Part shown: piece after piece, positions 1 to 64,000 of the stretch
Position numbering within the stretch: the stretch's first letter is position 1
Layout: each line of letters begins with the position of its first letter
Origin: an uncultured virus (IMG/VR IMGVR_UViG_3300030116_004023)
Taxonomy: Duplodnaviria; Heunggongvirae; Uroviricota; Caudoviricetes
IMG/VR virus record: IMGVR_UViG_3300030116_004023
DNA length: 64,000 nt
Strand: one strand, 5' to 3'
The notes under the pieces: generated by a model
The model's database searches: none
Seen by the model: the letters and a program-made list of their open reading frames with translations, nothing else
Told to the model about the DNA's origin: nothing
Program-made: the position numbers and the translations under genes

Positions 1-100
1 AACGTCTTCCAATTCCTAAGTAGTACCCTAATACCCTTGAATGTCTGAACAGGTCTAAAATCGCATTCTAAGAGCATCTAGACCTATTCAATATAGCCAT

Positions 101-853
101 CTAGACTGTAGATAGATTATCTCTTACTAGATTTAATCTTTTGATCTTATATGATTCATGATTTTTTGGTTGTGTGCCATGTACCAATAAAGCAAAGCTA
201 TTATTTTGAGAAATTGCTAGACGTTCATCGACATCAATTTTTAATCCTAATTTTTCAGACTCATTTTCAGAATAAACCACTTTAGAGAATTGAAGATTAT
301 ATTTTTTGATTAGATGGTCTTGATTATTAGTCCCTAAACTAGCAATCAATTTGAAATTTTCAAGACTATCAATTTCATCAAGGTTATTAATCCAAAATGG
401 AATACTTGTAGTATAAGCATAGAAGATTATATCTTTATTATTCCTAGCTACTTTTAACCATGCTTGTAGGTAACGTTCATTGAAAAAATCTCCACTTGAA
501 TGTATCCTAACTATTTTACAGTTATGTTGCTTTAAACTACTATCAATTAAATCAGCCATTTTATCTACACTTTTATGGTGTTTTCTAAGAAGGTCAAAAT
601 TGTATTTATTGTTAGCTTTAAAATCAGGTCTATACTCTTCTAAACTGATTGCATAACACTTGTAAATTTTTTGGCAATCGTATGCATATGGACAAGTTGT
701 AACAGGTGGCAAATTGAAAATTTTTATATCTGATTTTTTAACATCTAACCAATTAGGAATTTTATCTAATTTTTGATTAGAATTTGAAAACTTTAAATAT
801 TCTCTATTTTCTGTATTCTCATCAACTAATTTTATGTACTTTGAATCTATCAT
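101..853 (-). CDS. Gene product 88 (GP88)-like protein, radical-SAM-like fold
   Basis: FNLP..TCP..C....CYA cysteine cluster, RIHSSGDF and FYAYT motifs typical of the phage GP88 family. Confidence 0.75.
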   Translation of the reverse strand: MIDSKYIKLVDENTENREYLKFSNSNQKLDKIPNWLDVKKSDIKIFNLPPVTTCPYAYDCQKIYKCYAISLEEYRPDFKANNKYNFDLLRKHHKSVDKMADLIDSSLKQHNCKIVRIHSSGDFFNERYLQAWLKVARNNKDIIFYAYTTSIPFWINNLDEIDSLENFKLIASLGTNNQDHLIKKYNLQFSKVVYSENESEKLGLKIDVDERLAISQNNSFALLVHGTQPKNHESYKIKRLNLVRDNLSTV

Positions 854-887
854 AATATCTCACTTTTAAATTGTATATTTTCAAGTG

Positions 888-916
888 ATTATATCAGCTA
901 ATAATTTATAATACAA
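888..916 (-). promoter_or_regulatory. Host sigma70-type promoter for the gp88-like gene
   Basis: Minus strand TTGTAT-N17-TATAAT with TGn extension, 35 nt upstream of ATG at 853. Confidence 0.75.
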
Positions 917-1560
917 GTTACGTTAAACTAACTAGGATTAAAGACTAATATTTTTATAGTCTGATCTAATGGAATGATTAAACAATTCTGATATCTGGAC
1001 TGAATCTTTTATTAATCCTAGCTTAGATAATCTAGATAATTCTTTAGTTATTGATTCCAAGTTTTTTAAGTCTTTTGTCTGAATGTTTATTTTATAAATC
1101 ATATTTCTTTAGTTTGATTCCTATTTTTTGAAAATTCTTACTTTGTAGATAGAAAATTTTTAATATAGTATCTAGTAGTTTGTAAACTCTTTTAGTTTGC
1201 TAAGGTATTATATTTTGTTTGTTTCCCTTGTGTTTGTTTCCTTATGTTTCCTTATAATATAAGTTTGTTTTATAATTTTGTCTGATATGTTTTCTAAGTC
1301 TTCTAATAATGTTTCTTCGTTCCTAGTTTTTTCTGCCATTGCGTTCCTCAGATTGCGTTCTAAGGTCATCATAATTTTTTCAAAGTGTTCATATACTGCT
1401 GTCATTCCTAATCATCCTATATTGTCAATCTGATAGTATTTTTTATTCCTAAACTCTTCTAGTATTTTCTCTTCCAACTCTTTAGGTGTGAAATTTGGAT
1501 TATCTCCAATAGTCTTTACTTTGATATTTTTTTGTTTCCTATTCTTAGCCACGATTATTC

Positions 1561-1845
1561 CTAATTCTTTACTTCTTCTAATCTCTCATAATGATAGTAA
1601 GATGCTGTCTTCCATTTATCTGCATAAGGTATGAAATTGAAATCATTAATTACTGCATTGTACTCATCAATTTTAGTGTCTCTTAGTTTAGGTGTATAAA
1701 CTGAATGATAAACTACATTTTTCTCAGCATATACAGTCAAACATTCTTGGCAATAATACTTAGTCTCAACTCCAATACTAGTTACGATTGTTTCACTATA
1801 TCCATCTACTATTTTTGATCTATTACAGTTATGACATTTTTTCAA
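1561..1845 (-). CDS. Hypothetical zinc-finger protein
   Basis: CHNC...CQEC pairs. Confidence 0.55.
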   Translation of the reverse strand: MKKCHNCNRSKIVDGYSETIVTSIGVETKYYCQECLTVYAEKNVVYHSVYTPKLRDTKIDEYNAVINDFNFIPYADKWKTASYYHYERLEEVKN

Positions 1846-2833
1846 TTTGTTCTCCTCTTATTACTGCATTCGAATTGTGTAATTTTTTCTCTTTTAGCCA
1901 AGTTTCATATTTCACACTTTGCCACTCATCCAAGTAAAACTCATCATCATCATTTTGTTTAAAATCATCTAGGAAATTTTCAACATTTTGATGGAATGTT
2001 TCATGGTCATTTATCTCCATACACTTGAAATAAATATCTGACCTTAATTGGTATGGATTTTCTAATCCTAATACCTTGTTACGTTGAATCTCAGATAAGA
2101 TAATTTGCTTTTGTTTTCTATTCAATTCTCTACTCATTAAAAAATCCTTTACTACTACTATTCATGGTAGCACAATACATATCAAAATCTCTAATCATAC
2201 TACCAATTTCAGAATCATAAACATCATATTTATCTCTTAGTTTACGAACATCACTTTGACCAAAATTTTCAGTCATCTTACCTTGCTGGATTTTAGTAAG
2301 TAATTTCTTATCAATTCTCTTTATATCTCTAATTAAATTTTTCATCATTTTATTTCCTAATCCTAGCTAGTTTTATCTTCATCTATAACTGATATGTATT
2401 TTTCTACTGCTTTATCTAATGAATCAAAGTATGAATAATCAATTTCATTCTCTAAGTCAAAATACTCTACTACAACTACATATTTACTACCATCATCATT
2501 GCAATATATCTTCACAATAGCATTATCATTATTCAGATATTTCTGAGACATTTTTTTATTAATTTTTGTATCCATTTTATCTCCAATCCTAGCTAGTTTT
2601 ATATTGCCAACTCTTCATCTTCTAAACATGGTTTACAATAATATTCGTAGCTAGTTTTATTTTCATGTTTGTATCTAGTTTCATTCTTACAACTGCCATC
2701 TTTTATCCATGAGCAAATATTTTTGAATCTACCAATCTCACTTGTATTTTTAATATTTTTTTTAATAGCATTACTATTAATTCTTCTCACGTTATCCTGA
2801 TAGACTTTATCTCTATAAGATAAAGTTTCTTTA

Positions 2834-3241
2834 TCAACTGTTTTTGGCATTATGTACAATCCTATAAGTCTTCTTATTACTTTTGATTAAATAAGTTGTT
2901 TTTATGTTAGCTATTCTATAGCCATTTTTTCTATCAACACCAACAATATTTTTATTCTTAGCATTAGTTAATCTTCTCTTCATATTGGCAACTTTAGTTG
3001 TTTCTGAGACATCTTCATTCTCTACAGGTTTTTTACTCTTCATGCTGAATGTTCTTAATCCTTTAGATGTTACATTCTCAATACCTACGAATGAATTTCT
3101 AAACTCTTTTAAAACAAGCCAATAAGCATACTCTTCACTTATGGGAATATGCTTATTTTCTAATGCTAATTCTAGACGTTTTTCTGAGACTAATTTTTCG
3201 ATCTCATCTTTAGTCAGTTTTTCATCATTTTTATTACTCAA
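2834..3241 (-). CDS. Hypothetical basic protein
   Basis: 135 aa ORF with AGGA RBS; no recognisable family. Confidence 0.55.
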   Translation of the reverse strand: MSNKNDEKLTKDEIEKLVSEKRLELALENKHIPISEEYAYWLVLKEFRNSFVGIENVTSKGLRTFSMKSKKPVENEDVSETTKVANMKRRLTNAKNKNIVGVDRKNGYRIANIKTTYLIKSNKKTYRIVHNAKNS

Positions 3242-3293
3242 ATTATCCTACTTTCTACTAATCTTTTGTATACTTTAAATCTTATCACAAATT

Positions 3294-3590
3294 CTATTTT
3301 TTATTCAGAAGTTTATCTCTATACTCTAAGTCATAATAATACTTAGGTTCATGTGGTTTACTATGGATTATGTTCTGACCTAAACTCTTCTCAACTTCTT
3401 TTAAGACTTCTTTAGGAATATCAACTTCTTGGAATCCACATTGTACACACTTTGGATTTTCATCATACAATTCTACCATGTTACCTGTTTTACACTTTTG
3501 ACATTTCATATTTAAATACCTTTCTTTGCTCTTATTTTGCGTTTTAAGAGCGATCTCTCGATCGCTCTTATAGTTTATACTATCCAACAA
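3294..3590 (-). CDS. Zinc-ribbon protein (true start probably the internal MKCQKC)
   Basis: CQKC...CVQCG; annotated N-terminus overlaps a hairpin and the upstream gene. Confidence 0.55.
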   Translation of the reverse strand: MLDSINYKSDREIALKTQNKSKERYLNMKCQKCKTGNMVELYDENPKCVQCGFQEVDIPKEVLKEVEKSLGQNIIHSKPHEPKYYYDLEYRDKLLNKK

Positions 3591-4635
3591 ATTCTAATGC
3601 CTTAGAAAATGCCCTAGCTTTATTTCTTGCTCTATCTCCTGATGGGATGAATGCGTTAGCTGATTCTCCACGCATTTTTCTAAAATCTTCAGTCTCTACA
3701 ATAGCATTGTAAATTGCCCATGATGTTCTAGCTAATTTTGGATGCTCTTCATTGAAGACATTGTATCTCTCCATAGCATTATCTCTAATAACTTGAGTAT
3801 TACTCTTCTTCTTCTCAATAATCGCAAAGTCTTCTAATTGTTTCTTAATCATTTTTGGTGTCAATTCTAGATTTTTTCTATTGTTGATTCTCTGACTAGG
3901 TTTAGTTTCTTGATAAGTATATTCAAGAATCTCAGTTACATCAGACTTCTTTAGTTTATTAGTAGCCATGCTATCCATAGCTTGTATTGTTTGTTCTTGC
4001 TTAGTAACTAATTGATTAAACATCTTAGAAAACTCTACTACTTCATCCCCAATACCTTTTCTATGACTTAAACCTAGTGAAACACTAGATGATTTTTCTG
4101 CTGAGACTAAAGCATTCTGACATACAACTCTGATAGGTGTAAAAGCCATCTGAAACTTACCTTGACCATCTCTAGAATCTACTATTAGCCAATATAACTC
4201 ATGATCTTCATTAGCTATTTTAGAATTTCCTAAATTCAAGGTCATGTATAATTTCTTACCATTACCATCAACACCAATAGTTTCAACAGGAAATTCTGTA
4301 GAAATTTTTTCGAAACTTTTAGCGACAACCTTTGGTTGTAAAATTTCATAATCTTTACCTACTGAATCAGATATTTTCCTGAATTTTTTATCCATTTTAG
4401 TTGGTTTTCTATAGATAGCATATTTATCTGTATCATCTATATCCCCATTTTCTAAATGTGCTTTAAGTGGTACTTTCTCAAGGTCAGCTAATAAGTCTAA
4501 TTCTTGAAGACCTTGTTTTACTGTTACCTTATCACTAGCTGAGAATGTTCTAATCGCTGAACGTGACCATGCTCTCTGTCTAGTTGCTAAGTTGTTGCCA
4601 AATAAATCTGTATTTTGTGAAGTCATTTTACTCAC
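3580..4635 (-). CDS. DUF932 (phage/plasmid-like, TIGR03299-type) protein
   Basis: DSRDG...AFTPIRVVCQNAL, VGKDYEILQ and TSWAIYNAIVE motifs characteristic of DUF932. Confidence 0.85.
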   Translation of the reverse strand: MSKMTSQNTDLFGNNLATRQRAWSRSAIRTFSASDKVTVKQGLQELDLLADLEKVPLKAHLENGDIDDTDKYAIYRKPTKMDKKFRKISDSVGKDYEILQPKVVAKSFEKISTEFPVETIGVDGNGKKLYMTLNLGNSKIANEDHELYWLIVDSRDGQGKFQMAFTPIRVVCQNALVSAEKSSSVSLGLSHRKGIGDEVVEFSKMFNQLVTKQEQTIQAMDSMATNKLKKSDVTEILEYTYQETKPSQRINNRKNLELTPKMIKKQLEDFAIIEKKKSNTQVIRDNAMERYNVFNEEHPKLARTSWAIYNAIVETEDFRKMRGESANAFIPSGDRARNKARAFSKALEFVG

Positions 4636-4681
4636 TCTTTCATACTTGTTTTCTACTAAAAAATAATAGTAGTTACTATTG

Positions 4682-4710
4682 ATAATACATGAATAAAAAA
4701 ACTATGTCAA
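4682..4710 (-). promoter_or_regulatory. Host sigma70-type promoter for the DUF932 operon
   Basis: TTGACA-N17-TATTAT on the minus strand; a repeat copy lies just upstream of the -35. Confidence 0.8.
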
Positions 4711-4771
4711 ACGTAGCTAGTTTTAACTAGCCAATATTAGCTAGGAATAATACTAGCTAGGATTAAACAAA

Positions 4772-4813
4772 AATACCTACTATTACAAAATATGAAAAAT
4801 AATAGTAGGTATT
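4772..4813 (-). terminator. Probable intrinsic terminator
   Basis: 14-bp perfect inverted repeat AATACCTACTATTA/TAATAGTAGGTATT followed by a T-rich run on the minus strand, just upstream of a promoter. Confidence 0.6.
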
Positions 4814-4941
4814 CTTATGGAAGCATTATGGTGTACTGACTTCCTGTTACTAATCGTTTCCATCAGTCTCTTACCTTGTCTTATAGAATGTTTATAATCC
4901 CATTCCACAGGAATTTAGACCATTCCTATTCCTAGTTTGTT

Positions 4942-5070
4942 TTATATTCTTGCCACTCTCCTATTCAGAAAGAATCTTGCACCACACTCACAGTATTCGA
5001 ATACATCATCATTTTCTTTCCTGTAAAGGTCTCTGCATATGTGTATTAGGTCATTCCTATTCCTAGTCAC
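4942..5070 (-). CDS. Small 42 aa putative metal-binding protein (not in ORF track)
   Basis: GTG start, translation MTRNRNDLIHICRD...YCECGARFFLNRRVARI; ends at a repeat copy. Confidence 0.45.
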   Translation of the reverse strand: MTRNRNDLIHICRDLYRKENDDVFEYCECGARFFLNRRVARI

Positions 5071-6614
5071 GATTGTTTCTTCCTATTCCTAATAATAGCT
5101 AGTTTTCTCTTCCTACGTCTTCTGTTCATTCTATGTGCCATCTTTATTCCTATTCGTATGAGTATTCTTTTAGTGTTTCTAACCAATCTAGATAGATTTC
5201 TTCTTCTGCATTCTCTCTAAAATACTGAATAAAGCATGACAATATTTCTTCCCTATCTTCTTCCTGTCTTAGTATGTCTACTAACTCTTGAAAGTGTGTC
5301 TTAAAACTATGACTAAAAGATAGATTCAAACAGCTATCATTCAAGATTCCTAAATCTAGCTTTCTTCCAAATAATTCATCTTCTTTTACTTGTACTAATG
5401 TCTTACTTGTCATGCTAATTTCCCTTTCCTGATCACATGGTTAGCTAGTCTACCATGCTTGTTCAAGTGTGATAAAACAACTGTACGTGCATCATACTTG
5501 TTTCCAATTTGTTTCATTGCTTTCTTGAAAGTCATCTCTTCAAAACTGTCTATGACTTTATTGTTCTTATCTAATACTTCAAATTTTTTCATTCTCTATC
5601 TCCTCTACTATGTCTGTTATTAATTCTCTATAAGCCATCTCTAGTGTAGGATTTTCGTCAGAATAAGCATCCAAATTGTATTCATGTATTTCTTTTACTC
5701 TGTCTACAAAGTCTGCTAGAGAACCTATCCCCTTATTTTCTAAGTATTCTGTCAATTTATCCATATTCATTGTGTATTCCTAATCGTAGCTAGTTTTAAC
5801 TGTCTGTAAGAACCTTAGAACCACGTCTTTCAAATGGTGTCCACACACTTGATGGATGCTTACCATCAATAGCAGATTTCTCGAATGCATCAAGTTGATA
5901 GACTGATAAATCTAACTTAACCACTTCTCTCAGTAGGTCTTCTCCTGACATATGTCTTATTTTTTCAATTACTGCGTCAGCTACAAAAGTCTCTTTCTCA
6001 TCTAGAAAGCCACCTTTGAATGCACCATAAACATAATGAAAGATAAAGTTTCTTATATCTGCCACATTAAGTCTTGAACTCGCTAATTTTGTTTCTATAT
6101 CTAATCTAATACTATTATCAAGCATCTTCATACTCCTTATTAATTGTTTCTTTATATTCTAAGTCTATCATAGCATCACTTTTTTTGTCGAAAGGTGTGA
6201 TACCCTCGAACCTAAACATTCTGTCTAAGCTATCGTACTCTGCACCTGTTAAAGCATCTGAAGTAGTCTTGAATAGTTGTGCTACTCTGTCAATCTCCGA
6301 AGCAACTAGTGTATCTATCTTATCTTCTCTGGTCATTTTTTTCTCCTTATCAATCCTTTATCATTAAAATAAAAGTTGGCATGAAAGTGTAGTTGCATAC
6401 TAGCTAGTTTCTTATCGTGGTTAGGATTATCGTAGTATGGATTATTGATCATTCTATATTCTCTGTTACTCTTTCCCATTTCTGTTTCGTAGCTAGTTTT
6501 TTCAAGCTAGGTAAACAAGCCATGTATGTTTCTTCATCATGAAACTTAGCTACTTCTTCTGAAGCATAACCTCTTTCAAAATATACATTAATCATTCTCT
6601 ATTCCTAGTTAGTT

Positions 6615-6905
6615 TTAATCTCTCCAAACAGTCTTCATGAAGTGATTATCATTTTTATACTCTTTCACTTCTTTCTCAATTTCTTCGTGTTCTCCACATA
6701 TACAATCCCAATCTAATTGTTCTTCATCAACAATTATAGGATAGTTTCCACCACATCTACTGTTATTAATACACTCGGCATAGTACCCAACTGAATGGAA
6801 ATCAAGCACTTCATTGCATTTTGGACAAGCTAACCCATCAAAAGCAGACTCGTACCCAATGTAATCACACTCAGCACAGTATCTTTTTATTTGAAAGGTA
6901 CTCAT
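6615..6905 (-). CDS. Cys-rich double zinc-ribbon protein
   Basis: CAEC..CPKC and C....RCG..CICG motifs. Confidence 0.6.
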   Translation of the reverse strand: MSTFQIKRYCAECDYIGYESAFDGLACPKCNEVLDFHSVGYYAECINNSRCGGNYPIIVDEEQLDWDCICGEHEEIEKEVKEYKNDNHFMKTVWRD

Positions 6906-7402
6906 TCTAAATTCTCCAATCTTCCATATAAAGTTATCCCATAATCGTAACCTTGTTTGTAGTAAAAGTCATGTTTATTATCATCTCTCGTGCCATGTAG
7001 TAATCCATCAGCAACTCCATGTTTGAACATCTCTATATAATTTTTACTCATTCAATTTTCTCCTCGCCACAATACGTACATACTATAACATCACAAACTA
7101 GATTATTTTCTTTACAAGCATAACAATCTAAGTATCTGAAATCTCTACATACGTGTAAATCTTTTACTGTCATAATTTATTAATCCTAGTTAGTTTTAAA
7201 GTAATCCAAGACTGTTTCAAAATCGAACCATCTTGATTTATCTTCGTTGAAAAATACTATTTCATCATCTTGCAGACCTATTGAATCTAAGGTCTCTAAT
7301 TCAAAATCCCCATCCATGTAGTCTGCTTTAAATGGCATCTTGCATCCTAAGTAACTTGTTAGTACATCTGAGATTAGGTTTATTAGTGTTTGGTTTTTTA
7401 TA

Positions 7403-7972
7403 TTAAATGTCATTCTTTACCATTTCTTCATTATAATATTTTTTATATACCTCGTACTTAGCAAGATTGTCATAAGCTGTTAGATCAGGTGTAGGTATCC
7501 AATCCTTATTAGGATAAAACACTCTTTCCAAAAGATATAGACATCTCCTTGTCCAACTAATACTTTCTACACTCCCCACAACAATTTCTAGTGTGGACTC
7601 TGCACCATAGTTAACTTCGTCATCAAGACGTTTAAGCAGTACAGGATAACTACAGTCTATACAATTCTCTCTTTCTTCTAATAAGCCATCAGGTTTACTT
7701 TTCCAATCCCAATCATCAGGTTCTGAAATGTGGTCAGCACAATCAAATGGGTCGAAGTAATGTGGTTTCATAGTGTTGTCAGTATTGTATGCTTCTTTTA
7801 GTAGCATCTCCTCAAACTTTTGTTCATCTGCTTCATAATCTGTTAGAGACTTATCAACAAGACAATAGGACTCTGCAAAAAAATTCCCATCTGCTCTACT
7901 CTCCTCGCCACTTTCATCTTCCCACTCATCATTTGTATAAACTGTTTGTAGCTTAAATTTTACTAATAACAT
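7403..7972 (-). CDS. Acidic hypothetical protein
   Basis: 189 aa, Asp/Glu-rich, AGGAG RBS embedded in a repeat copy. Confidence 0.6.
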   Translation of the reverse strand: MLLVKFKLQTVYTNDEWEDESGEESRADGNFFAESYCLVDKSLTDYEADEQKFEEMLLKEAYNTDNTMKPHYFDPFDCADHISEPDDWDWKSKPDGLLEERENCIDCSYPVLLKRLDDEVNYGAESTLEIVVGSVESISWTRRCLYLLERVFYPNKDWIPTPDLTAYDNLAKYEVYKKYYNEEMVKNDI

Positions 7973-9065
7973 TTTGTTCTCCTAATCCTAGCTAGTTTTA
8001 ATTTCTTCTACCCATATGCTTTCATCATCTAGGTCTACGTCCTTTTCAGATAGGAATGTAATCGCATCTTGCTCTGTCTCAAACTCTAATGTCTTATCAT
8101 TGTCATCTTTAGCATATTGAATACCATTCAGACCTATCACTCCACCCACGTTATCTGTTGCAACTACCCACTTGCTCATCGTGTTTTATCCTTATCTCTG
8201 AATAGAAAGTTTTCTAAACCCTTTATTCTGTCTGTCAATTCAATTTTATCGCCTATCAGTTTAGCTATTATATTATCCAAAGTATCCATTCGTTTTCTAT
8301 CAGACTCCATTTTTTTATCTATTGCTAAGAACCACTCTGCTATATGATTATTGTTCTTCATTAAGACTTTCATATCTTCTTTTATTTGTAACATTTTCTC
8401 GCCATCATCAGCAGTTGGTTTAAAATGTGCTTCATGTTCTTGTAACTTTTTATCCACGTACTTCACTTTCTGTTTGCTCTTTCTTTTAGAATACCACAAT
8501 TATTTTTCAATGTCTTTTTTTCTACTGTTCTTTAGTTTAGAGACATTCGCTAAACCTTTAGTTATAACTGAGTCTCTATGATCTCTGAAATTAGACAGTT
8601 TACTTGCTCTTTGTTTTAGATGTTCTAGGTTATCGTAGCTAGTATTAAGGTGTGACTTAGTGATCTTAATCAACATTCTTTTTCTGTGACTTACTAACTC
8701 CCAATATCCCCACACCTTTTTCTTATTCATCCACCACTCCGATTTTATATCCTATTGGATAAGATGTTTTTGTACCATCTTTAGCATAGAAAGTTATTTC
8801 TTTCTCAGTTGGTACTTCAAAGTCTAATGCTAACTTTGATACAGAAACTTTAGCTAGGAAATATTTAGTCAGGTTATCTCTATTGTTTTCAATAAAACTT
8901 GTTTTGATTTCTTTCTTGAAATACTTCTCGAACCAATACTTCAATCTATTGGCATCTAAGAACCATATCTTCTTAGCTAATCTGTTCTCTAAAGAACCTT
9001 TTTCATATCTATCATCTATCCATTGTATCATTGTATTTCTCCTGTATTCTAATCCTAGTTTGTTT

Positions 9066-9266
9066 TTATTCTGACCCTACCAAAATAACTTCTCCATCTA
9101 ATTCGTAGCCACTACTACCTTGATGGTGTACTTCAACACGTCTTAGCCAAATGTTTTCTTCATCGGAATAAAACTGCCAAGAATGTTTTGATGTATTTTC
9201 TATTCTAACATCAAGTGTCTTATCTTCTATCTGTTGCAATTCTTTTATTAATTCTTCTACTGTCAT
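9066..9266 (-). CDS. Small phage protein (MTVEEL family)
   Basis: MTVEELIKELQ...DVRI...VILVG; resembles both halves of 9527..10072. Confidence 0.6.
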   Translation of the reverse strand: MTVEELIKELQQIEDKTLDVRIENTSKHSWQFYSDEENIWLRRVEVHHQGSSGYELDGEVILVGSE

Positions 9267-9526
9267 CTCTATCTCCTATGCAATTCTGTGATATCTACCA
9301 TTTATTATCTCGTAGTTATCTACCACATCTTCGCCTAATAAAGTTGCGTTTTCATAATCTTCATCTTCAATAATTAACTGCCCTGTTACTGTTCTGCCAC
9401 CATCTACCATTAAAATCTCTCGTGCTTTATCTTCTGATGAAGCAGTAATTAGATAAGTGTATTGGCATGGTACTGCAAACATATATTCTTTTATTGGCAT
9501 TTTTTCTCCTCTAATCCTAGTTAGTT

Positions 9527-10072
9527 TTATTTTACCGAATCTTCTTTTTCTAAAAGGTTTATTAGTGTATCTTTAGTTAGCCACGAGTATGGTATATACA
9601 TCTTAGCTTGTTTATCAAATAATGCATTAGCTTTCTCATTCGCCACCCAACCATAGATAACTACGTTGTCATCATTTAATTCAACTGTCGGAATAGTAAA
9701 AGCATCACATATCCCATAGTACCTATCATTAGATACTCCATCAAATTCTAGTTTGACGTTACTTGCTTTAGGATAATCGTAGGAATGTTCACGTAAAAAA
9801 TCAACCAACTCCTCGACTGTCATGACTACACCTACTGACATAACTTCACTTGGGGTCTCATAAATATCAGCACTAACCTTACTTGGTGTACCACGTAAGA
9901 TAAATGTTTCTTGGGTATATTTCATATCAGTAACCCAATAATTTTTATCTTTTGCATTCTTATCAGCATCTTCAGTTGTATTATACTCTGAACGCAACTG
10001 AGTAGAAGCTACTCTAATTGGTAGGTTATAATCGTCTATTAATTCTAACTGCTCTAATAATTTGTTATGCAT
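9527..10072 (-). CDS. Tandem two-domain paralog of 9066..9266
   Basis: Internal MTVEELVDFL...VVIYG and N-terminal KLLEQLELI...IRVA...FILRG units. Confidence 0.55.
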   Translation of the reverse strand: MHNKLLEQLELIDDYNLPIRVASTQLRSEYNTTEDADKNAKDKNYWVTDMKYTQETFILRGTPSKVSADIYETPSEVMSVGVVMTVEELVDFLREHSYDYPKASNVKLEFDGVSNDRYYGICDAFTIPTVELNDDNVVIYGWVANEKANALFDKQAKMYIPYSWLTKDTLINLLEKEDSVK

Positions 10073-10549
10073 CTTTAATTTCCTGTTCTATCCAATATGC
10101 AAGTGTATCATAAGTCAATCCATTTTCAGCATTATGGTATTTCTGCATCATTCGTAATATGTTTTTAGCTTGGTCATCAGATAACTTTACATCAGGATGA
10201 TTCATTTTAGCCATTTCAAAGACATCATATATTGTCCAAACGTCACAAATATACTCGTCATCTTTATATCCCTCATGTGTTTTTCTTTTAGCACAATTCA
10301 TATCTTACTCCTCTAATCCTAGTTAGTTTTAGTATCTTCTTCATCCCACTCATCTAATTTTTCTAGTAGTGATTCTGCTAATTCTGTACGACCTACGTAA
10401 ATTTGTTCACTACCATCTGCCATCTCTACTTCGCCACTTACTATAGGTTTTTCATCTTCTATTATTTCATTCAAAAAATCTCTGATCTTTTGATTGCCAC
10501 CTTTGTTGAAATAGTTTATTGAATTATCTTCTTTACTCATCTCTATCTC

Positions 10550-11026
10550 CTATTCTGCTTCTTCTAATTTAGAAAACCACTCAAGGTCATTCTTTACAGG
10601 TTCTCCTTTTTTTATACATTCTAAGTTTTCATCTAACTCTTTTACAAGTTGTTTTGCTACTGCACTACCTAAATTCTCAAACTTTCCAATATACAAATAA
10701 CTTTCTGCCCACCAATCAATATACTCATACACAATATCTTCTTTGTCATTGTCATTGTATATTGATGCAGGACAACTAGGTTCATCTTTGTCTCTAAACT
10801 CTGCCCCATATCCCATACCCCACCAATTACCATCATCACAAGCTACTGCTGAATCTCCTACGTAGACCATGTTTGCACCACACTCATCACATAACCACTC
10901 AAAAGGAACTTCGTAGTCATAAAACCCATCATCACGTGTAAGTTTTCTGTTGCCAAGCCATACTGCTTGAGTACTTGGATTATCTTTCAATAACTGAACC
11001 ATACGTTGTGCTTCTTTTTTTATCAT
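10550..11026 (-). CDS. Hypothetical protein with CxxC
   Basis: WLCDECG motif, acidic. Confidence 0.55.
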   Translation of the reverse strand: MIKKEAQRMVQLLKDNPSTQAVWLGNRKLTRDDGFYDYEVPFEWLCDECGANMVYVGDSAVACDDGNWWGMGYGAEFRDKDEPSCPASIYNDNDKEDIVYEYIDWWAESYLYIGKFENLGSAVAKQLVKELDENLECIKKGEPVKNDLEWFSKLEEAE

Positions 11027-11583
11027 CTCTTTAGCACCTCTTCAAGTCTTTCAGAAATACTGTCTAAGTATCCCTCTAACTTCTTTGTATATTCTCTTAA
11101 TGTTTCAACTTCTTCAATCAATGCTTCTACGTTTTCTTTCATTGTCATTTCTTAATCCTCTACTTTCTGTACAAACCATTTTCTCGTACATCAGCTAGTG
11201 TATCTTCTAATTTATGTTTCTCAACCATCGCATCTATAAAATCATAAGCATCTTGAATTGATGGATTGAAGTGTTTTGACCTATACTCACTTGGGCAATC
11301 TTCATCTGCCTGTACACATACCTCGCCCATTTTTAGTAATGCTGTCGCAAAATCTTGTAATATAATTTGACTCATTTCTTAATCCTAACTAGTATTAGTT
11401 TATAATTCTTTTGGGAAAGGTAAATGAATAGTTATTGGGTCATCGAAACTTTCAAAGTTTACTTTCGCACCTTTTGGGTAATAACGTCTTGTTACTTCTT
11501 CAATGTCCTCAAGATAATTCTCTAGTTTTGTTTCTTCTTCTTCTAGTATGCCCATGTCTACTCCTAACTTTCCACTTAACTAA

Positions 11584-11613
11584 AGAATAACACGAAAGAA
11601 AAAATAATGTCAA
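11584..11613 (-). promoter_or_regulatory. Host sigma70-type promoter
   Basis: TTGACA-N18-TATTCT with TGn extension, AT-rich upstream tract; heads the 11.5-4.9 kb gene block. Confidence 0.7.
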
Positions 11614-11645
11614 ATTTTATTTCAAGGTACAAGTACACGTCATCC

Positions 11646-11693
11646 AAAAGAAAAAAGGTACTGACATACCACTAGAGGTAAGCGATGCACCTT
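11646..11693 (-). terminator. Possible terminator (branched hairpin plus U tract)
   Basis: AAGGTGC...GTACCTT stem enclosing a TACC/GGTA stem, followed by TTTTCTTTT. Confidence 0.5.
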
Positions 11694-11728
11694 ATTTTTG
11701 AACATAGAGCCAAGAATTGATGAAAATT

Positions 11729-11896
11729 TTAGTTGTCTTCAGTTATTTCGAATGACTTTCTAAGTCTGATTGTTTCTTTCAAAACATTTTGGGATATATC
11801 AAGTAACTGTTTTTCAACAACTAAAATTCTATAGTTAAGATAAACTAGGATTAGAGAGAAGATTGTAATTACAGAAGAGAAAACTATAAGCCACAT
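11729..11896 (-). CDS. Small single-pass membrane protein, 55 aa (not in ORF track)
   Basis: MWLIVFSSVITIFSLILVYLNYRILVVEKQLLDISQNVLKETIRLRKSFEITEDN. Confidence 0.55.
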   Translation of the reverse strand: MWLIVFSSVITIFSLILVYLNYRILVVEKQLLDISQNVLKETIRLRKSFEITEDN

Positions 11897-11898
11897 AG

Positions 11899-12345
11899 TT
11901 AATGGGGATATTTCTTAGGTTCATCCGTAGCTAGTTTTTCTAACTCTTCAGTAGCTTTATCATTTTCTTCATTGATAGTTTGTTTAGCTTCGGTGTAAGG
12001 AACTAATCCCTCTTCTTCCATAGTAGCTAAGTCAGTAATTCTTTCTTCAATTATAGAGAACACTTGATTTTTCCACTTCTTATTGTCTAGAGCAATGGCA
12101 TTTGGATTCTCAACTTCAAAGCCAATGTGTTCTTCAGCTTCTTTTAGAGTAAGTGTTCTGCTGATATCATTTGGCATACTATCATCAACTTCATTCGTAA
12201 CAATGCCACCACCAAGAATTTGTAATAACTTACCTCTTCGGAAAAATTCTTTATAGTTATTTTTGGTTATCTTAGTAACACCCACAAAAACGCATTGTAA
12301 TTCAACGCATCCTTTAAGTGTCTTTTGTAGTTGGTTTATCTGCAT
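11899..12345 (-). CDS. Hypothetical protein
   Basis: 148 aa ORF overlapping the upstream gene. Confidence 0.6.
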   Translation of the reverse strand: MQINQLQKTLKGCVELQCVFVGVTKITKNNYKEFFRRGKLLQILGGGIVTNEVDDSMPNDISRTLTLKEAEEHIGFEVENPNAIALDNKKWKNQVFSIIEERITDLATMEEEGLVPYTEAKQTINEENDKATEELEKLATDEPKKYPH

Positions 12346-12832
12346 TGCTCTTCTCCTCTGTGCTATCTATCTTAGGAACTATGTCTTCTAAACTTAGGTC
12401 TAAGTCTGATGTAATTCTTTCTATAAACTCTCTTTGCTTAAAGCTATCTTCTAATAGTAGCTTGTATATTTTTCTTATAAGATTGTATCCGACTAACTCA
12501 TCGCCATAAGTTACGAATGACTGACAGCATTCTCTTAGGATATATAATTCGGACATGGTTATGGGCATCTCAGTTGTCTTACTTTGATTTTTTGGGTCAG
12601 TAGTAAGTAGAACTGCTAGACCTACTCTAGTAATCATTTCCACAGAAACTGATACTGTCGCACTAGCTTTTATTGATCTCGCTGGTATTTGGAATGACTT
12701 ATCATCTTTATCATGTTCTAAAAGTAAAGTCATGCTGTCACTCAGGAATAATGCTTCAGCTCTAGTCAAGCTCAACACTTTCATAGCATCTAACTGTTCT
12801 ACAAACTCTTGTTCAGATTGAAAATCATCCAT
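12314..12832 (-). CDS. Hypothetical protein
   Basis: 172 aa ORF with GGAG RBS. Confidence 0.65.
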   Translation of the reverse strand: MDDFQSEQEFVEQLDAMKVLSLTRAEALFLSDSMTLLLEHDKDDKSFQIPARSIKASATVSVSVEMITRVGLAVLLTTDPKNQSKTTEMPITMSELYILRECCQSFVTYGDELVGYNLIRKIYKLLLEDSFKQREFIERITSDLDLSLEDIVPKIDSTEEKSNADKPTTKDT

Positions 12833-12962
12833 TATAGTATTTTTCTCCTACAGGTTTTAAACATCTTCTACACAAATAGATACTACGTTTTCTCCCCTGT
12901 TTTGAAGCCCATGCTTCAATTATTGGAACGTCTGTTTTACATCCGAAGATTTTACAGACCAT
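12825..12962 (-). CDS. Small zinc-finger protein, 45 aa (not in ORF track)
   Basis: MVCKIFGCK...YLCRRCLK; ATG lies 7 nt after TATAAT. Confidence 0.5.
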   Translation of the reverse strand: MVCKIFGCKTDVPIIEAWASKQGRKRSIYLCRRCLKPVGEKYYNG

Positions 12963-13346
12963 TCTATTTATTATACTCACTTTATTTATTATTCTGATTC
13001 AACCTAAACTCGACTTCTTGCAGTCGCCTATCAATCAGGTCTTGTTGGTCTTTTATCTCTTTTACTAATTCTAGTATCTGTGCATAGGAATCTCTGAACT
13101 CATCAGACATACCTAGTAGATACTGCATTACATTCGACATACTGTCTCCTAAAACTAACTAGTTTTAATAACCTAACCCTGTTAGTATTAATCCTAAGAT
13201 TATACAAACTAACAAAAACCTAAATGGATTCGTTAAGAATATATCTAACTCTTCTCCTTTCTCCTCCTCAATGTTTATAACAGCTTTAGCAACCCTTACC
13301 TTTAAGGTGTCGCTTAAAGTAAGTCTATAACATTTTTTTAAAAAAG

Positions 13347-13376
13347 AAAGACCTAACTCCTAAAAGTTAGGTCTTT
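13347..13376. terminator. Intrinsic terminator, possibly bidirectional
   Basis: 12-bp stem AAAGACCTAACT/AGTTAGGTCTTT with T tracts on both strands, directly after the ATPase stop. Confidence 0.8.
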
Positions 13377-13382
13377 TTATTT

Positions 13383-14081
13383 CTAAATGCTTACTGAACT
13401 GTATGCTTTAGATACTTTGTTACTCCACCACGTTGGCATTGATGCTTGTAGCATTGCTTTCTTACCATAGTGATAATCAATCGCATAGACTTTCTTCCTA
13501 GTATCTCCACGCATATTCTCAAAGAGAGCATATGCTTCTTGAATCTCAGGTTTAAATTCTGCTCTAGCACCTCTCAAATGTAATTGAGTTGGTCTTTTGA
13601 GTAGAACTAAGTCTGCATCCATCATAATTTGTATGTCTAATTGTCTAGACTGCTGATGGATAAAGATCAGTAGATGGTCTTTGTGTCTGCATATAGCAAT
13701 CAACTTCAACCAACCCTTGTTATCTTTACTCATTGCGTCTCTTGAATTAGCTATGAATGATGCTTCATCTAAGATGATGATACTTGGTTTCATTTTATTC
13801 ACTTGGTTTATAGAGTTTACGAACTGAATCCCACCTTTACCAAAACCTCGCTTCGGAAAATGCTCTCGGACTGTTCTTGGTAATCCTAAAGCTGAAACAG
13901 GTTTCTTGGTCTTCTGATGTAGCTTCTGTGCTAAATCCCAACCTAAAGCAGATTTACCTTCTCCTCTGTGACCATTTATTATAATGACCCCTTGTGAATA
14001 CTTACTCATAATTTTATGCCATGTAATTGAACTTCTTCGTACAGGTTTTGTACGAGACTTTCGGATAGGTTTTCTAACCAT
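13383..14081 (-). CDS. P-loop ATPase, Zot/FtsK-HerA-like
   Basis: Walker A GHRGEGKS, Walker B IIILDEA, downstream RH...hhhhxQ signature. Confidence 0.75.
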   Translation of the reverse strand: MVRKPIRKSRTKPVRRSSITWHKIMSKYSQGVIIINGHRGEGKSALGWDLAQKLHQKTKKPVSALGLPRTVREHFPKRGFGKGGIQFVNSINQVNKMKPSIIILDEASFIANSRDAMSKDNKGWLKLIAICRHKDHLLIFIHQQSRQLDIQIMMDADLVLLKRPTQLHLRGARAEFKPEIQEAYALFENMRGDTRKKVYAIDYHYGKKAMLQASMPTWWSNKVSKAYSSVSI

Positions 14082-14130
14082 TGTAATTTCCTTTTTAGTC
14101 TGCCCAAGAAAAATCTTGGGCAGTTTGGTT

Positions 14131-14631
14131 TCAAATTTTATATTGATTTTTTCTAGATTGATCTTTTATCTCAGTCAATGCTTTAGCAAAGTTTTCTTGT
14201 GCTTGAGAACCTATGCCATATTTATTGCTTGAACCTAATCTCATTCTATACACAATCTCTAGTGAGACATCAAGACCACTTATCTGCCTAGATGCTAGAT
14301 ACTTAGAATCAACCCAAGCACCATCTCTAAAGTGTATTGTAGTAGTGATGTCATCAATCCCTTTTGTACAATCATCATCTATGTACTTTACTCTATGTTC
14401 AAGATGACTCCACGAAATAACACCATTTCTAGAGTTTTTCTTACCTGTGTATCTATCAATATATTGTGGTTTAACCCAATTTGGTTTTATACCTATTAGC
14501 TTAAACCCTTTGCTTATTAATTCTTTATCACTTTTATCGTCTTCAAAATAAATAGTGTGACCACCTCTATCTGAAACGATTTCAAGAAACTTTTGAATTT
14601 TGGGCAAAGTGTCAAAATCATATGTAACCAT
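14131..14631 (-). CDS. Hypothetical protein (first gene of early block)
   Basis: 166 aa, AAGGA RBS. Confidence 0.65.
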   Translation of the reverse strand: MVTYDFDTLPKIQKFLEIVSDRGGHTIYFEDDKSDKELISKGFKLIGIKPNWVKPQYIDRYTGKKNSRNGVISWSHLEHRVKYIDDDCTKGIDDITTTIHFRDGAWVDSKYLASRQISGLDVSLEIVYRMRLGSSNKYGIGSQAQENFAKALTEIKDQSRKNQYKI

Positions 14632-14816
14632 TGATTTATCCTTATTACTAGTTACTCTTATATTCAGTTGTCAATGTGCGTGGTAGAAAAGTTTTCGTGG
14701 TTCTTATAACAGCTTACAGCTTCTAGGAACATTTGTCCTACAATGTAATTACTCACGTTTTATCTACCTATACTTTCAGTATATATCATAAATGTTACGA
14801 AAGTGTTACATTAATT

Positions 14817-14830
14817 AGAACATATGTTCT
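14817..14830. promoter_or_regulatory. Putative LexA (SOS) box
   Basis: Perfect palindrome AGAACATATGTTCT matching GAAC-N4-GTTC; degenerate second copy GGAACATTTGTCCT at 14726-14739. Confidence 0.6.
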
Positions 14831-14870
14831 GTGAATATCTGTGGTGTGTGCCAGAGAGAATGTCTGGTCT

Positions 14871-14900
14871 TACGTGCGTACGTGTACGTGTGTGTACGTG
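14871..14900. repeat. 30-bp alternating purine/pyrimidine tract
   Basis: TACGTGCGTACGTGTACGTGTGTGTACGTG. Confidence 0.85.
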
Positions 14901-14985
14901 AGGGAAAATTTTTACCTATGTGTAAGCCAATCGGTTCCCTTAACTTTTTTATTTCGGTTCCCTTAAGCTTCGGTTCCCTTAACTT

Positions 14986-15321
14986 CTATCGCTTCCCTTC
15001 AAAGCCAAAATAATCATCTTCATCAAAGTCAAAGATTCCCTTCTCTTCCATGTCTTTGATAGTTTGTTCAATCTTGCTTAGTGGTTTATTCCTCCAAAAC
15101 TGTCGCATGTTAGGAAGCATTTGGACTATCTGGGCAAACCCTCGGTTCCTTATATCGTTCCTTAAATGTTCAAACAGTAAGGTTAGTTGTAATTCATATA
15201 TCCCACCACGTTCCTCTAGTTCCATTATTCTATCGTAACGTTGTTTATTTACTTTTTGAAGCTTTGCTGTCTCTTCTTTTAGTATTTTTAGTGTCTTTTC
15301 TAACTCGTCTTTAGTTGGCAT
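14986..15321 (-). CDS. Hypothetical coiled-coil protein
   Basis: 111 aa; bracketed by GGTTCCCT repeats. Confidence 0.6.
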   Translation of the reverse strand: MPTKDELEKTLKILKEETAKLQKVNKQRYDRIMELEERGGIYELQLTLLFEHLRNDIRNRGFAQIVQMLPNMRQFWRNKPLSKIEQTIKDMEEKGIFDFDEDDYFGFEGKR

Positions 15322-15339
15322 TTGGTTCCCTTAACTTTT

Positions 15340-15783
15340 TTATTTTAGTATATATTTATATTTTACTCCGTGAACTTTGAAAGAATGTTTCAAATCTTTA
15401 TAGGCTTGGTTCCCTATAAAATTTTTTACTACTTCTAAGTACATCCCTGCAAAGTTTTCTCCATGATGGTCTGCATCGGTTCCATTGTAATTTATCACAT
15501 GAGACATTTCATGACAAATGAAAGGAAGAGTTTTTAAAGAAGGATAGGTAAAAGATATTTTATCTTTGGTAGCATATATTATGTTATGCCCATCTTCTAC
15601 AAGTTCAGGAGGTTTTATTTCTGCCCATTGAGATATCTTATACACTATATCTTCTACTTGTTCCCATGTCATTATCTGAGTATCCCCCCAAAATAATGAA
15701 GAATCCTCAGCCTTGTATACTTGGTTCCTTTGAAAATCTCTCACGTGTGTGTTTGGTATATCTCCTATCCAACCCTTTTGCAT
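15340..15783 (-). CDS. Zinc metallopeptidase-like protein (SprT/minigluzincin-type)
   Basis: ICHEMSH (HExxH) followed by HHGENF. Confidence 0.75.
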   Translation of the reverse strand: MQKGWIGDIPNTHVRDFQRNQVYKAEDSSLFWGDTQIMTWEQVEDIVYKISQWAEIKPPELVEDGHNIIYATKDKISFTYPSLKTLPFICHEMSHVINYNGTDADHHGENFAGMYLEVVKNFIGNQAYKDLKHSFKVHGVKYKYILK

Positions 15784-15962
15784 TGATTCCTACTCTCCCA
15801 TCTTCCCCTGAATCTTTTTAGGTGGAATTACTTTTACTTCCTCGTACTTCTTACCTAATGGGTATATTTGTTTCAACCCGATATAGATTCCCTGTATTCC
15901 GGGGTTCCTTTTGCCTACTTCAATTAGTCTTTGCTCTTCTTCATTCATTGGATAATCAATCA

Positions 15963-16424
15963 TTATTTCTTCCTATACTTTGCAGTCTTCCTTGCTATTT
16001 TCTTTGGTTGCCTAGAGAACTGCTTCCCTTGTTTGGTTGCCTTCCTCTTAGCTCTTGTGGTAGCTCCATACTCTTGTGGAGATAGTGCTTCCCTTGCTTT
16101 CTTAGGTAGATACCGTTCCCCTGTCTTCCTACTTGGCTTCCCAGACTTGGTTCCCCACTTCTGTTTAGTCCACCTTGATAAAGAAGACTTACCTGATTTC
16201 TTCCCTTTGTACCCACCACCAGCTTTCTTATATCTTTGAACAGCTAGTTGAGCCTTTCGAGCTGACCATTGTCCCGGTCTACCACCCTTACTACCTGCCT
16301 TTACAGCAGATTTTATACGAGACCACTTCTTAGGGTCTCTTCTTTTAGCGGTTGCTTTTATTATAATATCAGAAAATATGTTTATTGCATAGTCTAAATT
16401 ATTCATTAATCCGTTCCCAGCCAT
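15963..16424 (-). CDS. DUF5872-like highly basic phage protein
   Basis: GGRPGQWSARKAQL...YKKAGGGY...WTKQKW...ERYLP motifs. Confidence 0.8.
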   Translation of the reverse strand: MAGNGLMNNLDYAINIFSDIIIKATAKRRDPKKWSRIKSAVKAGSKGGRPGQWSARKAQLAVQRYKKAGGGYKGKKSGKSSLSRWTKQKWGTKSGKPSRKTGERYLPKKAREALSPQEYGATTRAKRKATKQGKQFSRQPKKIARKTAKYRKK

Positions 16425-16651
16425 TGTTTTACTTTAGGTATTCTAGCTATCCAAGCTATTAATGCCCCAAAAATTATCGTTCCCATCAAGAGAACAAAAA
16501 AGTTAACTTCAGTATATCTGCCAAGACCAACTAGTATTGCATCTTCTATAAAGTGTAATGCACTTACGATTATTGTAATCGAACCAAATTTCTTCACTAA
16601 AACCCCCTGTATTCCTTTGTAATATCTTCCACTTTTGACTATAATAGTCAT
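16406..16651 (-). CDS. Small membrane protein
   Basis: Two hydrophobic segments. Confidence 0.6.
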   Translation of the reverse strand: MTIIVKSGRYYKGIQGVLVKKFGSITIIVSALHFIEDAILVGLGRYTEVNFFVLLMGTIIFGALIAWIARIPKVKQWLGTD

Positions 16652-16662
16652 GGGTGCGAGGG

Positions 16663-16998
16663 CTATTTATAGTTGTCGTACCCACCATAAGTTCTAGTGT
16701 CACCGTAACCACTGATTCCAATGGTCTTTAGTACATCATTAAACCCATCGTGGTCACCCATAATTGTCCGCATCTCATTATCAATGATTGCGTCCTTCTT
16801 CTCTAGCTCTGCTATCTTCTCATTTAGTTCCAATAGTCTCTTAGTAGCTTCAGCGTATTGAGCTTGAACTGCTGCAACGTTATCTGTATTCTCTTCTACC
16901 GAGCTATCCAGTTGTGCTACATACCAAATGATTCCAAATGCTTGAGCTATTATTACTCCTATAATTCCTATAGGTAACTTTATATCTGATAATCCCAT
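16663..16998 (-). CDS. Membrane-anchored coiled-coil protein
   Basis: N-terminal TM segment (IGIIGVIIAQAFGIIWYV) then heptad-like region. Confidence 0.65.
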   Translation of the reverse strand: MGLSDIKLPIGIIGVIIAQAFGIIWYVAQLDSSVEENTDNVAAVQAQYAEATKRLLELNEKIAELEKKDAIIDNEMRTIMGDHDGFNDVLKTIGISGYGDTRTYGGYDNYK

Positions 16999-17010
16999 TC
17001 TATTCCTCTG

Positions 17011-17190
17011 TTACTTTTTTACTCTAAGCCACGCAATTCTAGCTAGTCCTACAACACCAACTGCTACTGATGTCCATGATACTATCTGAACTGTCATTAT
17101 ATCTTCCCCTAAGCCATGACGTGATAAGTCTGCCATGATACCTCCAAACAATATTAAAGGTATTGGGAACCATTGTTTTATTATACTCAT
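17011..17190 (-). CDS. Small two-TM protein, 59 aa (not in ORF track)
   Basis: MSIIKQWFPIPLILFGGIMAD...IVSWTSVAVGVVGLARIAWLRVKK; start overlaps the upstream stop. Confidence 0.6.
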   Translation of the reverse strand: MSIIKQWFPIPLILFGGIMADLSRHGLGEDIMTVQIVSWTSVAVGVVGLARIAWLRVKK

Positions 17191-17483
17191 TATTTTTTAT
17201 TCTCCGATTTCATTCCAAACACTGAGCCTGTTAGTAAAGCTCCGAAACTTATATGAAATATACCTCCATTAGTTAGAGTGAAGGGTTCGTGTCGATTGAC
17301 ACCTTGAGACGCTATCTTTAGGTACTCTAGCCGTACCATCGTGTCGTCTATTTCAGAAAGCTTTTCTATATAGTCAGCTGGGTTTGGTCTAGTTAATCCT
17401 ATGTATGCAGGAACTATTACAAAATCAAAGAGGCAGATAACCACATATACAATAAGGGCTGTCCACCTCCAATAATTTGTCAT
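17190..17483 (-). CDS. Holin-like protein (GTA 3TM holin-like)
   Basis: WRW...YVVICLFDFVIVP and PFTLTNGGIFHISFGALL motifs. Confidence 0.6.
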   Translation of the reverse strand: MTNYWRWTALIVYVVICLFDFVIVPAYIGLTRPNPADYIEKLSEIDDTMVRLEYLKIASQGVNRHEPFTLTNGGIFHISFGALLTGSVFGMKSENKK

Positions 17484-17490
17484 AGATTTT

Positions 17491-17730
17491 TTAGTCTGAT
17501 TCTGGTATAGTTATATTCTCTATGGCTTTGATAGAAACTTTAGAGAACTCTTTTATCTCTTTTGTTATGGCTTGTTTCTCTGAATTAGTTACCTTACCAT
17601 CTTTCAAGGCTATACTAATTGCTTGTATAATATCCATTCCTTCATCTACAATCTTTTTACCATCATCAGCTAAACCTTTATTTAGATTGTAGAATGTTAA
17701 GCCTAAGCTTATTATTTTCATTGGGTTCAT
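17491..17730 (-). CDS. Small helical hypothetical protein
   Basis: 79 aa, AGGAGG RBS. Confidence 0.6.
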   Translation of the reverse strand: MNPMKIISLGLTFYNLNKGLADDGKKIVDEGMDIIQAISIALKDGKVTNSEKQAITKEIKEFSKVSIKAIENITIPESD

Positions 17731-17739
17731 AAGTCCTCC

Positions 17740-17892
17740 TTATACACCGCACCCGCAGTGTCCGCCACAAGGGCATCCCTCTAGTTCTAATTCTATTAAA
17801 CACCCCTCGCACTCACACTCGCAAAAACATTCGAGAGGTTCGCATATGCAATCCCCCGATTCAATACAAGTGCAATTTTCGATGTCTACCAT
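17740..17892 (-). CDS. Metallothionein-like protein, 50 aa with 13 Cys (not in ORF track)
   Basis: MVDIENCTCIESGDCICEPLECFCECECEGCLIELELEGCPCGGHCGCGV; GGAG RBS and TAATG coupling. Confidence 0.7.
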   Translation of the reverse strand: MVDIENCTCIESGDCICEPLECFCECECEGCLIELELEGCPCGGHCGCGV

Positions 17893-18044
17893 TATTCACT
17901 CTCCAACACTTTCATGCCAAGTGCTATAATACCACCAACACATCCAGTGGCAATTTCATTGTATTCATATACAATACCAAAAGATGATAATATTCCTAGC
18001 ACTATAATTGCTAAAAATATTTGTGGTCTTAGTTTTCCAAACAT
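17892..18044 (-). CDS. Small two-TM holin-like protein, 50 aa (not in ORF track)
   Basis: MFGKLRPQIFLAIIVLGILSSFGIVYEYNEIATGCVGGIIALGMKVLESE; AGGAG RBS. Confidence 0.65.
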   Translation of the reverse strand: MFGKLRPQIFLAIIVLGILSSFGIVYEYNEIATGCVGGIIALGMKVLESE

Positions 18045-18289
18045 AAGCTTCTCTCCTATATCTTACGATTCCTTGCATGAAATGTGTCTTTGATATGTTC
18101 AGCCCTTTTAAAGTCTTTGAATGCTTCGTTCATTTCAGCATCCTCTAGCATATCTTCCCACTTGTGTAACCACTCAAATACATTGAATCGTGTCAATTTA
18201 ATTTTACCTCGCTTATAATGTGTATTAGTAACTATTTGTTACCACACTTATTATACGCAGAAAGTCGAATTAAATTTGTTAAATCTTTG

Positions 18290-18622
18290 TTACGCTGTTC
18301 CGTATGCTACAACTCTAATGTACACTGCAGATAAGTCAGTAGTGTTACCTACTTCGTCTAGTGCAGCACCATCAGCTCCAGCTTCGTATACTTCAACTTT
18401 TTCGTTGCTGTAGTCGTATTGAGCTACGTATCCTGAAGTCTCAGTATCAATCATAACTGCATGTATTGCAGTAAAGCCAAGGTCTCCTGCTGTTAAAGAT
18501 TCCCCACCTGTTGGGTAAGAGTCATCAAATTGTATTCTTTTGATGGTGAACTTACTAGGTGTTCCTCCAGCAATAGCAGCTCCTTCGCTAGCAGCTCCCG
18601 GTGTTGTTATTGTTAATGCCAT
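18290..18622 (-). CDS. Virion protein, probable head decoration/cement
   Basis: FDDSYPTGGESL...DLG motif common in phage head proteins; own promoter and AGGAGG RBS. Confidence 0.55.
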   Translation of the reverse strand: MALTITTPGAASEGAAIAGGTPSKFTIKRIQFDDSYPTGGESLTAGDLGFTAIHAVMIDTETSGYVAQYDYSNEKVEVYEAGADGAALDEVGNTTDLSAVYIRVVAYGTA

Positions 18623-18684
18623 ATTTAGTTTCCTCCTTAAATACTAAGATAGATTTCCTATCTATTTATTATACTAGAATTAAG

Positions 18685-18819
18685 TTATTTTCTTTTGATA
18701 GCTTCAGCTATCTCATCTCTCTTCTTCTGTCCGGGACTATCTTCATCGAAATTCTTATATCCCATCTTTTTAGCTTGAGCCGTAGCAACCGCAAACGGGC
18801 TATCTACAGCCTCTAGTCT
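18685..18819 (-). CDS. -1 frame C-terminal extension of the prohead protease (44 aa)
   Basis: T TTT TTA slippery site at 18825-18819; -1 frame reads RLEAVDSPFAVATAQAKKMG...EAIKRK*. Confidence 0.7.
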   Translation of the reverse strand, partial: RLEAVDSPFAVATAQAKKMGYKNFDEDSPGQKKRDEIAEAIKRK

Positions 18820-20471
18820 AAAAAATCAGCAACCTTTTCTATTGTTCCCTTATAATCAGATGATTTGTGGAAACAAATTTCACATGGACAATTTGATTTG
18901 TACATATGCTTCCCGTGTTGTGCCATCCAATTGAATAAGTCATCTACTGATTTTGATAAGCTTATTTCTATATCTCCAGAGTTTTGAGAACCCGACTCCT
19001 TCATTCGTTTTTTAGCAATGAAAGATAATAAGTTGTTGAAGCCTTCAGTTGTGTTAAGTTTAGATACAGGGGTTTCTGTAGAGTTTCCGCCTTCAATAAC
19101 CCCTCGTTTTGTATATTTCCCTAATTGAGGTTTAGTTAAAGCTTGGTCATAGTATCTCATCCCTAAGTTTTGACCAGCTTCATTCACTGCCCATGGAACA
19201 TATTTATGACCTAAAGGGGAAGGGTCATCTTCTATTACAGGAGTGTAACGAGCTGTTTCAGGTTCAACTTCTGTTGGGAAGCCATACCTATCCAAAAGTC
19301 TGTGATGTTCATCTTGTCTAGCTTGAGTGTTATACAAAGTTGCAAATTGCATCTCATCTAACTCTTCTTTCTGCATAAAATTCATAAATGATTTCATAAA
19401 GTCTATTTCATTGTTTTCGTTCATTACTAAGTTCACCCCCTTTTGGAACCCATTACCATTGTGTGTATTGTCACTGTGTTTAGAACACCAGTATTCTGAT
19501 TCAATTTTACCTAATACAATTGAACAGCTTTGTTCTCCCTTGTTAAAATATTTACATGTACCGCAGTTAAAGCCAGCATCTAGCTGTCCTTTTGTAGCTT
19601 CTTGATAATTTACATCTTCTTTTTCTAATTTTTGCTGGTCAGGTTCTTCGTCATCTTGGTCTTCTTTTACCAAACAACTACCATCTATACATGTAGAAGT
19701 TGATGCTTCCTCTGACTTTATAATGTCAAAAGAGGCAGCTTGGTTCACTCCCTTCTCACATACTGTAACTTCTGCAAGTTCTAGTTCATCCACTTGCATC
19801 ACATCTTGTAATCCTTTTTGTATGTTCTGTGTTTTCAAAGCACTTCCAGCTATACTATAGCTTTTTAGTTTCCCACTACCAATTTGTTCTGCTACTTTTT
19901 TAGCTATTTTAGTATCATTTCTAAGTTCTGTGATAAAAAATAACCCATCACCATTTACCCCAGATTTGAATATTTGACCACTCTTGCTAATATAAGCAGG
20001 TAATGCCCATCCGACTTGAACGTCGGAGTGTAATACCATAGCATTCCTAGTTCTAAAGTTTGCCATATATTTATCAAAAGCTTTATCTAAAGCATTTGTT
20101 GTGATAAGATGTCCTTCTCTATCAACCATTTCAATTGATGCTGGTCCTCCTATCACTAGATGGTCATCATCTGAAACATTCATTTTTTTCAGTTCTTTAG
20201 TATAAGTAACATTGTCTGGATAAGCTCTAGATAATGTTAGCATTTCTGCTGGAGATGCTATACCAGCTTTATGTAACCTTTTGTATTCATCTAAAGCGTT
20301 AGATATATCTTTTATAGATACCTTTCCATTGACTGCTTTTTCTAAAAACATTACAGGTATATCATTGGTTTCTTGCGAGTCTGTTATTTCAGAGTCAGCA
20401 AAATTCAAGTTCATCCAATTCGAAGGACTTGGTATTTCTCCCGCCACAGTTTTAATAGTTTGAGTTGTCAT
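18813..20471 (-). CDS. HK97-type prohead protease with a HiPIP-like domain
   Basis: VDREGH, MVLH, KSYSIAG and ELAEVTVCEKGVN motifs; CGTC...C...YWC domain at about 19476-19620. Confidence 0.85.
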   Translation of the reverse strand: MTTQTIKTVAGEIPSPSNWMNLNFADSEITDSQETNDIPVMFLEKAVNGKVSIKDISNALDEYKRLHKAGIASPAEMLTLSRAYPDNVTYTKELKKMNVSDDDHLVIGGPASIEMVDREGHLITTNALDKAFDKYMANFRTRNAMVLHSDVQVGWALPAYISKSGQIFKSGVNGDGLFFITELRNDTKIAKKVAEQIGSGKLKSYSIAGSALKTQNIQKGLQDVMQVDELELAEVTVCEKGVNQAASFDIIKSEEASTSTCIDGSCLVKEDQDDEEPDQQKLEKEDVNYQEATKGQLDAGFNCGTCKYFNKGEQSCSIVLGKIESEYWCSKHSDNTHNGNGFQKGVNLVMNENNEIDFMKSFMNFMQKEELDEMQFATLYNTQARQDEHHRLLDRYGFPTEVEPETARYTPVIEDDPSPLGHKYVPWAVNEAGQNLGMRYYDQALTKPQLGKYTKRGVIEGGNSTETPVSKLNTTEGFNNLLSFIAKKRMKESGSQNSGDIEISLSKSVDDLFNWMAQHGKHMYKSNCPCEICFHKSSDYKGTIEKVADFLD

Positions 20472-20475
20472 TATA

Positions 20476-21417
20476 TTAGTCCGCTATTCCCCAAATAACT
20501 CCTGTAAGTGTAGGAGTATTTTGGGCTGCTATCATTGATATTTTACCCCTAAAGTCTAAAGGCAATTCACAGTTAAAGGTGTCTCCACCATAAATAGGAA
20601 TACCATTAGCAGAGGTTGCTGTTTTGTCAAATGCTAAATAAATAATATCTGCAGCTGTGCCAGACCTGTTTGTGAATTGAACACCCCTGATTACAGACAT
20701 TGCGGGCTTCTTTATTGATGTAGATAAATTTGTAGTACCTGTCCATTCGTAAAGATTACCTTCAGCACTTGTCTGGTTACCATCAACATAAGTAGAAACT
20801 GCTGTAGTATCTTCTCTAACCTCAAACATAATCTTATCTATGTAGAAGTTTATGTTGTGTTGGGCTTGTGTAACTACATATAATCTGTATGAAGCTGGGT
20901 CTGTGTTCGCTGGTATTGTATATTGAGTAGTCATTCTAGTCCAACTGGTAGCCAAGCTAGAGCTTCCTGAAGAAGCTAACTCTGTACCAGATGAATCTGT
21001 AATATTGATTTCTACTGTTCCAGAAGCAGAAGCACCTCTGTGTTCACATTGAACTGTAATATATTGTGGGTTTACACTCCTCGCAATTTTAGGGGATTCC
21101 CAATAAAACCCCTCACCAACAGCTGAGTTAGCTGGGTTTACTAAAAGTGATGCTGACCCTTCTGAAGCTTGCCCAGTATCTCTTGCGATTGCAGAACCGG
21201 TTGCTGTATACATTGATACAGTTGAACCTTCTATTCCGGGGTTAGTTACTAAGTTTACAGCCTTTTCACCACCATTTGCGACTATAGTATACACATCTTC
21301 AGCCGTGGTACTGGCAGCATTTGAGATTGCTACATATCTATTAACCGGATGTACCGACTGTCTAGTAGAACTATCTATGTCCCACTCTCTGTAATCCGTA
21401 TGTCTTTCATTAGCCAT
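20476..21417 (-). CDS. Virion protein with CBM_4_9-like carbohydrate-binding domain
   Basis: NLVTNPGIE...SEGSASL...WTR...FYID pattern. Confidence 0.65.
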   Translation of the reverse strand: MANERHTDYREWDIDSSTRQSVHPVNRYVAISNAASTTAEDVYTIVANGGEKAVNLVTNPGIEGSTVSMYTATGSAIARDTGQASEGSASLLVNPANSAVGEGFYWESPKIARSVNPQYITVQCEHRGASASGTVEINITDSSGTELASSGSSSLATSWTRMTTQYTIPANTDPASYRLYVVTQAQHNINFYIDKIMFEVREDTTAVSTYVDGNQTSAEGNLYEWTGTTNLSTSIKKPAMSVIRGVQFTNRSGTAADIIYLAFDKTATSANGIPIYGGDTFNCELPLDFRGKISMIAAQNTPTLTGVIWGIAD

Positions 21418-21429
21418 TTATAAATTCTC

Positions 21430-21684
21430 CTATTTATTAATATTTATGATAGCTACAAAGCTACCCATAACAGCGGAAGTGTGTACTATCAGTACTCCAA
21501 TAGCCAGTAGAATACTTTTCATTCCGTACATTTTGCTACGCCATTGAGATATATCATCGACTTTAGTTTCAACCTTTTCTAAGTTTTTAGATAGGTTTTC
21601 ATTGAGAGCGTTCTGACTTGAAATATAAGAATCTAATCGTTCCATATAAACTGCTAAATTCACTTGTGTGTCCTTGTCGGGCAC
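21430..21684 (-). CDS. Coiled-coil protein with C-terminal TM segment
   Basis: Heptad region followed by a hydrophobic tail. Confidence 0.55.
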   Translation of the reverse strand: MPDKDTQVNLAVYMERLDSYISSQNALNENLSKNLEKVETKVDDISQWRSKMYGMKSILLAIGVLIVHTSAVMGSFVAIININK

Positions 21685-21721
21685 TTATCAGTCCTCACAA
21701 AATGTTGTTTATAAATTAGCA

Positions 21722-21739
21722 GGGGGACCGAAGTCCCCC
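21722..21739 (-). terminator. GC-rich hairpin after the capsid gene (terminator/stabiliser)
   Basis: GGGGGAC-UUCG-GUCCCCC, weak U tail. Confidence 0.7.
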
Positions 21740-21760
21740 CACAAGTATCATCACTAAACT

Positions 21761-23095
21761 TTATGAGTTTAGGTCAGCTATTTTTGATTGTACAAAAATG
21801 TTGTTACATCGCATCTCAGCCATAGTGTAGAGTAATCCTCTAACAACTAGAGCATTTGCTGCGAAGTAATCTCTGTTCTCTACGTACTGTGTAGGTTGAG
21901 CAACAGCGATTTCTAGGTAGTCAGTATCCAAAACGTAAACGTTTGAACCAAGAACTGCATCAGCTGATGATACAGACTTAGGTGTGTCAGCGTCTGGGAT
22001 AATTGGAATACCTTGGTAAGTAGCCAATACTAGTCCAGTTCTTGTACCGGGGAAAGTTCTTTCAGAACCTACACCAACTTGGTACTCTTCCTGTCCTAAG
22101 TATCTTTGGTTACTGTTAAGCAATCTTTCTAAGTTGAAGTATTGGTCGTGTCCCAAAAGGATTAGTTTTGGTTCTCCACCATTTTCTCTGATTTTTTGGA
22201 TTGCTGTGTCTAGTAAGTTTAGACTTAGAGCTCTTCCTGTTCCTGAGTTATAAGAAACAGAAGCACCTGCGTTCCAGTTTCCTGAACTTCTATCATTTAG
22301 AGTTAGGTCATAAGCTCTTGTTCTAGCTTCTCCACCACCAACAGCGGCTCCATCTTCTGAAACAATATCATCAATAGATGTTAAACCTGCTCTGTTGTAA
22401 ATGTAAGCTACGTCACCGTCAGCGAATGTAGTTCCTGAAGCAACTGTAATTGCACCAGATGAAGTGTTCACTGCAGAAATAACGGAACCAGAAGTTCTGT
22501 CATGTCCTGTAGCAGAAACGTCATATTGAGCTACTGCGTCACCAATCTTGAAGTTCTTAGCAATTGCTGCTGGAACTGTGAATGAAGTTGCAGAACCTGC
22601 TGATGTCAAGTAAGCTGAACCAGCTAGAAGTTCTTCGTTCATTTCTTTGATGTGGTCTAACTGAGCATTTTCGTTTTCCAACGCAAGAACATCACCAACA
22701 CCACCTTCTAGCTGTGCAGTGAATACTGATTTCACTGAAGCACCGAATGTAGTTGAAACGATTCTAGGTAAACTAGAAATTGTTTCTATGTTGGAAACGT
22801 CAACTGTTGGCAAACTTCCAGTTTCAGTTACTGGTCTTGAACGGCTAGAACCTCTGTCAGTTCTTACCCTCCAACCAGCTGTGTTACCCCAAACCACTCT
22901 TGGGATAGCGTTGAAGAATCTAGTTTGGTTGTTTAGTGCTTGCCAAACCTTTCTTCCATATGTTGTGTTGAATATACCTGTAGCAGTATCTACTGTAAAG
23001 TATGTTTGTTTCTGAAGGTATTCTGGACCGAATACAGACTGATACAAACCTCTTTGAGACTGTGCAAGATATTCACTTAAACTTGGGTTAGCCAT
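21761..23095 (-). CDS. Major capsid protein (HK97 fold) with inserted domain
   Basis: Follows scaffold, strong RBS and codon bias; GIPIIPD...VYVLDTDYLEI C-terminal pattern; trailing hairpin. Confidence 0.85.
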   Translation of the reverse strand: MANPSLSEYLAQSQRGLYQSVFGPEYLQKQTYFTVDTATGIFNTTYGRKVWQALNNQTRFFNAIPRVVWGNTAGWRVRTDRGSSRSRPVTETGSLPTVDVSNIETISSLPRIVSTTFGASVKSVFTAQLEGGVGDVLALENENAQLDHIKEMNEELLAGSAYLTSAGSATSFTVPAAIAKNFKIGDAVAQYDVSATGHDRTSGSVISAVNTSSGAITVASGTTFADGDVAYIYNRAGLTSIDDIVSEDGAAVGGGEARTRAYDLTLNDRSSGNWNAGASVSYNSGTGRALSLNLLDTAIQKIRENGGEPKLILLGHDQYFNLERLLNSNQRYLGQEEYQVGVGSERTFPGTRTGLVLATYQGIPIIPDADTPKSVSSADAVLGSNVYVLDTDYLEIAVAQPTQYVENRDYFAANALVVRGLLYTMAEMRCNNIFVQSKIADLNS

Positions 23096-23123
23096 GTTTA
23101 TAATCTCCTATAGTTTGTTTTTA

Positions 23124-23960
23124 TTATCCTAATAGTTCCCTAGGAACACCATCGGTGTTACCAGTTTCTATTTGGTGTTGCATTCTTCTGAGTTCTGAGT
23201 AAGAAAGTTCAGCTAATTGTGCTGGGGTGTCAGCAACAGCAGATTTTTGTATAGGTGTAGAATCATCTACTCCTAGACTATTTACTGTTTTTGGAGCCTG
23301 TAATCCAGTTTCCTCTCTGAATCCCATTTTTCTTAGTCTTGCCTCAGATTCATTTTGAACTGCTTTTTGCATACTAGCCTCTGAATCAGCAAGTTGCTTT
23401 TTCAAAGATTCTATTTGCTTTTGCATTTTCTCCATGTCATCATCGTCATCGTCATCCATTCCCTTCTCTTCTACAGGTTCGTCAGATGCATCGTCATCAT
23501 CGTCCTCTTTGTACATTCCCTTCTCTTTCTCATCTTCATCATCACCATGCTCTTTGTGCATACCTTTTTCCTTGTCATCTTCATCATCACCATGATATGC
23601 AGCTTGGATTGTGTTTTGCTGGTCTTCTATTTTTGAAGATATACCAGCAGCTGATTCTGAATCATCAGCTTTTTGTGGAGTACCACCTGTTGGTTTTGCC
23701 TTTCTATCGTCTCCGCTAACGTCAGCTCCAGCATAACTGTCACCTTCACCAGCTTTCAACATAGCAACAACTTCAGTGGCAACTGATTTAACGAGTTCTG
23801 ATTGAGCTTTCGCCATTTCTTTTTCGTTTTCCTCAGCTTCTGCCTCTTCCTCTTCCTTAGCCAATCTAATGTCCATTTTTTGTAGGACTTCGGCTACAGC
23901 AGCAAGAGCAAGGTTAGTTCCCTCCATTTGCTTCTCAAGTCTTTCTGAGATATCTGCCAT
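23124..23960 (-). CDS. Capsid scaffolding protein (start reassigned to MADISERLEK)
   Basis: Acidic coiled-coil protein directly upstream of MCP; GGAGG RBS precedes ATG at 23960. Confidence 0.75.
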   Translation of the reverse strand: MADISERLEKQMEGTNLALAAVAEVLQKMDIRLAKEEEEAEAEENEKEMAKAQSELVKSVATEVVAMLKAGEGDSYAGADVSGDDRKAKPTGGTPQKADDSESAAGISSKIEDQQNTIQAAYHGDDEDDKEKGMHKEHGDDEDEKEKGMYKEDDDDDASDEPVEEKGMDDDDDDDMEKMQKQIESLKKQLADSEASMQKAVQNESEARLRKMGFREETGLQAPKTVNSLGVDDSTPIQKSAVADTPAQLAELSYSELRRMQHQIETGNTDGVPRELLG

Positions 23961-24043
23961 AGTATTAAACCTCCTATGTTTATTGTTTTTTATTCCATTT
24001 AACATAAAAGGTTGGTCTTAGCCATCCGACCTTTTTAGAATGA

Positions 24044-24061
24044 AAATATAACGTTATATTT
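24044..24061. promoter_or_regulatory. 18-bp perfect palindrome (operator-like)
   Basis: AAATATAACGTTATATTT just downstream of the 24073 promoter. Confidence 0.5.
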
Positions 24062-24134
24062 AAACGTTATTACATTATACTACGAAAAACTGAAAATCCT
24101 ACTAAAACTAACTACTATTATAATATAAAAGTAA

Positions 24135-24344
24135 TTATTCGTCTGTAGGTAATCCTTTTGAGTCTAATTGAATCATTTCGTTACGAAAATCATATAGAGG
24201 AACTTGTAAAAGTTTTTTGAGTTTATCACATTGATTCCCTTCTGGGAGGGATGCTTCTACTAAATCTAATACTTTCCCAACCATTTTAGAATGTCGGGCT
24301 ATAATATATTCTTGTGTGGGTGTTATTTTACTTACATCTACCAT
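24135..24344 (-). CDS. Hypothetical protein
   Basis: 69 aa, AGGAG RBS. Confidence 0.65.
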   Translation of the reverse strand: MVDVSKITPTQEYIIARHSKMVGKVLDLVEASLPEGNQCDKLKKLLQVPLYDFRNEMIQLDSKGLPTDE

Positions 24345-24353
24345 TTTATTCTC

Positions 24354-24875
24354 CTAGCTAAACTGGAACTTGTTTTCTAATCCTATGCCTAATTTTTTTA
24401 GAAAGTTTCTCTCTTTCTTGGTTAGCGAGCTAACATATTCATCCCAAGCTTTCTGCAACCATGGGTTTCCTTCTCGTGGAGTATCTACCGTGTACCATCC
24501 CCTAGAAGCCCCACTCCATTGTACAACTCGTTTACTACCAAAATTTCTCCCATTAGGATATGATACAGGTCTAGATGACTGCCCTTTATAGGCTCCCGTT
24601 TTAATTGGAGAACTATAAGTTCTATTATGGTCTCTAGGTTGTTGGACATACTCCGGCAATGGTCCATCATCCCCATCATGTACTTGTTTAGCATAAGGAG
24701 CTGAATAAGAAATTTTAAATCCTTTTGAATCAAATGAAATTGACCCAGATTTTTTTAAATTACCTGATTCTCCTTCTGGAACTAATTCCTGTGCTTTGTC
24801 AAAAACAGCATTACCTATAAGTTTAATGGTTAAAGCACTAAGTTCTTTTGCTCGTGTAGTACGACTTTTTGGCAT
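24354..24875 (-). CDS. HK97 gp10-like / minor morphogenesis protein
   Basis: AQELVP..SGNLKKS, YSAPYAKQVH and PWLQKA motifs. Confidence 0.65.
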   Translation of the reverse strand: MPKSRTTRAKELSALTIKLIGNAVFDKAQELVPEGESGNLKKSGSISFDSKGFKISYSAPYAKQVHDGDDGPLPEYVQQPRDHNRTYSSPIKTGAYKGQSSRPVSYPNGRNFGSKRVVQWSGASRGWYTVDTPREGNPWLQKAWDEYVSSLTKKERNFLKKLGIGLENKFQFS

Positions 24876-24893
24876 AATATATTATTATACTAA

Positions 24894-26216
24894 TTAGCCT
24901 TCTAAATCCGTCCATTTTTCAGGAATTTTATCAATAAATTTTCTCTTACTTGTATCGTATCGGTTCAAATAGATAACATCTCTACCCACATAACCATATT
25001 TTGGGTGCCAGTAAGTAACTATTTGTTTAGGTTTGGTAGCTGCTTGAAGTCTTTGTAAGGCAAACTCATCAGGACCTTTCATGGTTCCACAGATATGTAA
25101 CTCACCTGTACCTATATCTAACTCGTCAATACGATGGAAGTGTCCTATCATAACACTATCAAACTCTTGTTCTAAGTCCCCATCCATAGCATCTTCAATC
25201 TCTCTCTGTAAACTTTTCCTAAATTGAAAAACACTTCTTAGTTTAGTTATTGAGTTGAGTATTGCACCACTACTTCCAGCTCCTGATATACAGTCTCCAT
25301 GAGTAATAAGAACTACTTTGTCGTGTACTTTGAAAGTAGTCATAAAGCTTCTAGGAATATGAAACTCTATATTTTCTTGGTTCTTACAAAAAGAAGCAAC
25401 CCATTGGTAAAGCATATAATCCCAATCCATATACTTATCTTTCATAGGTGGCTTTCTTGTCATCCTTCCATGGTTACCAACTACACAAGGTACTTTGATT
25501 TTTGAGTAATGTGGGGCTAAGTACATCAAAGCTTGTCCAATAATACTAGCTCCTCTAATCATTTGTTCCATACAGTTAGCCATATTAGACCTAGCTAACT
25601 CTTCATGTATATCTCCACTAATCATGTCACCTAACATAGGTATAATTAGTTCATCTACAGGGGCTATTTGTCTTCTATAAGATGTGTGCTTTAGTATTTG
25701 GTTAGCCCAACCATACATACGTTTATTGAATATCTCAAAGTTATATTCATTCAAGCCACGCATTTGGTCTTTGAATACATGTTCCCCTATGTGAGTGTCT
25801 GATAAAGGGGTAACCATCACTTGTGCTTGATGACCAAAGGGAGTTTTGTCTGTTTTTTCTATGTGTTTTAGAGGGACCGCAGGAAATGATTTAGTAAACT
25901 CTTGTATAGTATCAACAATAAGTTCTTGTTTAGTGTTTTCTTTTAAGGATTTTTCGTAGAGTTTCTTATAAAACTTTGCTTCACTTTTTTGGGTAGCAAC
26001 TTTTTTATCTAGCTTAACTCTTTCAGCTAAACTATCTTCTGGATGTAAGACCTGCTCTTCTTGAACTCCCTCTACCTCTTTGTCGTGCCAACGTTGAATT
26101 GTTGTCCGATGAGTATCGGTCCCGTACTCCTCGTTCATCCAATTTGCTATCGCTGTCCACGTAGCTCCTAAAGCTCTTCTTCTTATTATCTCTGATTTTG
26201 CCTGCTCTGGAATCAT
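24894..26216 (-). CDS. Calcineurin-like metallophosphoesterase with N-terminal HTH
   Basis: DTH, GD, GNHG, HGD and GHFH motifs. Confidence 0.85.
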   Translation of the reverse strand: MIPEQAKSEIIRRRALGATWTAIANWMNEEYGTDTHRTTIQRWHDKEVEGVQEEQVLHPEDSLAERVKLDKKVATQKSEAKFYKKLYEKSLKENTKQELIVDTIQEFTKSFPAVPLKHIEKTDKTPFGHQAQVMVTPLSDTHIGEHVFKDQMRGLNEYNFEIFNKRMYGWANQILKHTSYRRQIAPVDELIIPMLGDMISGDIHEELARSNMANCMEQMIRGASIIGQALMYLAPHYSKIKVPCVVGNHGRMTRKPPMKDKYMDWDYMLYQWVASFCKNQENIEFHIPRSFMTTFKVHDKVVLITHGDCISGAGSSGAILNSITKLRSVFQFRKSLQREIEDAMDGDLEQEFDSVMIGHFHRIDELDIGTGELHICGTMKGPDEFALQRLQAATKPKQIVTYWHPKYGYVGRDVIYLNRYDTSKRKFIDKIPEKWTDLEG

Positions 26217-26334
26217 AATTCCTCCTAATCTTTACTACTAAAATCTTACCACAAGTAAGACATTGCAAGTCCTTATCTTCATTTATGTACATATGTCCTT
26301 GACACTTAGTACACATTCTATCATATAATTTCAT

Positions 26335-27315
26335 TTAAACAAAGGGGCTATCTTTATCGTCTTCTTCTTCAGCGTCTATCCGACCAGCTTCTTGGTCTCT
26401 ATAACCTCCAGCAACAGTAGGTCCAGATTCAGTTCCAGAACCATATGATAACTGAACACTAAGTCCTGCAGGAGCAGTTTGGGACGCATCCCCTTTTTCA
26501 TCAGGTTTTTCACTCTTCACATTTTCAGAATCATCTAAGTTTCTAATTTTAGATTCCATATCTTTTTGTTCTACATCTGCCTGCTTATCAGGTTCCGCAT
26601 CATACTTTAGTGGATTACGAAGTCCATCTGTTTGTTTAGTTTGGTCATTTATAGATGTAGAAGATGTTTGCTGTCTAAACTTTATATCATCTTTTTGTAG
26701 TTCTTCACGAACCCATTTTATTAGCTCGACTGTAGAAGAATTAAATTCCTTTTGCATTTTTCGTTCAGGAGAATGGTCATTTAGAAACAATCCTAACCTT
26801 TCAACTCCTGTTCTTTTTTTACCCTTACGTTTTTTCTCCCATCTTTTTTTACGTTCTGACCTACCACCGTAACTAGGGGTAAACACCCCTGAGTCTTGGG
26901 ATGTAAATACTGTTCCTGCACCACCTCCAAATGACCCAGAAGTAGCTGCTCCACCCCCACCGCCATTTTCTTTCAGCAGTTTTTCTAATTCAGGATGAAA
27001 TTTAAAGGTTACTTTTTTTGCATCTTTTTTCACTGATTCACCGTCCACTAATATTTCAATAGGATATACTTCATCTAATGTATTATACCAATAAGCTACT
27101 TCATAGCCACCGTCATCTAATAATTTTACAAACAAACCTCTATCATAACTTGGTCCATCTTCCATGTCTGTAGCTCTAAGAACTTTGGTTTCACCTCTAG
27201 GTAATAATAAATCATGTTTTATATCTTCAGACTTTTGTTTCTGTAATTCTTTCTTAGCAGCTTTTTTATACGAGTCATTTTGTCCTCGTGGGTTTGTTAT
27301 CCAAGATTTATTCAT
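26335..27315 (-). CDS. Hypothetical head-associated protein
   Basis: Overlaps portal stop; Gly-rich and charged segments. Confidence 0.6.
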   Translation of the reverse strand: MNKSWITNPRGQNDSYKKAAKKELQKQKSEDIKHDLLLPRGETKVLRATDMEDGPSYDRGLFVKLLDDGGYEVAYWYNTLDEVYPIEILVDGESVKKDAKKVTFKFHPELEKLLKENGGGGGAATSGSFGGGAGTVFTSQDSGVFTPSYGGRSERKKRWEKKRKGKKRTGVERLGLFLNDHSPERKMQKEFNSSTVELIKWVREELQKDDIKFRQQTSSTSINDQTKQTDGLRNPLKYDAEPDKQADVEQKDMESKIRNLDDSENVKSEKPDEKGDASQTAPAGLSVQLSYGSGTESGPTVAGGYRDQEAGRIDAEEEDDKDSPFV

Positions 27316-29314
27316 CTTCTATATCAATCTCTGTAGGTTTAGTTGCTTTTCGCCCTTCTTGTTTATATCTACTAAATCTTGTTGCATCCCCAAACACTGC
27401 CTTACTCACAGTTGTGACCCCATTAGCAGACAACTCAGCGACATAATCAACATTGTTTTCTGAAAACCACATCTGTGATAAATCATCTGAAACTTGTTTT
27501 ATAACAGGAGCCCCAAAACCCTTTTCATTCAAAGATTCAACCCATGTCTTAGATAAAGTAAGTTCATTTTTTTCTTCTCTAGCCTCAGCGTATTCATCAA
27601 TATCTCTTTCCTCGTCTGGATGTTTGTCCGACCAATCGGGGGTTACTCCCCCAGTCCGACCTTTAAACTTTCTTTGTGAAGGAGGTACATAAGCTTTTTG
27701 CATAGCTTGTATGCCTACAGCATCAGATGGTGCTTGTACCTCACCACCTTCTCCCTCAGCACCTTCTTGACCTTCAGCTGTCTGTAATTGTTGCATAGCT
27801 GCCTGTTCTTCAGCTTGTTGCTCGGCTTGTTGTTGTGCCAAAGCTTGTTGCTCTTCTTCCATTTCAATCTGTTTTTTCTGCTGCTCTAATCCCATGAGTT
27901 GTTGTTCACCCTGCATCTTCGCAGTTGGTACAGGCTCTCCACTTACAACAAACTCTGCTTCATATAAATCAACATCTTGTTCTTTTAGTTTTATATCAAA
28001 ACCTAGTTGAGCAAATTGATTTACTATCTGTATTTTTTGTTGAGCAAAACTTAGTCGGGTGTTCTCTGCTTTTTCTTCAGGCTGTGGAAGTTTCAAATCA
28101 TAATCAGTAATTCCAAAAGCATCTAAAAGTTGAGGAAATATCTTTTCATGAAATAGTCTTTGGTCTCCTTCAACCACACGACTCATAACTACTAGTTGTT
28201 GTGTTTGTGTAGACATACCTCCAAAAGCTTCTGGGGCACCCTGCCAAGCTGGAGTAACACCCCACATAGCAGCTACACGTTCTCGTATCTCATCTCGAAC
28301 AGGTAGGTAATCCATTTCTTGTAAGGTATGGAATAGTCTAACCATGTCTACTCTACCTCTTTGGTTTCTAGCAGATACTGCTACCATCGGTATGTAGTTA
28401 GGGTCCATCCTAGTTTGAGCCGCTATATGCTCTCGTTCTTTTCGTAGGCTCTCTGGGTCATCAGTAGTTACCATTAACATACTTGCAGGCATCTTTCTCT
28501 CAAAGAAATACCTGTATAAGTTTTTATCCATACCTACTAACGTCAATGCCTTCTCAAAAATAGTTAGTATTGGTGACCATCCATAAGTTTCTGATGGAGC
28601 AAATTTCGATAAGTGGATAATCTCAGCGTCAGTGAAATACATATGCTGACTTCTGTGGTAATACTTATACATAGCTGGGTGTAATGTTACATTACAGGTT
28701 TCTCTTTCACACTTACCAGCTGCTTCTTGTACTACTTCTCTATGAATAGGACATATAAAATGAGAGTTCTTAGGTAACCCTGCTTGGTCTAAATCAAATT
28801 CTACTAATGCTGGATTTAATCTTCTAATTTCTAAAAGTTTTGACCTAACCTCTCCATCACCAACATCTTTATATTCTTTAGCCATATATAAAAAAGCATC
28901 GTCTAACGAATTTACATCAAAGTGAAATTGTCTGAACACCTCTTCCATACTTTGGTCAAACACATTACAATCTTTTAACCATTTCATTAATCTTTTACGT
29001 TGGTCTGTGTCTGGATTTTCTTTGTTAGGTACTATTTCAATACCTCTTCTAAACACTTCACCAGTAATATGATTTAGAGGTCCTCTGATTTCTTCTACAG
29101 ACAAAGTTATAGTCTGTAAATCTTGAACTAGTTGTTGCCTGTACGCCATTTGATGACGCACCCATGTATTTACCACATGGTCTAACCCTACTGTAGGGGC
29201 TGCTCCAGTTTCTCCAGTAGATTTCATAACATCTAACAGACTTATTTGTTTATTCAAGTCTGCCATTGTTTGTTGCATCTGGGGAACTTGCGGTAGATAT
29301 TCAGATAATTTCAT
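27308..29314 (-). CDS. Portal protein
   Basis: YGWSPI, YFFERKMP and ERVAAMWGVTP motifs; position between terminase and head genes. Confidence 0.85.
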   Translation of the reverse strand: MKLSEYLPQVPQMQQTMADLNKQISLLDVMKSTGETGAAPTVGLDHVVNTWVRHQMAYRQQLVQDLQTITLSVEEIRGPLNHITGEVFRRGIEIVPNKENPDTDQRKRLMKWLKDCNVFDQSMEEVFRQFHFDVNSLDDAFLYMAKEYKDVGDGEVRSKLLEIRRLNPALVEFDLDQAGLPKNSHFICPIHREVVQEAAGKCERETCNVTLHPAMYKYYHRSQHMYFTDAEIIHLSKFAPSETYGWSPILTIFEKALTLVGMDKNLYRYFFERKMPASMLMVTTDDPESLRKEREHIAAQTRMDPNYIPMVAVSARNQRGRVDMVRLFHTLQEMDYLPVRDEIRERVAAMWGVTPAWQGAPEAFGGMSTQTQQLVVMSRVVEGDQRLFHEKIFPQLLDAFGITDYDLKLPQPEEKAENTRLSFAQQKIQIVNQFAQLGFDIKLKEQDVDLYEAEFVVSGEPVPTAKMQGEQQLMGLEQQKKQIEMEEEQQALAQQQAEQQAEEQAAMQQLQTAEGQEGAEGEGGEVQAPSDAVGIQAMQKAYVPPSQRKFKGRTGGVTPDWSDKHPDEERDIDEYAEAREEKNELTLSKTWVESLNEKGFGAPVIKQVSDDLSQMWFSENNVDYVAELSANGVTTVSKAVFGDATRFSRYKQEGRKATKPTEIDIEDE

Positions 29315-29316
29315 TA

Positions 29317-29763
29317 TTAATCCCTGCTTAGTTTAGTCATATCTTGCATTGATACTAACTTTAGTATGTTGTCCATAGCTTTTTCTTTTAGTTCAAACTC
29401 TTCCGAACGAGAAGCTGCTTTTTCAACAACTTGTTTTTCTTCCGTTAGATTATTTAGTTTTTCTTCTAATTCTTCAATTTTTGCGTCTCTGGTGTCAATC
29501 GCATACTCTAATTCAGATGTATCAGCGTTGGAACCAAAATTCGCATTTTCTAAAATGCCAGCACTACCAGCTTCTTTTATTAGTGCAATAAATTGCCCCT
29601 CAGATAATGCTACTACCGCTGGACTATCGTCCGGAATATCATCATCAGCATTCAACATTTTTAGGTCTGCGTGCCAAGTATCTAATATTCTCCAAGTATT
29701 CGTATCATCTTTGATAGCTACATACTGTTGACCGTTCTCATTCATCATGTTTCCTAATACCAT
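29317..29763 (-). CDS. Hypothetical coiled-coil protein
   Basis: 148 aa, AGGAG RBS, late-type promoter upstream. Confidence 0.65.
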   Translation of the reverse strand: MVLGNMMNENGQQYVAIKDDTNTWRILDTWHADLKMLNADDDIPDDSPAVVALSEGQFIALIKEAGSAGILENANFGSNADTSELEYAIDTRDAKIEELEEKLNNLTEEKQVVEKAASRSEEFELKEKAMDNILKLVSMQDMTKLSRD

Positions 29764-29814
29764 AGGTCTCTCCTAAAACTTTTCTATCTTTATATTATAC
29801 TATATTTTTCGTAT

Positions 29815-30036
29815 TTATCTTCGTTTAGACAATTCTTCACGAAGTTGGTTGTTTTGATGTACATATTTCTCTTGTAAATCTGTATACAAAAGTGTCAGTT
29901 TATCAATTTTTTCAGTTAATAACTCAATTTGTTCTTTTAGTTCATCCTGACTATCCATTATATTGGATATGCCATTCATCTCTTCTTGATGATTATAGAA
30001 CTGGTTATCAAAGTTATTTCTTTGTTCCTTGTCCAT
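29815..30036 (-). CDS. Hypothetical coiled-coil protein
   Basis: 73 aa, AAGGAG RBS. Confidence 0.6.
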   Translation of the reverse strand: MDKEQRNNFDNQFYNHQEEMNGISNIMDSQDELKEQIELLTEKIDKLTLLYTDLQEKYVHQNNQLREELSKRR

Positions 30037-30045
30037 TATGTCTCC

Positions 30046-31989
30046 TTATGCAATAAGACAAACACTATACCCACAAGACTTACAAGTTTCGCACCCCGAT
30101 TCAAACACTACATTGGGTGTATCACAACAATTATGTTGTGGTACTCTATAGTTCTCTTTCTTTGCTATTGCTTCTTCTTCAATATCAAAACCATCTAAAA
30201 GTGGTTGTTCAGCTTTTTCTTTATTACCTTTTACTAAAACTTCTTTCTCTCGACTTCCTGCCCTGTAGACAGTTATCCCCTTACATCCTTCCTTCCATGC
30301 TAACATATAAGCATTTTCAACATCTTCTTTGGTAGCACTATTAGCGAAATTTATTGTCTTAGATATACCTGAATCTACGGCTTCTTGAAATGCAGATTGC
30401 ATAAGAACATGGTCTTCAGGAGATATGTCAGGAGCAGTGGCATACACTGCCTTTATCCAATCAGGAACATTTGGTACAGACTCTAACGAACCCCCTTCAG
30501 CCAAATAATCCATCAAATCTTCGGAATAAAAACCATATTTCTCAGCATCTGCCTCGAAGTATTTATTTACGTAGTTCAAAGTTTTGCCTTCTAGTATATT
30601 TTGTTTTTTCCAAGCTAACGCAAATGTAGGTTCAATCCCACTAGATGTGTCAGCTATCATTGATATTGTTCCTGTAGGAGCAACTGTTAATCTACAATGG
30701 TTCCTATAGGCTTCTGTTTCCTTATCGTAGTTACTTTTATCCCATGCAGGAAAAGTACCTCTAACCTTTGCTAACTCTAGTGACTCATCATCTGACCATT
30801 CTCTAATCTTAGTCATTAGTTCTGCTCCTATTTCTCTAGCAGTTGAAGAATTATATGGGACATGCATTTGAATCAACAAATCTGCAAAACCCATAACACC
30901 TAGCCCAATCTTTCTAGTAGACTTAGTCATTTCTTCTATTTCAGGTGTGGCGTATTTATTTGCATCTATAACGTTATCTAAAAAATGAACAGATGTTCGT
31001 GTAACCTTCTCTAAATTTTCCCAATTTATTTTTTCTTCCCACCCATGTGTAGGTCCATCAGCTTTTGTATAAAACTTTGCTAAGTTTATAGAGCCTAAGT
31101 TACAAGACTCATTACCTAATAGTGGTTGTTCGCCACAAGGATTGGTAGCAATCATTTCCCCATATTGTTCAGTCACATGGTTGTCTTTATTTACTTGGTC
31201 TAAGAAAATCATTCCGGGTTCACCGTTATTCCATGCCCCCTCTACAATTTTAGCAAACACTTCTCTTGCGTTTAATTTACCCACAACTTCATTACTTTTA
31301 GGGTTTATTAGATTATAGTCCATGTTACCTTCTACAGCTTTCATAAAGTTGGAATCAACACCAACAGAAATATTGAAGTTATGTATTTCTCCTTCAACTT
31401 TTTTACAGTCTATGAAATCTAATATATCTGGGTGATAAATAGACATTACTGCCATATTTGCACCATCCCGTTTTCCACCTTGTGTAATCATAGATGACAC
31501 CCTTGAAAGTGTCTTTAGTACTTCTATAGGACCACAAGCAATCCCATGAGTAGATTGAATTTTATCTCCTTTAGGTCTTAACTTAGATAAAGCAAAACCA
31601 GTACCACCACCAAATTTTTGAACCATAGCACTATCTGTTGCAGCTTTCATTATGCCTTCCATACTATCTTCTAAAGGTAAAACAAAACATGCTGATAAGG
31701 TTCCTTGTTCTGTACCAGCATTCATTAACGTAGGAGAGTTTGGAACAAATTCTAAGTTTGACATAATTGTATAGAAGTCTTTAGCAGTCAAATCAGCTTC
31801 TACATCTAACCCCATATAGTCTTTATCTATTTTAGCCACAGCATTAGCTACTCTTTCAAACATTTGTTCAGGAGTTTCTATTACCTCATTGTCTGAGTTC
31901 TTTAAAAGATACCTGTGATTTAATATGACAGTTGCTTGGTCTGTGATGGCTGGGGTGTTTAAATTAAAAGTTTTATTTTCTATTGTCAT
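30046..31989 (-). CDS. nrdJ: Class II (adenosylcobalamin-dependent) ribonucleotide reductase
   Basis: PNSPTLMNAG, LSACFV, TNPCGEQ, CNLGSINL, APTGTIS, KGITVYR and C-terminal Cys pair; no beta subunit adjacent. Confidence 0.9.
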   Translation of the reverse strand: MTIENKTFNLNTPAITDQATVILNHRYLLKNSDNEVIETPEQMFERVANAVAKIDKDYMGLDVEADLTAKDFYTIMSNLEFVPNSPTLMNAGTEQGTLSACFVLPLEDSMEGIMKAATDSAMVQKFGGGTGFALSKLRPKGDKIQSTHGIACGPIEVLKTLSRVSSMITQGGKRDGANMAVMSIYHPDILDFIDCKKVEGEIHNFNISVGVDSNFMKAVEGNMDYNLINPKSNEVVGKLNAREVFAKIVEGAWNNGEPGMIFLDQVNKDNHVTEQYGEMIATNPCGEQPLLGNESCNLGSINLAKFYTKADGPTHGWEEKINWENLEKVTRTSVHFLDNVIDANKYATPEIEEMTKSTRKIGLGVMGFADLLIQMHVPYNSSTAREIGAELMTKIREWSDDESLELAKVRGTFPAWDKSNYDKETEAYRNHCRLTVAPTGTISMIADTSSGIEPTFALAWKKQNILEGKTLNYVNKYFEADAEKYGFYSEDLMDYLAEGGSLESVPNVPDWIKAVYATAPDISPEDHVLMQSAFQEAVDSGISKTINFANSATKEDVENAYMLAWKEGCKGITVYRAGSREKEVLVKGNKEKAEQPLLDGFDIEEEAIAKKENYRVPQHNCCDTPNVVFESGCETCKSCGYSVCLIA

Positions 31990-32013
31990 TGTATATTCTC
32001 CTATTTTTCTTAC

Positions 32014-33678
32014 TTACTGTCTGTGTCCGCAGTACAAACATAATCCTCTTTCAGGAACCCAGAAATTAGCGTTACACACAGTCTCTTTGCATTGGGGGTT
32101 TGGAGCTGACTCAGCTCTCTCCATTGCATTTACAGGTTCCATTTGTAACGGATTTGGTTGGGCTTCTCCTTGGATTAGACCAGTTTTTTCGTCACGTTGT
32201 TGTCTCCTACTCTCAGGGGTCTCTCCGGGACTAATTGCATTAAACCAGTCCGCTGCACTTCCCAAATCTACAAACTTATATGCTGTGTCATGTACAGCCT
32301 GTAAAGCCATGGCAATTGAGAAAAAGGCATCCCCATGTCCTAGTGGTGTGTCGGGTGCTTTCAATTCATTACTTACAGACAGTATCTGCTGCTTCTGTCT
32401 TTCGTCTTTGATTAACTTTATTTTACCACCGTGAACAAAATTTTCGAAGACTGAAGCCATAGTATTTTTACTTTTTTGAGAGAAATGCATCCCTCTCCAT
32501 CTAGCGTCTAATCCTCTGTCTTCTAACTCCCCACGTGTGTTATCTATATACCCTGAAGTCAAATCAAAATTGTCTGCGACTTCATTCAAATATTCTATTT
32601 GGTCAGAGTAACTCCAACCATCTAAAAACGAATGATGTATCTGTACTATATCATCCCCGCTCTTTTTAAACAACACCAAATGTGATGGATGTTTTTTCTT
32701 ACCTACATCAAAACCACCAAAAACTTGGTCACCAGTTCCCCAATCTTTATATTTTTTGGTAGCTGGAACTGACCTTAAAGTAATATCTTCACATTTTTCT
32801 ATATCTTCAGAATCAAAATATGACTCGGTTGCAAAGTGTGGCACCAACATAAACTCTGAAGCAAAAGACTTAGGTCTAGCTTTTTGTTGGGCTAACAAAT
32901 AATCTTCTGTATATAATTCCGGCATCAAAACTCGTCTCTGTGGGACAGGGTCTAATGCTGGTAGAACCCTAGACTTAAACCTAGAGTCTTCTTGTAACTT
33001 AGATAATAAATCACCGGGCATCATAGGTGTCCCTACAACAATAACCGGAACCCCCTTTAGAGGTATGAACAAACTTTCTGTCATAAAATGGTCTTCAACT
33101 TTAGTTATCTGCCCCATGTTCAATGGGTTCTCTGGGTCTCTCAATACGTCATCAGCAATCAATGCTCCATTGACGTGCATACCTCGTTTGAAAGAAAACA
33201 ACCCACCATGCATTATTTCCATAGGTTGGTTGTTCTTGTAAAATCTAGCTGAGTAATCTGCTTTAGGGTTTCTGTTTACTAACATTTCTGTAATTACAGG
33301 ATTCCTTGCAATTATCTTATTTATTTCTGCAATGTGGTATTTAGCCATACCATCACTATAAGATAAATAAAGTATGGACATATCTCTTGGAGCAGTCAAA
33401 AGTCTCCAAACACTAAAAGCATGCCCTAAAATAGTTGACTTAAAGTGACCTCTGGGTAGAACACCAACATAGTTCATACCTGTTTCTACACATTCTTGTA
33501 TATCATCCGCTAATAATCCCACATGCCATGCCTTAAAATACTCAGGATTGTCATAAGAAAGACACCATATGTTTTGAACAAACTCTTTGAAAGAACCTAC
33601 ATCATACTTTTTCTGGTCCATAAGACCTTTAGAGAGTAAATCAAAAGCACTCTCAACGCTTACAACATCTTTAGGCAT
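32014..33678 (-). CDS. terL: Terminase large subunit
   Basis: Walker A PRGHFKST, Walker B LIADD, VGTP, nuclease GFDVG and HGDAF motifs. Confidence 0.9.
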   Translation of the reverse strand: MPKDVVSVESAFDLLSKGLMDQKKYDVGSFKEFVQNIWCLSYDNPEYFKAWHVGLLADDIQECVETGMNYVGVLPRGHFKSTILGHAFSVWRLLTAPRDMSILYLSYSDGMAKYHIAEINKIIARNPVITEMLVNRNPKADYSARFYKNNQPMEIMHGGLFSFKRGMHVNGALIADDVLRDPENPLNMGQITKVEDHFMTESLFIPLKGVPVIVVGTPMMPGDLLSKLQEDSRFKSRVLPALDPVPQRRVLMPELYTEDYLLAQQKARPKSFASEFMLVPHFATESYFDSEDIEKCEDITLRSVPATKKYKDWGTGDQVFGGFDVGKKKHPSHLVLFKKSGDDIVQIHHSFLDGWSYSDQIEYLNEVADNFDLTSGYIDNTRGELEDRGLDARWRGMHFSQKSKNTMASVFENFVHGGKIKLIKDERQKQQILSVSNELKAPDTPLGHGDAFFSIAMALQAVHDTAYKFVDLGSAADWFNAISPGETPESRRQQRDEKTGLIQGEAQPNPLQMEPVNAMERAESAPNPQCKETVCNANFWVPERGLCLYCGHRQ

Positions 33679-33680
33679 TT

Positions 33681-34181
33681 CTATATATCCCTATGTTTTT
33701 GTTCGATAGCTTTTAGTTTCACACCGATTCTTTGTAAAGTCTCATTGTCAGAAATTTCTTCAATTAAAACACTCATGATATCTTGAACAAATTCCATGTT
33801 AATCATTCCTTGCAAAACTTCTCTCTGACCTTTTATACCTATGTCAGCTGCTCTTGCTGCGTCTAAGGCTCGGTCAAACTGCAACCCTTTTAAGTCTTCC
33901 GCTGCTTGCCCCGCTATCTGAGAGTAACTATCTAACTGCTCTGATTGCATCCTTGCAAATCGTTGCCCTTCTGTCTCAGCAATTTGTTGTTGTTGGTCAG
34001 CAATAGCTACGGCTTTTTGGTCACCCCAACTATCTTTTTTAGCCCACGCATATATAGTAGGTGGGCTTACTACCACACCATTTACAGAGAGCTCCTCTGC
34101 TATTTGTTTGGCAGACTTATCTCCCTTGAGATACATTCTCATGGCTTTTAATTTTATTTCGTCTGGTATATGTTTAGGCAT
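33681..34181 (-). CDS. Probable terminase small subunit (HTH)
   Basis: SAKQIAEEL...TIYAWAKKDSW HTH, directly upstream of terL. Confidence 0.65.
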   Translation of the reverse strand: MPKHIPDEIKLKAMRMYLKGDKSAKQIAEELSVNGVVVSPPTIYAWAKKDSWGDQKAVAIADQQQQIAETEGQRFARMQSEQLDSYSQIAGQAAEDLKGLQFDRALDAARAADIGIKGQREVLQGMINMEFVQDIMSVLIEEISDNETLQRIGVKLKAIEQKHRDI

Positions 34182-34183
34182 AA

Positions 34184-34687
34184 TTACTCGTATATGTTGT
34201 TACTATCTAGTGCTCCGTATCCATCATCAGATACATGTTGAGAATCTATGTTCCCTCCTAATGGACTTCCGTCTGAGTTTAGGAATTGAGAAAAGTCCCA
34301 ATATCCTGTTTTATCTGTATGAGCTGTATAACAACTAGGAACTTTTATCTTCGAACCATGTGGTAATTTTATTTCATTAAATTGCATTCCTATTTCACCC
34401 CTAGTACATATCCCAGCCCATATATGTTCTTGTTCAGCAATTGGGGTATAGTTTCTTCTTTTTAGTAGACTTCCAGTAGTTCTTTGTAAGTTTTTTACTT
34501 CTTGGTTACTAGCACACTTAGAAAACTTACACCAAACAACCGCACCATATTCTTTTTTTACATCTTCTATAGTAGGTAATTTCTTAGGAAACTTATCTTT
34601 GTATTCCCTCTTAGGTCCTTCCTTCTTACCCGGAAAGAACATTTGAAACCCTCTAACTACCTTAGTTAATCCACCTGCTCCTATCAT
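34184..34687 (-). CDS. Hypothetical Cys-containing protein
   Basis: WCKFSKC...C...C; start may be the internal MFFPG. Confidence 0.55.
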   Translation of the reverse strand: MIGAGGLTKVVRGFQMFFPGKKEGPKREYKDKFPKKLPTIEDVKKEYGAVVWCKFSKCASNQEVKNLQRTTGSLLKRRNYTPIAEQEHIWAGICTRGEIGMQFNEIKLPHGSKIKVPSCYTAHTDKTGYWDFSQFLNSDGSPLGGNIDSQHVSDDGYGALDSNNIYE

Positions 34688-34688
34688 A

Positions 34689-35144
34689 CTAAAACCTCCT
34701 CTTATTCCATAATGCTATGCAAGCCGCATCAGCATAATCTTGTTCGGGGAATCTGTCTCCCCACTTTTCTACTGCAAATTTCATTATTGCATCTTTCTTT
34801 AGTGTCCCTTTTCCCAATACTTCTTTTTTCCATTCGGCATGATGTATCAATGAAGTCTCAATATTATTTAGTACTAAGACTGCCCACACGGCTCCTATCA
34901 TATTAGCCAAAGAAATCAGTGACCTTCGGTTTTGAACAAAGATTGCAGCTTCTACAGCTGCTTTATCTGTTATATTTATTTTACTCATTTCTTCCGAAAA
35001 ATCAATCACAATTTCAGGGAATCTTTGATTAGACAATTTTTTTGTACTAGACCATTTATACAAGCCTACAAGAGCCTCAGAATCGTCTACAACGGCTCCA
35101 TGTATTGCCTTACTTGATGTATCTAGTCCTAAATAGTTTGACAT
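34689..35144 (-). CDS. ruvC: RuvC-like Holliday junction resolvase
   Basis: LGLDTS, AVE, WKKEVLGKG and DYADAACIA motifs. Confidence 0.8.
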   Translation of the reverse strand: MSNYLGLDTSSKAIHGAVVDDSEALVGLYKWSSTKKLSNQRFPEIVIDFSEEMSKINITDKAAVEAAIFVQNRRSLISLANMIGAVWAVLVLNNIETSLIHHAEWKKEVLGKGTLKKDAIMKFAVEKWGDRFPEQDYADAACIALWNKRRF

Positions 35145-35644
35145 TAGTATGTATCCGTAGTTCTTACTGTGACTACCCTACTTACCGTCCCGTAAGCTTC
35201 TTTATATGTTTCTAACAATCCTCTAAGTCTTTTCAATTCAGCTGATTGTTCTATAATGTCTCTTCTTAGTTGGACTAGGGCATCATACTTTTCCATGATT
35301 TCACCCTTCAATTCATCTTTAGTAGCTTTTTTACGTCCCGCTTTTTCATGCTCTTGGGATAGTCTAAACGAAGCTTTGCTGTAACCTTCATTAAATGACG
35401 CTTCTAAAGCACCTACGGTGGCTTCAATGTCAGCTACTTTTGTTTGTAGAAAAGCATTGTATCCCCCATACATAGTTAGGAACTTTTCTAGGTCTTTATC
35501 CGAAGCTTTTGATAAATCAAAAAAATCTAACCCTTCATACTCTGGCAGTTTTGGGTCAAATATAGGTATACCTAATGAATCAATTCTCTTAGATACCCTC
35601 CCTAATGCTTTCATAGGAGTCCATTTTGTATCTCGTTCTTCCAT
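35144..35644 (-). CDS. Coiled-coil protein, possibly UvsY-like recombination mediator
   Basis: Helical composition; location in recombination cluster. Confidence 0.45.
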   Translation of the reverse strand: MEERDTKWTPMKALGRVSKRIDSLGIPIFDPKLPEYEGLDFFDLSKASDKDLEKFLTMYGGYNAFLQTKVADIEATVGALEASFNEGYSKASFRLSQEHEKAGRKKATKDELKGEIMEKYDALVQLRRDIIEQSAELKRLRGLLETYKEAYGTVSRVVTVRTTDTY

Positions 35645-36303
35645 TACAACAATCCTTCCTCTACTAATCGACAGTCACAATACCTAGGTCCTGTACATTT
35701 TTCAGGCATTGCCAACATGTCTTTTATCTTAAAACACCTTTCTAGTATATCTGCCCAATGTTCAGGGTCTTTATCTACTAAAAAGGCTTTTATTTTTTGG
35801 TTATTTTTATTTTCATATAACACAGTTCCTTTTGCATAGTTTCCCATATTAAGATACATTTGAATTTGAATATTGTGTTCTGGTAAAGGTTTTCTCAAAG
35901 TATCAAACTTTGATGTGTTTATAGATTTCAACTCAATAGGTATTACCCCAAAATTAGCATGTCTAATTAAAAAGTCTATCCTACCGGAAATCGCTGGAAT
36001 TTCATATTTTACAGAAACTTCTCTATCAATCAGTATGCCTAATTCAGAAAACCATTTCCCAACTCGCTCTTCTAGGAAACTTCCGTTTTGAAAAATCCTC
36101 TCTAAAACTGCTGGTAATGGTCTGTCTACCATACGTCCATTGTAACATAGCCATACATATCTATCACACGAGTTACTTATAACAGATGGGTAAAACACAT
36201 GTTCTCCTCTAGAAGTCATTGTCCCCTCTAGGTGTTCATCTATTAAGTCTTTGAGCCATACATCTTGTCTGTGAGCTGATGTGGCTTTTCTTTTCTGTAT
36301 CAT
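35644..36303 (-). CDS. Cas4-like PD-(D/E)xK exonuclease
   Basis: YPS...C.R, GRID, IELKS, QIQMY and C-terminal C.....C.C. Confidence 0.8.
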   Translation of the reverse strand: MIQKRKATSAHRQDVWLKDLIDEHLEGTMTSRGEHVFYPSVISNSCDRYVWLCYNGRMVDRPLPAVLERIFQNGSFLEERVGKWFSELGILIDREVSVKYEIPAISGRIDFLIRHANFGVIPIELKSINTSKFDTLRKPLPEHNIQIQMYLNMGNYAKGTVLYENKNNQKIKAFLVDKDPEHWADILERCFKIKDMLAMPEKCTGPRYCDCRLVEEGLL

Positions 36304-36614
36304 TCTACACCTTTATCTAAATTATTGAGTTCCAACCAAAGTTGGTCTTTTATTTTTTCGTTCGTTTTTTCTTTTATATGAATAATGTAATCTATATCAT
36401 CTAGGGCTAAAAGCTCTGAATCTCGTTTCCTGTCTCTTTTACCCAAATGCCCATATATTCCATCAGCTTCTACAACTGTTTTTATTTCTGGTATGTAAAA
36501 ATCTACTATATATGGGTGATAATAAGCTTGTGGTTCATAACTTAATCCAAACTTAGATAACCATTGAGCTATAATCTCTTCTTGTGGAGTGTGGTCTCTA
36601 GGAGGTAAGTTCAT
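36300..36614 (-). CDS. DUF559/Vsr-like endonuclease
   Basis: YIVDFY...VEADG..H....D..RD. Confidence 0.8.
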   Translation of the reverse strand: MNLPPRDHTPQEEIIAQWLSKFGLSYEPQAYYHPYIVDFYIPEIKTVVEADGIYGHLGKRDRKRDSELLALDDIDYIIHIKEKTNEKIKDQLWLELNNLDKGVE

Positions 36615-37575
36615 CTTTTAGTTTCTCAAACAATTTTTCATCTTCAACAAACTTTGCTTTTAATCCGTTCATACCCATAGCTTTTACGTCCCCATAAGTA
36701 TACCACGCCCCTGCCTGTGTTATTAGTTTGGCTTCAATACCATCCCTAATAAATGTTTCTAGCACATCAATACCACCTTCTACCCTAAAGGGTACAATCG
36801 CTGAATCCCAATTCTCTCCACCAGTCTTAGTTTTTCTTAGCCTAATATTCATGTTGAATCCGACTTTTTGTTCTTTCTCTTCTATCCACCCCTTACGCTG
36901 TACTTGCATAATAGAATGAGCAAAAAATACTTGCCCTTGTCCTGCAGGCATATTATCTAATGCTACAGGTCCCATACTAGCTCTTACTTGGTTTATCGCC
37001 ACAAAAGCTGAACCGTTTTGAAGGTGTGGGAAAAGTCTAGGGAAAGAACTGTTTACAAATCTTGATTGCCAAGCAATAGGACTTATTCCAAAGTCTTCAT
37101 CTAATATATTTGTTGGCACAAGACCTGCTATACTGTCTAATACTATGACTTCAAAACCAGCTACCATTGCTTCTCTAACATGTTCTAAAGCCTCTTCACC
37201 TGTAGTTGGTTGTGATACTAATATCTTCTTAGCATCTACACCACACGCAGCCATCCAATCTTTATCATAGGATAGTTCAGTATCAACCCACACCGCCTTA
37301 CCACCCATTTTCTGAGCATTTACAACTATCTGTGATGCTAGATAAGACTTCCCCACATTGGTCGGACCATATATAAGAGTCATCTTTTTGAAAGGAATAC
37401 CTCCACCAGTCAATTTATCTAAGGCTGGTATGTTAAAAGGTATTCTATTAGTTGTAAATGTATCACTGTCTCCTGTTTGGAAGTTCAGTTTTTTGTTTTT
37501 TAATAATTTTTGTATTGCTTCTTCAGCGTTATTTTCCATCCATAACCCTCCGTCTAACACACTCCGCCCACGCAA
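36598..37575 (-). CDS. recA: RecA/UvsX-like recombinase (start probably MENNAEE)
   Basis: GGGIP, GPTNVGKS, VDTE, VLDS, INQVR and GAWY motifs. Confidence 0.9.
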   Translation of the reverse strand: MRGRSVLDGGLWMENNAEEAIQKLLKNKKLNFQTGDSDTFTTNRIPFNIPALDKLTGGGIPFKKMTLIYGPTNVGKSYLASQIVVNAQKMGGKAVWVDTELSYDKDWMAACGVDAKKILVSQPTTGEEALEHVREAMVAGFEVIVLDSIAGLVPTNILDEDFGISPIAWQSRFVNSSFPRLFPHLQNGSAFVAINQVRASMGPVALDNMPAGQGQVFFAHSIMQVQRKGWIEEKEQKVGFNMNIRLRKTKTGGENWDSAIVPFRVEGGIDVLETFIRDGIEAKLITQAGAWYTYGDVKAMGMNGLKAKFVEDEKLFEKLKDELTS

Positions 37576-37789
37576 AGTAGGTAGCAGCTGTTTGAACTAG
37601 TTCTATAAATAATTTAGTATCACTTTGAGAAAAAATCTCTTCAGCAATATCTCCGTTCTTTTCCGTAGCTAGGATATTCCACCAAGAGTCATCGTGGTTC
37701 TGCTCTCCCCACAAGTGGTCTTGTCTTTCTCTTTCTCCTAGTACTGATTCTAAAACAGATGCTCTAATTGATTCTCTATTTTCCTTCAT
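37529..37789 (-). CDS. MazG-like all-alpha NTP pyrophosphatase (degenerate)
   Basis: ERERQD..WGEQNH...ELVQTAA pattern. Confidence 0.6.
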   Translation of the reverse strand: MKENRESIRASVLESVLGERERQDHLWGEQNHDDSWWNILATEKNGDIAEEIFSQSDTKLFIELVQTAATYFAWAECVRRRVMDGK

Positions 37790-38036
37790 CTAATATATCC
37801 TCAATCTTAGCGTCTATCTTCTCTTTTAGGACATCCCAAACAACGTCAGCTACTTTTTTAGCGTCTTCTATTTGAGGTTCTATTGGTAGTTCTGTGTCAA
37901 TTTGGTCTATATTCAAATCAACTCTACCATATTGATTTAGGTCTATTGCTCCTACCCTAAATGTAAATCCTAAATGTCCACTAACTTTTGCCATCATCTT
38001 CTCCTTTATCACTAAAATGCAATAACAACATTGCAT
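37776..38036 (-). CDS. Hypothetical protein (start probably MAKVSG)
   Basis: AAGGAG RBS before the internal Met. Confidence 0.55.
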   Translation of the reverse strand: MQCCYCILVIKEKMMAKVSGHLGFTFRVGAIDLNQYGRVDLNIDQIDTELPIEPQIEDAKKVADVVWDVLKEKIDAKIEDILDEGK

Positions 38037-38253
38037 AATGTATTATTTTTAGTATATCTTTTCTAGGTGTGCCCTTCTTATCATATCTTGAAGCATACTT
38101 TAGAATGTTCCCTCGACAGAAAGCTTTAGCATCACCACAGGCTTCTATGAAGTCTAAGGTCTGTACCTCTCCCTCACTGTAGTGCTGGTCATATGTATTG
38201 TTTACATAAGCACTAATTTCTTCAATTATTTCATCTTCGTTATATTTGCCCAT
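37981..38253 (-). CDS. DUF3310 (SaV-like) protein
   Basis: HY...FCRGNILKYASR..KKG...DILK..HY. Confidence 0.85.
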   Translation of the reverse strand: MGKYNEDEIIEEISAYVNNTYDQHYSEGEVQTLDFIEACGDAKAFCRGNILKYASRYDKKGTPRKDILKIIHYAMLLLHFSDKGEDDGKS

Positions 38254-38276
38254 TGTTATTATATTCTATCAGTTTT

Positions 38277-38861
38277 TTAGTCCCAGTCAATTATTTTAGA
38301 CCATGAATCTGAATTGCATAAGTACCTTAAACTAGCAACCGAGTTAAAAGATTTAGCTGTACTAAGATTCCAAAAAGCTGTTTTCCTTTGTTTAGCATTT
38401 TTATCAAACAATAATGCATCATCAGTATAAACTCTTAGGTCTTCAACCGTAACCATTCCTAACATACATATTTCATTATCACTCAATTTTATGTTTATAA
38501 TCTCAGCACTTTGAGGATTTTTAGAAACTAGAGGAAACATCCCATAGTTTACTGTTTTAATCCCAACGTCAAACCCAGCGTGTTTCAAGTCAGGGTTTTT
38601 GAATGTAGTCGACTTACCAACATTCCAATTAACAACTTTAATCCCTAATAACTCTTCTAAAGCTAGTTCTCCTAATGTCCCTGTAAGAAACCTTTTGTAA
38701 ACACTTTTCGAATCAGTTTTATGATGTCTTTCTTTTGCTTTCGCCTTAATAACTTTGTTTGTGAAGTCTTTCGCCTTTTGAATATCAGAGTCTTTTAGAG
38801 TAATAATTATCCCAGAAGTTTTATTATATTCATCTTTAAAAACTGGTTTAACTCCAATCAA
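38277..38861 (-). CDS. Putative PD-(D/E)xK endonuclease
   Basis: GTLGELA...PDL...DVGIKT restriction-endonuclease-like pattern. Confidence 0.5.
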   Translation of the reverse strand: MIGVKPVFKDEYNKTSGIIITLKDSDIQKAKDFTNKVIKAKAKERHHKTDSKSVYKRFLTGTLGELALEELLGIKVVNWNVGKSTTFKNPDLKHAGFDVGIKTVNYGMFPLVSKNPQSAEIINIKLSDNEICMLGMVTVEDLRVYTDDALLFDKNAKQRKTAFWNLSTAKSFNSVASLRYLCNSDSWSKIIDWD

Positions 38862-40818
38862 TGTAATCCTCCAACGTTGTAGGTCCCAAATCTTTCTTTA
38901 CTGCCCACGACCCCTTACACACTTCCATATCTACTTGTAGCGGTATATCCAAACTGTTAGTTTGTAATATATCTCTTATAGCATATGGCACATCTTCAAG
39001 TTCTGAATCATGAATTTCACATATAATCTCATCATGAACTTGTAAAAGAATATTGCTTTTCTTATCATCAAGATATTGGTCTACTTCTAGCATACGTTCA
39101 CTCAACATATCAGCACTAGTGCCCTGTACTAGGTAATTTACACCTTTATAGGCTAAATCCGGGTTTATTCTGTACTTCCGACCGTATCTATTCTTTATCC
39201 AACCTCTTCCAGTCACCGTCTTTACTACTTCATCAAAGAAATCTTTAGACCCCTCCATACCTTCAAAGTATTGTTTTTTGTACTTCCCAGCTTCTCTAGG
39301 GGTTGTACTAAGTTGTTGAGCCAATTTTTTGTTACCTATCCCATAAATTGTCCCAAACGTAATTGCTTTTGCTGCCTGCCTATACTCTTTGAACTTATCT
39401 GATGTCTCATCTACATCAAAAGCTAATTTAGCGGCTTCACTGTGGAAGTCTACATCATCTTTGTTTAGTATTTCATCAATAGTTTTGTTTCTAAAGTAAG
39501 ACATGAACACACGTACTTCCATTTGACTGTAGTCAAACCCCACTAAAGAATAACCCTTTCTGGGAATAAACAGTCTTCGTATAGCTATCTGTGATTTATC
39601 TGTATCTGTGTATGATTCGTCACCTACAAAAGACCACGTCTTCAAAACCTCATCAGATAAATGTTCGTTCATAGACATACCCTTAGCTCCTACGGTAGCA
39701 GCAATCTTACCTTTTATTTCCTGCTTCTCATAATCAGATAAGTCTCTCTCTAGTAACTTAAAATGATTTCTAGGTATATTCTGCAAATTAGGTCCTCTGC
39801 TTGATAATCTTCCAGTAGCTGTACCCCAGTTACAAAAAGATGTATGCATAGTATCAGTATTCACATAAGGCTCTATGTATGTAGATGTTAGTTTTTCAAG
39901 CGTTCTATACTGTCTTATAAGCCCCGCTAACCTGTGGTTTATGTTTACTAAGGCAGCCTCACTCCAAGAGTCTTGTCCTTTAGGTGTTTTTACTGGTGAC
40001 TCTATTCCTAAGTCTGAAAAAATTTCACCTATCTGTTTAGGACTAGAAACATTAAATTCTTTACCCGCTAATTTATATATCTCGCTCTGAACTTCTTCTA
40101 GTCTATGTAAAATCTTAGTCTTAGTATCATTAGCATACTCAGTATCAATAGTAATTCCCCTACGTTCCATTTTGTATAAAACTTTAGTAAGCTTACATTG
40201 AAGTTCAAATACTTTTTTCTGCTTTGTTTTTATTACTTGTTTATAGTAATCGGTATATAAACGTGCTGTAAGAATAACATCTTTTTTACAGTATTCCCCA
40301 AGCACTGATGGAGGTGCCATAGAAAAGTCCTTACTCCACTTATTAGACCTAAGAACCTTTTTAGTGTCTATATCATATTGAACTGCACCCTCTCCATACC
40401 TTCGTTTGCCAGTAGGGGTAAGTCCAAGGTCTTTTATATCTGAATGTTCTATAAGTCTAACTAAAACTATTACATCAATAAGTTTTTTAGTTATAACCTC
40501 TAAGCCTTCTTTTTCTAAAAAGTGTAAATCAAATTTTAAATTATATCCTATATAAGATTCAACTTTAGAGTTTAGTAAATCAATTACTTGGGAAAGTTTT
40601 TCTGGTGTAAGATTTTCACCTTGATGGTGTCTAAAAGGATAGTATTGAGCAAGTCCATAAACATTCGGTTGACCTACACCAATACCGCATATCTGATTGT
40701 TTTTATATGGTTCTAATCCATTTGTTTCTACATCAATGACCAAGGTCGGGTCTACCTCTAAAACCGACCTCAGTTCATCAATGTCTGACTGAAAGGAGTC
40801 ATTGGTAACTACGGACAT
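38848..40818 (-). CDS. polA: Family A DNA polymerase with 3'-5' exonuclease
   Basis: DVETNG, YNLKFD, TGRLSS, DYSQMEVR, KAITFGTIYG and VHDE motifs. Confidence 0.95.
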   Translation of the reverse strand: MSVVTNDSFQSDIDELRSVLEVDPTLVIDVETNGLEPYKNNQICGIGVGQPNVYGLAQYYPFRHHQGENLTPEKLSQVIDLLNSKVESYIGYNLKFDLHFLEKEGLEVITKKLIDVIVLVRLIEHSDIKDLGLTPTGKRRYGEGAVQYDIDTKKVLRSNKWSKDFSMAPPSVLGEYCKKDVILTARLYTDYYKQVIKTKQKKVFELQCKLTKVLYKMERRGITIDTEYANDTKTKILHRLEEVQSEIYKLAGKEFNVSSPKQIGEIFSDLGIESPVKTPKGQDSWSEAALVNINHRLAGLIRQYRTLEKLTSTYIEPYVNTDTMHTSFCNWGTATGRLSSRGPNLQNIPRNHFKLLERDLSDYEKQEIKGKIAATVGAKGMSMNEHLSDEVLKTWSFVGDESYTDTDKSQIAIRRLFIPRKGYSLVGFDYSQMEVRVFMSYFRNKTIDEILNKDDVDFHSEAAKLAFDVDETSDKFKEYRQAAKAITFGTIYGIGNKKLAQQLSTTPREAGKYKKQYFEGMEGSKDFFDEVVKTVTGRGWIKNRYGRKYRINPDLAYKGVNYLVQGTSADMLSERMLEVDQYLDDKKSNILLQVHDEIICEIHDSELEDVPYAIRDILQTNSLDIPLQVDMEVCKGSWAVKKDLGPTTLEDYIDWS

Positions 40819-40835
40819 AATGTCATATGCCCTTC

Positions 40836-41519
40836 TTAGAATAAGTTCTCGTCTTCTGAATCCTCACTAGCAAAACCACCTTCAGGTACACTGAAAGTAC
40901 CATATCTCTCAAAGAAATAATCCTTGATTAGTGGTAAGCCATCAACCTCAGCCATTTTTTCCTCTGGAATCTTTTCAGATTTCGGAGTAGCTGTAATTGA
41001 ATATGAAGTATCATACATGCCTTGTCCAGTTCTCTTTACTCTAATCACACCTTTGTTCAGTGCTCCCCAGTCGCTATACACATCTACTAGCTGATTCCAT
41101 ATATAGTCACTTCGACCAAAGTTCAAAGATATGATTTTAAAGTCGTTCACATCTTCTCTATATACTTTCTTACCAGCTGGTCCTTCAACCTCTTCCCAAG
41201 TGTCATTTCGTTTCTCTGTATGAATCACATTGTGCACATATGCCCATATAGCAAACTTATGAGATGGGTAATTTTCAGACGGGATAGCACTAGTATCTAC
41301 CCTATCGTCTTTTAAGACGTTGGTAAAACCATTACCTACCCGTAATGTGTATAAATAAATTTCATCTAGAAACTTGTCATCCTCTGCCCCAGTAGCTATG
41401 GAAGATAGAAACACTTGGTCTCCGTCTTTGAACCATAACTCTCGACCCGGTGCAGTTCCAGAAGTAACTGGTTTTCTAGAGTCATCTATTTTCTTTTGAA
41501 TTTTTGCAATTCCACTCAT
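40836..41519 (-). CDS. Single-stranded DNA-binding protein (gp32-like)
   Basis: KRTGQGMYDTSYSI motif, acidic tail ending in F, between primase and polymerase. Confidence 0.7.
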   Translation of the reverse strand: MSGIAKIQKKIDDSRKPVTSGTAPGRELWFKDGDQVFLSSIATGAEDDKFLDEIYLYTLRVGNGFTNVLKDDRVDTSAIPSENYPSHKFAIWAYVHNVIHTEKRNDTWEEVEGPAGKKVYREDVNDFKIISLNFGRSDYIWNQLVDVYSDWGALNKGVIRVKRTGQGMYDTSYSITATPKSEKIPEEKMAEVDGLPLIKDYFFERYGTFSVPEGGFASEDSEDENLF

Positions 41520-41533
41520 TGCTTTTCTCCTAT

Positions 41534-42394
41534 TTAAAATATTGTTGTATTTGTCATCACCCTGTCCAAAACATCTTTGTTACGAATCTCTTGAACATCT
41601 TTATATTTTTTTGGTAACCTTAAATATGATAACAGAAATCTGTCTTTCATGTCAAATGTCGCTTTAGACATCCCTTTAGCTCCAGCAGTGTCATTATCTA
41701 ATGATAACACAACTTCTGAAGGATTCAAAGAACTAATCAACTCTAATTGTTTTTTTGATATGGAAGCACCTAATATAGCTACGCTTGGGTAACCATATTG
41801 ATGCAACCACATACAATCTAAAGCCCCTTCGACCACAAATAACTTACTGAAATTGTTTATCTTATCAACTCCAAACAGCACTTGTGATTTCCTAAACCCT
41901 TTTGAAAACATATATTTAGGTACAGCATTTTGTCTTCTGTATATCCATCCTACATAGTTTTCCGTATTGTCCCTTACTGGAATCATGAAGTCAGAAAATT
42001 TGTTTACTTTGCAACCCCAGTCATTAACTAAACTAGGTAAAAATCCTCTGTCATAAATCCAATGATTTGATGGGACTGTTCTCTTATCTTCAGGTTCTAC
42101 ATATACATTCTCAGTTTCTGTGTTTTGGTATTCATCTAGAAAAGATAGGTCTAAGTCTAATTCTTCAACCTCAAATTCTGCATTTATTTCAGACCAAGGT
42201 TTACCAGAATATTTTTGTAGAAATGATTTTAGGTTACCTTGTCCGCAACCAGCAAAACAAATCCAAACCCCTTTTTCTATATTTATAGCACATGATTTTC
42301 TTTTATCTTCATGAAAAGGACAGTTTAATAAAACTTCGTCCTCATGTTCGACATCTATGCCATACCGTAGTAATGCTGAATACCAGTCTACCAT
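41534..42394 (-). CDS. dnaG: DNA primase (CHC2 zinc finger plus TOPRIM)
   Basis: CPFH...CFAGC, VVEGALD, LDND.AG, KDV. Confidence 0.9.
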   Translation of the reverse strand: MVDWYSALLRYGIDVEHEDEVLLNCPFHEDKRKSCAINIEKGVWICFAGCGQGNLKSFLQKYSGKPWSEINAEFEVEELDLDLSFLDEYQNTETENVYVEPEDKRTVPSNHWIYDRGFLPSLVNDWGCKVNKFSDFMIPVRDNTENYVGWIYRRQNAVPKYMFSKGFRKSQVLFGVDKINNFSKLFVVEGALDCMWLHQYGYPSVAILGASISKKQLELISSLNPSEVVLSLDNDTAGAKGMSKATFDMKDRFLLSYLRLPKKYKDVQEIRNKDVLDRVMTNTTIF

Positions 42395-42585
42395 TAGCTA
42401 CGCTTCTTTGTTTTTGTTAGGAATATAACTACTTTATTTTCAAAGCCATTTTCGTCTACAACTCTTCGTTTCCGTATATCACCTACTGTAATATTAGTTA
42501 CAGGTTTACCTGCACCCTTACTTCTTCCTGTTGTAACTATAATGTCTTCTTCGCTATCTCCTGTAATCCATGATAAAATTCCCAT
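42394..42585 (-). CDS. Hypothetical protein
   Basis: 63 aa, AAGGAGG RBS. Confidence 0.6.
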   Translation of the reverse strand: MGILSWITGDSEEDIIVTTGRSKGAGKPVTNITVGDIRKRRVVDENGFENKVVIFLTKTKKRS

Positions 42586-42596
42586 GTTATACCTCC

Positions 42597-43856
42597 TTAA
42601 AATTCATCATCGTCCCAATCCCAATCTGAGATTTCGTTTATTGTACCATTGTCTACACCCCACTGCATTACCAGATTATCTTGTGCTAACTCACCATCTC
42701 GATACTTTTGGAACTGAACTAGTCTTTTATCGTCATGGTGTTCGACCTTAGCTAACGCTACTGCCACATCTGATGAACGTATCAAAGCGTCCCCAAAAGC
42801 AACTTGTGCTGCTGATGGTGGAACGTAAACGTTTTCTGCGTCCCTGTTTGCTTGTGTTGATACCATAATTGGAGTGTTTGTTGATATGGCTAAGTTTTTT
42901 AAGCCATAGAAAATACCATGAGATTGCTCCCATGCTGCCTTATCAGTGTCTTTTGTAGTCAATAAATAAACCCCATCTATAACAACAAACTTTGGGTGGT
43001 GTTTTCTAATAAGACTTGCAATTGATTCTAAAGATATACCCGTTTGACCAGCTATACCATCACAAATCAATAGAGAATGTTTGTTTGATTCTTTTAAAAA
43101 TTTTATATATGAATCAATATTTATATCATCACCATGTCTTAGTGCCCTATGAGAAAAATTATACCCCATCATTTTAGCTAGAGTTACATCTAATCGCATT
43201 GCGATCTGAGTATTAGGCATTTCTGTAGATATAAGTAATGTTTTATGCCCATTATAAACAGCTGTTGCTGCAGAGTGAACGCATAACCATGTTTTACCTA
43301 TGGTTGGACGAGCAAATGCCGCTATTAGTTCTCCGGGCTGCCACCCAATACCAGCTTGGTTTATAAAACTAAAGCTTGTAGGCACTCCCATAAGACCATC
43401 ACCCATTTTACGTCTTCTGGTTCTTTCTTTCCATTCGGCTAATCTATCTGTTTCCCCATCATCATAGGTCTGAATATCTTCATCATAAATTAAATCCACA
43501 TCAGACAAACCACTCATTATATTTGATAGGGCTTGTTTAGGATTTTCCTTTACCAGCTCTCTTTGTTGTTGAACCGTTGTTACTACAGCTCGTTGTAACA
43601 CTTGATTTTTAAATATATCTAAAGCATATTCTAATGATTGTGTTTTTGCAGATGGATTCAATGATGGGAAGTTCTCGATTAAAACTTCTTCACTAGGAAA
43701 AGTATCATACTTATCTAAATACTCTCCTAAAAACTTAAAGGCATCCCCATGTTTAGCAAAATCATTGGAATGATAGGTAAAGTTTTTCAACTTGTCGTAA
43801 TCGGTAATACCAAATATGATAGCTGATTCTATAAATTCATAACTGGGGCTAGACAT
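42597..43856 (-). CDS. dnaB: DnaB-like replicative helicase
   Basis: ARPTIGKT, STEM, VIDG, QANR and K.RDG motifs. Confidence 0.9.
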   Translation of the reverse strand: MSSPSYEFIESAIIFGITDYDKLKNFTYHSNDFAKHGDAFKFLGEYLDKYDTFPSEEVLIENFPSLNPSAKTQSLEYALDIFKNQVLQRAVVTTVQQQRELVKENPKQALSNIMSGLSDVDLIYDEDIQTYDDGETDRLAEWKERTRRRKMGDGLMGVPTSFSFINQAGIGWQPGELIAAFARPTIGKTWLCVHSAATAVYNGHKTLLISTEMPNTQIAMRLDVTLAKMMGYNFSHRALRHGDDINIDSYIKFLKESNKHSLLICDGIAGQTGISLESIASLIRKHHPKFVVIDGVYLLTTKDTDKAAWEQSHGIFYGLKNLAISTNTPIMVSTQANRDAENVYVPPSAAQVAFGDALIRSSDVAVALAKVEHHDDKRLVQFQKYRDGELAQDNLVMQWGVDNGTINEISDWDWDDDEF

Positions 43857-44089
43857 TATATTCCTTCTCTAGTGTATAAAACTCTATTATTTTCATTATG
43901 TATATAATAGTTTATATCATTAGTTGAAATTTTGTCAATAAAGTCTTTGGCTTCATCAAATGTGTTGAACTCAGCTTCCAACCAAAAATCAGAATGTTTT
44001 TCGGCTAAAACTCTAAAGGTTTCTTGAGGAGTTCGTACCCTATCTTTTTTCTGTATCAGTCTTCCTCTACGTCTCGTCCTTCTCGGCAT
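43856..44089 (-). CDS. Hypothetical protein
   Basis: 77 aa, translationally coupled to the helicase. Confidence 0.55.
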   Translation of the reverse strand: MPRRTRRRGRLIQKKDRVRTPQETFRVLAEKHSDFWLEAEFNTFDEAKDFIDKISTNDINYYIHNENNRVLYTREGI

Positions 44090-44591
44090 TTCTATCCTTT
44101 AATTCTTGTAGCTTATCTCTAAGCGACTGTCTAACCTTATAGGCTGATTCACCTAAATCCTCTGTAATTTCTTCCATAGTTAGACCTTCTAACTTTAGTT
44201 CTAAAAATAACTTTTCTTTTTCATTCAAACCTTGAGCATGTATCCATATATCAGCTTCTACTTCTTCTGTGTAGTTTTTAGGTTCAACCATAGCTGCAGC
44301 AATTTCTTTGGGGATTGTATTACTCCCATCAAAAGTAAGGTCTATACTTCTAGCTATAGGTTTACGTTGTGCTTTTGTAATTAGTGTCCTAATTGTATTG
44401 ACTAAAGAAGTATGTAAGTATGTATGGAAGATAGCTCCTTTGCTGTCATCATACGCACGGGCTGCTTTTATTAAAGCTATTCTCAGTTCTTGTGCTAAAT
44501 CTTCTTTATCTAATCCTACAACGTAAGAATTTGATGACATTTTTTGAATTTTAGGCTCCCATTGGGCAACCAGCTCGTTATTAATTTCCAT
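44067..44591 (-). CDS. Phage sigma70-family sigma factor
   Basis: EDLAQE.RIALIKAARAYD..KGA.F.TY region 2; C-terminal HTH EGLTMEEI. Confidence 0.85.
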   Translation of the reverse strand: MEINNELVAQWEPKIQKMSSNSYVVGLDKEDLAQELRIALIKAARAYDDSKGAIFHTYLHTSLVNTIRTLITKAQRKPIARSIDLTFDGSNTIPKEIAAAMVEPKNYTEEVEADIWIHAQGLNEKEKLFLELKLEGLTMEEITEDLGESAYKVRQSLRDKLQELKDRNAEKDET

Positions 44592-44625
44592 ACTTAAATA
44601 TTAGCAAATTTTTATAAAAACACAA

Positions 44626-45021
44626 TTATTTAGATAAAGCTTTTTCAGAGTTAGCCTTCTTAAAGCAAGACATACTACAGTAAATACTATCCCTATATCT
44701 TTTTTTGTAGAAAGGTATCTTACAAAACCCACATTCTATTTTAATATTATAGTACGAAAACCTACATTTACCTTTATGAATTTTGCTATTACCAACTAGT
44801 ATTGGTTCATTGCAAGCTAAACAATAGTTTACTTTACGTTTTTTTACTCGCAAAGTTGGCATGTTGTTCTTTTTTAGGACTTTATAGATATATTGCCTAC
44901 TAAACCCAAAAGCTTCCCCTATTTCTTGTAGAGTATCAAATGGGTTATCTTGACGATGTTGAATGATTTTAGAAATCGTCAACTGACGCTTGGCTTTTTT
45001 CGTAGTTTTTGACAATTGCAC
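44626..45021 (-). CDS. HTH plus zinc-finger DNA-binding protein
   Basis: TLQEIGEAFGFSRQYI HTH; CLAC, H..C, CGFC and YCSMSC. Confidence 0.7.
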   Translation of the reverse strand: MQLSKTTKKAKRQLTISKIIQHRQDNPFDTLQEIGEAFGFSRQYIYKVLKKNNMPTLRVKKRKVNYCLACNEPILVGNSKIHKGKCRFSYYNIKIECGFCKIPFYKKRYRDSIYCSMSCFKKANSEKALSK

Positions 45022-45175
45022 TTATCTCATTTTTCCAGTGTGTTGATAAATAATCTGCATCTATTGTAGATGATATGGGACCTATTTCCCAACCACCTTT
45101 TATATGATTAGATGCGGCAACAACTCTAGCCCATTGAGCTTCTGTAAATGTTACTGTTATTGTGGTATCAGCCAT
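44969..45175 (-). CDS. Small hypothetical protein following the tail protein
   Basis: 68 aa, TAATG coupling, AGGAG RBS. Confidence 0.55.
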   Translation of the reverse strand: MADTTITVTFTEAQWARVVAASNHIKGGWEIGPISSTIDADYLSTHWKNEISAIVKNYEKSQASVDDF

Positions 45176-48100
45176 TAGTTATTCTCCTTTAGTTTTTCTA
45201 TTTCTTCTTTTAGTTTTTTTATTTCCATTAGTAATAATAAAGATAGTCTATCATAAGCTAAACTTTCTACTAAACCATCTTGATTATAATGTACTATTTC
45301 AGGATAAATTTTTTCTACATCTTCTGCTACTAATCCAAAACCTTTTTCACCCTCTGTGTCGGTGTTTTCATTATATTCAAAATCAATCGGTTTTAAGTCA
45401 TACACCTTACTTGAGTCTAATGCTGTTTCAACAATATTTCTTTTGTATCTTTTAGATGATGAGTCAGTTCCTAATTGCCCACTAGAAGTGTTTATAACAG
45501 CATTTGTACCTGAAATTGATGAATGTGCTACGTTTATCCCACTTGAGTGTACTACTAGTGTAGTAGAGTTATTCAAGGAAAACCCAATTGTATTACTAGT
45601 CGTTCTATACATTCCTGTGTCTGGGTCTGATGCAAAAGAGAATCCGGGTAGAATAGCACCACCATCATCAGCATAGAAGTTTCTCATCTGTGCTTGTGTT
45701 CCTGTTACTCTAGTGTTATCTCCTACATTACCACCTTTTATACCTACTAAACTCCAAGCAGCATAAGGTAAATCATAATGAACATGAGCTATAACCCTAA
45801 TATCATTGTCTTTTCTTTTTGCCACAAAGGTTGGATAATTACTTTTTGCTATTACCCTAAATGTTGTATCTCCTTTTATGTAATAAATAAAATAAACTCT
45901 TCCGTCAGAATTTAAGGCTTCTAAAGAACTAGTATCACCACCTGTAATTGAATATTTATCAGACCCTATATATATGTTCCCAGAACCCCAATTCACTTGA
46001 CTAGCAGATGACGAACTAAAAGCACAACTTGTGGTTATATTAGCATCATTTGATATGTCTATACCCGCAGGTAATCCTTCGTCAGTAGCTACCGCATCAG
46101 ATGTTTTTGAAACAATAGAAGATTTACCTGAGCCTCCCTCTTTGTTTGTATCAGCTCCTACTATATCATATCTAGTTCTACTAATTCCCTGACCTTCTTC
46201 GTATACTGACTGCGTTATTAGTGCTGTAGAATCAACATTAGCCAAATCGTTTCTTACTTTTATAGTGTCTCCAGCCCTCACAGGGATATAATACCTAATA
46301 GTTGAGCTGGTATCTACTGTACCCGTTGCCCAAGTAACTCTAACTGTAGTGGATGTAACCCTAGATGCGTACCCATATGTTCCCGATGGTTGACCATTAG
46401 AATCTAATTCAACTGCTAACATACCTCGATAAAAACCATAATTTTGAATATTTACATTACTGTCAAAAATAGTCGCTCCACTAGTATGAGTAGCAGCAGA
46501 AGTGGAATTTTGAGCTCTATTTGCAGTAATAAGTGTTTTACTATTTACTGCTGTAATGGCAAATTCTTCACTATCTATTTTTATGCGTTGCCCTACATAC
46601 ATACCTGTAGAATCTGTTACATCAATACCAGTCTCACTTGTATCTAAATCCTCATTTAATGTACCATGTAATTGTGTATTACCTATAGTTATTGTTTGGT
46701 CCGAGCCACTAGTTGTTGCTACTGAACTTGGAACATTATCAATATAAAAAGTAGGGGGATTAAACGTTGAAACATCTCCTCTAACTTCACTATTAGATTT
46801 TCTTATTAATACAGAAGCTATTTGTTCTCTTATGGCATCAGGATTGGTTTCCGCACCAGTGTCCGCATTAAATGTCCTTCGTACTCCAAATTTCATTCTA
46901 GGGCGTTCTTTTAATCTCCATGCATGACCTGAACTAGATGATGTCATTAATCTGCTGTCCGTATCATTACTAGCTGACCGCCAAATTAAAGAATTATTAT
47001 CTATTTGTTTATCAATATCGGATATCATTAAATAAGCTTCTTCTCCGGTAGAAAAATTCCCTGTAGCTCCAGCTGTATTACTTAAGTATTGTATTCTAAA
47101 AGCATTATAATAATACATAAATTGCCCATCTACGTGAGAACTTGCTGAAGTTCCATCTACACCCCTAACTACAGTTATTTGGTCATTAGCTCTATCAACG
47201 GCAGTAACCCTAAGTCTTTCTCCTGATAGTTGTACTGTAGCTCCGACTGGGATGGTGTCTGTTGGGTTATCACCAAACATACCGGTATCATTAGATTCAT
47301 CCCTTAGTGTAATAGTAGTTACAGATGAATTTATAGCATCATCTAGTTGGGCTACTAAAATACTACCCATCTCGCTACTGTCTGTTCCAGCAACACCACC
47401 TGCAATATCATAACCACTCCACAATAAGGCTCCCGCTCCCGTTGAGGACAAGCCAGTTATTTTTATAATTTCAAATACTTCTGTTTGAGGAACAGCTACG
47501 GCATCGCCTTCATCCCCCTTAGAAGACACTGCAAAACTATAAGCAGCATCAGTATAAATACTTTTTTTAGGTCTAGTTAAGTTTGCCTCTGTTATTGGAA
47601 TCATTCTACCTGTTTCTACAAAAGCTCCATCTGTTAGTGTATCAGGGGTTGGTAGTTGTAAATTCAATCCAAAGGCTGCTGGTCCTAATGAGTTTGTTGT
47701 AGGACGAGTACCTTTTTTAAAATAGTTAAAATAAGTGTCTGGTTTATGGCTGGTTGCGGTTGAGGACAAATTTGGGGCAACATAAAAATCAAATCCATAC
47801 AATTGGTCAGATGAAGTTGTTGTATGGGGTTCAGTATCTGCCGCTAAAGCTACGTGCTTTAATGCAGACCTTTTTGACCTTCCATCTAACTTATAAATCA
47901 TAGACTTTCTATATTTTTGTAAGGATTCTGTAAATCTATCATCTACAGTAAATACGTTTTCTCCATTTATATGTGTAACTGCTGTAGTTGAATTGTACCC
48001 CCTAGTCACTGTAAGAGTTGGAGCAGAAATAGCTGTGATTAACATTTGCTCATCATCTATTAAAATAACATCATTTACATTTAAATTACTAGTATCTCCT

Positions 48101-48915
48101 ACATCTACTCCGGTTTCGCTGTTATCTAAAGCTTCAGCTAAAGTAGTGTGCCTTTGAGGAAAATCAATGTTAGTAGAATAGTGATTTAAGAAAGATTTTA
48201 TTAAACCTGTTCTGGATGAAATACGTTGTAGATATTCTTTTTTACTAGTATTTTTAGCTGATGTCGCTAAAACATACTCATGCAACTCTGGAGCTGCCTC
48301 TAAAATTGCTGCTCCATCACTATGAGTAGCTGCTGTTGTCGCATTAGCTGCTCTTACAACTTCTATAGTAGTAGCATCTGCTACATCTAAAATACTCATT
48401 TCTTCACTATCAATTTTAATACGCATTCCAGCAAACATTTCACTTGTATCAGAAACAGTAATTGTAGTTTCACTACTATCAATAGCTTCCCCAGCAGTAG
48501 CTTCTAAAGTTACGGTGTCTGCATTTATCATATAACTATAAGAACCTTTAGTGCTATTATCTCGTAATTCAAATAACTGGTCTTCAGCAACTATATTAAT
48601 AATCATACCAAAAGCATTATCAAACTTTTCCTCAACATCTACTGCCATACCATAAAAATAAACATGATTAGTATCTTTATCTCTAATCTTAATTGGAGTA
48701 AAATCATCTACTACCCCTGTAAATGGTCCTTTTGCGGAACCCCCACTATTAGCTAGTGGGTTAGAAGATGGGTTAGATATACGTATCTGGGCAGACATAC
48801 CTGTTTGTAAGGTATCTGTTAAGGTCAAAGAGATTAGTCGTGATGTACTGGAGACTACAAAGTCTTCCCATGAATCCCCGTCCCAATATGAAACAATTGA
48901 ACTAGAGGCTCCCAT
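45175..48915 (-). CDS. Baseplate hub/central tail protein with four beta-domain repeats and a C-terminal intramolecular chaperone (S74)
   Basis: SSKRYKRNI...GLVAEDV...YDRL...coiled coil; follows TMP and Dit-like gene. Confidence 0.8.
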   Translation of the reverse strand: MGASSSIVSYWDGDSWEDFVVSSTSRLISLTLTDTLQTGMSAQIRISNPSSNPLANSGGSAKGPFTGVVDDFTPIKIRDKDTNHVYFYGMAVDVEEKFDNAFGMIINIVAEDQLFELRDNSTKGSYSYMINADTVTLEATAGEAIDSSETTITVSDTSEMFAGMRIKIDSEEMSILDVADATTIEVVRAANATTAATHSDGAAILEAAPELHEYVLATSAKNTSKKEYLQRISSRTGLIKSFLNHYSTNIDFPQRHTTLAEALDNSETGVDVGDTSNLNVNDVILIDDEQMLITAISAPTLTVTRGYNSTTAVTHINGENVFTVDDRFTESLQKYRKSMIYKLDGRSKRSALKHVALAADTEPHTTTSSDQLYGFDFYVAPNLSSTATSHKPDTYFNYFKKGTRPTTNSLGPAAFGLNLQLPTPDTLTDGAFVETGRMIPITEANLTRPKKSIYTDAAYSFAVSSKGDEGDAVAVPQTEVFEIIKITGLSSTGAGALLWSGYDIAGGVAGTDSSEMGSILVAQLDDAINSSVTTITLRDESNDTGMFGDNPTDTIPVGATVQLSGERLRVTAVDRANDQITVVRGVDGTSASSHVDGQFMYYYNAFRIQYLSNTAGATGNFSTGEEAYLMISDIDKQIDNNSLIWRSASNDTDSRLMTSSSSGHAWRLKERPRMKFGVRRTFNADTGAETNPDAIREQIASVLIRKSNSEVRGDVSTFNPPTFYIDNVPSSVATTSGSDQTITIGNTQLHGTLNEDLDTSETGIDVTDSTGMYVGQRIKIDSEEFAITAVNSKTLITANRAQNSTSAATHTSGATIFDSNVNIQNYGFYRGMLAVELDSNGQPSGTYGYASRVTSTTVRVTWATGTVDTSSTIRYYIPVRAGDTIKVRNDLANVDSTALITQSVYEEGQGISRTRYDIVGADTNKEGGSGKSSIVSKTSDAVATDEGLPAGIDISNDANITTSCAFSSSSASQVNWGSGNIYIGSDKYSITGGDTSSLEALNSDGRVYFIYYIKGDTTFRVIAKSNYPTFVAKRKDNDIRVIAHVHYDLPYAAWSLVGIKGGNVGDNTRVTGTQAQMRNFYADDGGAILPGFSFASDPDTGMYRTTSNTIGFSLNNSTTLVVHSSGINVAHSSISGTNAVINTSSGQLGTDSSSKRYKRNIVETALDSSKVYDLKPIDFEYNENTDTEGEKGFGLVAEDVEKIYPEIVHYNQDGLVESLAYDRLSLLLLMEIKKLKEEIEKLKENN

Positions 48916-49443
48916 TTACGATACTCCTTCTCTCCATCTAGCCACAAACTGTAAACTATAATTCCATCGGTCTTCCATGCCGGGTAGCTGATTAAATTGG
49001 AATTGCTGTAAGGCAACTTTATAAATACCTCCACCTGTAGAAGCAGTAGTACCACTACCAGAATAATCCGGTGTTGTTGCGTCACCACATTCTAATTGTA
49101 AGTCTGTTGAGCCTGTCACCCAAGTTAATAACTTTTTTTCAAGATAGTTTTTGTATGGAATATAATAAGTTTGGCTTTGTATAGTTCTTGATTCCATATT
49201 GAAAAATTCATTTGCTGTTGTATTAGTTGTGTCACCACCCACATTGTCAACAATACCTGATAACGTTATAGCAGGACGTGATGAACCTAAATCAAATATA
49301 ATTGGAGATGCTGCTGGTAAGGCAATTTGTATAGGTGTTCTAGATACAGTAATTGATATTTGTTCTGTTTTTAAGGCTAATCTTACACTGGCATCTGCAT
49401 TTGAATCATCTCGTAATAAGACCGCTAATTCTTCGGCTGCCAT
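48916..49443 (-). CDS. Distal tail (Dit)-like protein
   Basis: Position after TMP; DLG...ITLSG pattern. Confidence 0.55.
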   Translation of the reverse strand: MAAEELAVLLRDDSNADASVRLALKTEQISITVSRTPIQIALPAASPIIFDLGSSRPAITLSGIVDNVGGDTTNTTANEFFNMESRTIQSQTYYIPYKNYLEKKLLTWVTGSTDLQLECGDATTPDYSGSGTTASTGGGIYKVALQQFQFNQLPGMEDRWNYSLQFVARWREGVS

Positions 49444-49445
49444 TT

Positions 49446-50759
49446 TTAACCTCCGTCAAACATTAATTGGTTTGCTGAAAATTCTCCTTGCCCAGCAATA
49501 TTACCTCTAACAGAGGCTCTACCTTCAGCCATTTCTTGAGGACTTAAGGAACTACCATTAATAGTAATATCTAATGAACCTCCTGCTGCTCCTCCAATAG
49601 CATTTAGTCCTTCCCGTGCCCTACTAAATAGCCCACCAATAGCTTTACCCGGATTTCCAAGAGTCTCCACAATACCACTAATATTTGCAATTAGTGCTTT
49701 TATTGGGTCTAATACTGCATTTAGTACACTCGTTGCGGCGTTTTTTATTTTATCTACGATTCCACCTAACCAATCCCAAATATTTAAGACTACACTTTTA
49801 ATAGCTCCCACACCATCTTTTACACCTTGTACTATAGCATCATTAAAACCACCTGTAAAAAATGTTTTTAACCAATTCCAAGAAGATTCAAATATTCTAC
49901 CTAAATGATTTAGTCCTTTCCAAAACTCTGTTGCCCATTTGATTACATCAGCTATCATACCTATAATGTCTGCTAAAAATTGAAATACCGCTTCTGAACC
50001 AACTCTCATTATAAAATGACCTACTTGTTGTAAAGACTTTAGGTCTTCCATAACTGAGTCTTTAAAAGCACCCCCCAAGGATTTTAAAGCACTTCCTATA
50101 ACTTTTCTGTCATCTTCTGTTTCTTTTGCAAAAGCATTAAAATTCTCTTTTAGTTTAGTAGCTGATTTTTTAAGGTCATCTACTTCATCTTCTAACCATG
50201 GGAATGCATCGGACAGCCCATCTAAAAAACTACCTGAATATTCCCCAAATTTTTGAATTATTGTTGTTGCTAAAGCACCCCAATCATAATTAGTAATTTT
50301 GGACCATAAATCTGAAATAGTATTCCCCAATACTGCAAAACCTTCTGCAGCTAAGTTCTGAATAAAGTCTCCTATACCGTCAGAAGCTTCCCAAATACCA
50401 CCTACCCATTCAGAAAAAGCAGTTAGTCTTTCTTGAACAAATGGGATTACTTTAGCTATATAACCTAAAATTTTAAACGCAAAGGGCATGAAAGGGGCTA
50501 ACAGTACGTCAATAAATCCACCTACAATTTGAAATAAAGAGCCGATAAATCCTGTAAACAACTGAGATTGTTTCAAAAGAGCTGCTAAACCAAAGTTTAT
50601 ACCTACAAGCCCGGCTTTTTTACTTAGGGCTTTTTTAAAATCCGTAGCTATTCTACCAACATTACTAAAAAGAGTTCTAAGGTCTTTCTTACCTTCTGGA
50701 GCTTCTCCCCCTCCACCCGGAGCACCATCTAAAATATTCATGAATCCTGATAGGGTCAT
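49446..50759 (-). CDS. Tape measure protein (short)
   Basis: Amphipathic helical repeats with periodic W/F; follows the chaperone pair. Confidence 0.8.
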   Translation of the reverse strand: MTLSGFMNILDGAPGGGGEAPEGKKDLRTLFSNVGRIATDFKKALSKKAGLVGINFGLAALLKQSQLFTGFIGSLFQIVGGFIDVLLAPFMPFAFKILGYIAKVIPFVQERLTAFSEWVGGIWEASDGIGDFIQNLAAEGFAVLGNTISDLWSKITNYDWGALATTIIQKFGEYSGSFLDGLSDAFPWLEDEVDDLKKSATKLKENFNAFAKETEDDRKVIGSALKSLGGAFKDSVMEDLKSLQQVGHFIMRVGSEAVFQFLADIIGMIADVIKWATEFWKGLNHLGRIFESSWNWLKTFFTGGFNDAIVQGVKDGVGAIKSVVLNIWDWLGGIVDKIKNAATSVLNAVLDPIKALIANISGIVETLGNPGKAIGGLFSRAREGLNAIGGAAGGSLDITINGSSLSPQEMAEGRASVRGNIAGQGEFSANQLMFDGG

Positions 50760-50761
50760 GT

Positions 50762-51001
50762 TTAAAAGCCTCCTATTTTAGACGACATGTTAGACATAGC
50801 CATTTCTCTGGCTTGCTGGTCTTGTTGTTTTTGTTGTATTGCCATTTCAACTCCTAAAATTAAATGTATCTCATCTTCAGTAAAATGTTGTATGGCTTCC
50901 CAGTCTATACCTATTTTCAATAGCTGAAGAACTATTGTCCAGTGGCTATACAGGATTGACTCTCTATAATCAATGTCTCCTGCTTGCCGCCAGAAAGCCA
51001 T
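50762..51001 (-). CDS. Tail assembly chaperone, gpT-like (-1 frame)
   Basis: Lies in the -1 frame of the upstream chaperone, directly before TMP. Confidence 0.7.
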   Translation of the reverse strand: MAFWRQAGDIDYRESILYSHWTIVLQLLKIGIDWEAIQHFTEDEIHLILGVEMAIQQKQQDQQAREMAMSNMSSKIGGF

Positions 51002-51384
51002 TACCCTTTTTTTATTTCATCTGGTCCTAAAGCTCCTGTTTCAGTGGAACCAAAAGCATTTGGAACAAGTTGTTCTAATGCTGAACCTAATCTATTATCT
51101 ATTGAAACTAAAAATGACTCCGTTGTTCTACCCCAAGGTGCCTCAACTATCATCTCTTTCAAACATTCTCTAATATATAAATCCCCATTAAAACTGTTTG
51201 CTCCATCTGTCCCTAATTGTAAACATCTAGAAACCAGCTGATTTCTTTTAGCCCAAGATAATTGTTTTATAGTTACCTCAAACTTATCTCCTGTATCTTC
51301 TATTACTACAGTTTTTTTGTTGACTGTAGGGGCTAGTTGATACTTTGATACATCAAACTGCTTTGCTTTGCTTTCCTTAGCCAT
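51001..51384 (-). CDS. Tail assembly chaperone, gpG-like
   Basis: Between tail tube and TMP; ends ATA AAA AAA GGG TAA (slippery A7). Confidence 0.75.
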   Translation of the reverse strand: MAKESKAKQFDVSKYQLAPTVNKKTVVIEDTGDKFEVTIKQLSWAKRNQLVSRCLQLGTDGANSFNGDLYIRECLKEMIVEAPWGRTTESFLVSIDNRLGSALEQLVPNAFGSTETGALGPDEIKKG

Positions 51385-51405
51385 TACGCCTCCTTATTCT
51401 ATTGT

Positions 51406-53229
51406 TTATGGATATATTGGTACGTTATCCAGTATTGTTATTTTTAAACTTCTAAATATCATGTCTAAATCTACTTGAAATGGGTTATCCCCTGTCACAC
51501 TATGAGGTGCTGAGTTTATAAAAATACCTTGTTTATTTAGTTGGTTTGTAGCTGCTGTCGGTGTTCCTGCAGTACTAGACCCCGGTATGTCTATAATTAT
51601 GTGGTCATTTGTACCACGTTCAAACTTTATAGTAGCTGTAAATCCTTGTTTAAATTTACTACCACCACCAGCTCCGTAGTCACCTTCTAATAGTAGTTGT
51701 TTGAAAAGTTCTAGAGCAGTGTCTTGACTTACCCCTGCATCGCCAGAACCTCCAATTGTAGCTGCTGCATTCTTATCAGCATCTGGTAATACAACTGAGG
51801 CAGATAATGCATAGTCTCTAGGTCCTTCTTTTATTTCATAAGGACCTCTAGCTCTTGCACCCTGCTTCCCTATATAATATCTAGGTTCTTCATTATTAGC
51901 TATAGATAATGAAAAACTTCTTATTCTTGCAAATTCTTGGTCAAAAAACTTTATAGTTCCTTCAGAGAAGTAATATGGTTGAGTGCTTGGATATCCAACT
52001 CCTGTATTAGCATCTGTAATAGTAGACATGTGACTCGGTATTCCTACGTCATCACTGTCAATAGTTTGCATTAGTCCAAATCTAGGCATATTAGCTTCTA
52101 CGCTTGCACCATCATATAAATCCCCTGATGCTGTACCAACTGTTGATTGATTTTGTTGATTGTGTACCATGTTTAGAAAATTTACACTATCCCAAGACAT
52201 CGTAACCATCCCACCTTCTTCAGCGGATATTGTGGAAGAACCAATCATTCCTCCTACATATCTTCGGTCAAAGTCTTTAGCTGCTGTTTCAGTACTATCT
52301 TTCATATGTACATGCCATGTTACTGTATCTAAATCAACTTGCTCCTCAATAACATGAGTATAAACTATACTGCTACTATGAGCAACTTCATGAACTAGAG
52401 CATTATCCGCATGGTCAAATTGTAATGGGTAGTTTAATTTAAATGTATCACTAACATCAGTAACAATTCTTCTTACTTCAGAGTTTGTTCCATCAGCTTC
52501 AATAATTTGAATATAATCTCCAGCTGCTAAGTTACTATCATCAGCACCGTCCGTTGTAATAAAAATATCACCTTTTTTAGCTCCATTTGCCATATTTAAT
52601 AATATTGTGTCTGTCGCAACTGCCGATGGAGTAGTAGTAACTGAACCTATTGGGAATCTAAGAGCCCATCCATTCAATAATACTATACCGCTTACAGAAC
52701 CTGTAAGTGACTGTTGACCAGAATAAGCCACAGAAAAGTTTCTTTTAGATTGTGTACTAAGAAATCTTCTACCTTCAATACTCATCTCTGGGTCTGGTGT
52801 GTCTATTGTTTCATAAATACCCGGAATAAAAGTAATAAATTTAGAATTATCCCCAGCACCAGTTGATTCATTACCAACACCAGTAACTTCTTGTACTTCT
52901 GTATTTGTACCATCGTCTTGTTGAGCGTGGTAAAACGCTAATGGTCTATCTAAGTTAAAGGTTGTTCCATCTATAGATTCAAGTCTTCTTACTTCATGTG
53001 GAGTAGTTGTATTAGCATAAGTACCTTCAACGGTACCAATTCTTATAAAATCTCCTACAGTAAACCCAGAGGCACTAGCTACTGTAATACTTCTAGCCCC
53101 TGCCGCAGCAGCAGCACTTAAAGTAGTACTTGATGACCCAGAAGTTCCCTGCATTAACTCAGGGTCTCCTCCTTGTGCTGCTTCAGCAGCGAATGTTAAT
53201 TGTGCTTGGTCGCTTCGGTATACGCCCAT
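51406..53229 (-). CDS. Major tail tube protein with two inserted beta domains
   Basis: FSLSIANN, YYFSEG motifs; position upstream of chaperones; own promoter and GGAGG RBS. Confidence 0.75.
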   Translation of the reverse strand: MGVYRSDQAQLTFAAEAAQGGDPELMQGTSGSSSTTLSAAAAAGARSITVASASGFTVGDFIRIGTVEGTYANTTTPHEVRRLESIDGTTFNLDRPLAFYHAQQDDGTNTEVQEVTGVGNESTGAGDNSKFITFIPGIYETIDTPDPEMSIEGRRFLSTQSKRNFSVAYSGQQSLTGSVSGIVLLNGWALRFPIGSVTTTPSAVATDTILLNMANGAKKGDIFITTDGADDSNLAAGDYIQIIEADGTNSEVRRIVTDVSDTFKLNYPLQFDHADNALVHEVAHSSSIVYTHVIEEQVDLDTVTWHVHMKDSTETAAKDFDRRYVGGMIGSSTISAEEGGMVTMSWDSVNFLNMVHNQQNQSTVGTASGDLYDGASVEANMPRFGLMQTIDSDDVGIPSHMSTITDANTGVGYPSTQPYYFSEGTIKFFDQEFARIRSFSLSIANNEEPRYYIGKQGARARGPYEIKEGPRDYALSASVVLPDADKNAAATIGGSGDAGVSQDTALELFKQLLLEGDYGAGGGSKFKQGFTATIKFERGTNDHIIIDIPGSSTAGTPTAATNQLNKQGIFINSAPHSVTGDNPFQVDLDMIFRSLKITILDNVPIYP

Positions 53230-53275
53230 AGTTTAGTCCTCCATATATAGTCCTATTATATATTATACTACATTT

Positions 53276-53716
53276 TTACGTAGTTTCTAATAAAACTCCA
53301 TTATTTTCTAATTGTATTGTTATAGTTCCTGTCCACATATTAGCTTGTTCTGAAACCTCTTCAGCAAAATTTTGAAATGTTTGTCTTTGAAAATTGGTTA
53401 AAGAGTGCATTCTAGCATGAGTAATTTTTCTAACTTCTCTCATTAAATTATATAATCTTTGCCTGCTAGTTAAGGTATACAACTCTATTTCAATATTAAA
53501 AATTCTATTACCATATTTTCTATTTCCAATAGGGGTTTCTTCTAATGCAGGGCTACCAGTTCTTCCGATTAAATGGTCACCCACATTTAAATCAAATCTA
53601 AATGGCTGATTATCGCCATTCACAGTAGTCAGTGTAGGTTTTGTTACATTAGATGCGTTCCACTGACTATTTAGGTCTGTCATTACGGCATCTATAGGTA
53701 TAGGCTCATCTGGCAT
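53276..53716 (-). CDS. Tail terminator/completion protein
   Basis: Size and position between adaptor and tail tube. Confidence 0.55.
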   Translation of the reverse strand: MPDEPIPIDAVMTDLNSQWNASNVTKPTLTTVNGDNQPFRFDLNVGDHLIGRTGSPALEETPIGNRKYGNRIFNIEIELYTLTSRQRLYNLMREVRKITHARMHSLTNFQRQTFQNFAEEVSEQANMWTGTITIQLENNGVLLETT

Positions 53717-54831
53717 TAAAACACCTCAAAAGCTCTTAGACTATCAATAGTATCATCTATGTTTGTTTGCCAAGAGTTTATTCTAGCACTAATATCCATT
53801 CTATCCATACCACTAACTACTAACCCACCAAAGTCAGCATTTTTTGCTACTTCAGTAGCTGCTATCATTTTAGTGATATCTTGAACCATGCCACCTTGTC
53901 TAACGTCAGTTTGAATATCTCTTCCGTATAAATAACTTACTTTGACAGGCATAGTAAACTCTCCACCACCCCATCTCCATACTGGAGCATTATAAGAAGT
54001 AAACCTAGCTGGTAATAGAAAATATCTAGAAAAGTGAATCATATTAGTATCTTTAACTAAAAAATAATCTTTTGTTCTACCCTGCCTTTTAGAGTCCCAA
54101 TTAGCCCCGTTCCATATTTTGACATCTAAGATTTTATATGCATCAGGTCTATCAAGTTTAAATCCATTTAAATTAAATTGATGGTATTCTTCTGTTTCAT
54201 AATTAGGTCTCCAAGACTTTCTTGTTTGCATATCAATATAAGACTGAGCTTCCATTATGTATTGTTCTACTGTAGATTTACTTGGAACAGTAGAACTTGT
54301 AAAGTCAGTACCACTGAGAACATTATTCAATTGCATTAAGTTATATACGTCCTTAGTCGTACAGTAAGCTGCATAAGGTCTCATTTGTATACGTTTTATT
54401 GTAGGGGCAGTGGTAACACTAGCAGTACTTACTCGAACCCAATATTTGGTTTCACTATTTATTGCATCTGTTGCCCAATCACTAAGTAAATTAGCCGGAA
54501 ATATTTCTACCCCATCTTCTGAAAAATCATATTGACCTCCCTCATCATCGTCTGGGTCTATCTCATATCTACCAGAAGCAGGTACAAAAGTTGTCCAAGC
54601 AGAACCATTATAATATTGCCATGTTAATGCTCCTAAACTTCCAGCAGTATCTACATCAAAAACAGCCATGTCAAACTTATTGTCATAACCTAAATATAAA
54701 TAATGACTTGATGCATCAAGAATAGAAAAGGCAGTCCCCGCAGGGGATTGTGCTTCTAATGTAACGTCAGTATAACTACTTCCATTATATTTAAAAACCT
54801 TATCAAATACTGCTCCAGCAGTTGTTGCCAT
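53716..54831 (-). CDS. Head-tail adaptor with extra N-terminal domain
   Basis: AYCTTKDV...I.EAQSYID..T and VKVSYLYG patterns. Confidence 0.65.
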   Translation of the reverse strand: MATTAGAVFDKVFKYNGSSYTDVTLEAQSPAGTAFSILDASSHYLYLGYDNKFDMAVFDVDTAGSLGALTWQYYNGSAWTTFVPASGRYEIDPDDDEGGQYDFSEDGVEIFPANLLSDWATDAINSETKYWVRVSTASVTTAPTIKRIQMRPYAAYCTTKDVYNLMQLNNVLSGTDFTSSTVPSKSTVEQYIMEAQSYIDMQTRKSWRPNYETEEYHQFNLNGFKLDRPDAYKILDVKIWNGANWDSKRQGRTKDYFLVKDTNMIHFSRYFLLPARFTSYNAPVWRWGGGEFTMPVKVSYLYGRDIQTDVRQGGMVQDITKMIAATEVAKNADFGGLVVSGMDRMDISARINSWQTNIDDTIDSLRAFEVF

Positions 54832-54840
54832 TTATATCTC

Positions 54841-55095
54841 CTAGGAGTCTTTGTCTCCTTTGTTACCTTTTATTGCTTCTTTAGCTGCTTCTACAACTTC
54901 TTCTGGAACCCCGCCCTCGTTTGTTACTTCAGGGCTGTCATCTTTCCCTCTAAGGTACATTAGTACACCTTGTAGGTTTTGTACTTGTCCGACTAGTTGT
55001 TCTCTGTGTGCATTTACTTTGTTTAGTTCATCGACTAAAGCTTCCATTTTCTCAGTAACTGCTTTTAAATCACTTTGTACATCTATCTCTGCCAT
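54841..55095 (-). CDS. Small coiled-coil protein
   Basis: 84 aa, AGGAG RBS. Confidence 0.6.
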   Translation of the reverse strand: MAEIDVQSDLKAVTEKMEALVDELNKVNAHREQLVGQVQNLQGVLMYLRGKDDSPEVTNEGGVPEEVVEAAKEAIKGNKGDKDS

Positions 55096-55166
55096 GTTTC
55101 TTTTCTCCTATGTTCTTTATCCCCTTTTTATTAAAGGGTCTTTATTATTATACTAAATTTTATTTC

Positions 55167-55493
55167 TTATTTACCATCCCAGAAACGATTACTTATTCCC
55201 GGCTCGTCTTTCCAACCACTTACCTTAGTCCAAGTACCATCATCATAAGTATACTTATTGTTTACCCACCTAGCAGTAGAACCATCGCTTTCTACATCTG
55301 TTCCTGATGGTACAGTAACTCCCGTAATCAAAGTACAATTACTACTATTTAAATCTGAAATATTCGGAAATCCTCTAGAGCCACTATCAAATGCTCCTAC
55401 TATAGTTTTGTCTGATTGAATGTCTACCGATTGGTCATCATCCAAAGCATATACTACTAATTTTGTGTCGTTTTTTACTAAAATTTTACTCAT
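55167..55493 (-). CDS. Tail fibre-associated small protein
   Basis: Paralog of 58289..58558 (MSKI..., DL.S.N.T....VT, KY.YD.GTWTK.S.W). Confidence 0.65.
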   Translation of the reverse strand: MSKILVKNDTKLVVYALDDDQSVDIQSDKTIVGAFDSGSRGFPNISDLNSSNCTLITGVTVPSGTDVESDGSTARWVNNKYTYDDGTWTKVSGWKDEPGISNRFWDGK

Positions 55494-55504
55494 CTAAATC
55501 TCCT

Positions 55505-58261
55505 TTACGTTGAATCTGGTAATGTTCCTTGAATTAATAATGTTGTTGAAGTTAACGCATGCCCTATTTTTGCATAACTTGTTGCTGTTGTTGTTAATGC
55601 CCCAGCAGACGTAAGATAATATAAACTTCCTGCCGATAAGCTACTTTGATTTGTAGCTACTGTACCATGTAATTGTATAGTACCTGTGGCTGTATCTGAA
55701 ATTGCTGAATTTGCTATACCTATAAATGCACCTGCATTGTCAGGTAAATCAGGAACAGCTCCATAAAGACTTGTACCATCTTCTGTAAACAAAACAATTT
55801 TGTTCCCAGTGCCCCCACTTACTATTTGAATTGCTGCATCTATATATGTGGTATACATTTTTTGTTGTTGTTTTGAAACAAATGACGTTCCGGAAACATA
55901 ACCAACACCTACTTGAATTAAATCAGTACCATTTGTTTTGGTTCTGTCTTCCATTGCATATACTATATTCCCACCACCTGCATCAAATACAGCGTTATAA
56001 TAACTTCCGTCTCCATCAACTAATACGTTTGCAGAACCCCAAGAACATGTGTTAGTGCTAGAACCTGTACATGTTCCTATATAAACCTCACCATCACCTA
56101 TAGAGTTATTGTAGAAAAATAATACTAATTTACCACTTGCAGCGTCAAAGCACAAAGCCGGATATATATTCGAGTCACCAGTATTAGTTTCTGTTACATG
56201 AACTTCTGAACCTACTGAAAATCCTGTACCACTTATAGTAATTACTACAGAGGTCATTTTATTACTATCGCTAGAGTCTAACCAACACAATACTATTCTG
56301 TCAGCCGCTGTATCGTAAGTAGCTTTTAAGCCTTTGCCATATAAGTACCAAGCCGGTCCTGCTGTGCCATGTATATCAGCAGCAGTCCCTAGTGATATTG
56401 TATTTGAACTGCCACCTGTAACGGTCATCACCCTACCTATTATTTCGTCATTTTGTGAAAATATGGCAAACATTTTATTATTGTCTGGGTCAAAAACTAA
56501 CTCGGCTGAAGTACCGGTACCATTGGCATCAAAGGCTCCACTACCTGTAAGACTAACTTCTTTTGCAGTATCTCTATCACAAGAGTTGTCTGAAGTATCT
56601 ACTGTTATTACATATGATTTTAAAGTATCACTTCCTGTATGAAGACATACAAATCTATTTGCATTCGTATCATATTCAACTTCACATAAATCAGTAGATG
56701 AACTTTCTACAACTAACTCGGAACCTATAGAAAAATCTCCATTAGAATCTACATCTACCACTTGAGCTGTTGTAGCACCACCATTACCACTATCTTTAAA
56801 CAAAACTAAAAACCTGTCATCATCTGGGCTATAAGCAGCGTCCAGAACAGCATTTATACCATTGTTTTGTATTGCAGTAAGGGTTGTATTATTAACACCT
56901 GTTTGTAAGGCAGAAACTGTTTTAGCTTTACCCGCAGATGTTATAGCAACTCTATCCCCTGCTGAAATATTACCATCAGCAACCAAATCTGTTGTACCCC
57001 CACCACTACCAATATATGTTTTTACATCGGAAGCTGGAATGGTTTTCATTGCTCCACCATCGTTTACTACAACTCCATCAGCATCAGCAAGTGTTATCGA
57101 ACCACCTACAGAAGTCCCACCATCAAGTAGGTTTAGTTCTGCAGCTGTCGCTGTTACAGCAGTTCCATTTATAGCTAGTTTACTAGTACCAATATTGAAT
57201 GTAGCATTGTCTTCTACTCTAGCTACTTCTGTACCATCGTATTGTTGGAATATAATATCTTTAGCGTCTGTAAGAGGTTTTATAACTACGTCACTAGAAG
57301 AGTTAGCAATGCTTAATTTATTGCCTACTAATCCTAAACTAGCGTTGTCTTCTATACGGATAACCTCTGTTCCGTCATATTGTGAAATAACTAAGTCGTC
57401 TGAATCAACTGCTGGTTTCATTATTACTTCCCCAGCCGTACCATCTAAATCAAAAGTAATTTGGTCAGTACCACCATCTTGAAGTTTTATATCACCAGTT
57501 GTAGAGTTTAAGTGTAACTCGCCAGTTGAGTCTATAGATATAGGTGTTGCTGCAATAGTTAATCCTGTAGTTCCATCATGTGTAAGGGTAGCATCATTAC
57601 CAGCACCTAAACTTAGAATAGCAGAATCAGATAACAACATTAAGTCGTCCCCTATAACAGCGTCTAGTGCAACACTTAGTCCACCATCAGTTTGTAAAGA
57701 ACCATCGGTTGTAGACGTTGCGTTGGTAGAGTCATCTGTTTTTATTATGCCACTAGCTGTAATTGTGGATGATGTTAAAGCTGCAGTGGCTAATGTCCCA
57801 CCAGCAACTGTTAGTGTATTACCACTATGAGTTAAAGTTACATCTCCATTGTTAAAGTTTATTACACTACCTGAAGCTAAGAATAAATCTGACCACATCA
57901 AACTTGTAGTTCCCAAAGCAGTACCATCACTAGTTCCGGGAGAAAGACTATTTTCAGCTAACTCTACTTCTTTTGCATTATTAGCATAAAAGTTTATTTT
58001 GTTAGCGTCTTCAAAATCTATTTTAGTCTGGTCGTCCTCACCAATCTTAATATCTGTGGCGAGTAAGGAGGTTATACCTGTTTGGGCTGCATCAACATTT
58101 AATGTATTTGTAGATAGTGTTATACCTGTCCCTGCTGAAAAAGCAGTTTTAGACATAGCAATAGCTGCAGATGCATTAATGTCTGCATTAACAATAGCAC
58201 CATCAGTTATATCATCTGATGATAATGCTGCTTGTGCTGGCTCTTTTCCTACAAATCCCAA
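55505..58261 (-). CDS. Tail fibre/receptor-binding protein 1
   Basis: Gly/Ser/Thr/Asp-rich, TTG start with GGAGG RBS, repeated YD/FD blade-like motifs. Confidence 0.8.
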   Translation of the reverse strand: MGFVGKEPAQAALSSDDITDGAIVNADINASAAIAMSKTAFSAGTGITLSTNTLNVDAAQTGITSLLATDIKIGEDDQTKIDFEDANKINFYANNAKEVELAENSLSPGTSDGTALGTTSLMWSDLFLASGSVINFNNGDVTLTHSGNTLTVAGGTLATAALTSSTITASGIIKTDDSTNATSTTDGSLQTDGGLSVALDAVIGDDLMLLSDSAILSLGAGNDATLTHDGTTGLTIAATPISIDSTGELHLNSTTGDIKLQDGGTDQITFDLDGTAGEVIMKPAVDSDDLVISQYDGTEVIRIEDNASLGLVGNKLSIANSSSDVVIKPLTDAKDIIFQQYDGTEVARVEDNATFNIGTSKLAINGTAVTATAAELNLLDGGTSVGGSITLADADGVVVNDGGAMKTIPASDVKTYIGSGGGTTDLVADGNISAGDRVAITSAGKAKTVSALQTGVNNTTLTAIQNNGINAVLDAAYSPDDDRFLVLFKDSGNGGATTAQVVDVDSNGDFSIGSELVVESSSTDLCEVEYDTNANRFVCLHTGSDTLKSYVITVDTSDNSCDRDTAKEVSLTGSGAFDANGTGTSAELVFDPDNNKMFAIFSQNDEIIGRVMTVTGGSSNTISLGTAADIHGTAGPAWYLYGKGLKATYDTAADRIVLCWLDSSDSNKMTSVVITISGTGFSVGSEVHVTETNTGDSNIYPALCFDAASGKLVLFFYNNSIGDGEVYIGTCTGSSTNTCSWGSANVLVDGDGSYYNAVFDAGGGNIVYAMEDRTKTNGTDLIQVGVGYVSGTSFVSKQQQKMYTTYIDAAIQIVSGGTGNKIVLFTEDGTSLYGAVPDLPDNAGAFIGIANSAISDTATGTIQLHGTVATNQSSLSAGSLYYLTSAGALTTTATSYAKIGHALTSTTLLIQGTLPDST

Positions 58262-58288
58262 TTGTTTATTCCTCCTTTATTATTATAC

Positions 58289-58558
58289 TTAGTTTTCCCA
58301 ATCATCATTCCAATCGCTTCTTTTAGTCCAAGTACCACTGTCGTAGTCATACTTGTCTCCAAAATAATCTGACGGGGCATTAGTTACATTTTCAACTATC
58401 GTAGAGTTACCACTATGTAAGTCTCCAATTATTAGCTCTGGTGGGTCTCCTACTATTATTTGGTCAGATGTAACAGTTAATGTTTTATTGTCTGGGTAAA
58501 GATATTTTACTCGTTTAGTTTGTTCTGCTACTCCAGATGAAATTATTATTTTACTCAT
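58289..58558 (-). CDS. Tail fibre-associated small protein
   Basis: Paralog of 55167..55493. Confidence 0.65.
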   Translation of the reverse strand: MSKIIISSGVAEQTKRVKYLYPDNKTLTVTSDQIIVGDPPELIIGDLHSGNSTIVENVTNAPSDYFGDKYDYDSGTWTKRSDWNDDWEN

Positions 58559-58568
58559 TTATTCTCTC

Positions 58569-61157
58569 CTAATCTGTATTATTTACTCTGGGTGGATTTA
58601 CTAATAATGTAGTTGCCGTAAGTGCCTTCCCTGCAAATACTGAACCAGATGTAGTTGATAATGCTCCAGCAGAGTCTACATAATACTCTGTTCCAATCGT
58701 CAAAGAGCTTTGCCCTGTAGCTACACCACCCGTAGTAGTAATAGTACCAGAAGCATCGTCAGAAATTGCATCATTTGCAAACCCAATAAAGGAACTAGCA
58801 TTTTTTGCTAGCGTTGGTACCAAAACAAAAACTCCTGTATCTCCTGTTGTACTCTTATATGAAATAACGGTTCTATTTGAATTGGTGTCATAAATAGCAT
58901 CTACATACTCTACGTTCCCTCCACCAGTTACACTGGCTCGAGCGTGGATTCTAGTTCGTGCCTCTACATTATAAGTAGCACTTGAACCTGTACCAGAAAT
59001 TGTTCCTACGGTACCTAGTATTCCATTCTGACCATGAATAAAAATAACTTTTTGGTTGTCAGGGTCATAAACACCAGATACAAAATTCCCCATAGTTGTG
59101 TCATCTGAGGTATCTTCTATAAGAACATGTTGTCCTGCCGTAATAGTTCCTGAAGCACTAGTAAACACCCAAGCTTCAAATTGACTACTCAAGCCTTGAT
59201 GACTAGCTACATTTATATTTTTATCTGGGTCATGAATAAGAATGCCACCATTCCCAGCAGTTGTTATTTCGTTATCGTTAGTTAATCGTACAGCTGTTCC
59301 TCCTGTTATTGAGTTGTCTGAACTATCTATTGTCAATGCTCTAGCATAAGGATAATTACTATCTTCTGTGTTTCTATAAAGTATCATAACTTTATTATCG
59401 TTTGAGTCAAAACAAAGCATGGGGATTTCTGTAGCAGGAGTAATATATAATTTGCTCCCAGCACTTTGAATATCATTATCAGTACTTCCTCGAACAGTAA
59501 ATGCTTGAACTACACATTTGTTAGAATCATCCGCATCCTCGTAAGAAACCAAAACTCTATTAGCATTTGAATCAAACACACTAATAACTTCTTTATTGGA
59601 ATTATCTACTGATTGAGCACTGCCTTTTGAGATTGTGTTAGTACTTGTATTATCTACTTCCCACACAACAGCTCTTATACCGGAAGATGTAGGATATGTA
59701 GAAACAAATCTATCTACATTTGTATCATATACCATGCCTCTAAATTCATTGGTAACAGCGGCACTTTCAAGAACCACTGCGGTACCAAAAGATACATCCC
59801 CAGCAGATGCATCTGTTATCCCCCCTACAATTGCCGTTGGGTAGTTACTATTACCACCATCTCTATATGTTATACCAATCTTGTTGTTGTCTGGGTCAAA
59901 AGCCATTGATTTATAATAGACTTGGTCTGTTTCAATCTCAGTTGCGTTGGGACTAGAAGCGGTTCCAAAAGCTTTCCCTGTTTGGAGGGATTCAGTTGTT
60001 TCTACATCTCCATCACTACGAAGTGAAACTCTATCTCCAGCTGAAATATTCCCGTTAGCTGTAGCCGTGAAGCTACCACCACCTCCACCAATATATGTTG
60101 AAATATCAGATGCTGGTATTTGCTTAGTAGTTGTACCATCAATTACAATAAATGCGTCTGCATCGGCAAGAGTAATTGAAGAAGTAGATTTAGCAGAACC
60201 ATCTAAAAGATTTAGCTCTGCAGCAGTAGATGTAATATTAGTTCCCCCAATATCAAGCGTAGTTGCTGATAGTTCACCAGCTACTGTTACTATATTTCCA
60301 CTAGCAGTTAATGTTATTAAATCTTCATCGCCCACAGGACCAATTGTACCTGTAGTTTTTATTACTAACCCACCATCGTCTATAGTTAGTATATCTGTAC
60401 CATCTATGTCGAATACCATCTTACCGTGGTCGGCAGTTCCTGACGCTGTCGCAGTAGAAAAATGTACTTCCTCTGCAGTCTTGTTTGAACTACCATTAAG
60501 TACTTCTATCTTCAAAGCCTCTGTGGCACTTGTACCTATACTAAAAGAAGCATCTGCATTATTATTATCGTCAAATAAAGTTATATCCCCATAAGTTAAT
60601 GCTAAAGTGTTTGACACAGTACCCATAGCAGTAACACCTGCTAACGTAGTAATATTAGGTTGAGAGGCTGTTGAAATTGTAGCGGCTAAGTTTCCCCCAG
60701 CAATTGTTAAAGTATTGCTAGAGTGAGTTAGTGTCACGTCACCATTATTGAAATTGATTACAGAGCCATCTGCTAAGAAAAGGTCTGACCACATAAGGCT
60801 TGTTGTACCCAATGCAGTTCCGTCACTACTTCCCGGTGATAAACTGTTTTCTGCCAGTTCAACTTCTTTTACATTGTTTGCATAAAAATTAATTTTATTA
60901 TTATCTTCAAAATCAATTTTAGTTTCGTTGTCTTCACCAATTTTTATATCAGTTGCTAATAAAGATGTTATTGTTGTTTGTGCAGCATCAACGTTTAAAG
61001 TGTTAGTTGATAGAGTAACACCATTTCCAGCACTAAAGGCTGTCTTAGACATAGCTATAGCAGCTGAAGCGTTTATATCAGCATTTACTATTACACCATC
61101 TGTTATGTCATCTGAAGATAGAGCAACTCTAGTAGGTTTTTTACCAACGAATCCCAA
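58569..61157 (-). CDS. Tail fibre/receptor-binding protein 2
   Basis: First ~155 aa nearly identical to 55505..58261; TTG start with GGAGG RBS. Confidence 0.8.
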   Translation of the reverse strand: MGFVGKKPTRVALSSDDITDGVIVNADINASAAIAMSKTAFSAGNGVTLSTNTLNVDAAQTTITSLLATDIKIGEDNETKIDFEDNNKINFYANNVKEVELAENSLSPGSSDGTALGTTSLMWSDLFLADGSVINFNNGDVTLTHSSNTLTIAGGNLAATISTASQPNITTLAGVTAMGTVSNTLALTYGDITLFDDNNNADASFSIGTSATEALKIEVLNGSSNKTAEEVHFSTATASGTADHGKMVFDIDGTDILTIDDGGLVIKTTGTIGPVGDEDLITLTASGNIVTVAGELSATTLDIGGTNITSTAAELNLLDGSAKSTSSITLADADAFIVIDGTTTKQIPASDISTYIGGGGGSFTATANGNISAGDRVSLRSDGDVETTESLQTGKAFGTASSPNATEIETDQVYYKSMAFDPDNNKIGITYRDGGNSNYPTAIVGGITDASAGDVSFGTAVVLESAAVTNEFRGMVYDTNVDRFVSTYPTSSGIRAVVWEVDNTSTNTISKGSAQSVDNSNKEVISVFDSNANRVLVSYEDADDSNKCVVQAFTVRGSTDNDIQSAGSKLYITPATEIPMLCFDSNDNKVMILYRNTEDSNYPYARALTIDSSDNSITGGTAVRLTNDNEITTAGNGGILIHDPDKNINVASHQGLSSQFEAWVFTSASGTITAGQHVLIEDTSDDTTMGNFVSGVYDPDNQKVIFIHGQNGILGTVGTISGTGSSATYNVEARTRIHARASVTGGGNVEYVDAIYDTNSNRTVISYKSTTGDTGVFVLVPTLAKNASSFIGFANDAISDDASGTITTTGGVATGQSSLTIGTEYYVDSAGALSTTSGSVFAGKALTATTLLVNPPRVNNTD

Positions 61158-61169
61158 TGTCTAGTCCTC

Positions 61170-61496
61170 CTATGTACTTATGTCACCAACAACACTACAC
61201 CATACATCTAGTGAGCTTGCTGTGTCGGTATCTACTTTTAAGGCATCTCCATTTGCTAAAACAAATCTACTACCACCATCAATTAGTTCTAAGGAAGAAC
61301 CTGTAGGTATTGAAACCTGTTTAATTAAATAATAATCGGCACTACTTACAGTAACAAAAGCATCTACTACAATAGTACCTGAATGAATGTTGGTTAATCT
61401 TAAGCTAACAACTGCATCATCACCATCTGCAGTGAATACAGTTGCCCCTGAAGTTCCTACACTTCTTTGTATATGTCTTTCAAAATCTTGTGCCAT
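61170..61496 (-). CDS. Small beta-rich virion protein
   Basis: YLIKQVSIP.GSSLELIDGG...L..GD.LKV pattern common in marine phage fibre regions. Confidence 0.6.
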   Translation of the reverse strand: MAQDFERHIQRSVGTSGATVFTADGDDAVVSLRLTNIHSGTIVVDAFVTVSSADYYLIKQVSIPTGSSLELIDGGSRFVLANGDALKVDTDTASSLDVWCSVVGDIST

Positions 61497-61541
61497 TTAT
61501 TTCTCCTATAGTATATTATACTATCATAAATACTAAAAATT

Positions 61542-63998
61542 CTATAGTGCTATTGCCATTGCTGTAGCAAATCCTTTTGAAGCCGCCGTAGAGTTTATAT
61601 GTGTTGTCAATGTATCTAAGCCTACTTTCTTCAATGTTCCACCATCTGAATATAATAATTCATCTGCATCTGCTAATCCTGATGATATTTCTGTTTGTCC
61701 TGAAATTACATTGTCATTTAGCATTCCAGATTCTACAGCATCATTTGCTATTGTTACAGCACCACTAGATGATAAAGTTACATCTCCACTTACAGCTACT
61801 GGATTATAGTTTGTGTCATCACCTACTAAAATATGCCCAGCAGTATTTGTGTTCATAAACAAATCATCACCAGTAATAGTCAAGTCTCCTGTTATAGATA
61901 CTCCACTATCATTGATTTCCATTTGGTCGGTGCCATCAATATCAAACACCATCTTTCCGTGGTTTGCTGTACTAGAAGCAGTTGCTGTTGAGAAATGTAT
62001 TTCTTCAGCAGTTTTATTAGAGCTTCCATTTAGCACTTCAATACTAAGAGACTCTGTTGCTGATGTTCCTAGTTTTAGTGAAACATCGGCATTGTTAGCA
62101 TCTTCGTATATAGTTAAATCACCACCAGTTAATGCAGTAATAGCTTGCGAAGAATCAACAGCAATAACAGAGTTAGTTGCAGTTAATCCTGTACCAGCAA
62201 ATAGTGTAGCTACGTCTGCTATGTTTTCTTTAGCGTGGCTTCCTGTAGCTCCACCATCTAAGAATAATATATAGTCCCCATTAGCAATTGCAGCTTCTCC
62301 AGCTTCTGTTAAGTCAACGTCTACTTGGTCGGCTTGAACATCAATTAAGTTACCAGCAGCAACATTTAGGGTGACATCTCCGTCTGTTCCCCCACCTGTT
62401 AATCCTGTACCAGCAACTACGCTTGTTATATCACCATCTATTGCTGTTCCATTAATTCTAAATGTTTTTCCTGATGCTAAATTTATTCCTGAATCATCAA
62501 TATCAAAAATGTCTGTACCATCTACATTAAATGTGAACTTACCATGGTCACTAGTACTCGATGCTGTTGCGGTTGAAAAAGTAACTGACTCAGCTGTTTT
62601 ATTACTACTACCATTAAGAACTTCTATGCTTAGAGCTTCCGTAGCACTCGTACCCATTTTTAAAGATACATCAGCGTTATTTGCATCTTCATATATTGTT
62701 AAGTCACCACCTGTAAGTGCTGTAATAGCTTGTGAAGCATCCACACCTATTACTGAAGAAGATGCCGTCAAACCTGTCCCTGCAAACAATGTTGCTAAAT
62801 CTGCAACAGCTTCTTTTTTAGTAGCATTACTATCATTAGCATCTATAAAAGCTATACTATCGCCATCAGCTATAGCACCTGCAGAAAGAGAATTTAAACT
62901 GTCTCCAGTTACAATATCTGTTCCATTTACTGAAAAAGTTAAACCTGAACCTATATCAATACCGCCATCATCAATAGTAAGTATATCAGTTCCGTCAACA
63001 TCAAAAACCATCTTACCATGATTAGCTGTAGAAGAAGCTGTAGCGGTACTAAAGTGTACCTCTTCAGCAGTCTTGTTGCTACTACCGTTGAGCACTTGTA
63101 TTGTCAAAGACTCAGTAGCACTTGTTCCCATTGTTAGTTTTACATCTGCATTATTTGCATCTTCAAATATATCTAAGTCACTTCCTAAAGATTTATTGGT
63201 AAGCGTTTGTGTAGCTACTGTACTTACAAGCTCGCCATTACCACCGGCTGGAAGTGTAAGAGTATTTGTTACTCCAGCACTATGTGGTTGTGCTTGTACT
63301 GTTTGAGCGTGAGCGTTTGATGACTCACAATAAAATAAAACTTTAGCTACAGAACCTGTCCCTGTTCTAATGTCTATTGTTCCATCAGATATACTAATAC
63401 CTCCGGAACTTCCATTACCATCCATAACAACTTTACCTGAACCATTTGGTAACAAACTAATATTACCATTTGATGTAGATACAATGTCGTTACTATTTAC
63501 ATCTAAATCTCCACCTAATTGAGGTGTGGTGTCTTCTGAAACGTTTGAAAGAGCTGAAGATGTGGCTAATCCAGATACAATAGCTGACCGAGTAATTTTT
63601 TTCAGTCCTCCGCCAGATGTATCAATTGCTATAAAAACATCATCATTTGCTACTGAAGAAATTTCTGATAGACTTGCAATATTTGAAATATTAGATGCTG
63701 CTAACGAACCACTAAGAACAGTGGATGTAAGTGTACCACTTGATGGATTGTATGTTAAATTACCATCGGATTCTAATCCAAGGTTACCTCCATCAACATC
63801 CCCGCCTGCTGTAAATACAACTGCATTATCTTCATCAGTACTTTCATTATCTGTAATAGTTACAGTAGTTGCTATACTAGCAGTCCCTGTAACATTTCCT
63901 GTTAAATTACCAGAAAAAGTAGTAGATGTAAGAGTCCCACTTGACGGATTATATGTTAGGTTCCCATCAGACTCTAGTCCAAGATTTCCTCCGTCAAC
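61542..63998 (-). CDS. Long repetitive tail fibre protein, 5'-truncated by the window edge
   Basis: Frame stays open from 63455 to 63998 (VDGGNLGLESDGNLTYNPSSG...TTPQLGGDLDVN); ends ATAMAIAL. Confidence 0.8.
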   Translation of the reverse strand, partial: VDGGNLGLESDGNLTYNPSSGTLTSTTFSGNLTGNVTGTASIATTVTITDNESTDEDNAVVFTAGGDVDGGNLGLESDGNLTYNPSSGTLTSTVLSGSLAASNISNIASLSEISSVANDDVFIAIDTSGGGLKKITRSAIVSGLATSSALSNVSEDTTPQLGGDLDVNSNDIVSTSNGNISLLPNGSGKVVMDGNGSSGGISISDGTIDIRTGTGSVAKVLFYCESSNAHAQTVQAQPHSAGVTNTLTLPAGGNGELVSTVATQTLTNKSLGSDLDIFEDANNADVKLTMGTSATESLTIQVLNGSSNKTAEEVHFSTATASSTANHGKMVFDVDGTDILTIDDGGIDIGSGLTFSVNGTDIVTGDSLNSLSAGAIADGDSIAFIDANDSNATKKEAVADLATLFAGTGLTASSSVIGVDASQAITALTGGDLTIYEDANNADVSLKMGTSATEALSIEVLNGSSNKTAESVTFSTATASSTSDHGKFTFNVDGTDIFDIDDSGINLASGKTFRINGTAIDGDITSVVAGTGLTGGGTDGDVTLNVAAGNLIDVQADQVDVDLTEAGEAAIANGDYILFLDGGATGSHAKENIADVATLFAGTGLTATNSVIAVDSSQAITALTGGDLTIYEDANNADVSLKLGTSATESLSIEVLNGSSNKTAEEIHFSTATASSTANHGKMVFDIDGTDQMEINDSGVSITGDLTITGDDLFMNTNTAGHILVGDDTNYNPVAVSGDVTLSSSGAVTIANDAVESGMLNDNVISGQTEISSGLADADELLYSDGGTLKKVGLDTLTTHINSTAASKGFATAMAIAL

Positions 63999-64000
63999 AT

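Follow-up and report, generated by a model that had tools for sequence, protein, structure and literature searches.

Two regimes of restriction-word avoidance meet in a conserved leader of an uncultured marine phage genome

The window analyzed here comprises 64,000 nucleotides of an uncultured virus (IMG/VR record IMGVR_UViG_3300030116_004023). It covers ~64 kb of the ~81-kb genome of a marine phage with a long tail, and every gene lies on the minus strand. Its left block (positions 1–14800) is under additional selection, acting on double-stranded DNA, against ~10 to a dozen restriction-type short words. Elsewhere in the genome, only GATC, CCWGG, GGCC, GCGC, and CGCG are avoided. The switch between the two regimes is confined to ~100 bp and lies in the conserved upstream leader of the left module. 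As the best explanation, the left block may be an early, probably first-entering module, similar to T5 first-step-transfer DNA, with a separate recent GATC history; we regard this reading, drawn by analogy, as evenly balanced between right and wrong.

The left block (minus strand) carries 42 small ORFs at 27–35% GC, mostly without a known family, and is truncated at window position 1. Only 3 of the ORFs tested matched Pfam and only 7 matched PHROGs. The right block (14851–64000, minus strand) holds the head, packaging, replication, and tail modules, including a long tail with tape-measure and tube proteins. The best available host lead, marine Chloroflexota, came from the ribonucleotide reductase. 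An assembly chimera was considered and rejected: a contig from a separate study spans 11002–15495 with 3 differences, and contig L045 matches 9315–21349 at 99.97%.

A sequence-only reading of the window had listed 16 GATC sites in the left part (143 to 14160) and one at 43203, and the 17 GATC sites in the window are exactly these. It had also found no GCWGC, GGWCC, or CCGG left of ~15.8 kb. The window contains 84, 31, and 42 of these words, respectively, and the first ones are at 16871, 20143, and 15899. CCWGG, GGCC, GCGC, and CGCG, which that reading missed, are absent from the entire 64 kb. The reported lack of three dipeptides in left-block proteins was confirmed. The 42 left ORFs (4297 aa) contain no Ala-Ala, Gly-Pro, or Pro-Gly, with 8.5, 3.7, and 3.7 expected, respectively; the right-block counts are 93, 24, and 20. 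Ala-Gly (7.5 expected) and Ala-Pro (4.2 expected) are also absent from the left ORFs.

Expected word counts were obtained by shuffling codon order within genes (300 shuffles for the left block and 100 for the right). The left depletion persisted after this codon and composition correction and was far beyond chance. GCNGC, GGNCC, CASTG, GGTGA, ACTGG, and AGSCT were absent from the left block, with 11.1, 7.1, 10.7, 17.7, 12.5, and 12.9 expected, respectively, and for these words a zero count was reached in none of the 300 left shuffles. CCAG (4 observed, 42 expected) and AGGC (6 observed, 35 expected) were depleted 6–10 times, and ACSGT, GGATC, and CCNGG were also at zero. At the right, left-avoided words matched expectation (GCNGC 97 observed and 106 expected, CASTG 46 and 47, AGSCT 52 and 50). 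The words missing there were CCWGG, GGCC, GCGC, and CGCG, with 41, 41, 20, and 10 expected, respectively. A scan of all 136 strand-merged 4-mers and 512 5-mers gave CCAG, AGGC, GGTGA, ACTGG, CACTG, AGCCT, and GCAGC as the top left-depleted words, all normal at the right. Apart from GATC, the left-avoided set contains every right-avoided word.

The switch had been placed by eye near 14–16 kb. The left-avoided words placed it at 14750–14850, with 0.88 such words per kb on the left and 20.2 per kb on the right. The GATC switch falls in the interval 14160–16080. Blind tetranucleotide segmentation put the switch at 14500–14750, with a score of 1313; the highest score among 200 block permutations was 358. 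The three tests agreed on the position.

The switch point lies in a non-coding leader (14632–14985, minus strand). In an alignment of the window and 6 related contigs, the leader was more conserved than the flanking genes on either side, and the first gene after it varied. A perfect 14-bp palindrome, AGAACATATGTTCT (14817–14830), sits at the switch point and is kept in relatives; it is a possible operator. The window has two copies of its core, GAACN4GTTC, no excess over chance (2 reached in 8 of 100 shuffles). The first left-avoided words occur in two hairpin-forming stretches (14850–14903), one ACGT-rich with a 16-pair stem (14868–14903) and the other formed by CCAGA...TCTGG (~14850–14868). 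On the right-regime side, there are three direct repeats of TTAAGGGAACC(GA) (14933–14982, minus strand). A fourth copy is at 15324–15334, making 4 matches with 0.94 expected, and the repeats are kept in relatives. No exact DnaA box was found at the boundary.

The left block also has its own upstream motif. TAAAACTARCTAGGATTA has 25 matches in the window, with 0.34 expected; 23 of them lie on the minus strand within 439–13167, and the only 2 right of 14.8 kb are both weak. At the starts checked, the motif was mostly 5–13 nt upstream of the start codon and merged into a GGAG ribosome-binding site. Its distribution marks the left block as a single regulatory unit. Among relatives, C189 has 18 matches, and G002, G003, G004, G006, and G009 have 0–1 each. 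Relatives' left blocks hold repeated consensus sigma-70-type promoters (TTGACA-N18-TATACT), five in G009 and three to four in G003.

The first left-block gene (14131–14631, minus strand, 166 aa) varies in presence within the population. A joint from 14110 to 14644 that skips it was found in 3 of 4 runs, and it is missing from C189. A terminator-like hairpin with a T run on the coding strand (13347–13376, minus strand) follows the first two left-block genes. Gene X (12314–12832, minus strand), which encodes an acidic protein of 172 aa, is the conserved core gene of the block, and 284 relatives with gene X were gathered in metagenome contigs. Its fold model (pLDDT 70) gave no fold match. Pfam and PHROGs searches found no homologue of T5 A1, A2, or dmp, nor of Ocr or ArdA.

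GATC shows the reverse pattern. The left block has 16 sites with 43 expected, and the right block has 1 in ~49 kb, with ~142–143 expected, so the many right-side sites that would speak against the pattern were not seen. The sole right-block site (43203–43206) is within a DnaB-like helicase gene. Relative to C189, the left block gained 8 GATC, which is the neutral rate (10.2 simulated), and the right block gained 0 with 11.3 simulated; none of 2000 simulations was that low. The C189 left block is 88–90% identical to that of the window and has no GATC. At site 12675, 8 of 16 related contigs have GATC and 8 have GACC, a split that does not follow how similar the contigs are overall. L056 has GATC in both blocks, and G006 has 27 in the left (26.5 expected) and 12 in the right (27.7 expected). 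GATC is missing from 11 of the 21 left blocks and from 8 of the 11 right blocks in the metagenome loci. RGATCY accounts for none of the 16 GATC sites in the left block of the window, with 4.8 expected from flank frequencies; likewise, L120 has no RGATCY among 43 sites, with 14.1 expected. Over 15960–18064, G004 and the window share 93.5% identity, yet the left block of G004 is largely unrelated. Identity to L051 within the left block jumps from 85% to 98% between adjacent genes. These comparisons indicate that GATC comes and goes among close relatives and that left blocks have probably been exchanged at the boundary.

The GCNGC asymmetry recurs in relatives. In the window and 6 junction-spanning contigs, left-block GCNGC counts were 0, 0, 1, 0, 0, 3, and 0, with 10.8, 7.4, 10.2, 5.2, 7.3, 9.6, and 7.6 expected, respectively, and all their right blocks were at expectation. 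Among 27 of 80 metagenome loci examined, with left blocks counted if at least 2 kb, 13 of 21 left blocks had no GCNGC and all 11 right blocks were at or above expectation. In G003 and G004, left-block genes are missing or share only 38–77% identity with those of the window. A GCNGC-free left block beside a GCNGC-rich right block thus recurs in relatives with largely different left genes. In distant relatives, left-only avoidance is weak or absent. The G009 left block has 10 GCNGC (7 expected under a dinucleotide model), and the left blocks of L103, L110, L111, L114, L119, and L120 also retain the word.

The absence from distant relatives would suit an explanation by history alone, in which the left block consists of mobile cassettes from phages of other hosts and both the missing words and GATC were inherited, with entry order and timing irrelevant. 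The strong mosaicism seen in G004 and L051 and the differing GATC status of close relatives also fit it. A third compositional boundary at ~45.5 kb, with its own TTAA signature, indicates that domain differences can arise from module history alone. We nevertheless consider this explanation unlikely. The asymmetry has the same direction in the window and the 6 junction-spanning contigs, whose left gene sets differ, and the left-avoided words include the right-avoided ones, GATC excepted. A single host faces both blocks of a genome, and if it selects against left GCNGC, it would cut the 97 right sites unless the right block is protected later.

Composition and translation could also lower word counts with no restriction pressure. 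The factors would be a low GC content, codons that are seldom used, a scarcity of Ala, Gly, and Pro, and, in strongly translated early genes, selection against internal Shine-Dalgarno-like sequences. The sequence-only reading had attributed part of the left absences to lower GC, which was correct for CCGG and not for the other words. Only 1.8 CCGG (and 0.5 CCSGG) were expected at the left, where CCG and CGG codons are very rare, so the CCGG absence is not significant and is accounted for by codon usage. With proteins held fixed, only 2.0 GCNGC were expected. Under the same constraint, ACTGG (0 observed, 14.1 expected), AGSCT (0 and 12.2), and CCAG (4 and 30.9) were still avoided by codon choice. 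Avoidance works at two levels, protein (dipeptides) and codon choice. Both orientations were low at the left: CCAG 4 (21.5 expected) and CTGG 0 (21.1), AGGC 6 (24.7) and GCCT 0 (9.0), CACTG 0 (4.8) and CAGTG 0 (6.3), and GCAGC 0 (5.3) and GCTGC 0 (4.8). Depletion was strand-symmetric for seven words (CCAG, AGGC, CASTG, GCWGC, AGSCT, ACGG, and GGATC), indicating that avoidance acts on double-stranded DNA, not RNA. For GGTGA, GAAGG, and GAGG, the depletion was mostly on the sense strand; these words are parts of the Shine-Dalgarno complement and so may not be restriction sites. Composition and translation as the whole cause are very improbable, since shuffles keeping codon usage and amino acids still expect 6 to 42 copies of words that are absent or nearly so, the seven words are depleted symmetrically, and composition does not explain why four dipeptides (Ala-Ala, Ala-Gly, Gly-Pro, and Pro-Gly) never occur in 4297 residues.

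The GATC asymmetry itself might be functional if a host GATC reader acted only on late DNA or transcripts and exempted early genes, for example, a system switched on after host shut-off. The word is a palindrome, so GAUC in RNA is indistinguishable from GATC in DNA. The absence of right gains relative to C189, at the same divergence at which left gains are neutral, agrees with such a reader, as do the direction in G006 and the presence of the exact genotype in several studies. We give it a slim chance. Neither block has GATC in most relatives, the closely similar left block of C189 has none, and recombination accounts for the data without a new mechanism. We also know of no GAUC-specific ribonuclease.

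It is hardly credible that early phage nucleases destroying host DNA cut the avoided words, so that DNA then present must lack them (proposed for T5 A1 in the available part of a preprint by Davison, 10.1101/866236): a gene for a staphylococcal-nuclease-like protein does follow closely downstream of the left block in G009, and genes for two HNH endonucleases and two exonucleases are present in the window, but ~10 words would require several site-specific nucleases, none is recognizable in the left block with Pfam or PHROGs, and the avoided set varies between close lineages, as host enzymes would predict.

Positions 1–14800 form a module with its own regulation, made up of small genes of early or accessory type. 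In the first-entry reading that we prefer, the module would be in the cell and working before the phage disarms host restriction. Genome entry would be polar or stepwise with the left block leading, in the logic of T5 first-step transfer and the T7-type leading region. Left-block products would then protect the ~100 GCNGC and other sites arriving later. The GATC pattern would have a separate cause, module exchange at the boundary, with GATC avoidance coming and going between close lineages. The left block may have recently evolved under RGATCY-only avoidance, and the right block may come from, or remain in, a lineage excluding every GATC. The 16 left GATC sites would be fatal in a leading block if the host cuts GATC, so the host would cut RGATCY at most, or no GATC. 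The sequence-only reading had offered different host defences (for example, the block enters first) or a different host history; both are partly supported, each for a different part of the pattern. The former fits the additional left-only avoidance and is supported by strand symmetry, the start inside the leader of a separately regulated block, recurrence, and the nested word sets. The latter fits the GATC reversal (flips, swapped left blocks, and the gains relative to C189). The left block would be one more instance of a known rule, by which the DNA that a phage needs first avoids restriction sites.

The analogy with T5 is one of logic, not membership. In the available parts of the sources, restriction sensitivity of T5 and BF23 comes only from sites in the first-step-transfer region (PMC10644984), and sites elsewhere are tolerated (PMC10644984; 10.1101/866236); here, the left block is without ~10 words common elsewhere. 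As in the first-step-transfer (pre-early) DNA of T5, BF23, and other Tequintavirus, many small genes without assigned function form one block, and a non-coding, repeat-rich region lies at its border. The T5 block is in a ~10-kb terminal repeat, whereas contig depth here is equal left and right (~23–24, run X5) and thus gives no hint that the left block belongs to a long terminal repeat of the T5 kind. The G009 contig, which is rated 100% complete, opens at another position, so the map may be circular. The block takes up ~18–23% of the genome here and 8% in T5. Unlike in T5, A1, A2, and dmp homologues (Pfam and PHROGs) and DnaA boxes were not found, and no cultured phage has a related capsid or terminase.

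The T7-like leading region of Murciavirus is similar in that all genes are co-oriented and the early region is variable with its own control (PMC12455610, in the part available). There, restriction-sensitive sites are likewise only those in the leading region, and selection is concentrated on the early-injected part, with sites elsewhere harmless (PMC12455610, same part). That case concerns one motif of a Type I system, whereas many short Type II-like words are avoided here. Unlike T7-like phages, this phage has a long tail, and the window encodes a sigma factor in place of a phage RNA polymerase, for which no gene was found there.

Genome-wide avoidance of restriction sites in phages was reportedly described by Sharp in 1986. 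It was also treated by Rusinov et al. (2018, PMC6286503, as far as the accessible text goes). The window resembles such cases in having no CCWGG, GGCC, GCGC, or CGCG and in a right block nearly without GATC. Those studies treat the genome as one unit, whereas two regimes stand side by side here. Deschavanne and Radman (1991) are said to have attributed GATC counter-selection in enterobacterial phages to Dam and MutHLS. phiX174 has no GATC, according to the accessible part of PMC5014478. Unlike in the enterobacterial case, the best host lead here is marine Chloroflexota, and GATC-tolerant sister lineages exist. As under Dam and MutHLS counter-selection, 49 kb of the window are nearly GATC-free (1 site, ~142 expected).

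Short words in the window were counted and compared with two codon-aware nulls. In the first, codon order was shuffled within each gene, which kept codon usage and amino-acid content. In the second, synonymous codons were shuffled and the proteins were kept. For the left block (window 1–14800), 13,017 coding nucleotides were counted with 300 shuffles. On either strand, short palindromic and Type IIS-like words fell far short of an expectation that takes composition and codons into account. CCWGG, GGCC, GCGC, and CGCG had zero copies in all 64 kb. The left block also lacked CASTG, ACTGG, GGTGA, AGSCT, ACSGT, GGATC, and any GCNGC, GGNCC, or CCNGG, and CCAG, AGGC, ACGG, and ACCG were strongly scarce there. 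Under the codon-order null, 11.1 GCNGC, 7.1 GGNCC, 10.7 CASTG, 17.7 GGTGA, 12.5 ACTGG, and 12.9 AGSCT were expected on the left, and none of the 300 shuffles reached zero for any of these six words. ACSGT (0/6.0, observed/expected), GGATC (0/13.5), CCAG (4/42), AGGC (6/35), and GATC (16/43) were also low. We take several of these words to be those of Fnu4HI, Sau96I, TspRI, BsrI, and BstYI.

The synonymous-codon null expected 14.1 ACTGG, 12.2 AGSCT, 14.1 GGTGA, 8.4 CASTG, and 30.9 CCAG in the left block; these words are avoided there through codon choice. The expectation for GCNGC, GGNCC, and CCNGG was 2.0–2.5 each under this null, because the dipeptides that would impose such words are missing from the left proteins. 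The right block (window 14851–64000) was at expectation for GCNGC (97/106), CASTG (46/47), AGSCT (52/50), and CCAG (247/265), and was depleted of GATC (1/143), CCWGG (0/41), GGCC (0/41), GCGC (0/20), and CGCG (0/10). In all, about ten words that occur at their expected frequency on the right were absent or 6–10-fold depleted on the left. With the exception of GATC, every word avoided on the right was also avoided on the left, and the left block avoided further words.

The sequence-only reading had listed 16 GATC sites on the left and one, at 43203, on the right, and the site count found all of them correct. It had seen no left GCWGC, GGWCC, or CCGG; their first copies lie at 16871, 20143, and 15899, respectively. 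Its claim that the left proteins have no Ala-Ala, Gly-Pro, or Pro-Gly was borne out by the dipeptide count. It had also ascribed part of the left absences to lower GC, which held for CCGG and failed for the other avoided words under the codon-order null. Only 1.8 CCGG copies were expected on the left, and the absence of CCGG is therefore no evidence of avoidance; it is explained by low GC and by the rarity of the codons CCG and CGG. The left depletion claimed by that reading otherwise persisted in the codon-shuffled model.

Non-palindromic words were then compared in their two orientations. In the left block, both were low for CCAG and CTGG (4/21.5 and 0/21.1), AGGC and GCCT (6/24.7 and 0/9.0), CACTG and CAGTG (0/4.8 and 0/6.3), GCAGC and GCTGC (0/5.3 and 0/4.8), and GGATC and GATCC (0/6.8 and 0/6.5). 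This pointed to recognition of double-stranded DNA and ruled out RNA-level selection for the left-only words. GGTGA, GAAGG, and GAGG were exceptions, being scarce mainly on the sense strand of the left block. These are, we assume, pieces of the Shine-Dalgarno complement, and their scarcity may reflect avoidance of internal ribosome-binding sites and not restriction.

The switch between the blocks, which had been placed by eye near 14–16 kb, was located by three computed edges at or near 14.8 kb. The density of the pooled left-avoided words rose from 0.88 to 20.2 per kb at 14750–14850, and the change in GATC density was placed at 14160–16080. Blind tetranucleotide segmentation put the strongest split of the window at 14500–14750 with a score of 1313, against a maximum of 358 in 200 block permutations. 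All three estimates fell in or beside a 354-bp non-coding leader (14632–14985) upstream of the first left-block gene. The leader was more conserved among relatives than its flanks, and the first genes behind it varied. It contains three direct TTAAGGGAACC repeats, two hairpins, and a 14-bp palindrome, AGAACATATGTTCT (14817–14830), which is conserved in relatives and has the form GAAC-N4-GTTC. This form occurred at two sites in the whole window, not above chance. Set against the border region of T5, the window has at this place a conserved leader with repeats, hairpins, and a palindrome, and no exact match to the DnaA box TTWTNCACA was found at the boundary.

An assembly chimera at the junction was ruled out by independent contigs that bridge it: the related contig C189 (20.6 kb, about 88% identical) crosses the junction, a contig from a separate study matches 11002–15495 with three differences, and a metagenome contig, L045, is 99.97% identical to window 9315–21349. 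Directly behind the leader, the first left-block gene (14131–14631) is a presence/absence polymorphism (14110–14644); the gene is missing in variants from three of four runs compared, and in C189.

The asymmetry recurred in relatives. GCNGC was counted with the codon-order null in the window and six junction-spanning contigs. Left and right counts were 0/10.8 and 97/105 in the window, 0/7.4 and 17/19 in C189, 1/10.2 and 69/57 in G002, 0/5.2 and 40/46 in G003, 0/7.3 and 28/37.5 in G004, 3/9.6 and 17/21 in G006, and 0/7.6 and 11/14.7 in G007. The left blocks of G003 and G004 have few genes in common with that of the window, and the shared ones are 38–77% identical, indicating that the zero counts were not simply inherited sequence. 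Nucleotide homology of the window to G003, G004, and G007 is lost no more than about 1 kb from the boundary. The remaining left-avoided words varied by lineage: ACGG and CCAG were avoided in five of the seven contigs, CASTG and ACTGG only in the window and C189. In the metagenome survey, 27 of 80 loci were picked for sufficient length and examined with a dinucleotide null. Of the 21 left blocks that reached 2 kb, 13 had no GCNGC, and all 11 right blocks were at or above expectation. The asymmetry was not clear in more distant relatives, among them G009 (10 left GCNGC vs 7 expected) and the loci L103, L110, L111, L114, L119, and L120. It characterises a sub-group and does not extend to the family as a whole.

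The left block also had signs of a regulated unit. The motif TAAAACTARCTAGGATTA had 25 matches in the window against 0.34 expected, 23 of them in the left block (439–13167). Where gene starts were compared with the ORF list, the motif lies mostly 5–13 nt ahead of a start codon, and the copies checked run into a GGAG ribosome-binding site. TAAAACTARCTAGGATTA resembles an operator, or a site of translational control, that serves the left block as a whole. A palindrome, CTAGCTAG, lies inside it, and the copies supply part of the left CTAG excess. The motif had 18 matches in C189, which has the same left-block type, and 0–1 in relatives with other types. Those relatives have repeated consensus promoters in its place: TTGACA-N18-TATACT five times in G009 and TTGACA-N18-TAAAAT three to four times in G003. 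In the window, a scan of the left block for sigma-70-like promoters gave 64 matches against 72 expected, not above chance. The five G009 copies (L206 2934–5532, that is, G009 22934–25532) are on the plus strand, opposite most genes, indicating that part of the early block of G009 is transcribed divergently.

Nearly all left-block proteins had no known family in Pfam or PHROGs, and many were small and acidic. These traits, like the motif and promoter patterns, would fit an early or accessory module. Window 5150–12832 encodes a run of small, strongly acidic proteins (pI 4.0–4.6), for example at 7403–7972 (189 aa, net charge −24) and 10550–11026 (158 aa, net charge −17). They are candidate DNA mimics with no family match. 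Acidic proteins are also encoded at 9527–10072 and 12314–12832. For the left-block core gene at 12314–12832 (gene X), the AlphaFold model had a pLDDT of 70.3, and Foldseek returned no PDB match at E ≤ 0.001.

With a simple caller restricted to the minus strand, 104 ORFs (minimum length 45 aa) were called, which together take up 94.6% of the window; every sizeable ORF was on that strand. Pfam and PHROGs assigned an SU10-type major capsid protein (21761–23095), a portal (27308–29314), a ribonucleotide reductase (30046–31989), large and small terminase subunits (32014–34181), a sigma factor (44067–44591), tail tube and tape-measure proteins (49446–53229), and a 1246-aa fibre, together with a family A DNA polymerase, a DnaB-like helicase and primase, RecA, and RuvC. 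No tRNA genes were found in the window. Against cultured phages, megablast with window 1–16000 and 30000–50000 gave zero matches, and tblastn with the capsid and terminase proteins gave very distant matches only; the phage appears to have no close cultured relative. Related contigs were numerous in marine metagenomes. The terminase query had 304 matches in IMG/VR and a left-block protein query had 284 among metagenome contigs; the DUF932 protein as query found no related loci in viral contigs.

The relative G009 (81,555 bp) is rated 100% complete, and its two ends, which lie away from the 14.8-kb switch, adjoin at 58558–58569 on the window map. From this, the genome map appears circular at about 81 kb, and the window is without about 17 kb between its positions 64000 and 1. 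In G009, this part (L205, G009 1–20000; 13050–16966) codes for a protein resembling staphylococcal nuclease, a NUDIX-domain protein of 1036 aa, and two further proteins that exceed 1200 aa and have no family. The nearest genes to the window ribonucleotide reductase were in marine Chloroflexota, SAR202, and Dehalococcoidia assemblies (57–64% identity). This similarity gives a lead to marine Chloroflexota as possible hosts, and nothing more. A few of the contigs that carry these nearest genes, of 72.5 and 87 kb, may themselves consist of phage DNA that was binned together with a genome. The form GAAC-N4-GTTC is presumably that of the SOS box of Gram-positive bacteria and Dehalococcoides, and the SOS-box-like form of AGAACATATGTTCT is of interest beside this lead.

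Within one genome, the two blocks face the same cell. If a host selected against GCNGC on the left, the 97 sites of the right block would be cut too, unless that block had gained protection in the meantime. A lasting asymmetry therefore needs a difference in exposure, and the known route to it is polar or stepwise entry in which anti-restriction functions are expressed early. The avoidance, its action on DNA, the place of its edge, and its recurrence are established. Its cause would be restriction enzymes, and the left block would lead on entry and encode the protection. Tentatively, and with rather limited confidence, we suggest that the switch at 14.75–14.85 kb marks the physical leading end or injection boundary of virion DNA in an abundant uncultured marine phage family with T5- or T7-like stepwise entry, and that the early block may have a broad anti-restriction function against about ten Type II-like specificities. 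The right-avoided set lies within the left-avoided set, GATC excepted, which is consistent with polar or stepwise entry.

To our knowledge, published surveys of restriction-site avoidance take the phage genome as one unit. A 2025 study argues that site location matters and that selection acts on the first-injected region; in Murciavirus, motifs count only if they lie in the part of the genome injected early (PMC12455610). In T5 and BF23, restriction sensitivity comes only from sites in the first-step-transfer region (PMC10644984; 10.1101/866236). The two-regime avoidance in the window is real and striking, and it belongs to this already known kind.

As in T5, restriction-type sites are depleted in the left block, probably an early one, and present in the remaining genome. 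With regard to the long direct terminal repeat of T5, contig depth in one public run (X5) was 23–24 in both blocks, one figure per contig, which leaves room for a short repeat. The T5 pre-early genes A1, A2, and dmp were not among the Pfam matches (49 proteins) or PHROGs matches (42 proteins), searches that distant homologues could escape. No Ocr homologue was found in the window by Pfam or PHROGs. With regard to T7-like polar entry, all 104 ORFs lie on the minus strand, the one strand that the caller read, and the left block starts behind a conserved leader. A T7-like single-subunit RNA polymerase was found neither in the Pfam and PHROGs matches of the window nor in the G009 counterpart of the missing 17 kb or so. 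Counting against stepwise entry are the equal contig depth of the two blocks, the failure to find A1, A2, or Ocr homologues or DnaA boxes, the weak asymmetry in distant relatives, and a further module boundary near 45.5 kb.

GATC was reversed, being present on the left and nearly absent on the right. Most relatives had no GATC in either block, including C189, G002, G003, G004, and G009; among the metagenome loci, 11 of the 21 left blocks and 8 of the 11 right blocks lacked it. It was tolerated in both blocks of L013 (30 sites in 11.7 kb), L056, L059, L073, L103, and L120. Eight window GATC sites could be aligned with C189, which differs at each by one or two bases. In a neutral gain test, the observed substitutions were placed at random on the C189 sequence in 2000 simulations. 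On the left, 8 gains were observed and 10.2 ± 3.2 were simulated. On the right, none were observed against 11.3 ± 3.3 simulated, and no simulation was that low; the test puts all change on one lineage, and the right block is still depleted if the expectation is halved. These results indicated that, on the lineage of the window, new GATC sites could appear freely in the left block but were excluded from the right. At site 12675, 8 of 16 related contigs have GATC and 8 have GACC, irrespective of overall similarity; L046 (98% identity) is among those with GACC.

RGATCY is missing among the 16 left GATC sites (4.8 expected), as are GGATC and GATCC, a check made after the data had been seen. AGATCT, with 8.8 copies predicted by a second-order Markov model, was absent as well. 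Likewise post hoc, RGATCY made up 0 of 43 GATC sites in L120 (14.1 expected) and 3 of 40 in L073 (12.4 expected). A difference in recent history between the blocks is the simplest account, the left having been under RGATCY-only avoidance and the right under total GATC exclusion. Both blocks comply with an RGATCY-cutting host, and the phage would therefore be viable there. That the GATC asymmetry is itself functional, early DNA being exempt, is in our judgement improbable, but G006 speaks for it by showing the same direction as the window (left 27/26.5, right 12/27.7). Neutral re-accumulation after a general relaxation was rejected, as the right block is 12.1% diverged from C189 and had gained no sites. 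The reversal suggests that avoidance sets change quickly and that module exchange can put two host histories in one genome.

The window is an unusually clean example, read from sequence alone, in an uncultured family of marine phages: its edge spans about 100 bp, about ten specificities are involved, and the pattern recurs in relatives. If stepwise entry is the right reading, entry mode and leading region would be readable from sequence data only, and such edges could predict leading ends, entry mode, and early anti-restriction genes in metagenomic phages. The many small acidic proteins of the left block would then be a pool of new anti-restriction proteins.

The segmentation also gave a third compositional boundary near 45.5 kb; it scored 837, and the highest permuted score was 330. 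TTAA was 105/222 in the head and replication part (14851–45100) and 115/141.5 in the tail module (45100–64000), and TTTAAA was 14/31.9 and 20/15.7, respectively. This boundary, which has a TTAA signature of its own, shows that domains can arise through history alone. Upstream of the tail genes, the large proteins encoded at 55505–63998 have internal and mutual repeats, including a 196-nt unit present four times at 60394–63181 and a 300-nt pair at 57768–58067 and 60664–60963. At 23436–23586, a 49-nt unit with many GAT and GAC codons occurs in three tandem-like copies. These encode an acidic repeat in a 293-aa protein beside the capsid gene, which may be a scaffold.

Follow-up and report, generated by a model that had tools for sequence, protein, structure and literature searches.

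The left 13 kb of the window, by which we mean the whole 64-kb stretch of DNA analyzed here, from an uncultured marine phage, holds an array of about 44 small and mostly ORFan genes (925..13166, minus strand) in which a 19-nt repeat, TAAAACTAGCTAGGATTAG, recurs at gene junctions. We interpret this repeat as a portable translational adapter that joins stops in two frames to an AGGA ribosome-site core and whose repetition supplies homology for the shuffling of gene cassettes, and we give this reading a probability of slightly less than one half (about 0.45). The adapter would terminate any upstream gene in two of the three frames, and its AGGA near the next start would make the downstream gene independently translatable. 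Unrelated genes are separated by the same 19 nt in a constant orientation, so copies could recombine through homology or microhomology and thereby delete, insert, or swap single-gene cassettes, and the products would be viable and correctly punctuated. Translation would then be the selected function of the motif, recombination would take place within it rather than being merely tolerated there, and no dedicated binding protein would be required.

Copy number and confinement of the repeat

The initial annotation had described about 20 copies in the left 13 kb. The array is real, as the consensus is matched 17 times in the whole 64-kb window at ≤3 mismatches vs 0.17 expected, and 0 of 100 shuffled sequences reached 17 matches to the consensus AAAACTAGCTAGGATTAG; the count is better given as 17 good copies and about six degenerate ones. 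The degenerate pattern first proposed has five exact matches (0 expected). All 17 copies lie within 438-13166 and none between 13.2 and 64 kb, in keeping with the claim that the core genome has no full copy. Their strand had to be corrected: the minus strand encodes all genes in this window (93% coding), and 15 of the 17 copies lie on it. A PWM scan at a score of at least 17 returned 17 sense and 6 antisense sites, while 300 block shuffles gave a mean of 0.003 sites per strand, and the only two sites beyond the array are at 30721 and 24103. No conserved sequence was found upstream of the conserved block. Only 13-15 of the approximately 44 array junctions carry the motif, which counts against the adapter reading.

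The array genes are poorly annotated. Among the 59 small ORFs at 101-18622, two have a named Pfam family and one has a functional PHROG label (13383..14081, beyond the array). An intrinsic-terminator-like hairpin (13347..13376, minus strand) ends the upstream unit just before the array.

Anatomy at gene junctions

The 5' half of the motif contains two stops in each of two frames: one frame has TAA (base 0) and then TAR (6-8), the other TAG (10-12) and then TAR (16-18). The 3' half contains the AGGA core. At the degenerate positions 8 and 18 most copies have G or A (T also occurs at 18) and thereby keep TAG or TAA; as far as sequence can tell, the stop codons in the motif are under selection. 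An upstream ORF could be assigned to 70 of 100 sense copies from 28 contigs, and its stop lies inside the motif in 59 cases (31 with TAG 10-12, 26 with the base-0 TAA, and two with TAR 6-8); an ORF starts 2-20 nt past the motif in 66 of the 100. With these stops, the AGGA, and a nearby start, the gene upstream would be terminated and the gene downstream independently translated. The initial annotation also had the copies often supplying the RBS of the next gene: at junction copies in the window the next start codon is 3-18 nt downstream, but several junctions have a separate GGAG after the motif, which is thus not always the source of the RBS.

The individual copies, all on the minus strand unless stated otherwise, are described here from right to left. 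The leader copy TAAAACTAGTTAGTTTTAG (13149..13167) is nearly palindromic, is followed after 8 nt by the start codon of the first array gene (12982..13140), and is poorly conserved among relatives. The copy TAATACTAGTTAGGATTAA (11379..11397), with ORF 11160..11375 starting 3 nt further on, is the upstream edge of a cassette that is missing in the relative G002 and in one contig of run X12. At 10313..10331, ORF 10319..10540 ends within the motif and the next start follows at +11 nt; at 9511..9529, the TAA of the copy stops ORF 9527..10072 and the next start is at +10 nt; and the copy AAAAACAAACTAGGATTAG (9049..9067) is followed by a separate GGAG, with the next start at +17 nt. The perfect copy at 7982..8000, where ORF 7988..8179 ends, is a hot slot with five different downstream neighbors in six contigs. 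The copy at 7180..7198, where ORF 7186..7413 ends and the next start is at +6 nt, is an indel edge in G002 and in run X7. In the copy at 6599..6617 the TAA stops ORF 6615..6905, and relatives have three alternative downstream genes; in the CTAC variant at 5780..5798 it stops ORF 5796..6131, and this second hot slot contains w5579, n39, n24, or nothing, depending on the strain. Two copies lie in a gene-poor stretch with mini-ORFs (4783-5150): GAAAACTAGCTATTATTAG (5089..5107) and TAAAACAAACTAGGAATAG (4926..4944), the latter followed by the mini-ORF ATG-GTC-TAA. Finally, the TAA at 2583..2601 stops ORF 2599..2859 (next start at +7 nt), and a second perfect copy, at 2357..2375, contains the end of ORF 2363..2575 (next start at +8 nt).

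The K-T-S/N endings previously assigned to ORFs 2363, 7186, 7988, and 10319 agree with their C-termini (DKTS*, FKTN*, IKTS*, and TKTN*, respectively). Stops at the A run had been assigned to five further ORFs; in ORFs 2599, 5796, 6615, and 9527 the stop is the TAA made by the T preceding the A run, but that of ORF 9066 (9066-9068) is one base further upstream. The intragenic copies were likewise found: one relic (2641..2659) has TAG changed to TAC and is read K-T-S-Y inside ORF 2599..2859, and others are at 6483-6501, 8629-8647, and 11921-11939. There is also an in-frame copy at 438-456.

RegA and RegB are a phage translational repressor and endoribonuclease acting at sites on RNA, and by the same logic the motif could be a signal at the RNA level, either a putative repressor or endoribonuclease site or a start-associated enhancer, that coregulates a subset of early genes. 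The junction copies are strictly sense, 2-20 nt before starts, and found only in the nonstructural small-gene block; their anatomy is that of the SAS of mycobacteriophages, as given in the available text of PMC3203893. The motif region is also unstructured, since six motif junction RNAs folded no better than shuffles (z −0.10 to +1.28), and a metatranscriptome run with parts of the array as contigs fits weakly, contigs being unable to show RNA ends. We nevertheless consider such a signal improbable: no RNA-binding protein or nuclease emerged as a candidate, the distance from motif to start varies, orthologs in sister clades are expressed without the motif, and reverse copies and intragenic relics are left unexplained.

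Palindrome, reverse copies, and promoters

The motif core, CTAGCTAG, is a palindrome, and seven of nine mirrored pairs of the 18-mer are complementary. The copies could accordingly form an array of operators for a putative phage regulator, probably dimeric, that represses an early promoter and blocks elongation at many sites between genes, as at stoperators; the early array would be shut off when the phage sigma factor takes over, and recombination would be a by-product. We regard this as rather unlikely. The symmetry outside CTAGCTAG is not significant (p about 0.14, an estimate), the tandem duplication of CTAG is a trivial source of palindromes, with a single-CTAG version in G002, and a symmetric binder would not need strict sense orientation at junctions. 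The near-invariant positions A3, A4, C5, and C9, on the other side, are not explained by stops or AGGA; such conservation beyond the needs of stop and SD fits operators and counts against the adapter reading.

Four reverse-oriented copies score at least 17 with the PWM (923, 4748, 11836, and 24103) vs 0.003 expected, and three of the four sit just 5' of promoter-like elements, as operators might; as translational adapters they would be senseless, a further point against our preferred reading. One of them (923..941, plus strand) is located where ORF 938..1102 stops, with a promoter-like TTGTAT-17-TATAAT 6 nt downstream that precedes a GP88-family gene, and the 19-mer of this copy is found again in one relative, just past the window's left edge. 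The copy at 24103 is not kept in L180 or L187, however, nor is the leader copy at 13149 constant among relatives, and the "reverse" copy at 4748 is two substitutions away from a relative's forward copy.

This last copy belongs to a pile-up of four CTAG units (4707..4766) in the 147-nt gap preceding the DUF932 gene, which consists of the reverse-looking copy (4748-4766, plus strand), two partial units, and a sense copy (4707-4725). The sense copy reaches with its 3' end into the −35 TTGACA of the best promoter match (sigma-70-like TTGACA-17-TATTAT, 4682..4710, minus strand, 11/12 match), three more CTAG units lie just upstream, and the layout is kept in three relatives. It suits an operator and counts against an adapter. 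A second early-type promoter (sigma-70-like TTGACA-18-TATTCT, 11584..11613, minus strand, 10/12 match), in a 173-nt gap, has no copy nearby, contrary to what operators would lead one to expect. Promoter types differ between array (TTGACA) and core (TAGTATAAT, with seven sense copies in the core and none in the array), and the phage encodes a sigma factor, both consistent with early shutoff. Against a regulator of this kind, no repressor or integrase Pfam family was found among the 91 ORFs (28+63) of the 64-kb window, which is possibly a few kb short of the genome, and the similarity of the HTH-zinc protein (44626-45021) to sigma region 4 is insignificant (E 0.3-0.8). The phage looks lytic. Nothing supports the idea, also raised in the initial annotation, that the motif serves a DNA-entry protein.

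Cassette exchange among relatives

The element is kept in 27 related marine contigs, and indel edges fall at motifs in relatives. Over 11 orthologous motif pairs between the window and G002, differences affect 5 of 154 sites (3.2%) at the 14 core positions vs a background of 12% (p=1e-4), and 15 of 55 (27% vs 12%) at the five degenerate positions, which is what an exchange of variants between copies would produce. Across relatives, motif junctions are followed by 2.9 distinct downstream neighbors vs 1.5 at other junctions (Mann-Whitney p=1.6e-4), and 11 of 13 are variable vs 10 of 25 of the others; some slots hold four to five alternative genes. Single genes with the motif on both sides occur as units (n40, n73, n24, n39, w7403, w7186, and w2363). 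The gene n24 occupies two separate loci, w6902 has moved, and in one relative w14131 lies inside the array. The window's 7982 copy is itself a chimeric joint, made of the left flank of the G002 5303 copy and the right flank of the G002 4949 copy.

Homology blocks end ≤25 nt from a motif in one of two genomes in 59 of 91 cases. A breakpoint is present at 13 of 15 motif junctions vs 15 of 29 ordinary gene junctions, a modest excess (p=0.045), and by our reading five of the six array indels in G002 have their upstream edge at a motif. Most relatives had been retrieved with the motif as search pattern; the joints 5593>5778, 7053>7182, and 11144>11372 come from runs chosen without it. The first two terminate at motifs. 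In the third, 15 nt fit both sides: a half-motif with SD and ATG (AGGATTAAGAAATGA, 11148..11165, minus strand) is repeated at 11372-11386, and the two repeats are the ends of a natural 227-nt deletion. Among the larger array joints listed from the motif-blind runs, 6 of 11 have an end ≤12 nt from a motif vs an estimated 0.56 for random gene junctions and 0.11 for random positions, which is about the gene-junction baseline and far above random positions. The view of the copies as recombination joints for cassettes, put forward in the initial annotation, is favored by the single-gene units, the slots with four to five contents, the chimeric flanks, and the 15-nt overlap, and tempered by the modest breakpoint excess and a sample fetched with the motif.

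Selection by itself might produce this pattern if the motif is the start signal of independently translated genes and edges cluster there since coupled, overlapping genes cannot be split. Non-motif junctions are indeed mostly overlapping stop/start pairs, many invariant across all relatives; cassettes often have their downstream edge at a junction that lacks the motif, and the motif-blind joints do not exceed the gene-junction baseline. This account has a small chance of being right, as it does not predict the several joints that are chimeric within the motif, the 15-nt overlap at 11144>11372, the toggling of variants at degenerate positions, or an array 2-2.7 times longer in the motif-bearing clade.

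It would surprise us greatly if a dedicated recombinase used the motif as its crossover site, excising and integrating cassettes in an integron-like platform. Direct repeats, a central palindrome, and flanked single genes fit such a site; so does the GP88-family cassette, which lies between two identical reverse-oriented copies. One contig joint that runs back, 9502>4977, is ambiguous and compatible with either a circle junction or a rearrangement. Yet the 64-kb window yielded no family of tyrosine or serine recombinases or of transposases, many events have the motif at just one edge, the 15-nt overlap reaches SD and ATG as in homology-driven events, and the motif is far shorter than attC. For the adapter reading, a RecA/UvsX-like gene and a weak RuvC-like match are present in the phage, while 19 nt is short for homologous recombination, which counts against it.

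Comparison with known systems

Integron arrays combine a tyrosine recombinase, IntI, with attC sites that measure 57-141 bp and contain imperfect inverted repeats; the marine repeat differs in being 19 nt, in not folding, and in having no recombinase family in the window. Linker or boundary sequences were reportedly proposed for lambdoid phage mosaicism by Susskind and Botstein and by Clark et al. Like the motif, they are short conserved sequences at gene boundaries and preferred crossover points, but lambdoid linkers are sporadic and debated, whereas the marine phage repeats one sequence about 17 times in a single array, which makes it a population-level example of this old idea.

Stoperators are bound by the immunity repressor of temperate phages. 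Those of Cluster A mycobacteriophages (L5 gp71; described in the available part of PMC9283540) are, like the marine copies, many oriented short sites in short intergenic spaces with one transcription direction and a copy at an early promoter; the marine phage differs in its lytic appearance, its lack of a repressor or integrase family in 91 window ORFs, and a motif-protein binding that is putative. The SAS of Cluster K mycobacteriophages (13-bp consensus GGGATAGGAGCCC, 3-7 bp before the start; PMC3203893, available text) share with the motif the short asymmetric form, 11-19 copies in one orientation in the nonstructural half, few bases before starts, an SD core, sometimes an upstream stop, and a place before unrelated gene families. 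They differ in consensus (TAAAACTAGCTAGGATTAG vs GGGATAGGAGCCC), host phylum, and tighter spacing; stops are regular in the marine motif, and the available text of PMC3203893 does not report cassette exchange for SAS. The analogy to SAS and stoperators drawn in the initial annotation is apt as anatomy, but the better functional analog, which it did not name, is the promoter-early stem-loops (PeSLs) of T4-type phages.

As described in the available parts of PMC2839356 and PMC4122927, PeSLs are about 100 bp, combine a sigma-70 promoter with a stem-loop terminator, and have been demonstrated to form mini-circles. Both repeats are intergenic, stand before ORFans in a hyperplastic early region, hold the upstream stop and downstream SD, and mark the edges of indels and replacements, with [repeat]-ORFan-[repeat] in one genome vs a single repeat in another. 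The marine motif, of 19 nt, has neither promoter (sigma-70-like matches are confined to a few larger gaps) nor stable stem-loop (in the six junction RNAs folded against shuffles) and punctuates translation, where PeSLs punctuate transcription; mini-circles are a PeSL feature, and the marine phage is known here from contigs alone. The shuffling proposed here is much like that already known at repeated joints in T4-type phages, of which a 19-base joint of stop and ribosome site would be a variant. Halovirus HF2 also has conserved intergenic repeats (29 and 58 bp), at conserved positions across its genus, but these are promoters by reporter assay (PMC8707807, available text), and the marine motif has no promoter features.

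A standard joint that ends one gene and starts the next would make accessory genes plug-and-play, and in natural marine populations a single slot takes four to five different genes. It suggests a role for similar unexplained repeats, such as mycobacteriophage SAS. With primers placed on the motif, accessory cassettes could be amplified as a pool from seawater, as for integron cassettes, possibly including host-takeover or anti-defense genes.

Sister clades without the motif

The motif is restricted to one clade. The sister-clade contigs L188, L200, and L201 have a homologous array with no sense-strand site at a PWM score of at least 12, and between two anchor genes they hold 10-14 genes in 3.2-4.1 kb vs 33 ORFs in 8.5 kb in the window. 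A P-loop protein (13383-14081) and a mobile gene (14131-14631) are present with the motif and absent from these clades. Together with the HTH-zinc protein (44626-45021), they are candidates for a putative clade-specific phage factor for which the motif would be the site, silencing the early array and targeting cassette capture and exchange. We think such a factor highly improbable; if true, it would account for the conserved non-stop, non-SD positions, the reverse copies, and the 2-2.7-fold array expansion, and would make the array of this lytic marine phage an integron-like platform for gene capture. The junctions of L188, L200, and L201 have a shorter stop/SD/ATG module, TAGAGGAGTAAGAGATG.

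Distribution of the motif

The repeat described in the initial annotation proved to be real and confined to the array of small genes. At up to three mismatches, its consensus had 17 matches in the window, against 0.17 expected, all within 438–13166 and 15 of the 17 on the gene-sense (minus) strand. With a position weight matrix (PWM) at a score of at least 17, we obtained 17 sense and 6 antisense sites, compared with 0.003 per strand by chance (300 block shuffles). Two of the antisense sites merely reflect sense sites through the palindrome, and of all the PWM sites, only those at 30721, within the RNR gene, and 24103 lie beyond the array. The conserved block spans 19 nt, T-AAAACTA(G/A)CTA(G/C)GA(T/A)TA(G/A), and the sequence upstream of it is not conserved. 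In G002, a 20.6-kb viral contig with about 88% identity to the window, the motif had 13 matches versus none for a reversed control pattern, and a scan of metagenome contigs with a degenerate pattern returned at least 132 stretches. The motif is a real, conserved feature, and its string is absent from the literature searched, except as unrelated primers.

Stops and starts at the motif

Counting the leading T as base 0, the motif carries stops in two frames, TAA at 0–2 and TAR at 6–8 in one, TAG at 10–12 and TAR at 16–18 in the other, while the third frame is without a stop and reads K-L-A-R-I. Purine degeneracy is found mainly at positions 8 and 18, each the third base of a stop codon, so that most copies retain the stop. 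We tallied 100 sense copies from 28 contigs, for 70 of which an upstream ORF could be assigned; the stop of that ORF was inside the motif in 59 of the 70, and an ORF began 2–20 nt downstream of the motif in 66 of the 100. The K-T-S/N-stop endings, the stops at the A run and the intragenic copies are all as initially described. Intragenic copies have either an open frame or the TAG changed to TAC, and from their sequence look like former junctions that have since been read through. The suggestion that the motif often provides the RBS of the next gene held in part: AGGA occupies bases 11–14, but several junctions have a GGAG of their own after the motif, which is therefore not simply an RBS. Folding of the junction RNAs revealed no structure.

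We propose that the motif would be a portable adapter for translation and would at the same time provide homology for recombination, a reading to which we assign a probability of about 0.45. Among known systems, the promoter-early stem-loops (PeSLs) of T4-type phages are the closest functionally, although two of their defining features, the promoter and the stem-loop, are missing here. The closest in anatomy are the start-associated sequences of Cluster K mycobacteriophages.

Proposed exchange of genes between motif copies

The relatives compared were 27 independent contigs aligning to the window, G002 included, most of which had been retrieved by means of the motif itself. In their gene and motif maps, single genes with a motif on either side form units (n40, n73, n24, n39, w7403, w7186, and w2363, where w stands for window ORFs by start coordinate and n for genes found in relatives). 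The slot downstream of w5796 and its motif holds w5579, n39, or n24, or is empty (contigs of runs X8 and X12), and the one following w7988 (7988–8179) has five different next genes among six contigs. Furthermore, n24 occupies two different loci, and w6902 is relocated. In many cassettes the motif is at the upstream edge only. The gene at 14131–14631, which encodes a 166-aa ORFan, is a mobile cassette: in Ga0208919 it lies within the array just upstream of the DUF932 gene, and contigs from runs X7, X8, and X12 show its deletion (joint 14110>14644).

Of 91 homology-block ends, 59 were no more than 25 nt from a motif in one or the other of the genomes compared. By our reading, the motif is at the upstream edge of five of the six array indels between the window and G002. 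Distinct downstream neighbors averaged 2.9 at motif junctions versus 1.5 elsewhere (Mann-Whitney p=1.6e-4), and 11 of 13 junctions with the motif were variable, versus 10 of 25 without it. In line with the expectation that breakpoints in relatives would fall on the motif, a breakpoint was present at 13 of the 15 junctions bearing it and at 15 of the 29 others (p=0.045). In motif-blind runs, the motif touched 6 of the 11 larger array joints listed (21 further joints exist), approximately the gene-junction baseline. It could be that selection alone is at work, with breakpoints tolerated at independently translated genes and not promoted.

Individual copies also bear on the use of the motif as recombination homology. 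The copy at 7982 is chimeric, with its left flank from one G002 copy and its right flank from another, and the two ends of a natural 227-nt deletion have 15 letters in common, consisting of a half-motif, SD, and ATG. Between the members of 11 orthologous motif pairs, differences at the 14 core positions amounted to 3.2%, against a background of 12% (p=1e-4); at the five degenerate positions they reached 27%, as if copies had exchanged variants.

That the array is instead a set of operators bound by a regulator appears less likely. The core is palindromic, one copy overlaps a -35, four CTAG units are piled up before the DUF932 gene, and four copies are in reverse orientation. However, we estimate that the symmetry outside CTAGCTAG is not significant, the "reverse" copy at 4748 is the forward copy of a relative give or take two substitutions, the copies at 24103 and 13149 are not conserved, and no regulator was found by Pfam and PDB sequence searches. 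The pile-up, together with the motif/mini-ORF units at 4783–5150, can equally well be regarded as what the repeated loss of cassettes has left behind at a hot spot.

The same estimate of symmetry weakens the argument from the dyad to a dimeric binder, and the four CTAG units are not helically phased, their spacings being 16, 14, and 10 bp. The gene-poor stretch 4783–5150 contains three motif copies, two 2-codon mini-ORFs (ATG-ACC-TAA and ATG-GTC-TAA), both preceded by TAGGAATAGGA, and a highly basic 24-codon ORF that passes through the 5089–5107 copy in open frame. The mini-ORF units may be empty cassettes.

Related arrays lacking the motif

Three sister-clade contigs (L188, L200, and L201), found through the protease protein at 58%–79% identity, have a homologous array running from the 12982 homolog to the DUF932 gene, with no sense motif sites at a PWM score of at least 12. 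Between these two anchors they have 10–14 genes in 3.2–4.1 kb, versus 33 ORFs in 8.5 kb in the window. Their junctions use a shorter stereotyped module, TAGAGGAGTAAGAGATG, comprising stop, SD, and start, of which the SD-start part also follows the motif in the window's clade. Because this part is shared, the motif appears to have been added, in the window's clade only, to the 5′ side of an older junction module; it coincides with the expansion of the array, an association only, from one clade against three non-independent contigs. Homologs of 14131–14631 or of the P-loop gene at 13383–14081 were not found in the sister-clade contigs. L188 has three copies of TAAAACTTTTTTGA(C/T), at 6011, 7659, and 11679, two of which run into a TTGACA -35-like hexamer; the 5′ TAAAAC of the motif resembles this promoter-upstream sequence.

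Promoters and transcription classes

A terminator-like hairpin (13376–13347) precedes the start of the array. Sigma-70-like TTGACA promoter matches lie in its few larger gaps, at 4710–4682 (11/12) and 11613–11584 (10/12); since promoter-like matches overall are not above shuffles, these are only consensus matches in plausible places. Past 13.4 kb, a different core element, TAGTATAAT, has seven sense copies on the minus strand (18676, 24082, 24892, 29802, 53270, 55155, and 61523); the array lacks it. The sequence upstream of this element is A/T-rich, with no conserved -35, and 25 of 26 related loci retain the element downstream of the protease gene. This element is probably a middle/late promoter of the phage's ECF-like sigma factor (44067–44591; Sigma70_r2, E 3.6e-10). 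With TAGTATAAT restricted to the core and TTGACA promoters in the array, the array would plausibly form an early class, and transcription of the core would depend on the sigma factor. Contigs of the metatranscriptome library X20 include parts of the array; being contigs, they carry no RNA ends, and uncovered parts do not mean silence.

The motif itself was rejected as a promoter for the phage sigma factor, as the core uses the unlike conserved element with its A/T-rich upstream sequence, and as the motif is too short for a -35 plus a -10. Just upstream of one TAGTATAAT copy, the motif-like site at 24103–24121 has its central 9-mer inverted, GTAGTTAGT in the window versus ACTAACTAC in the relative L180.

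Genome context

By greedy ORF calling, the long ORFs are all on the minus strand and 93% of the window is covered. Pfam identified a tailed-phage genome, with structural genes (SU10-type capsid, portal, prohead protease, tail fiber, and tube) and genes for replication and metabolism (RNR, RecA-like, PolA, DnaB, and primase). About 44 small genes occupy the left 13 kb; among 59 small ORFs at 101–18622, only the GP88 and DUF932 families gave named Pfam matches. Megablast of window 1–14000 against GenBank phages found no match, and searches for tRNA genes and Rfam families found none. Used as protein seeds against viral contigs, DUF932 yielded no relative and ORFs 13383 and 12314 matched G002 solely, and the proteins encoded at 13383–14081, 44626–45021, and 14131–14631 had no significant match when their sequences were searched against the PDB. 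The runs containing window sequence are labeled marine, estuary, or seawater metagenome.

For the major capsid protein (21761–23095), the closest cultured relatives come from haloarchaeal tailed viruses and a Methanofastidiosa virus, at 23%–31% identity, although the genes for replication and the sigma factor are of bacterial type. The terminase gene had weak matches, to Bacteroides phages only.

The GP88-family gene, which has its own promoter, lies between two reverse-oriented 19-mers, TTAATCCTAGTTAGTTTAA, one at 923–941 and the other about 30 nt past the left edge of the window, in the relative L118. A matching "941 to 1" joint occurs in contigs of three runs. Finally, the 354-nt non-coding stretch at 14632–14985 has GTTAAGGGAACCGA in three direct repeats (GGGAACCGA, at 14978, 14962, and 14939) and then repeats of the CACGTACAC type; it may serve as an origin, for packaging, or as a further binding array.
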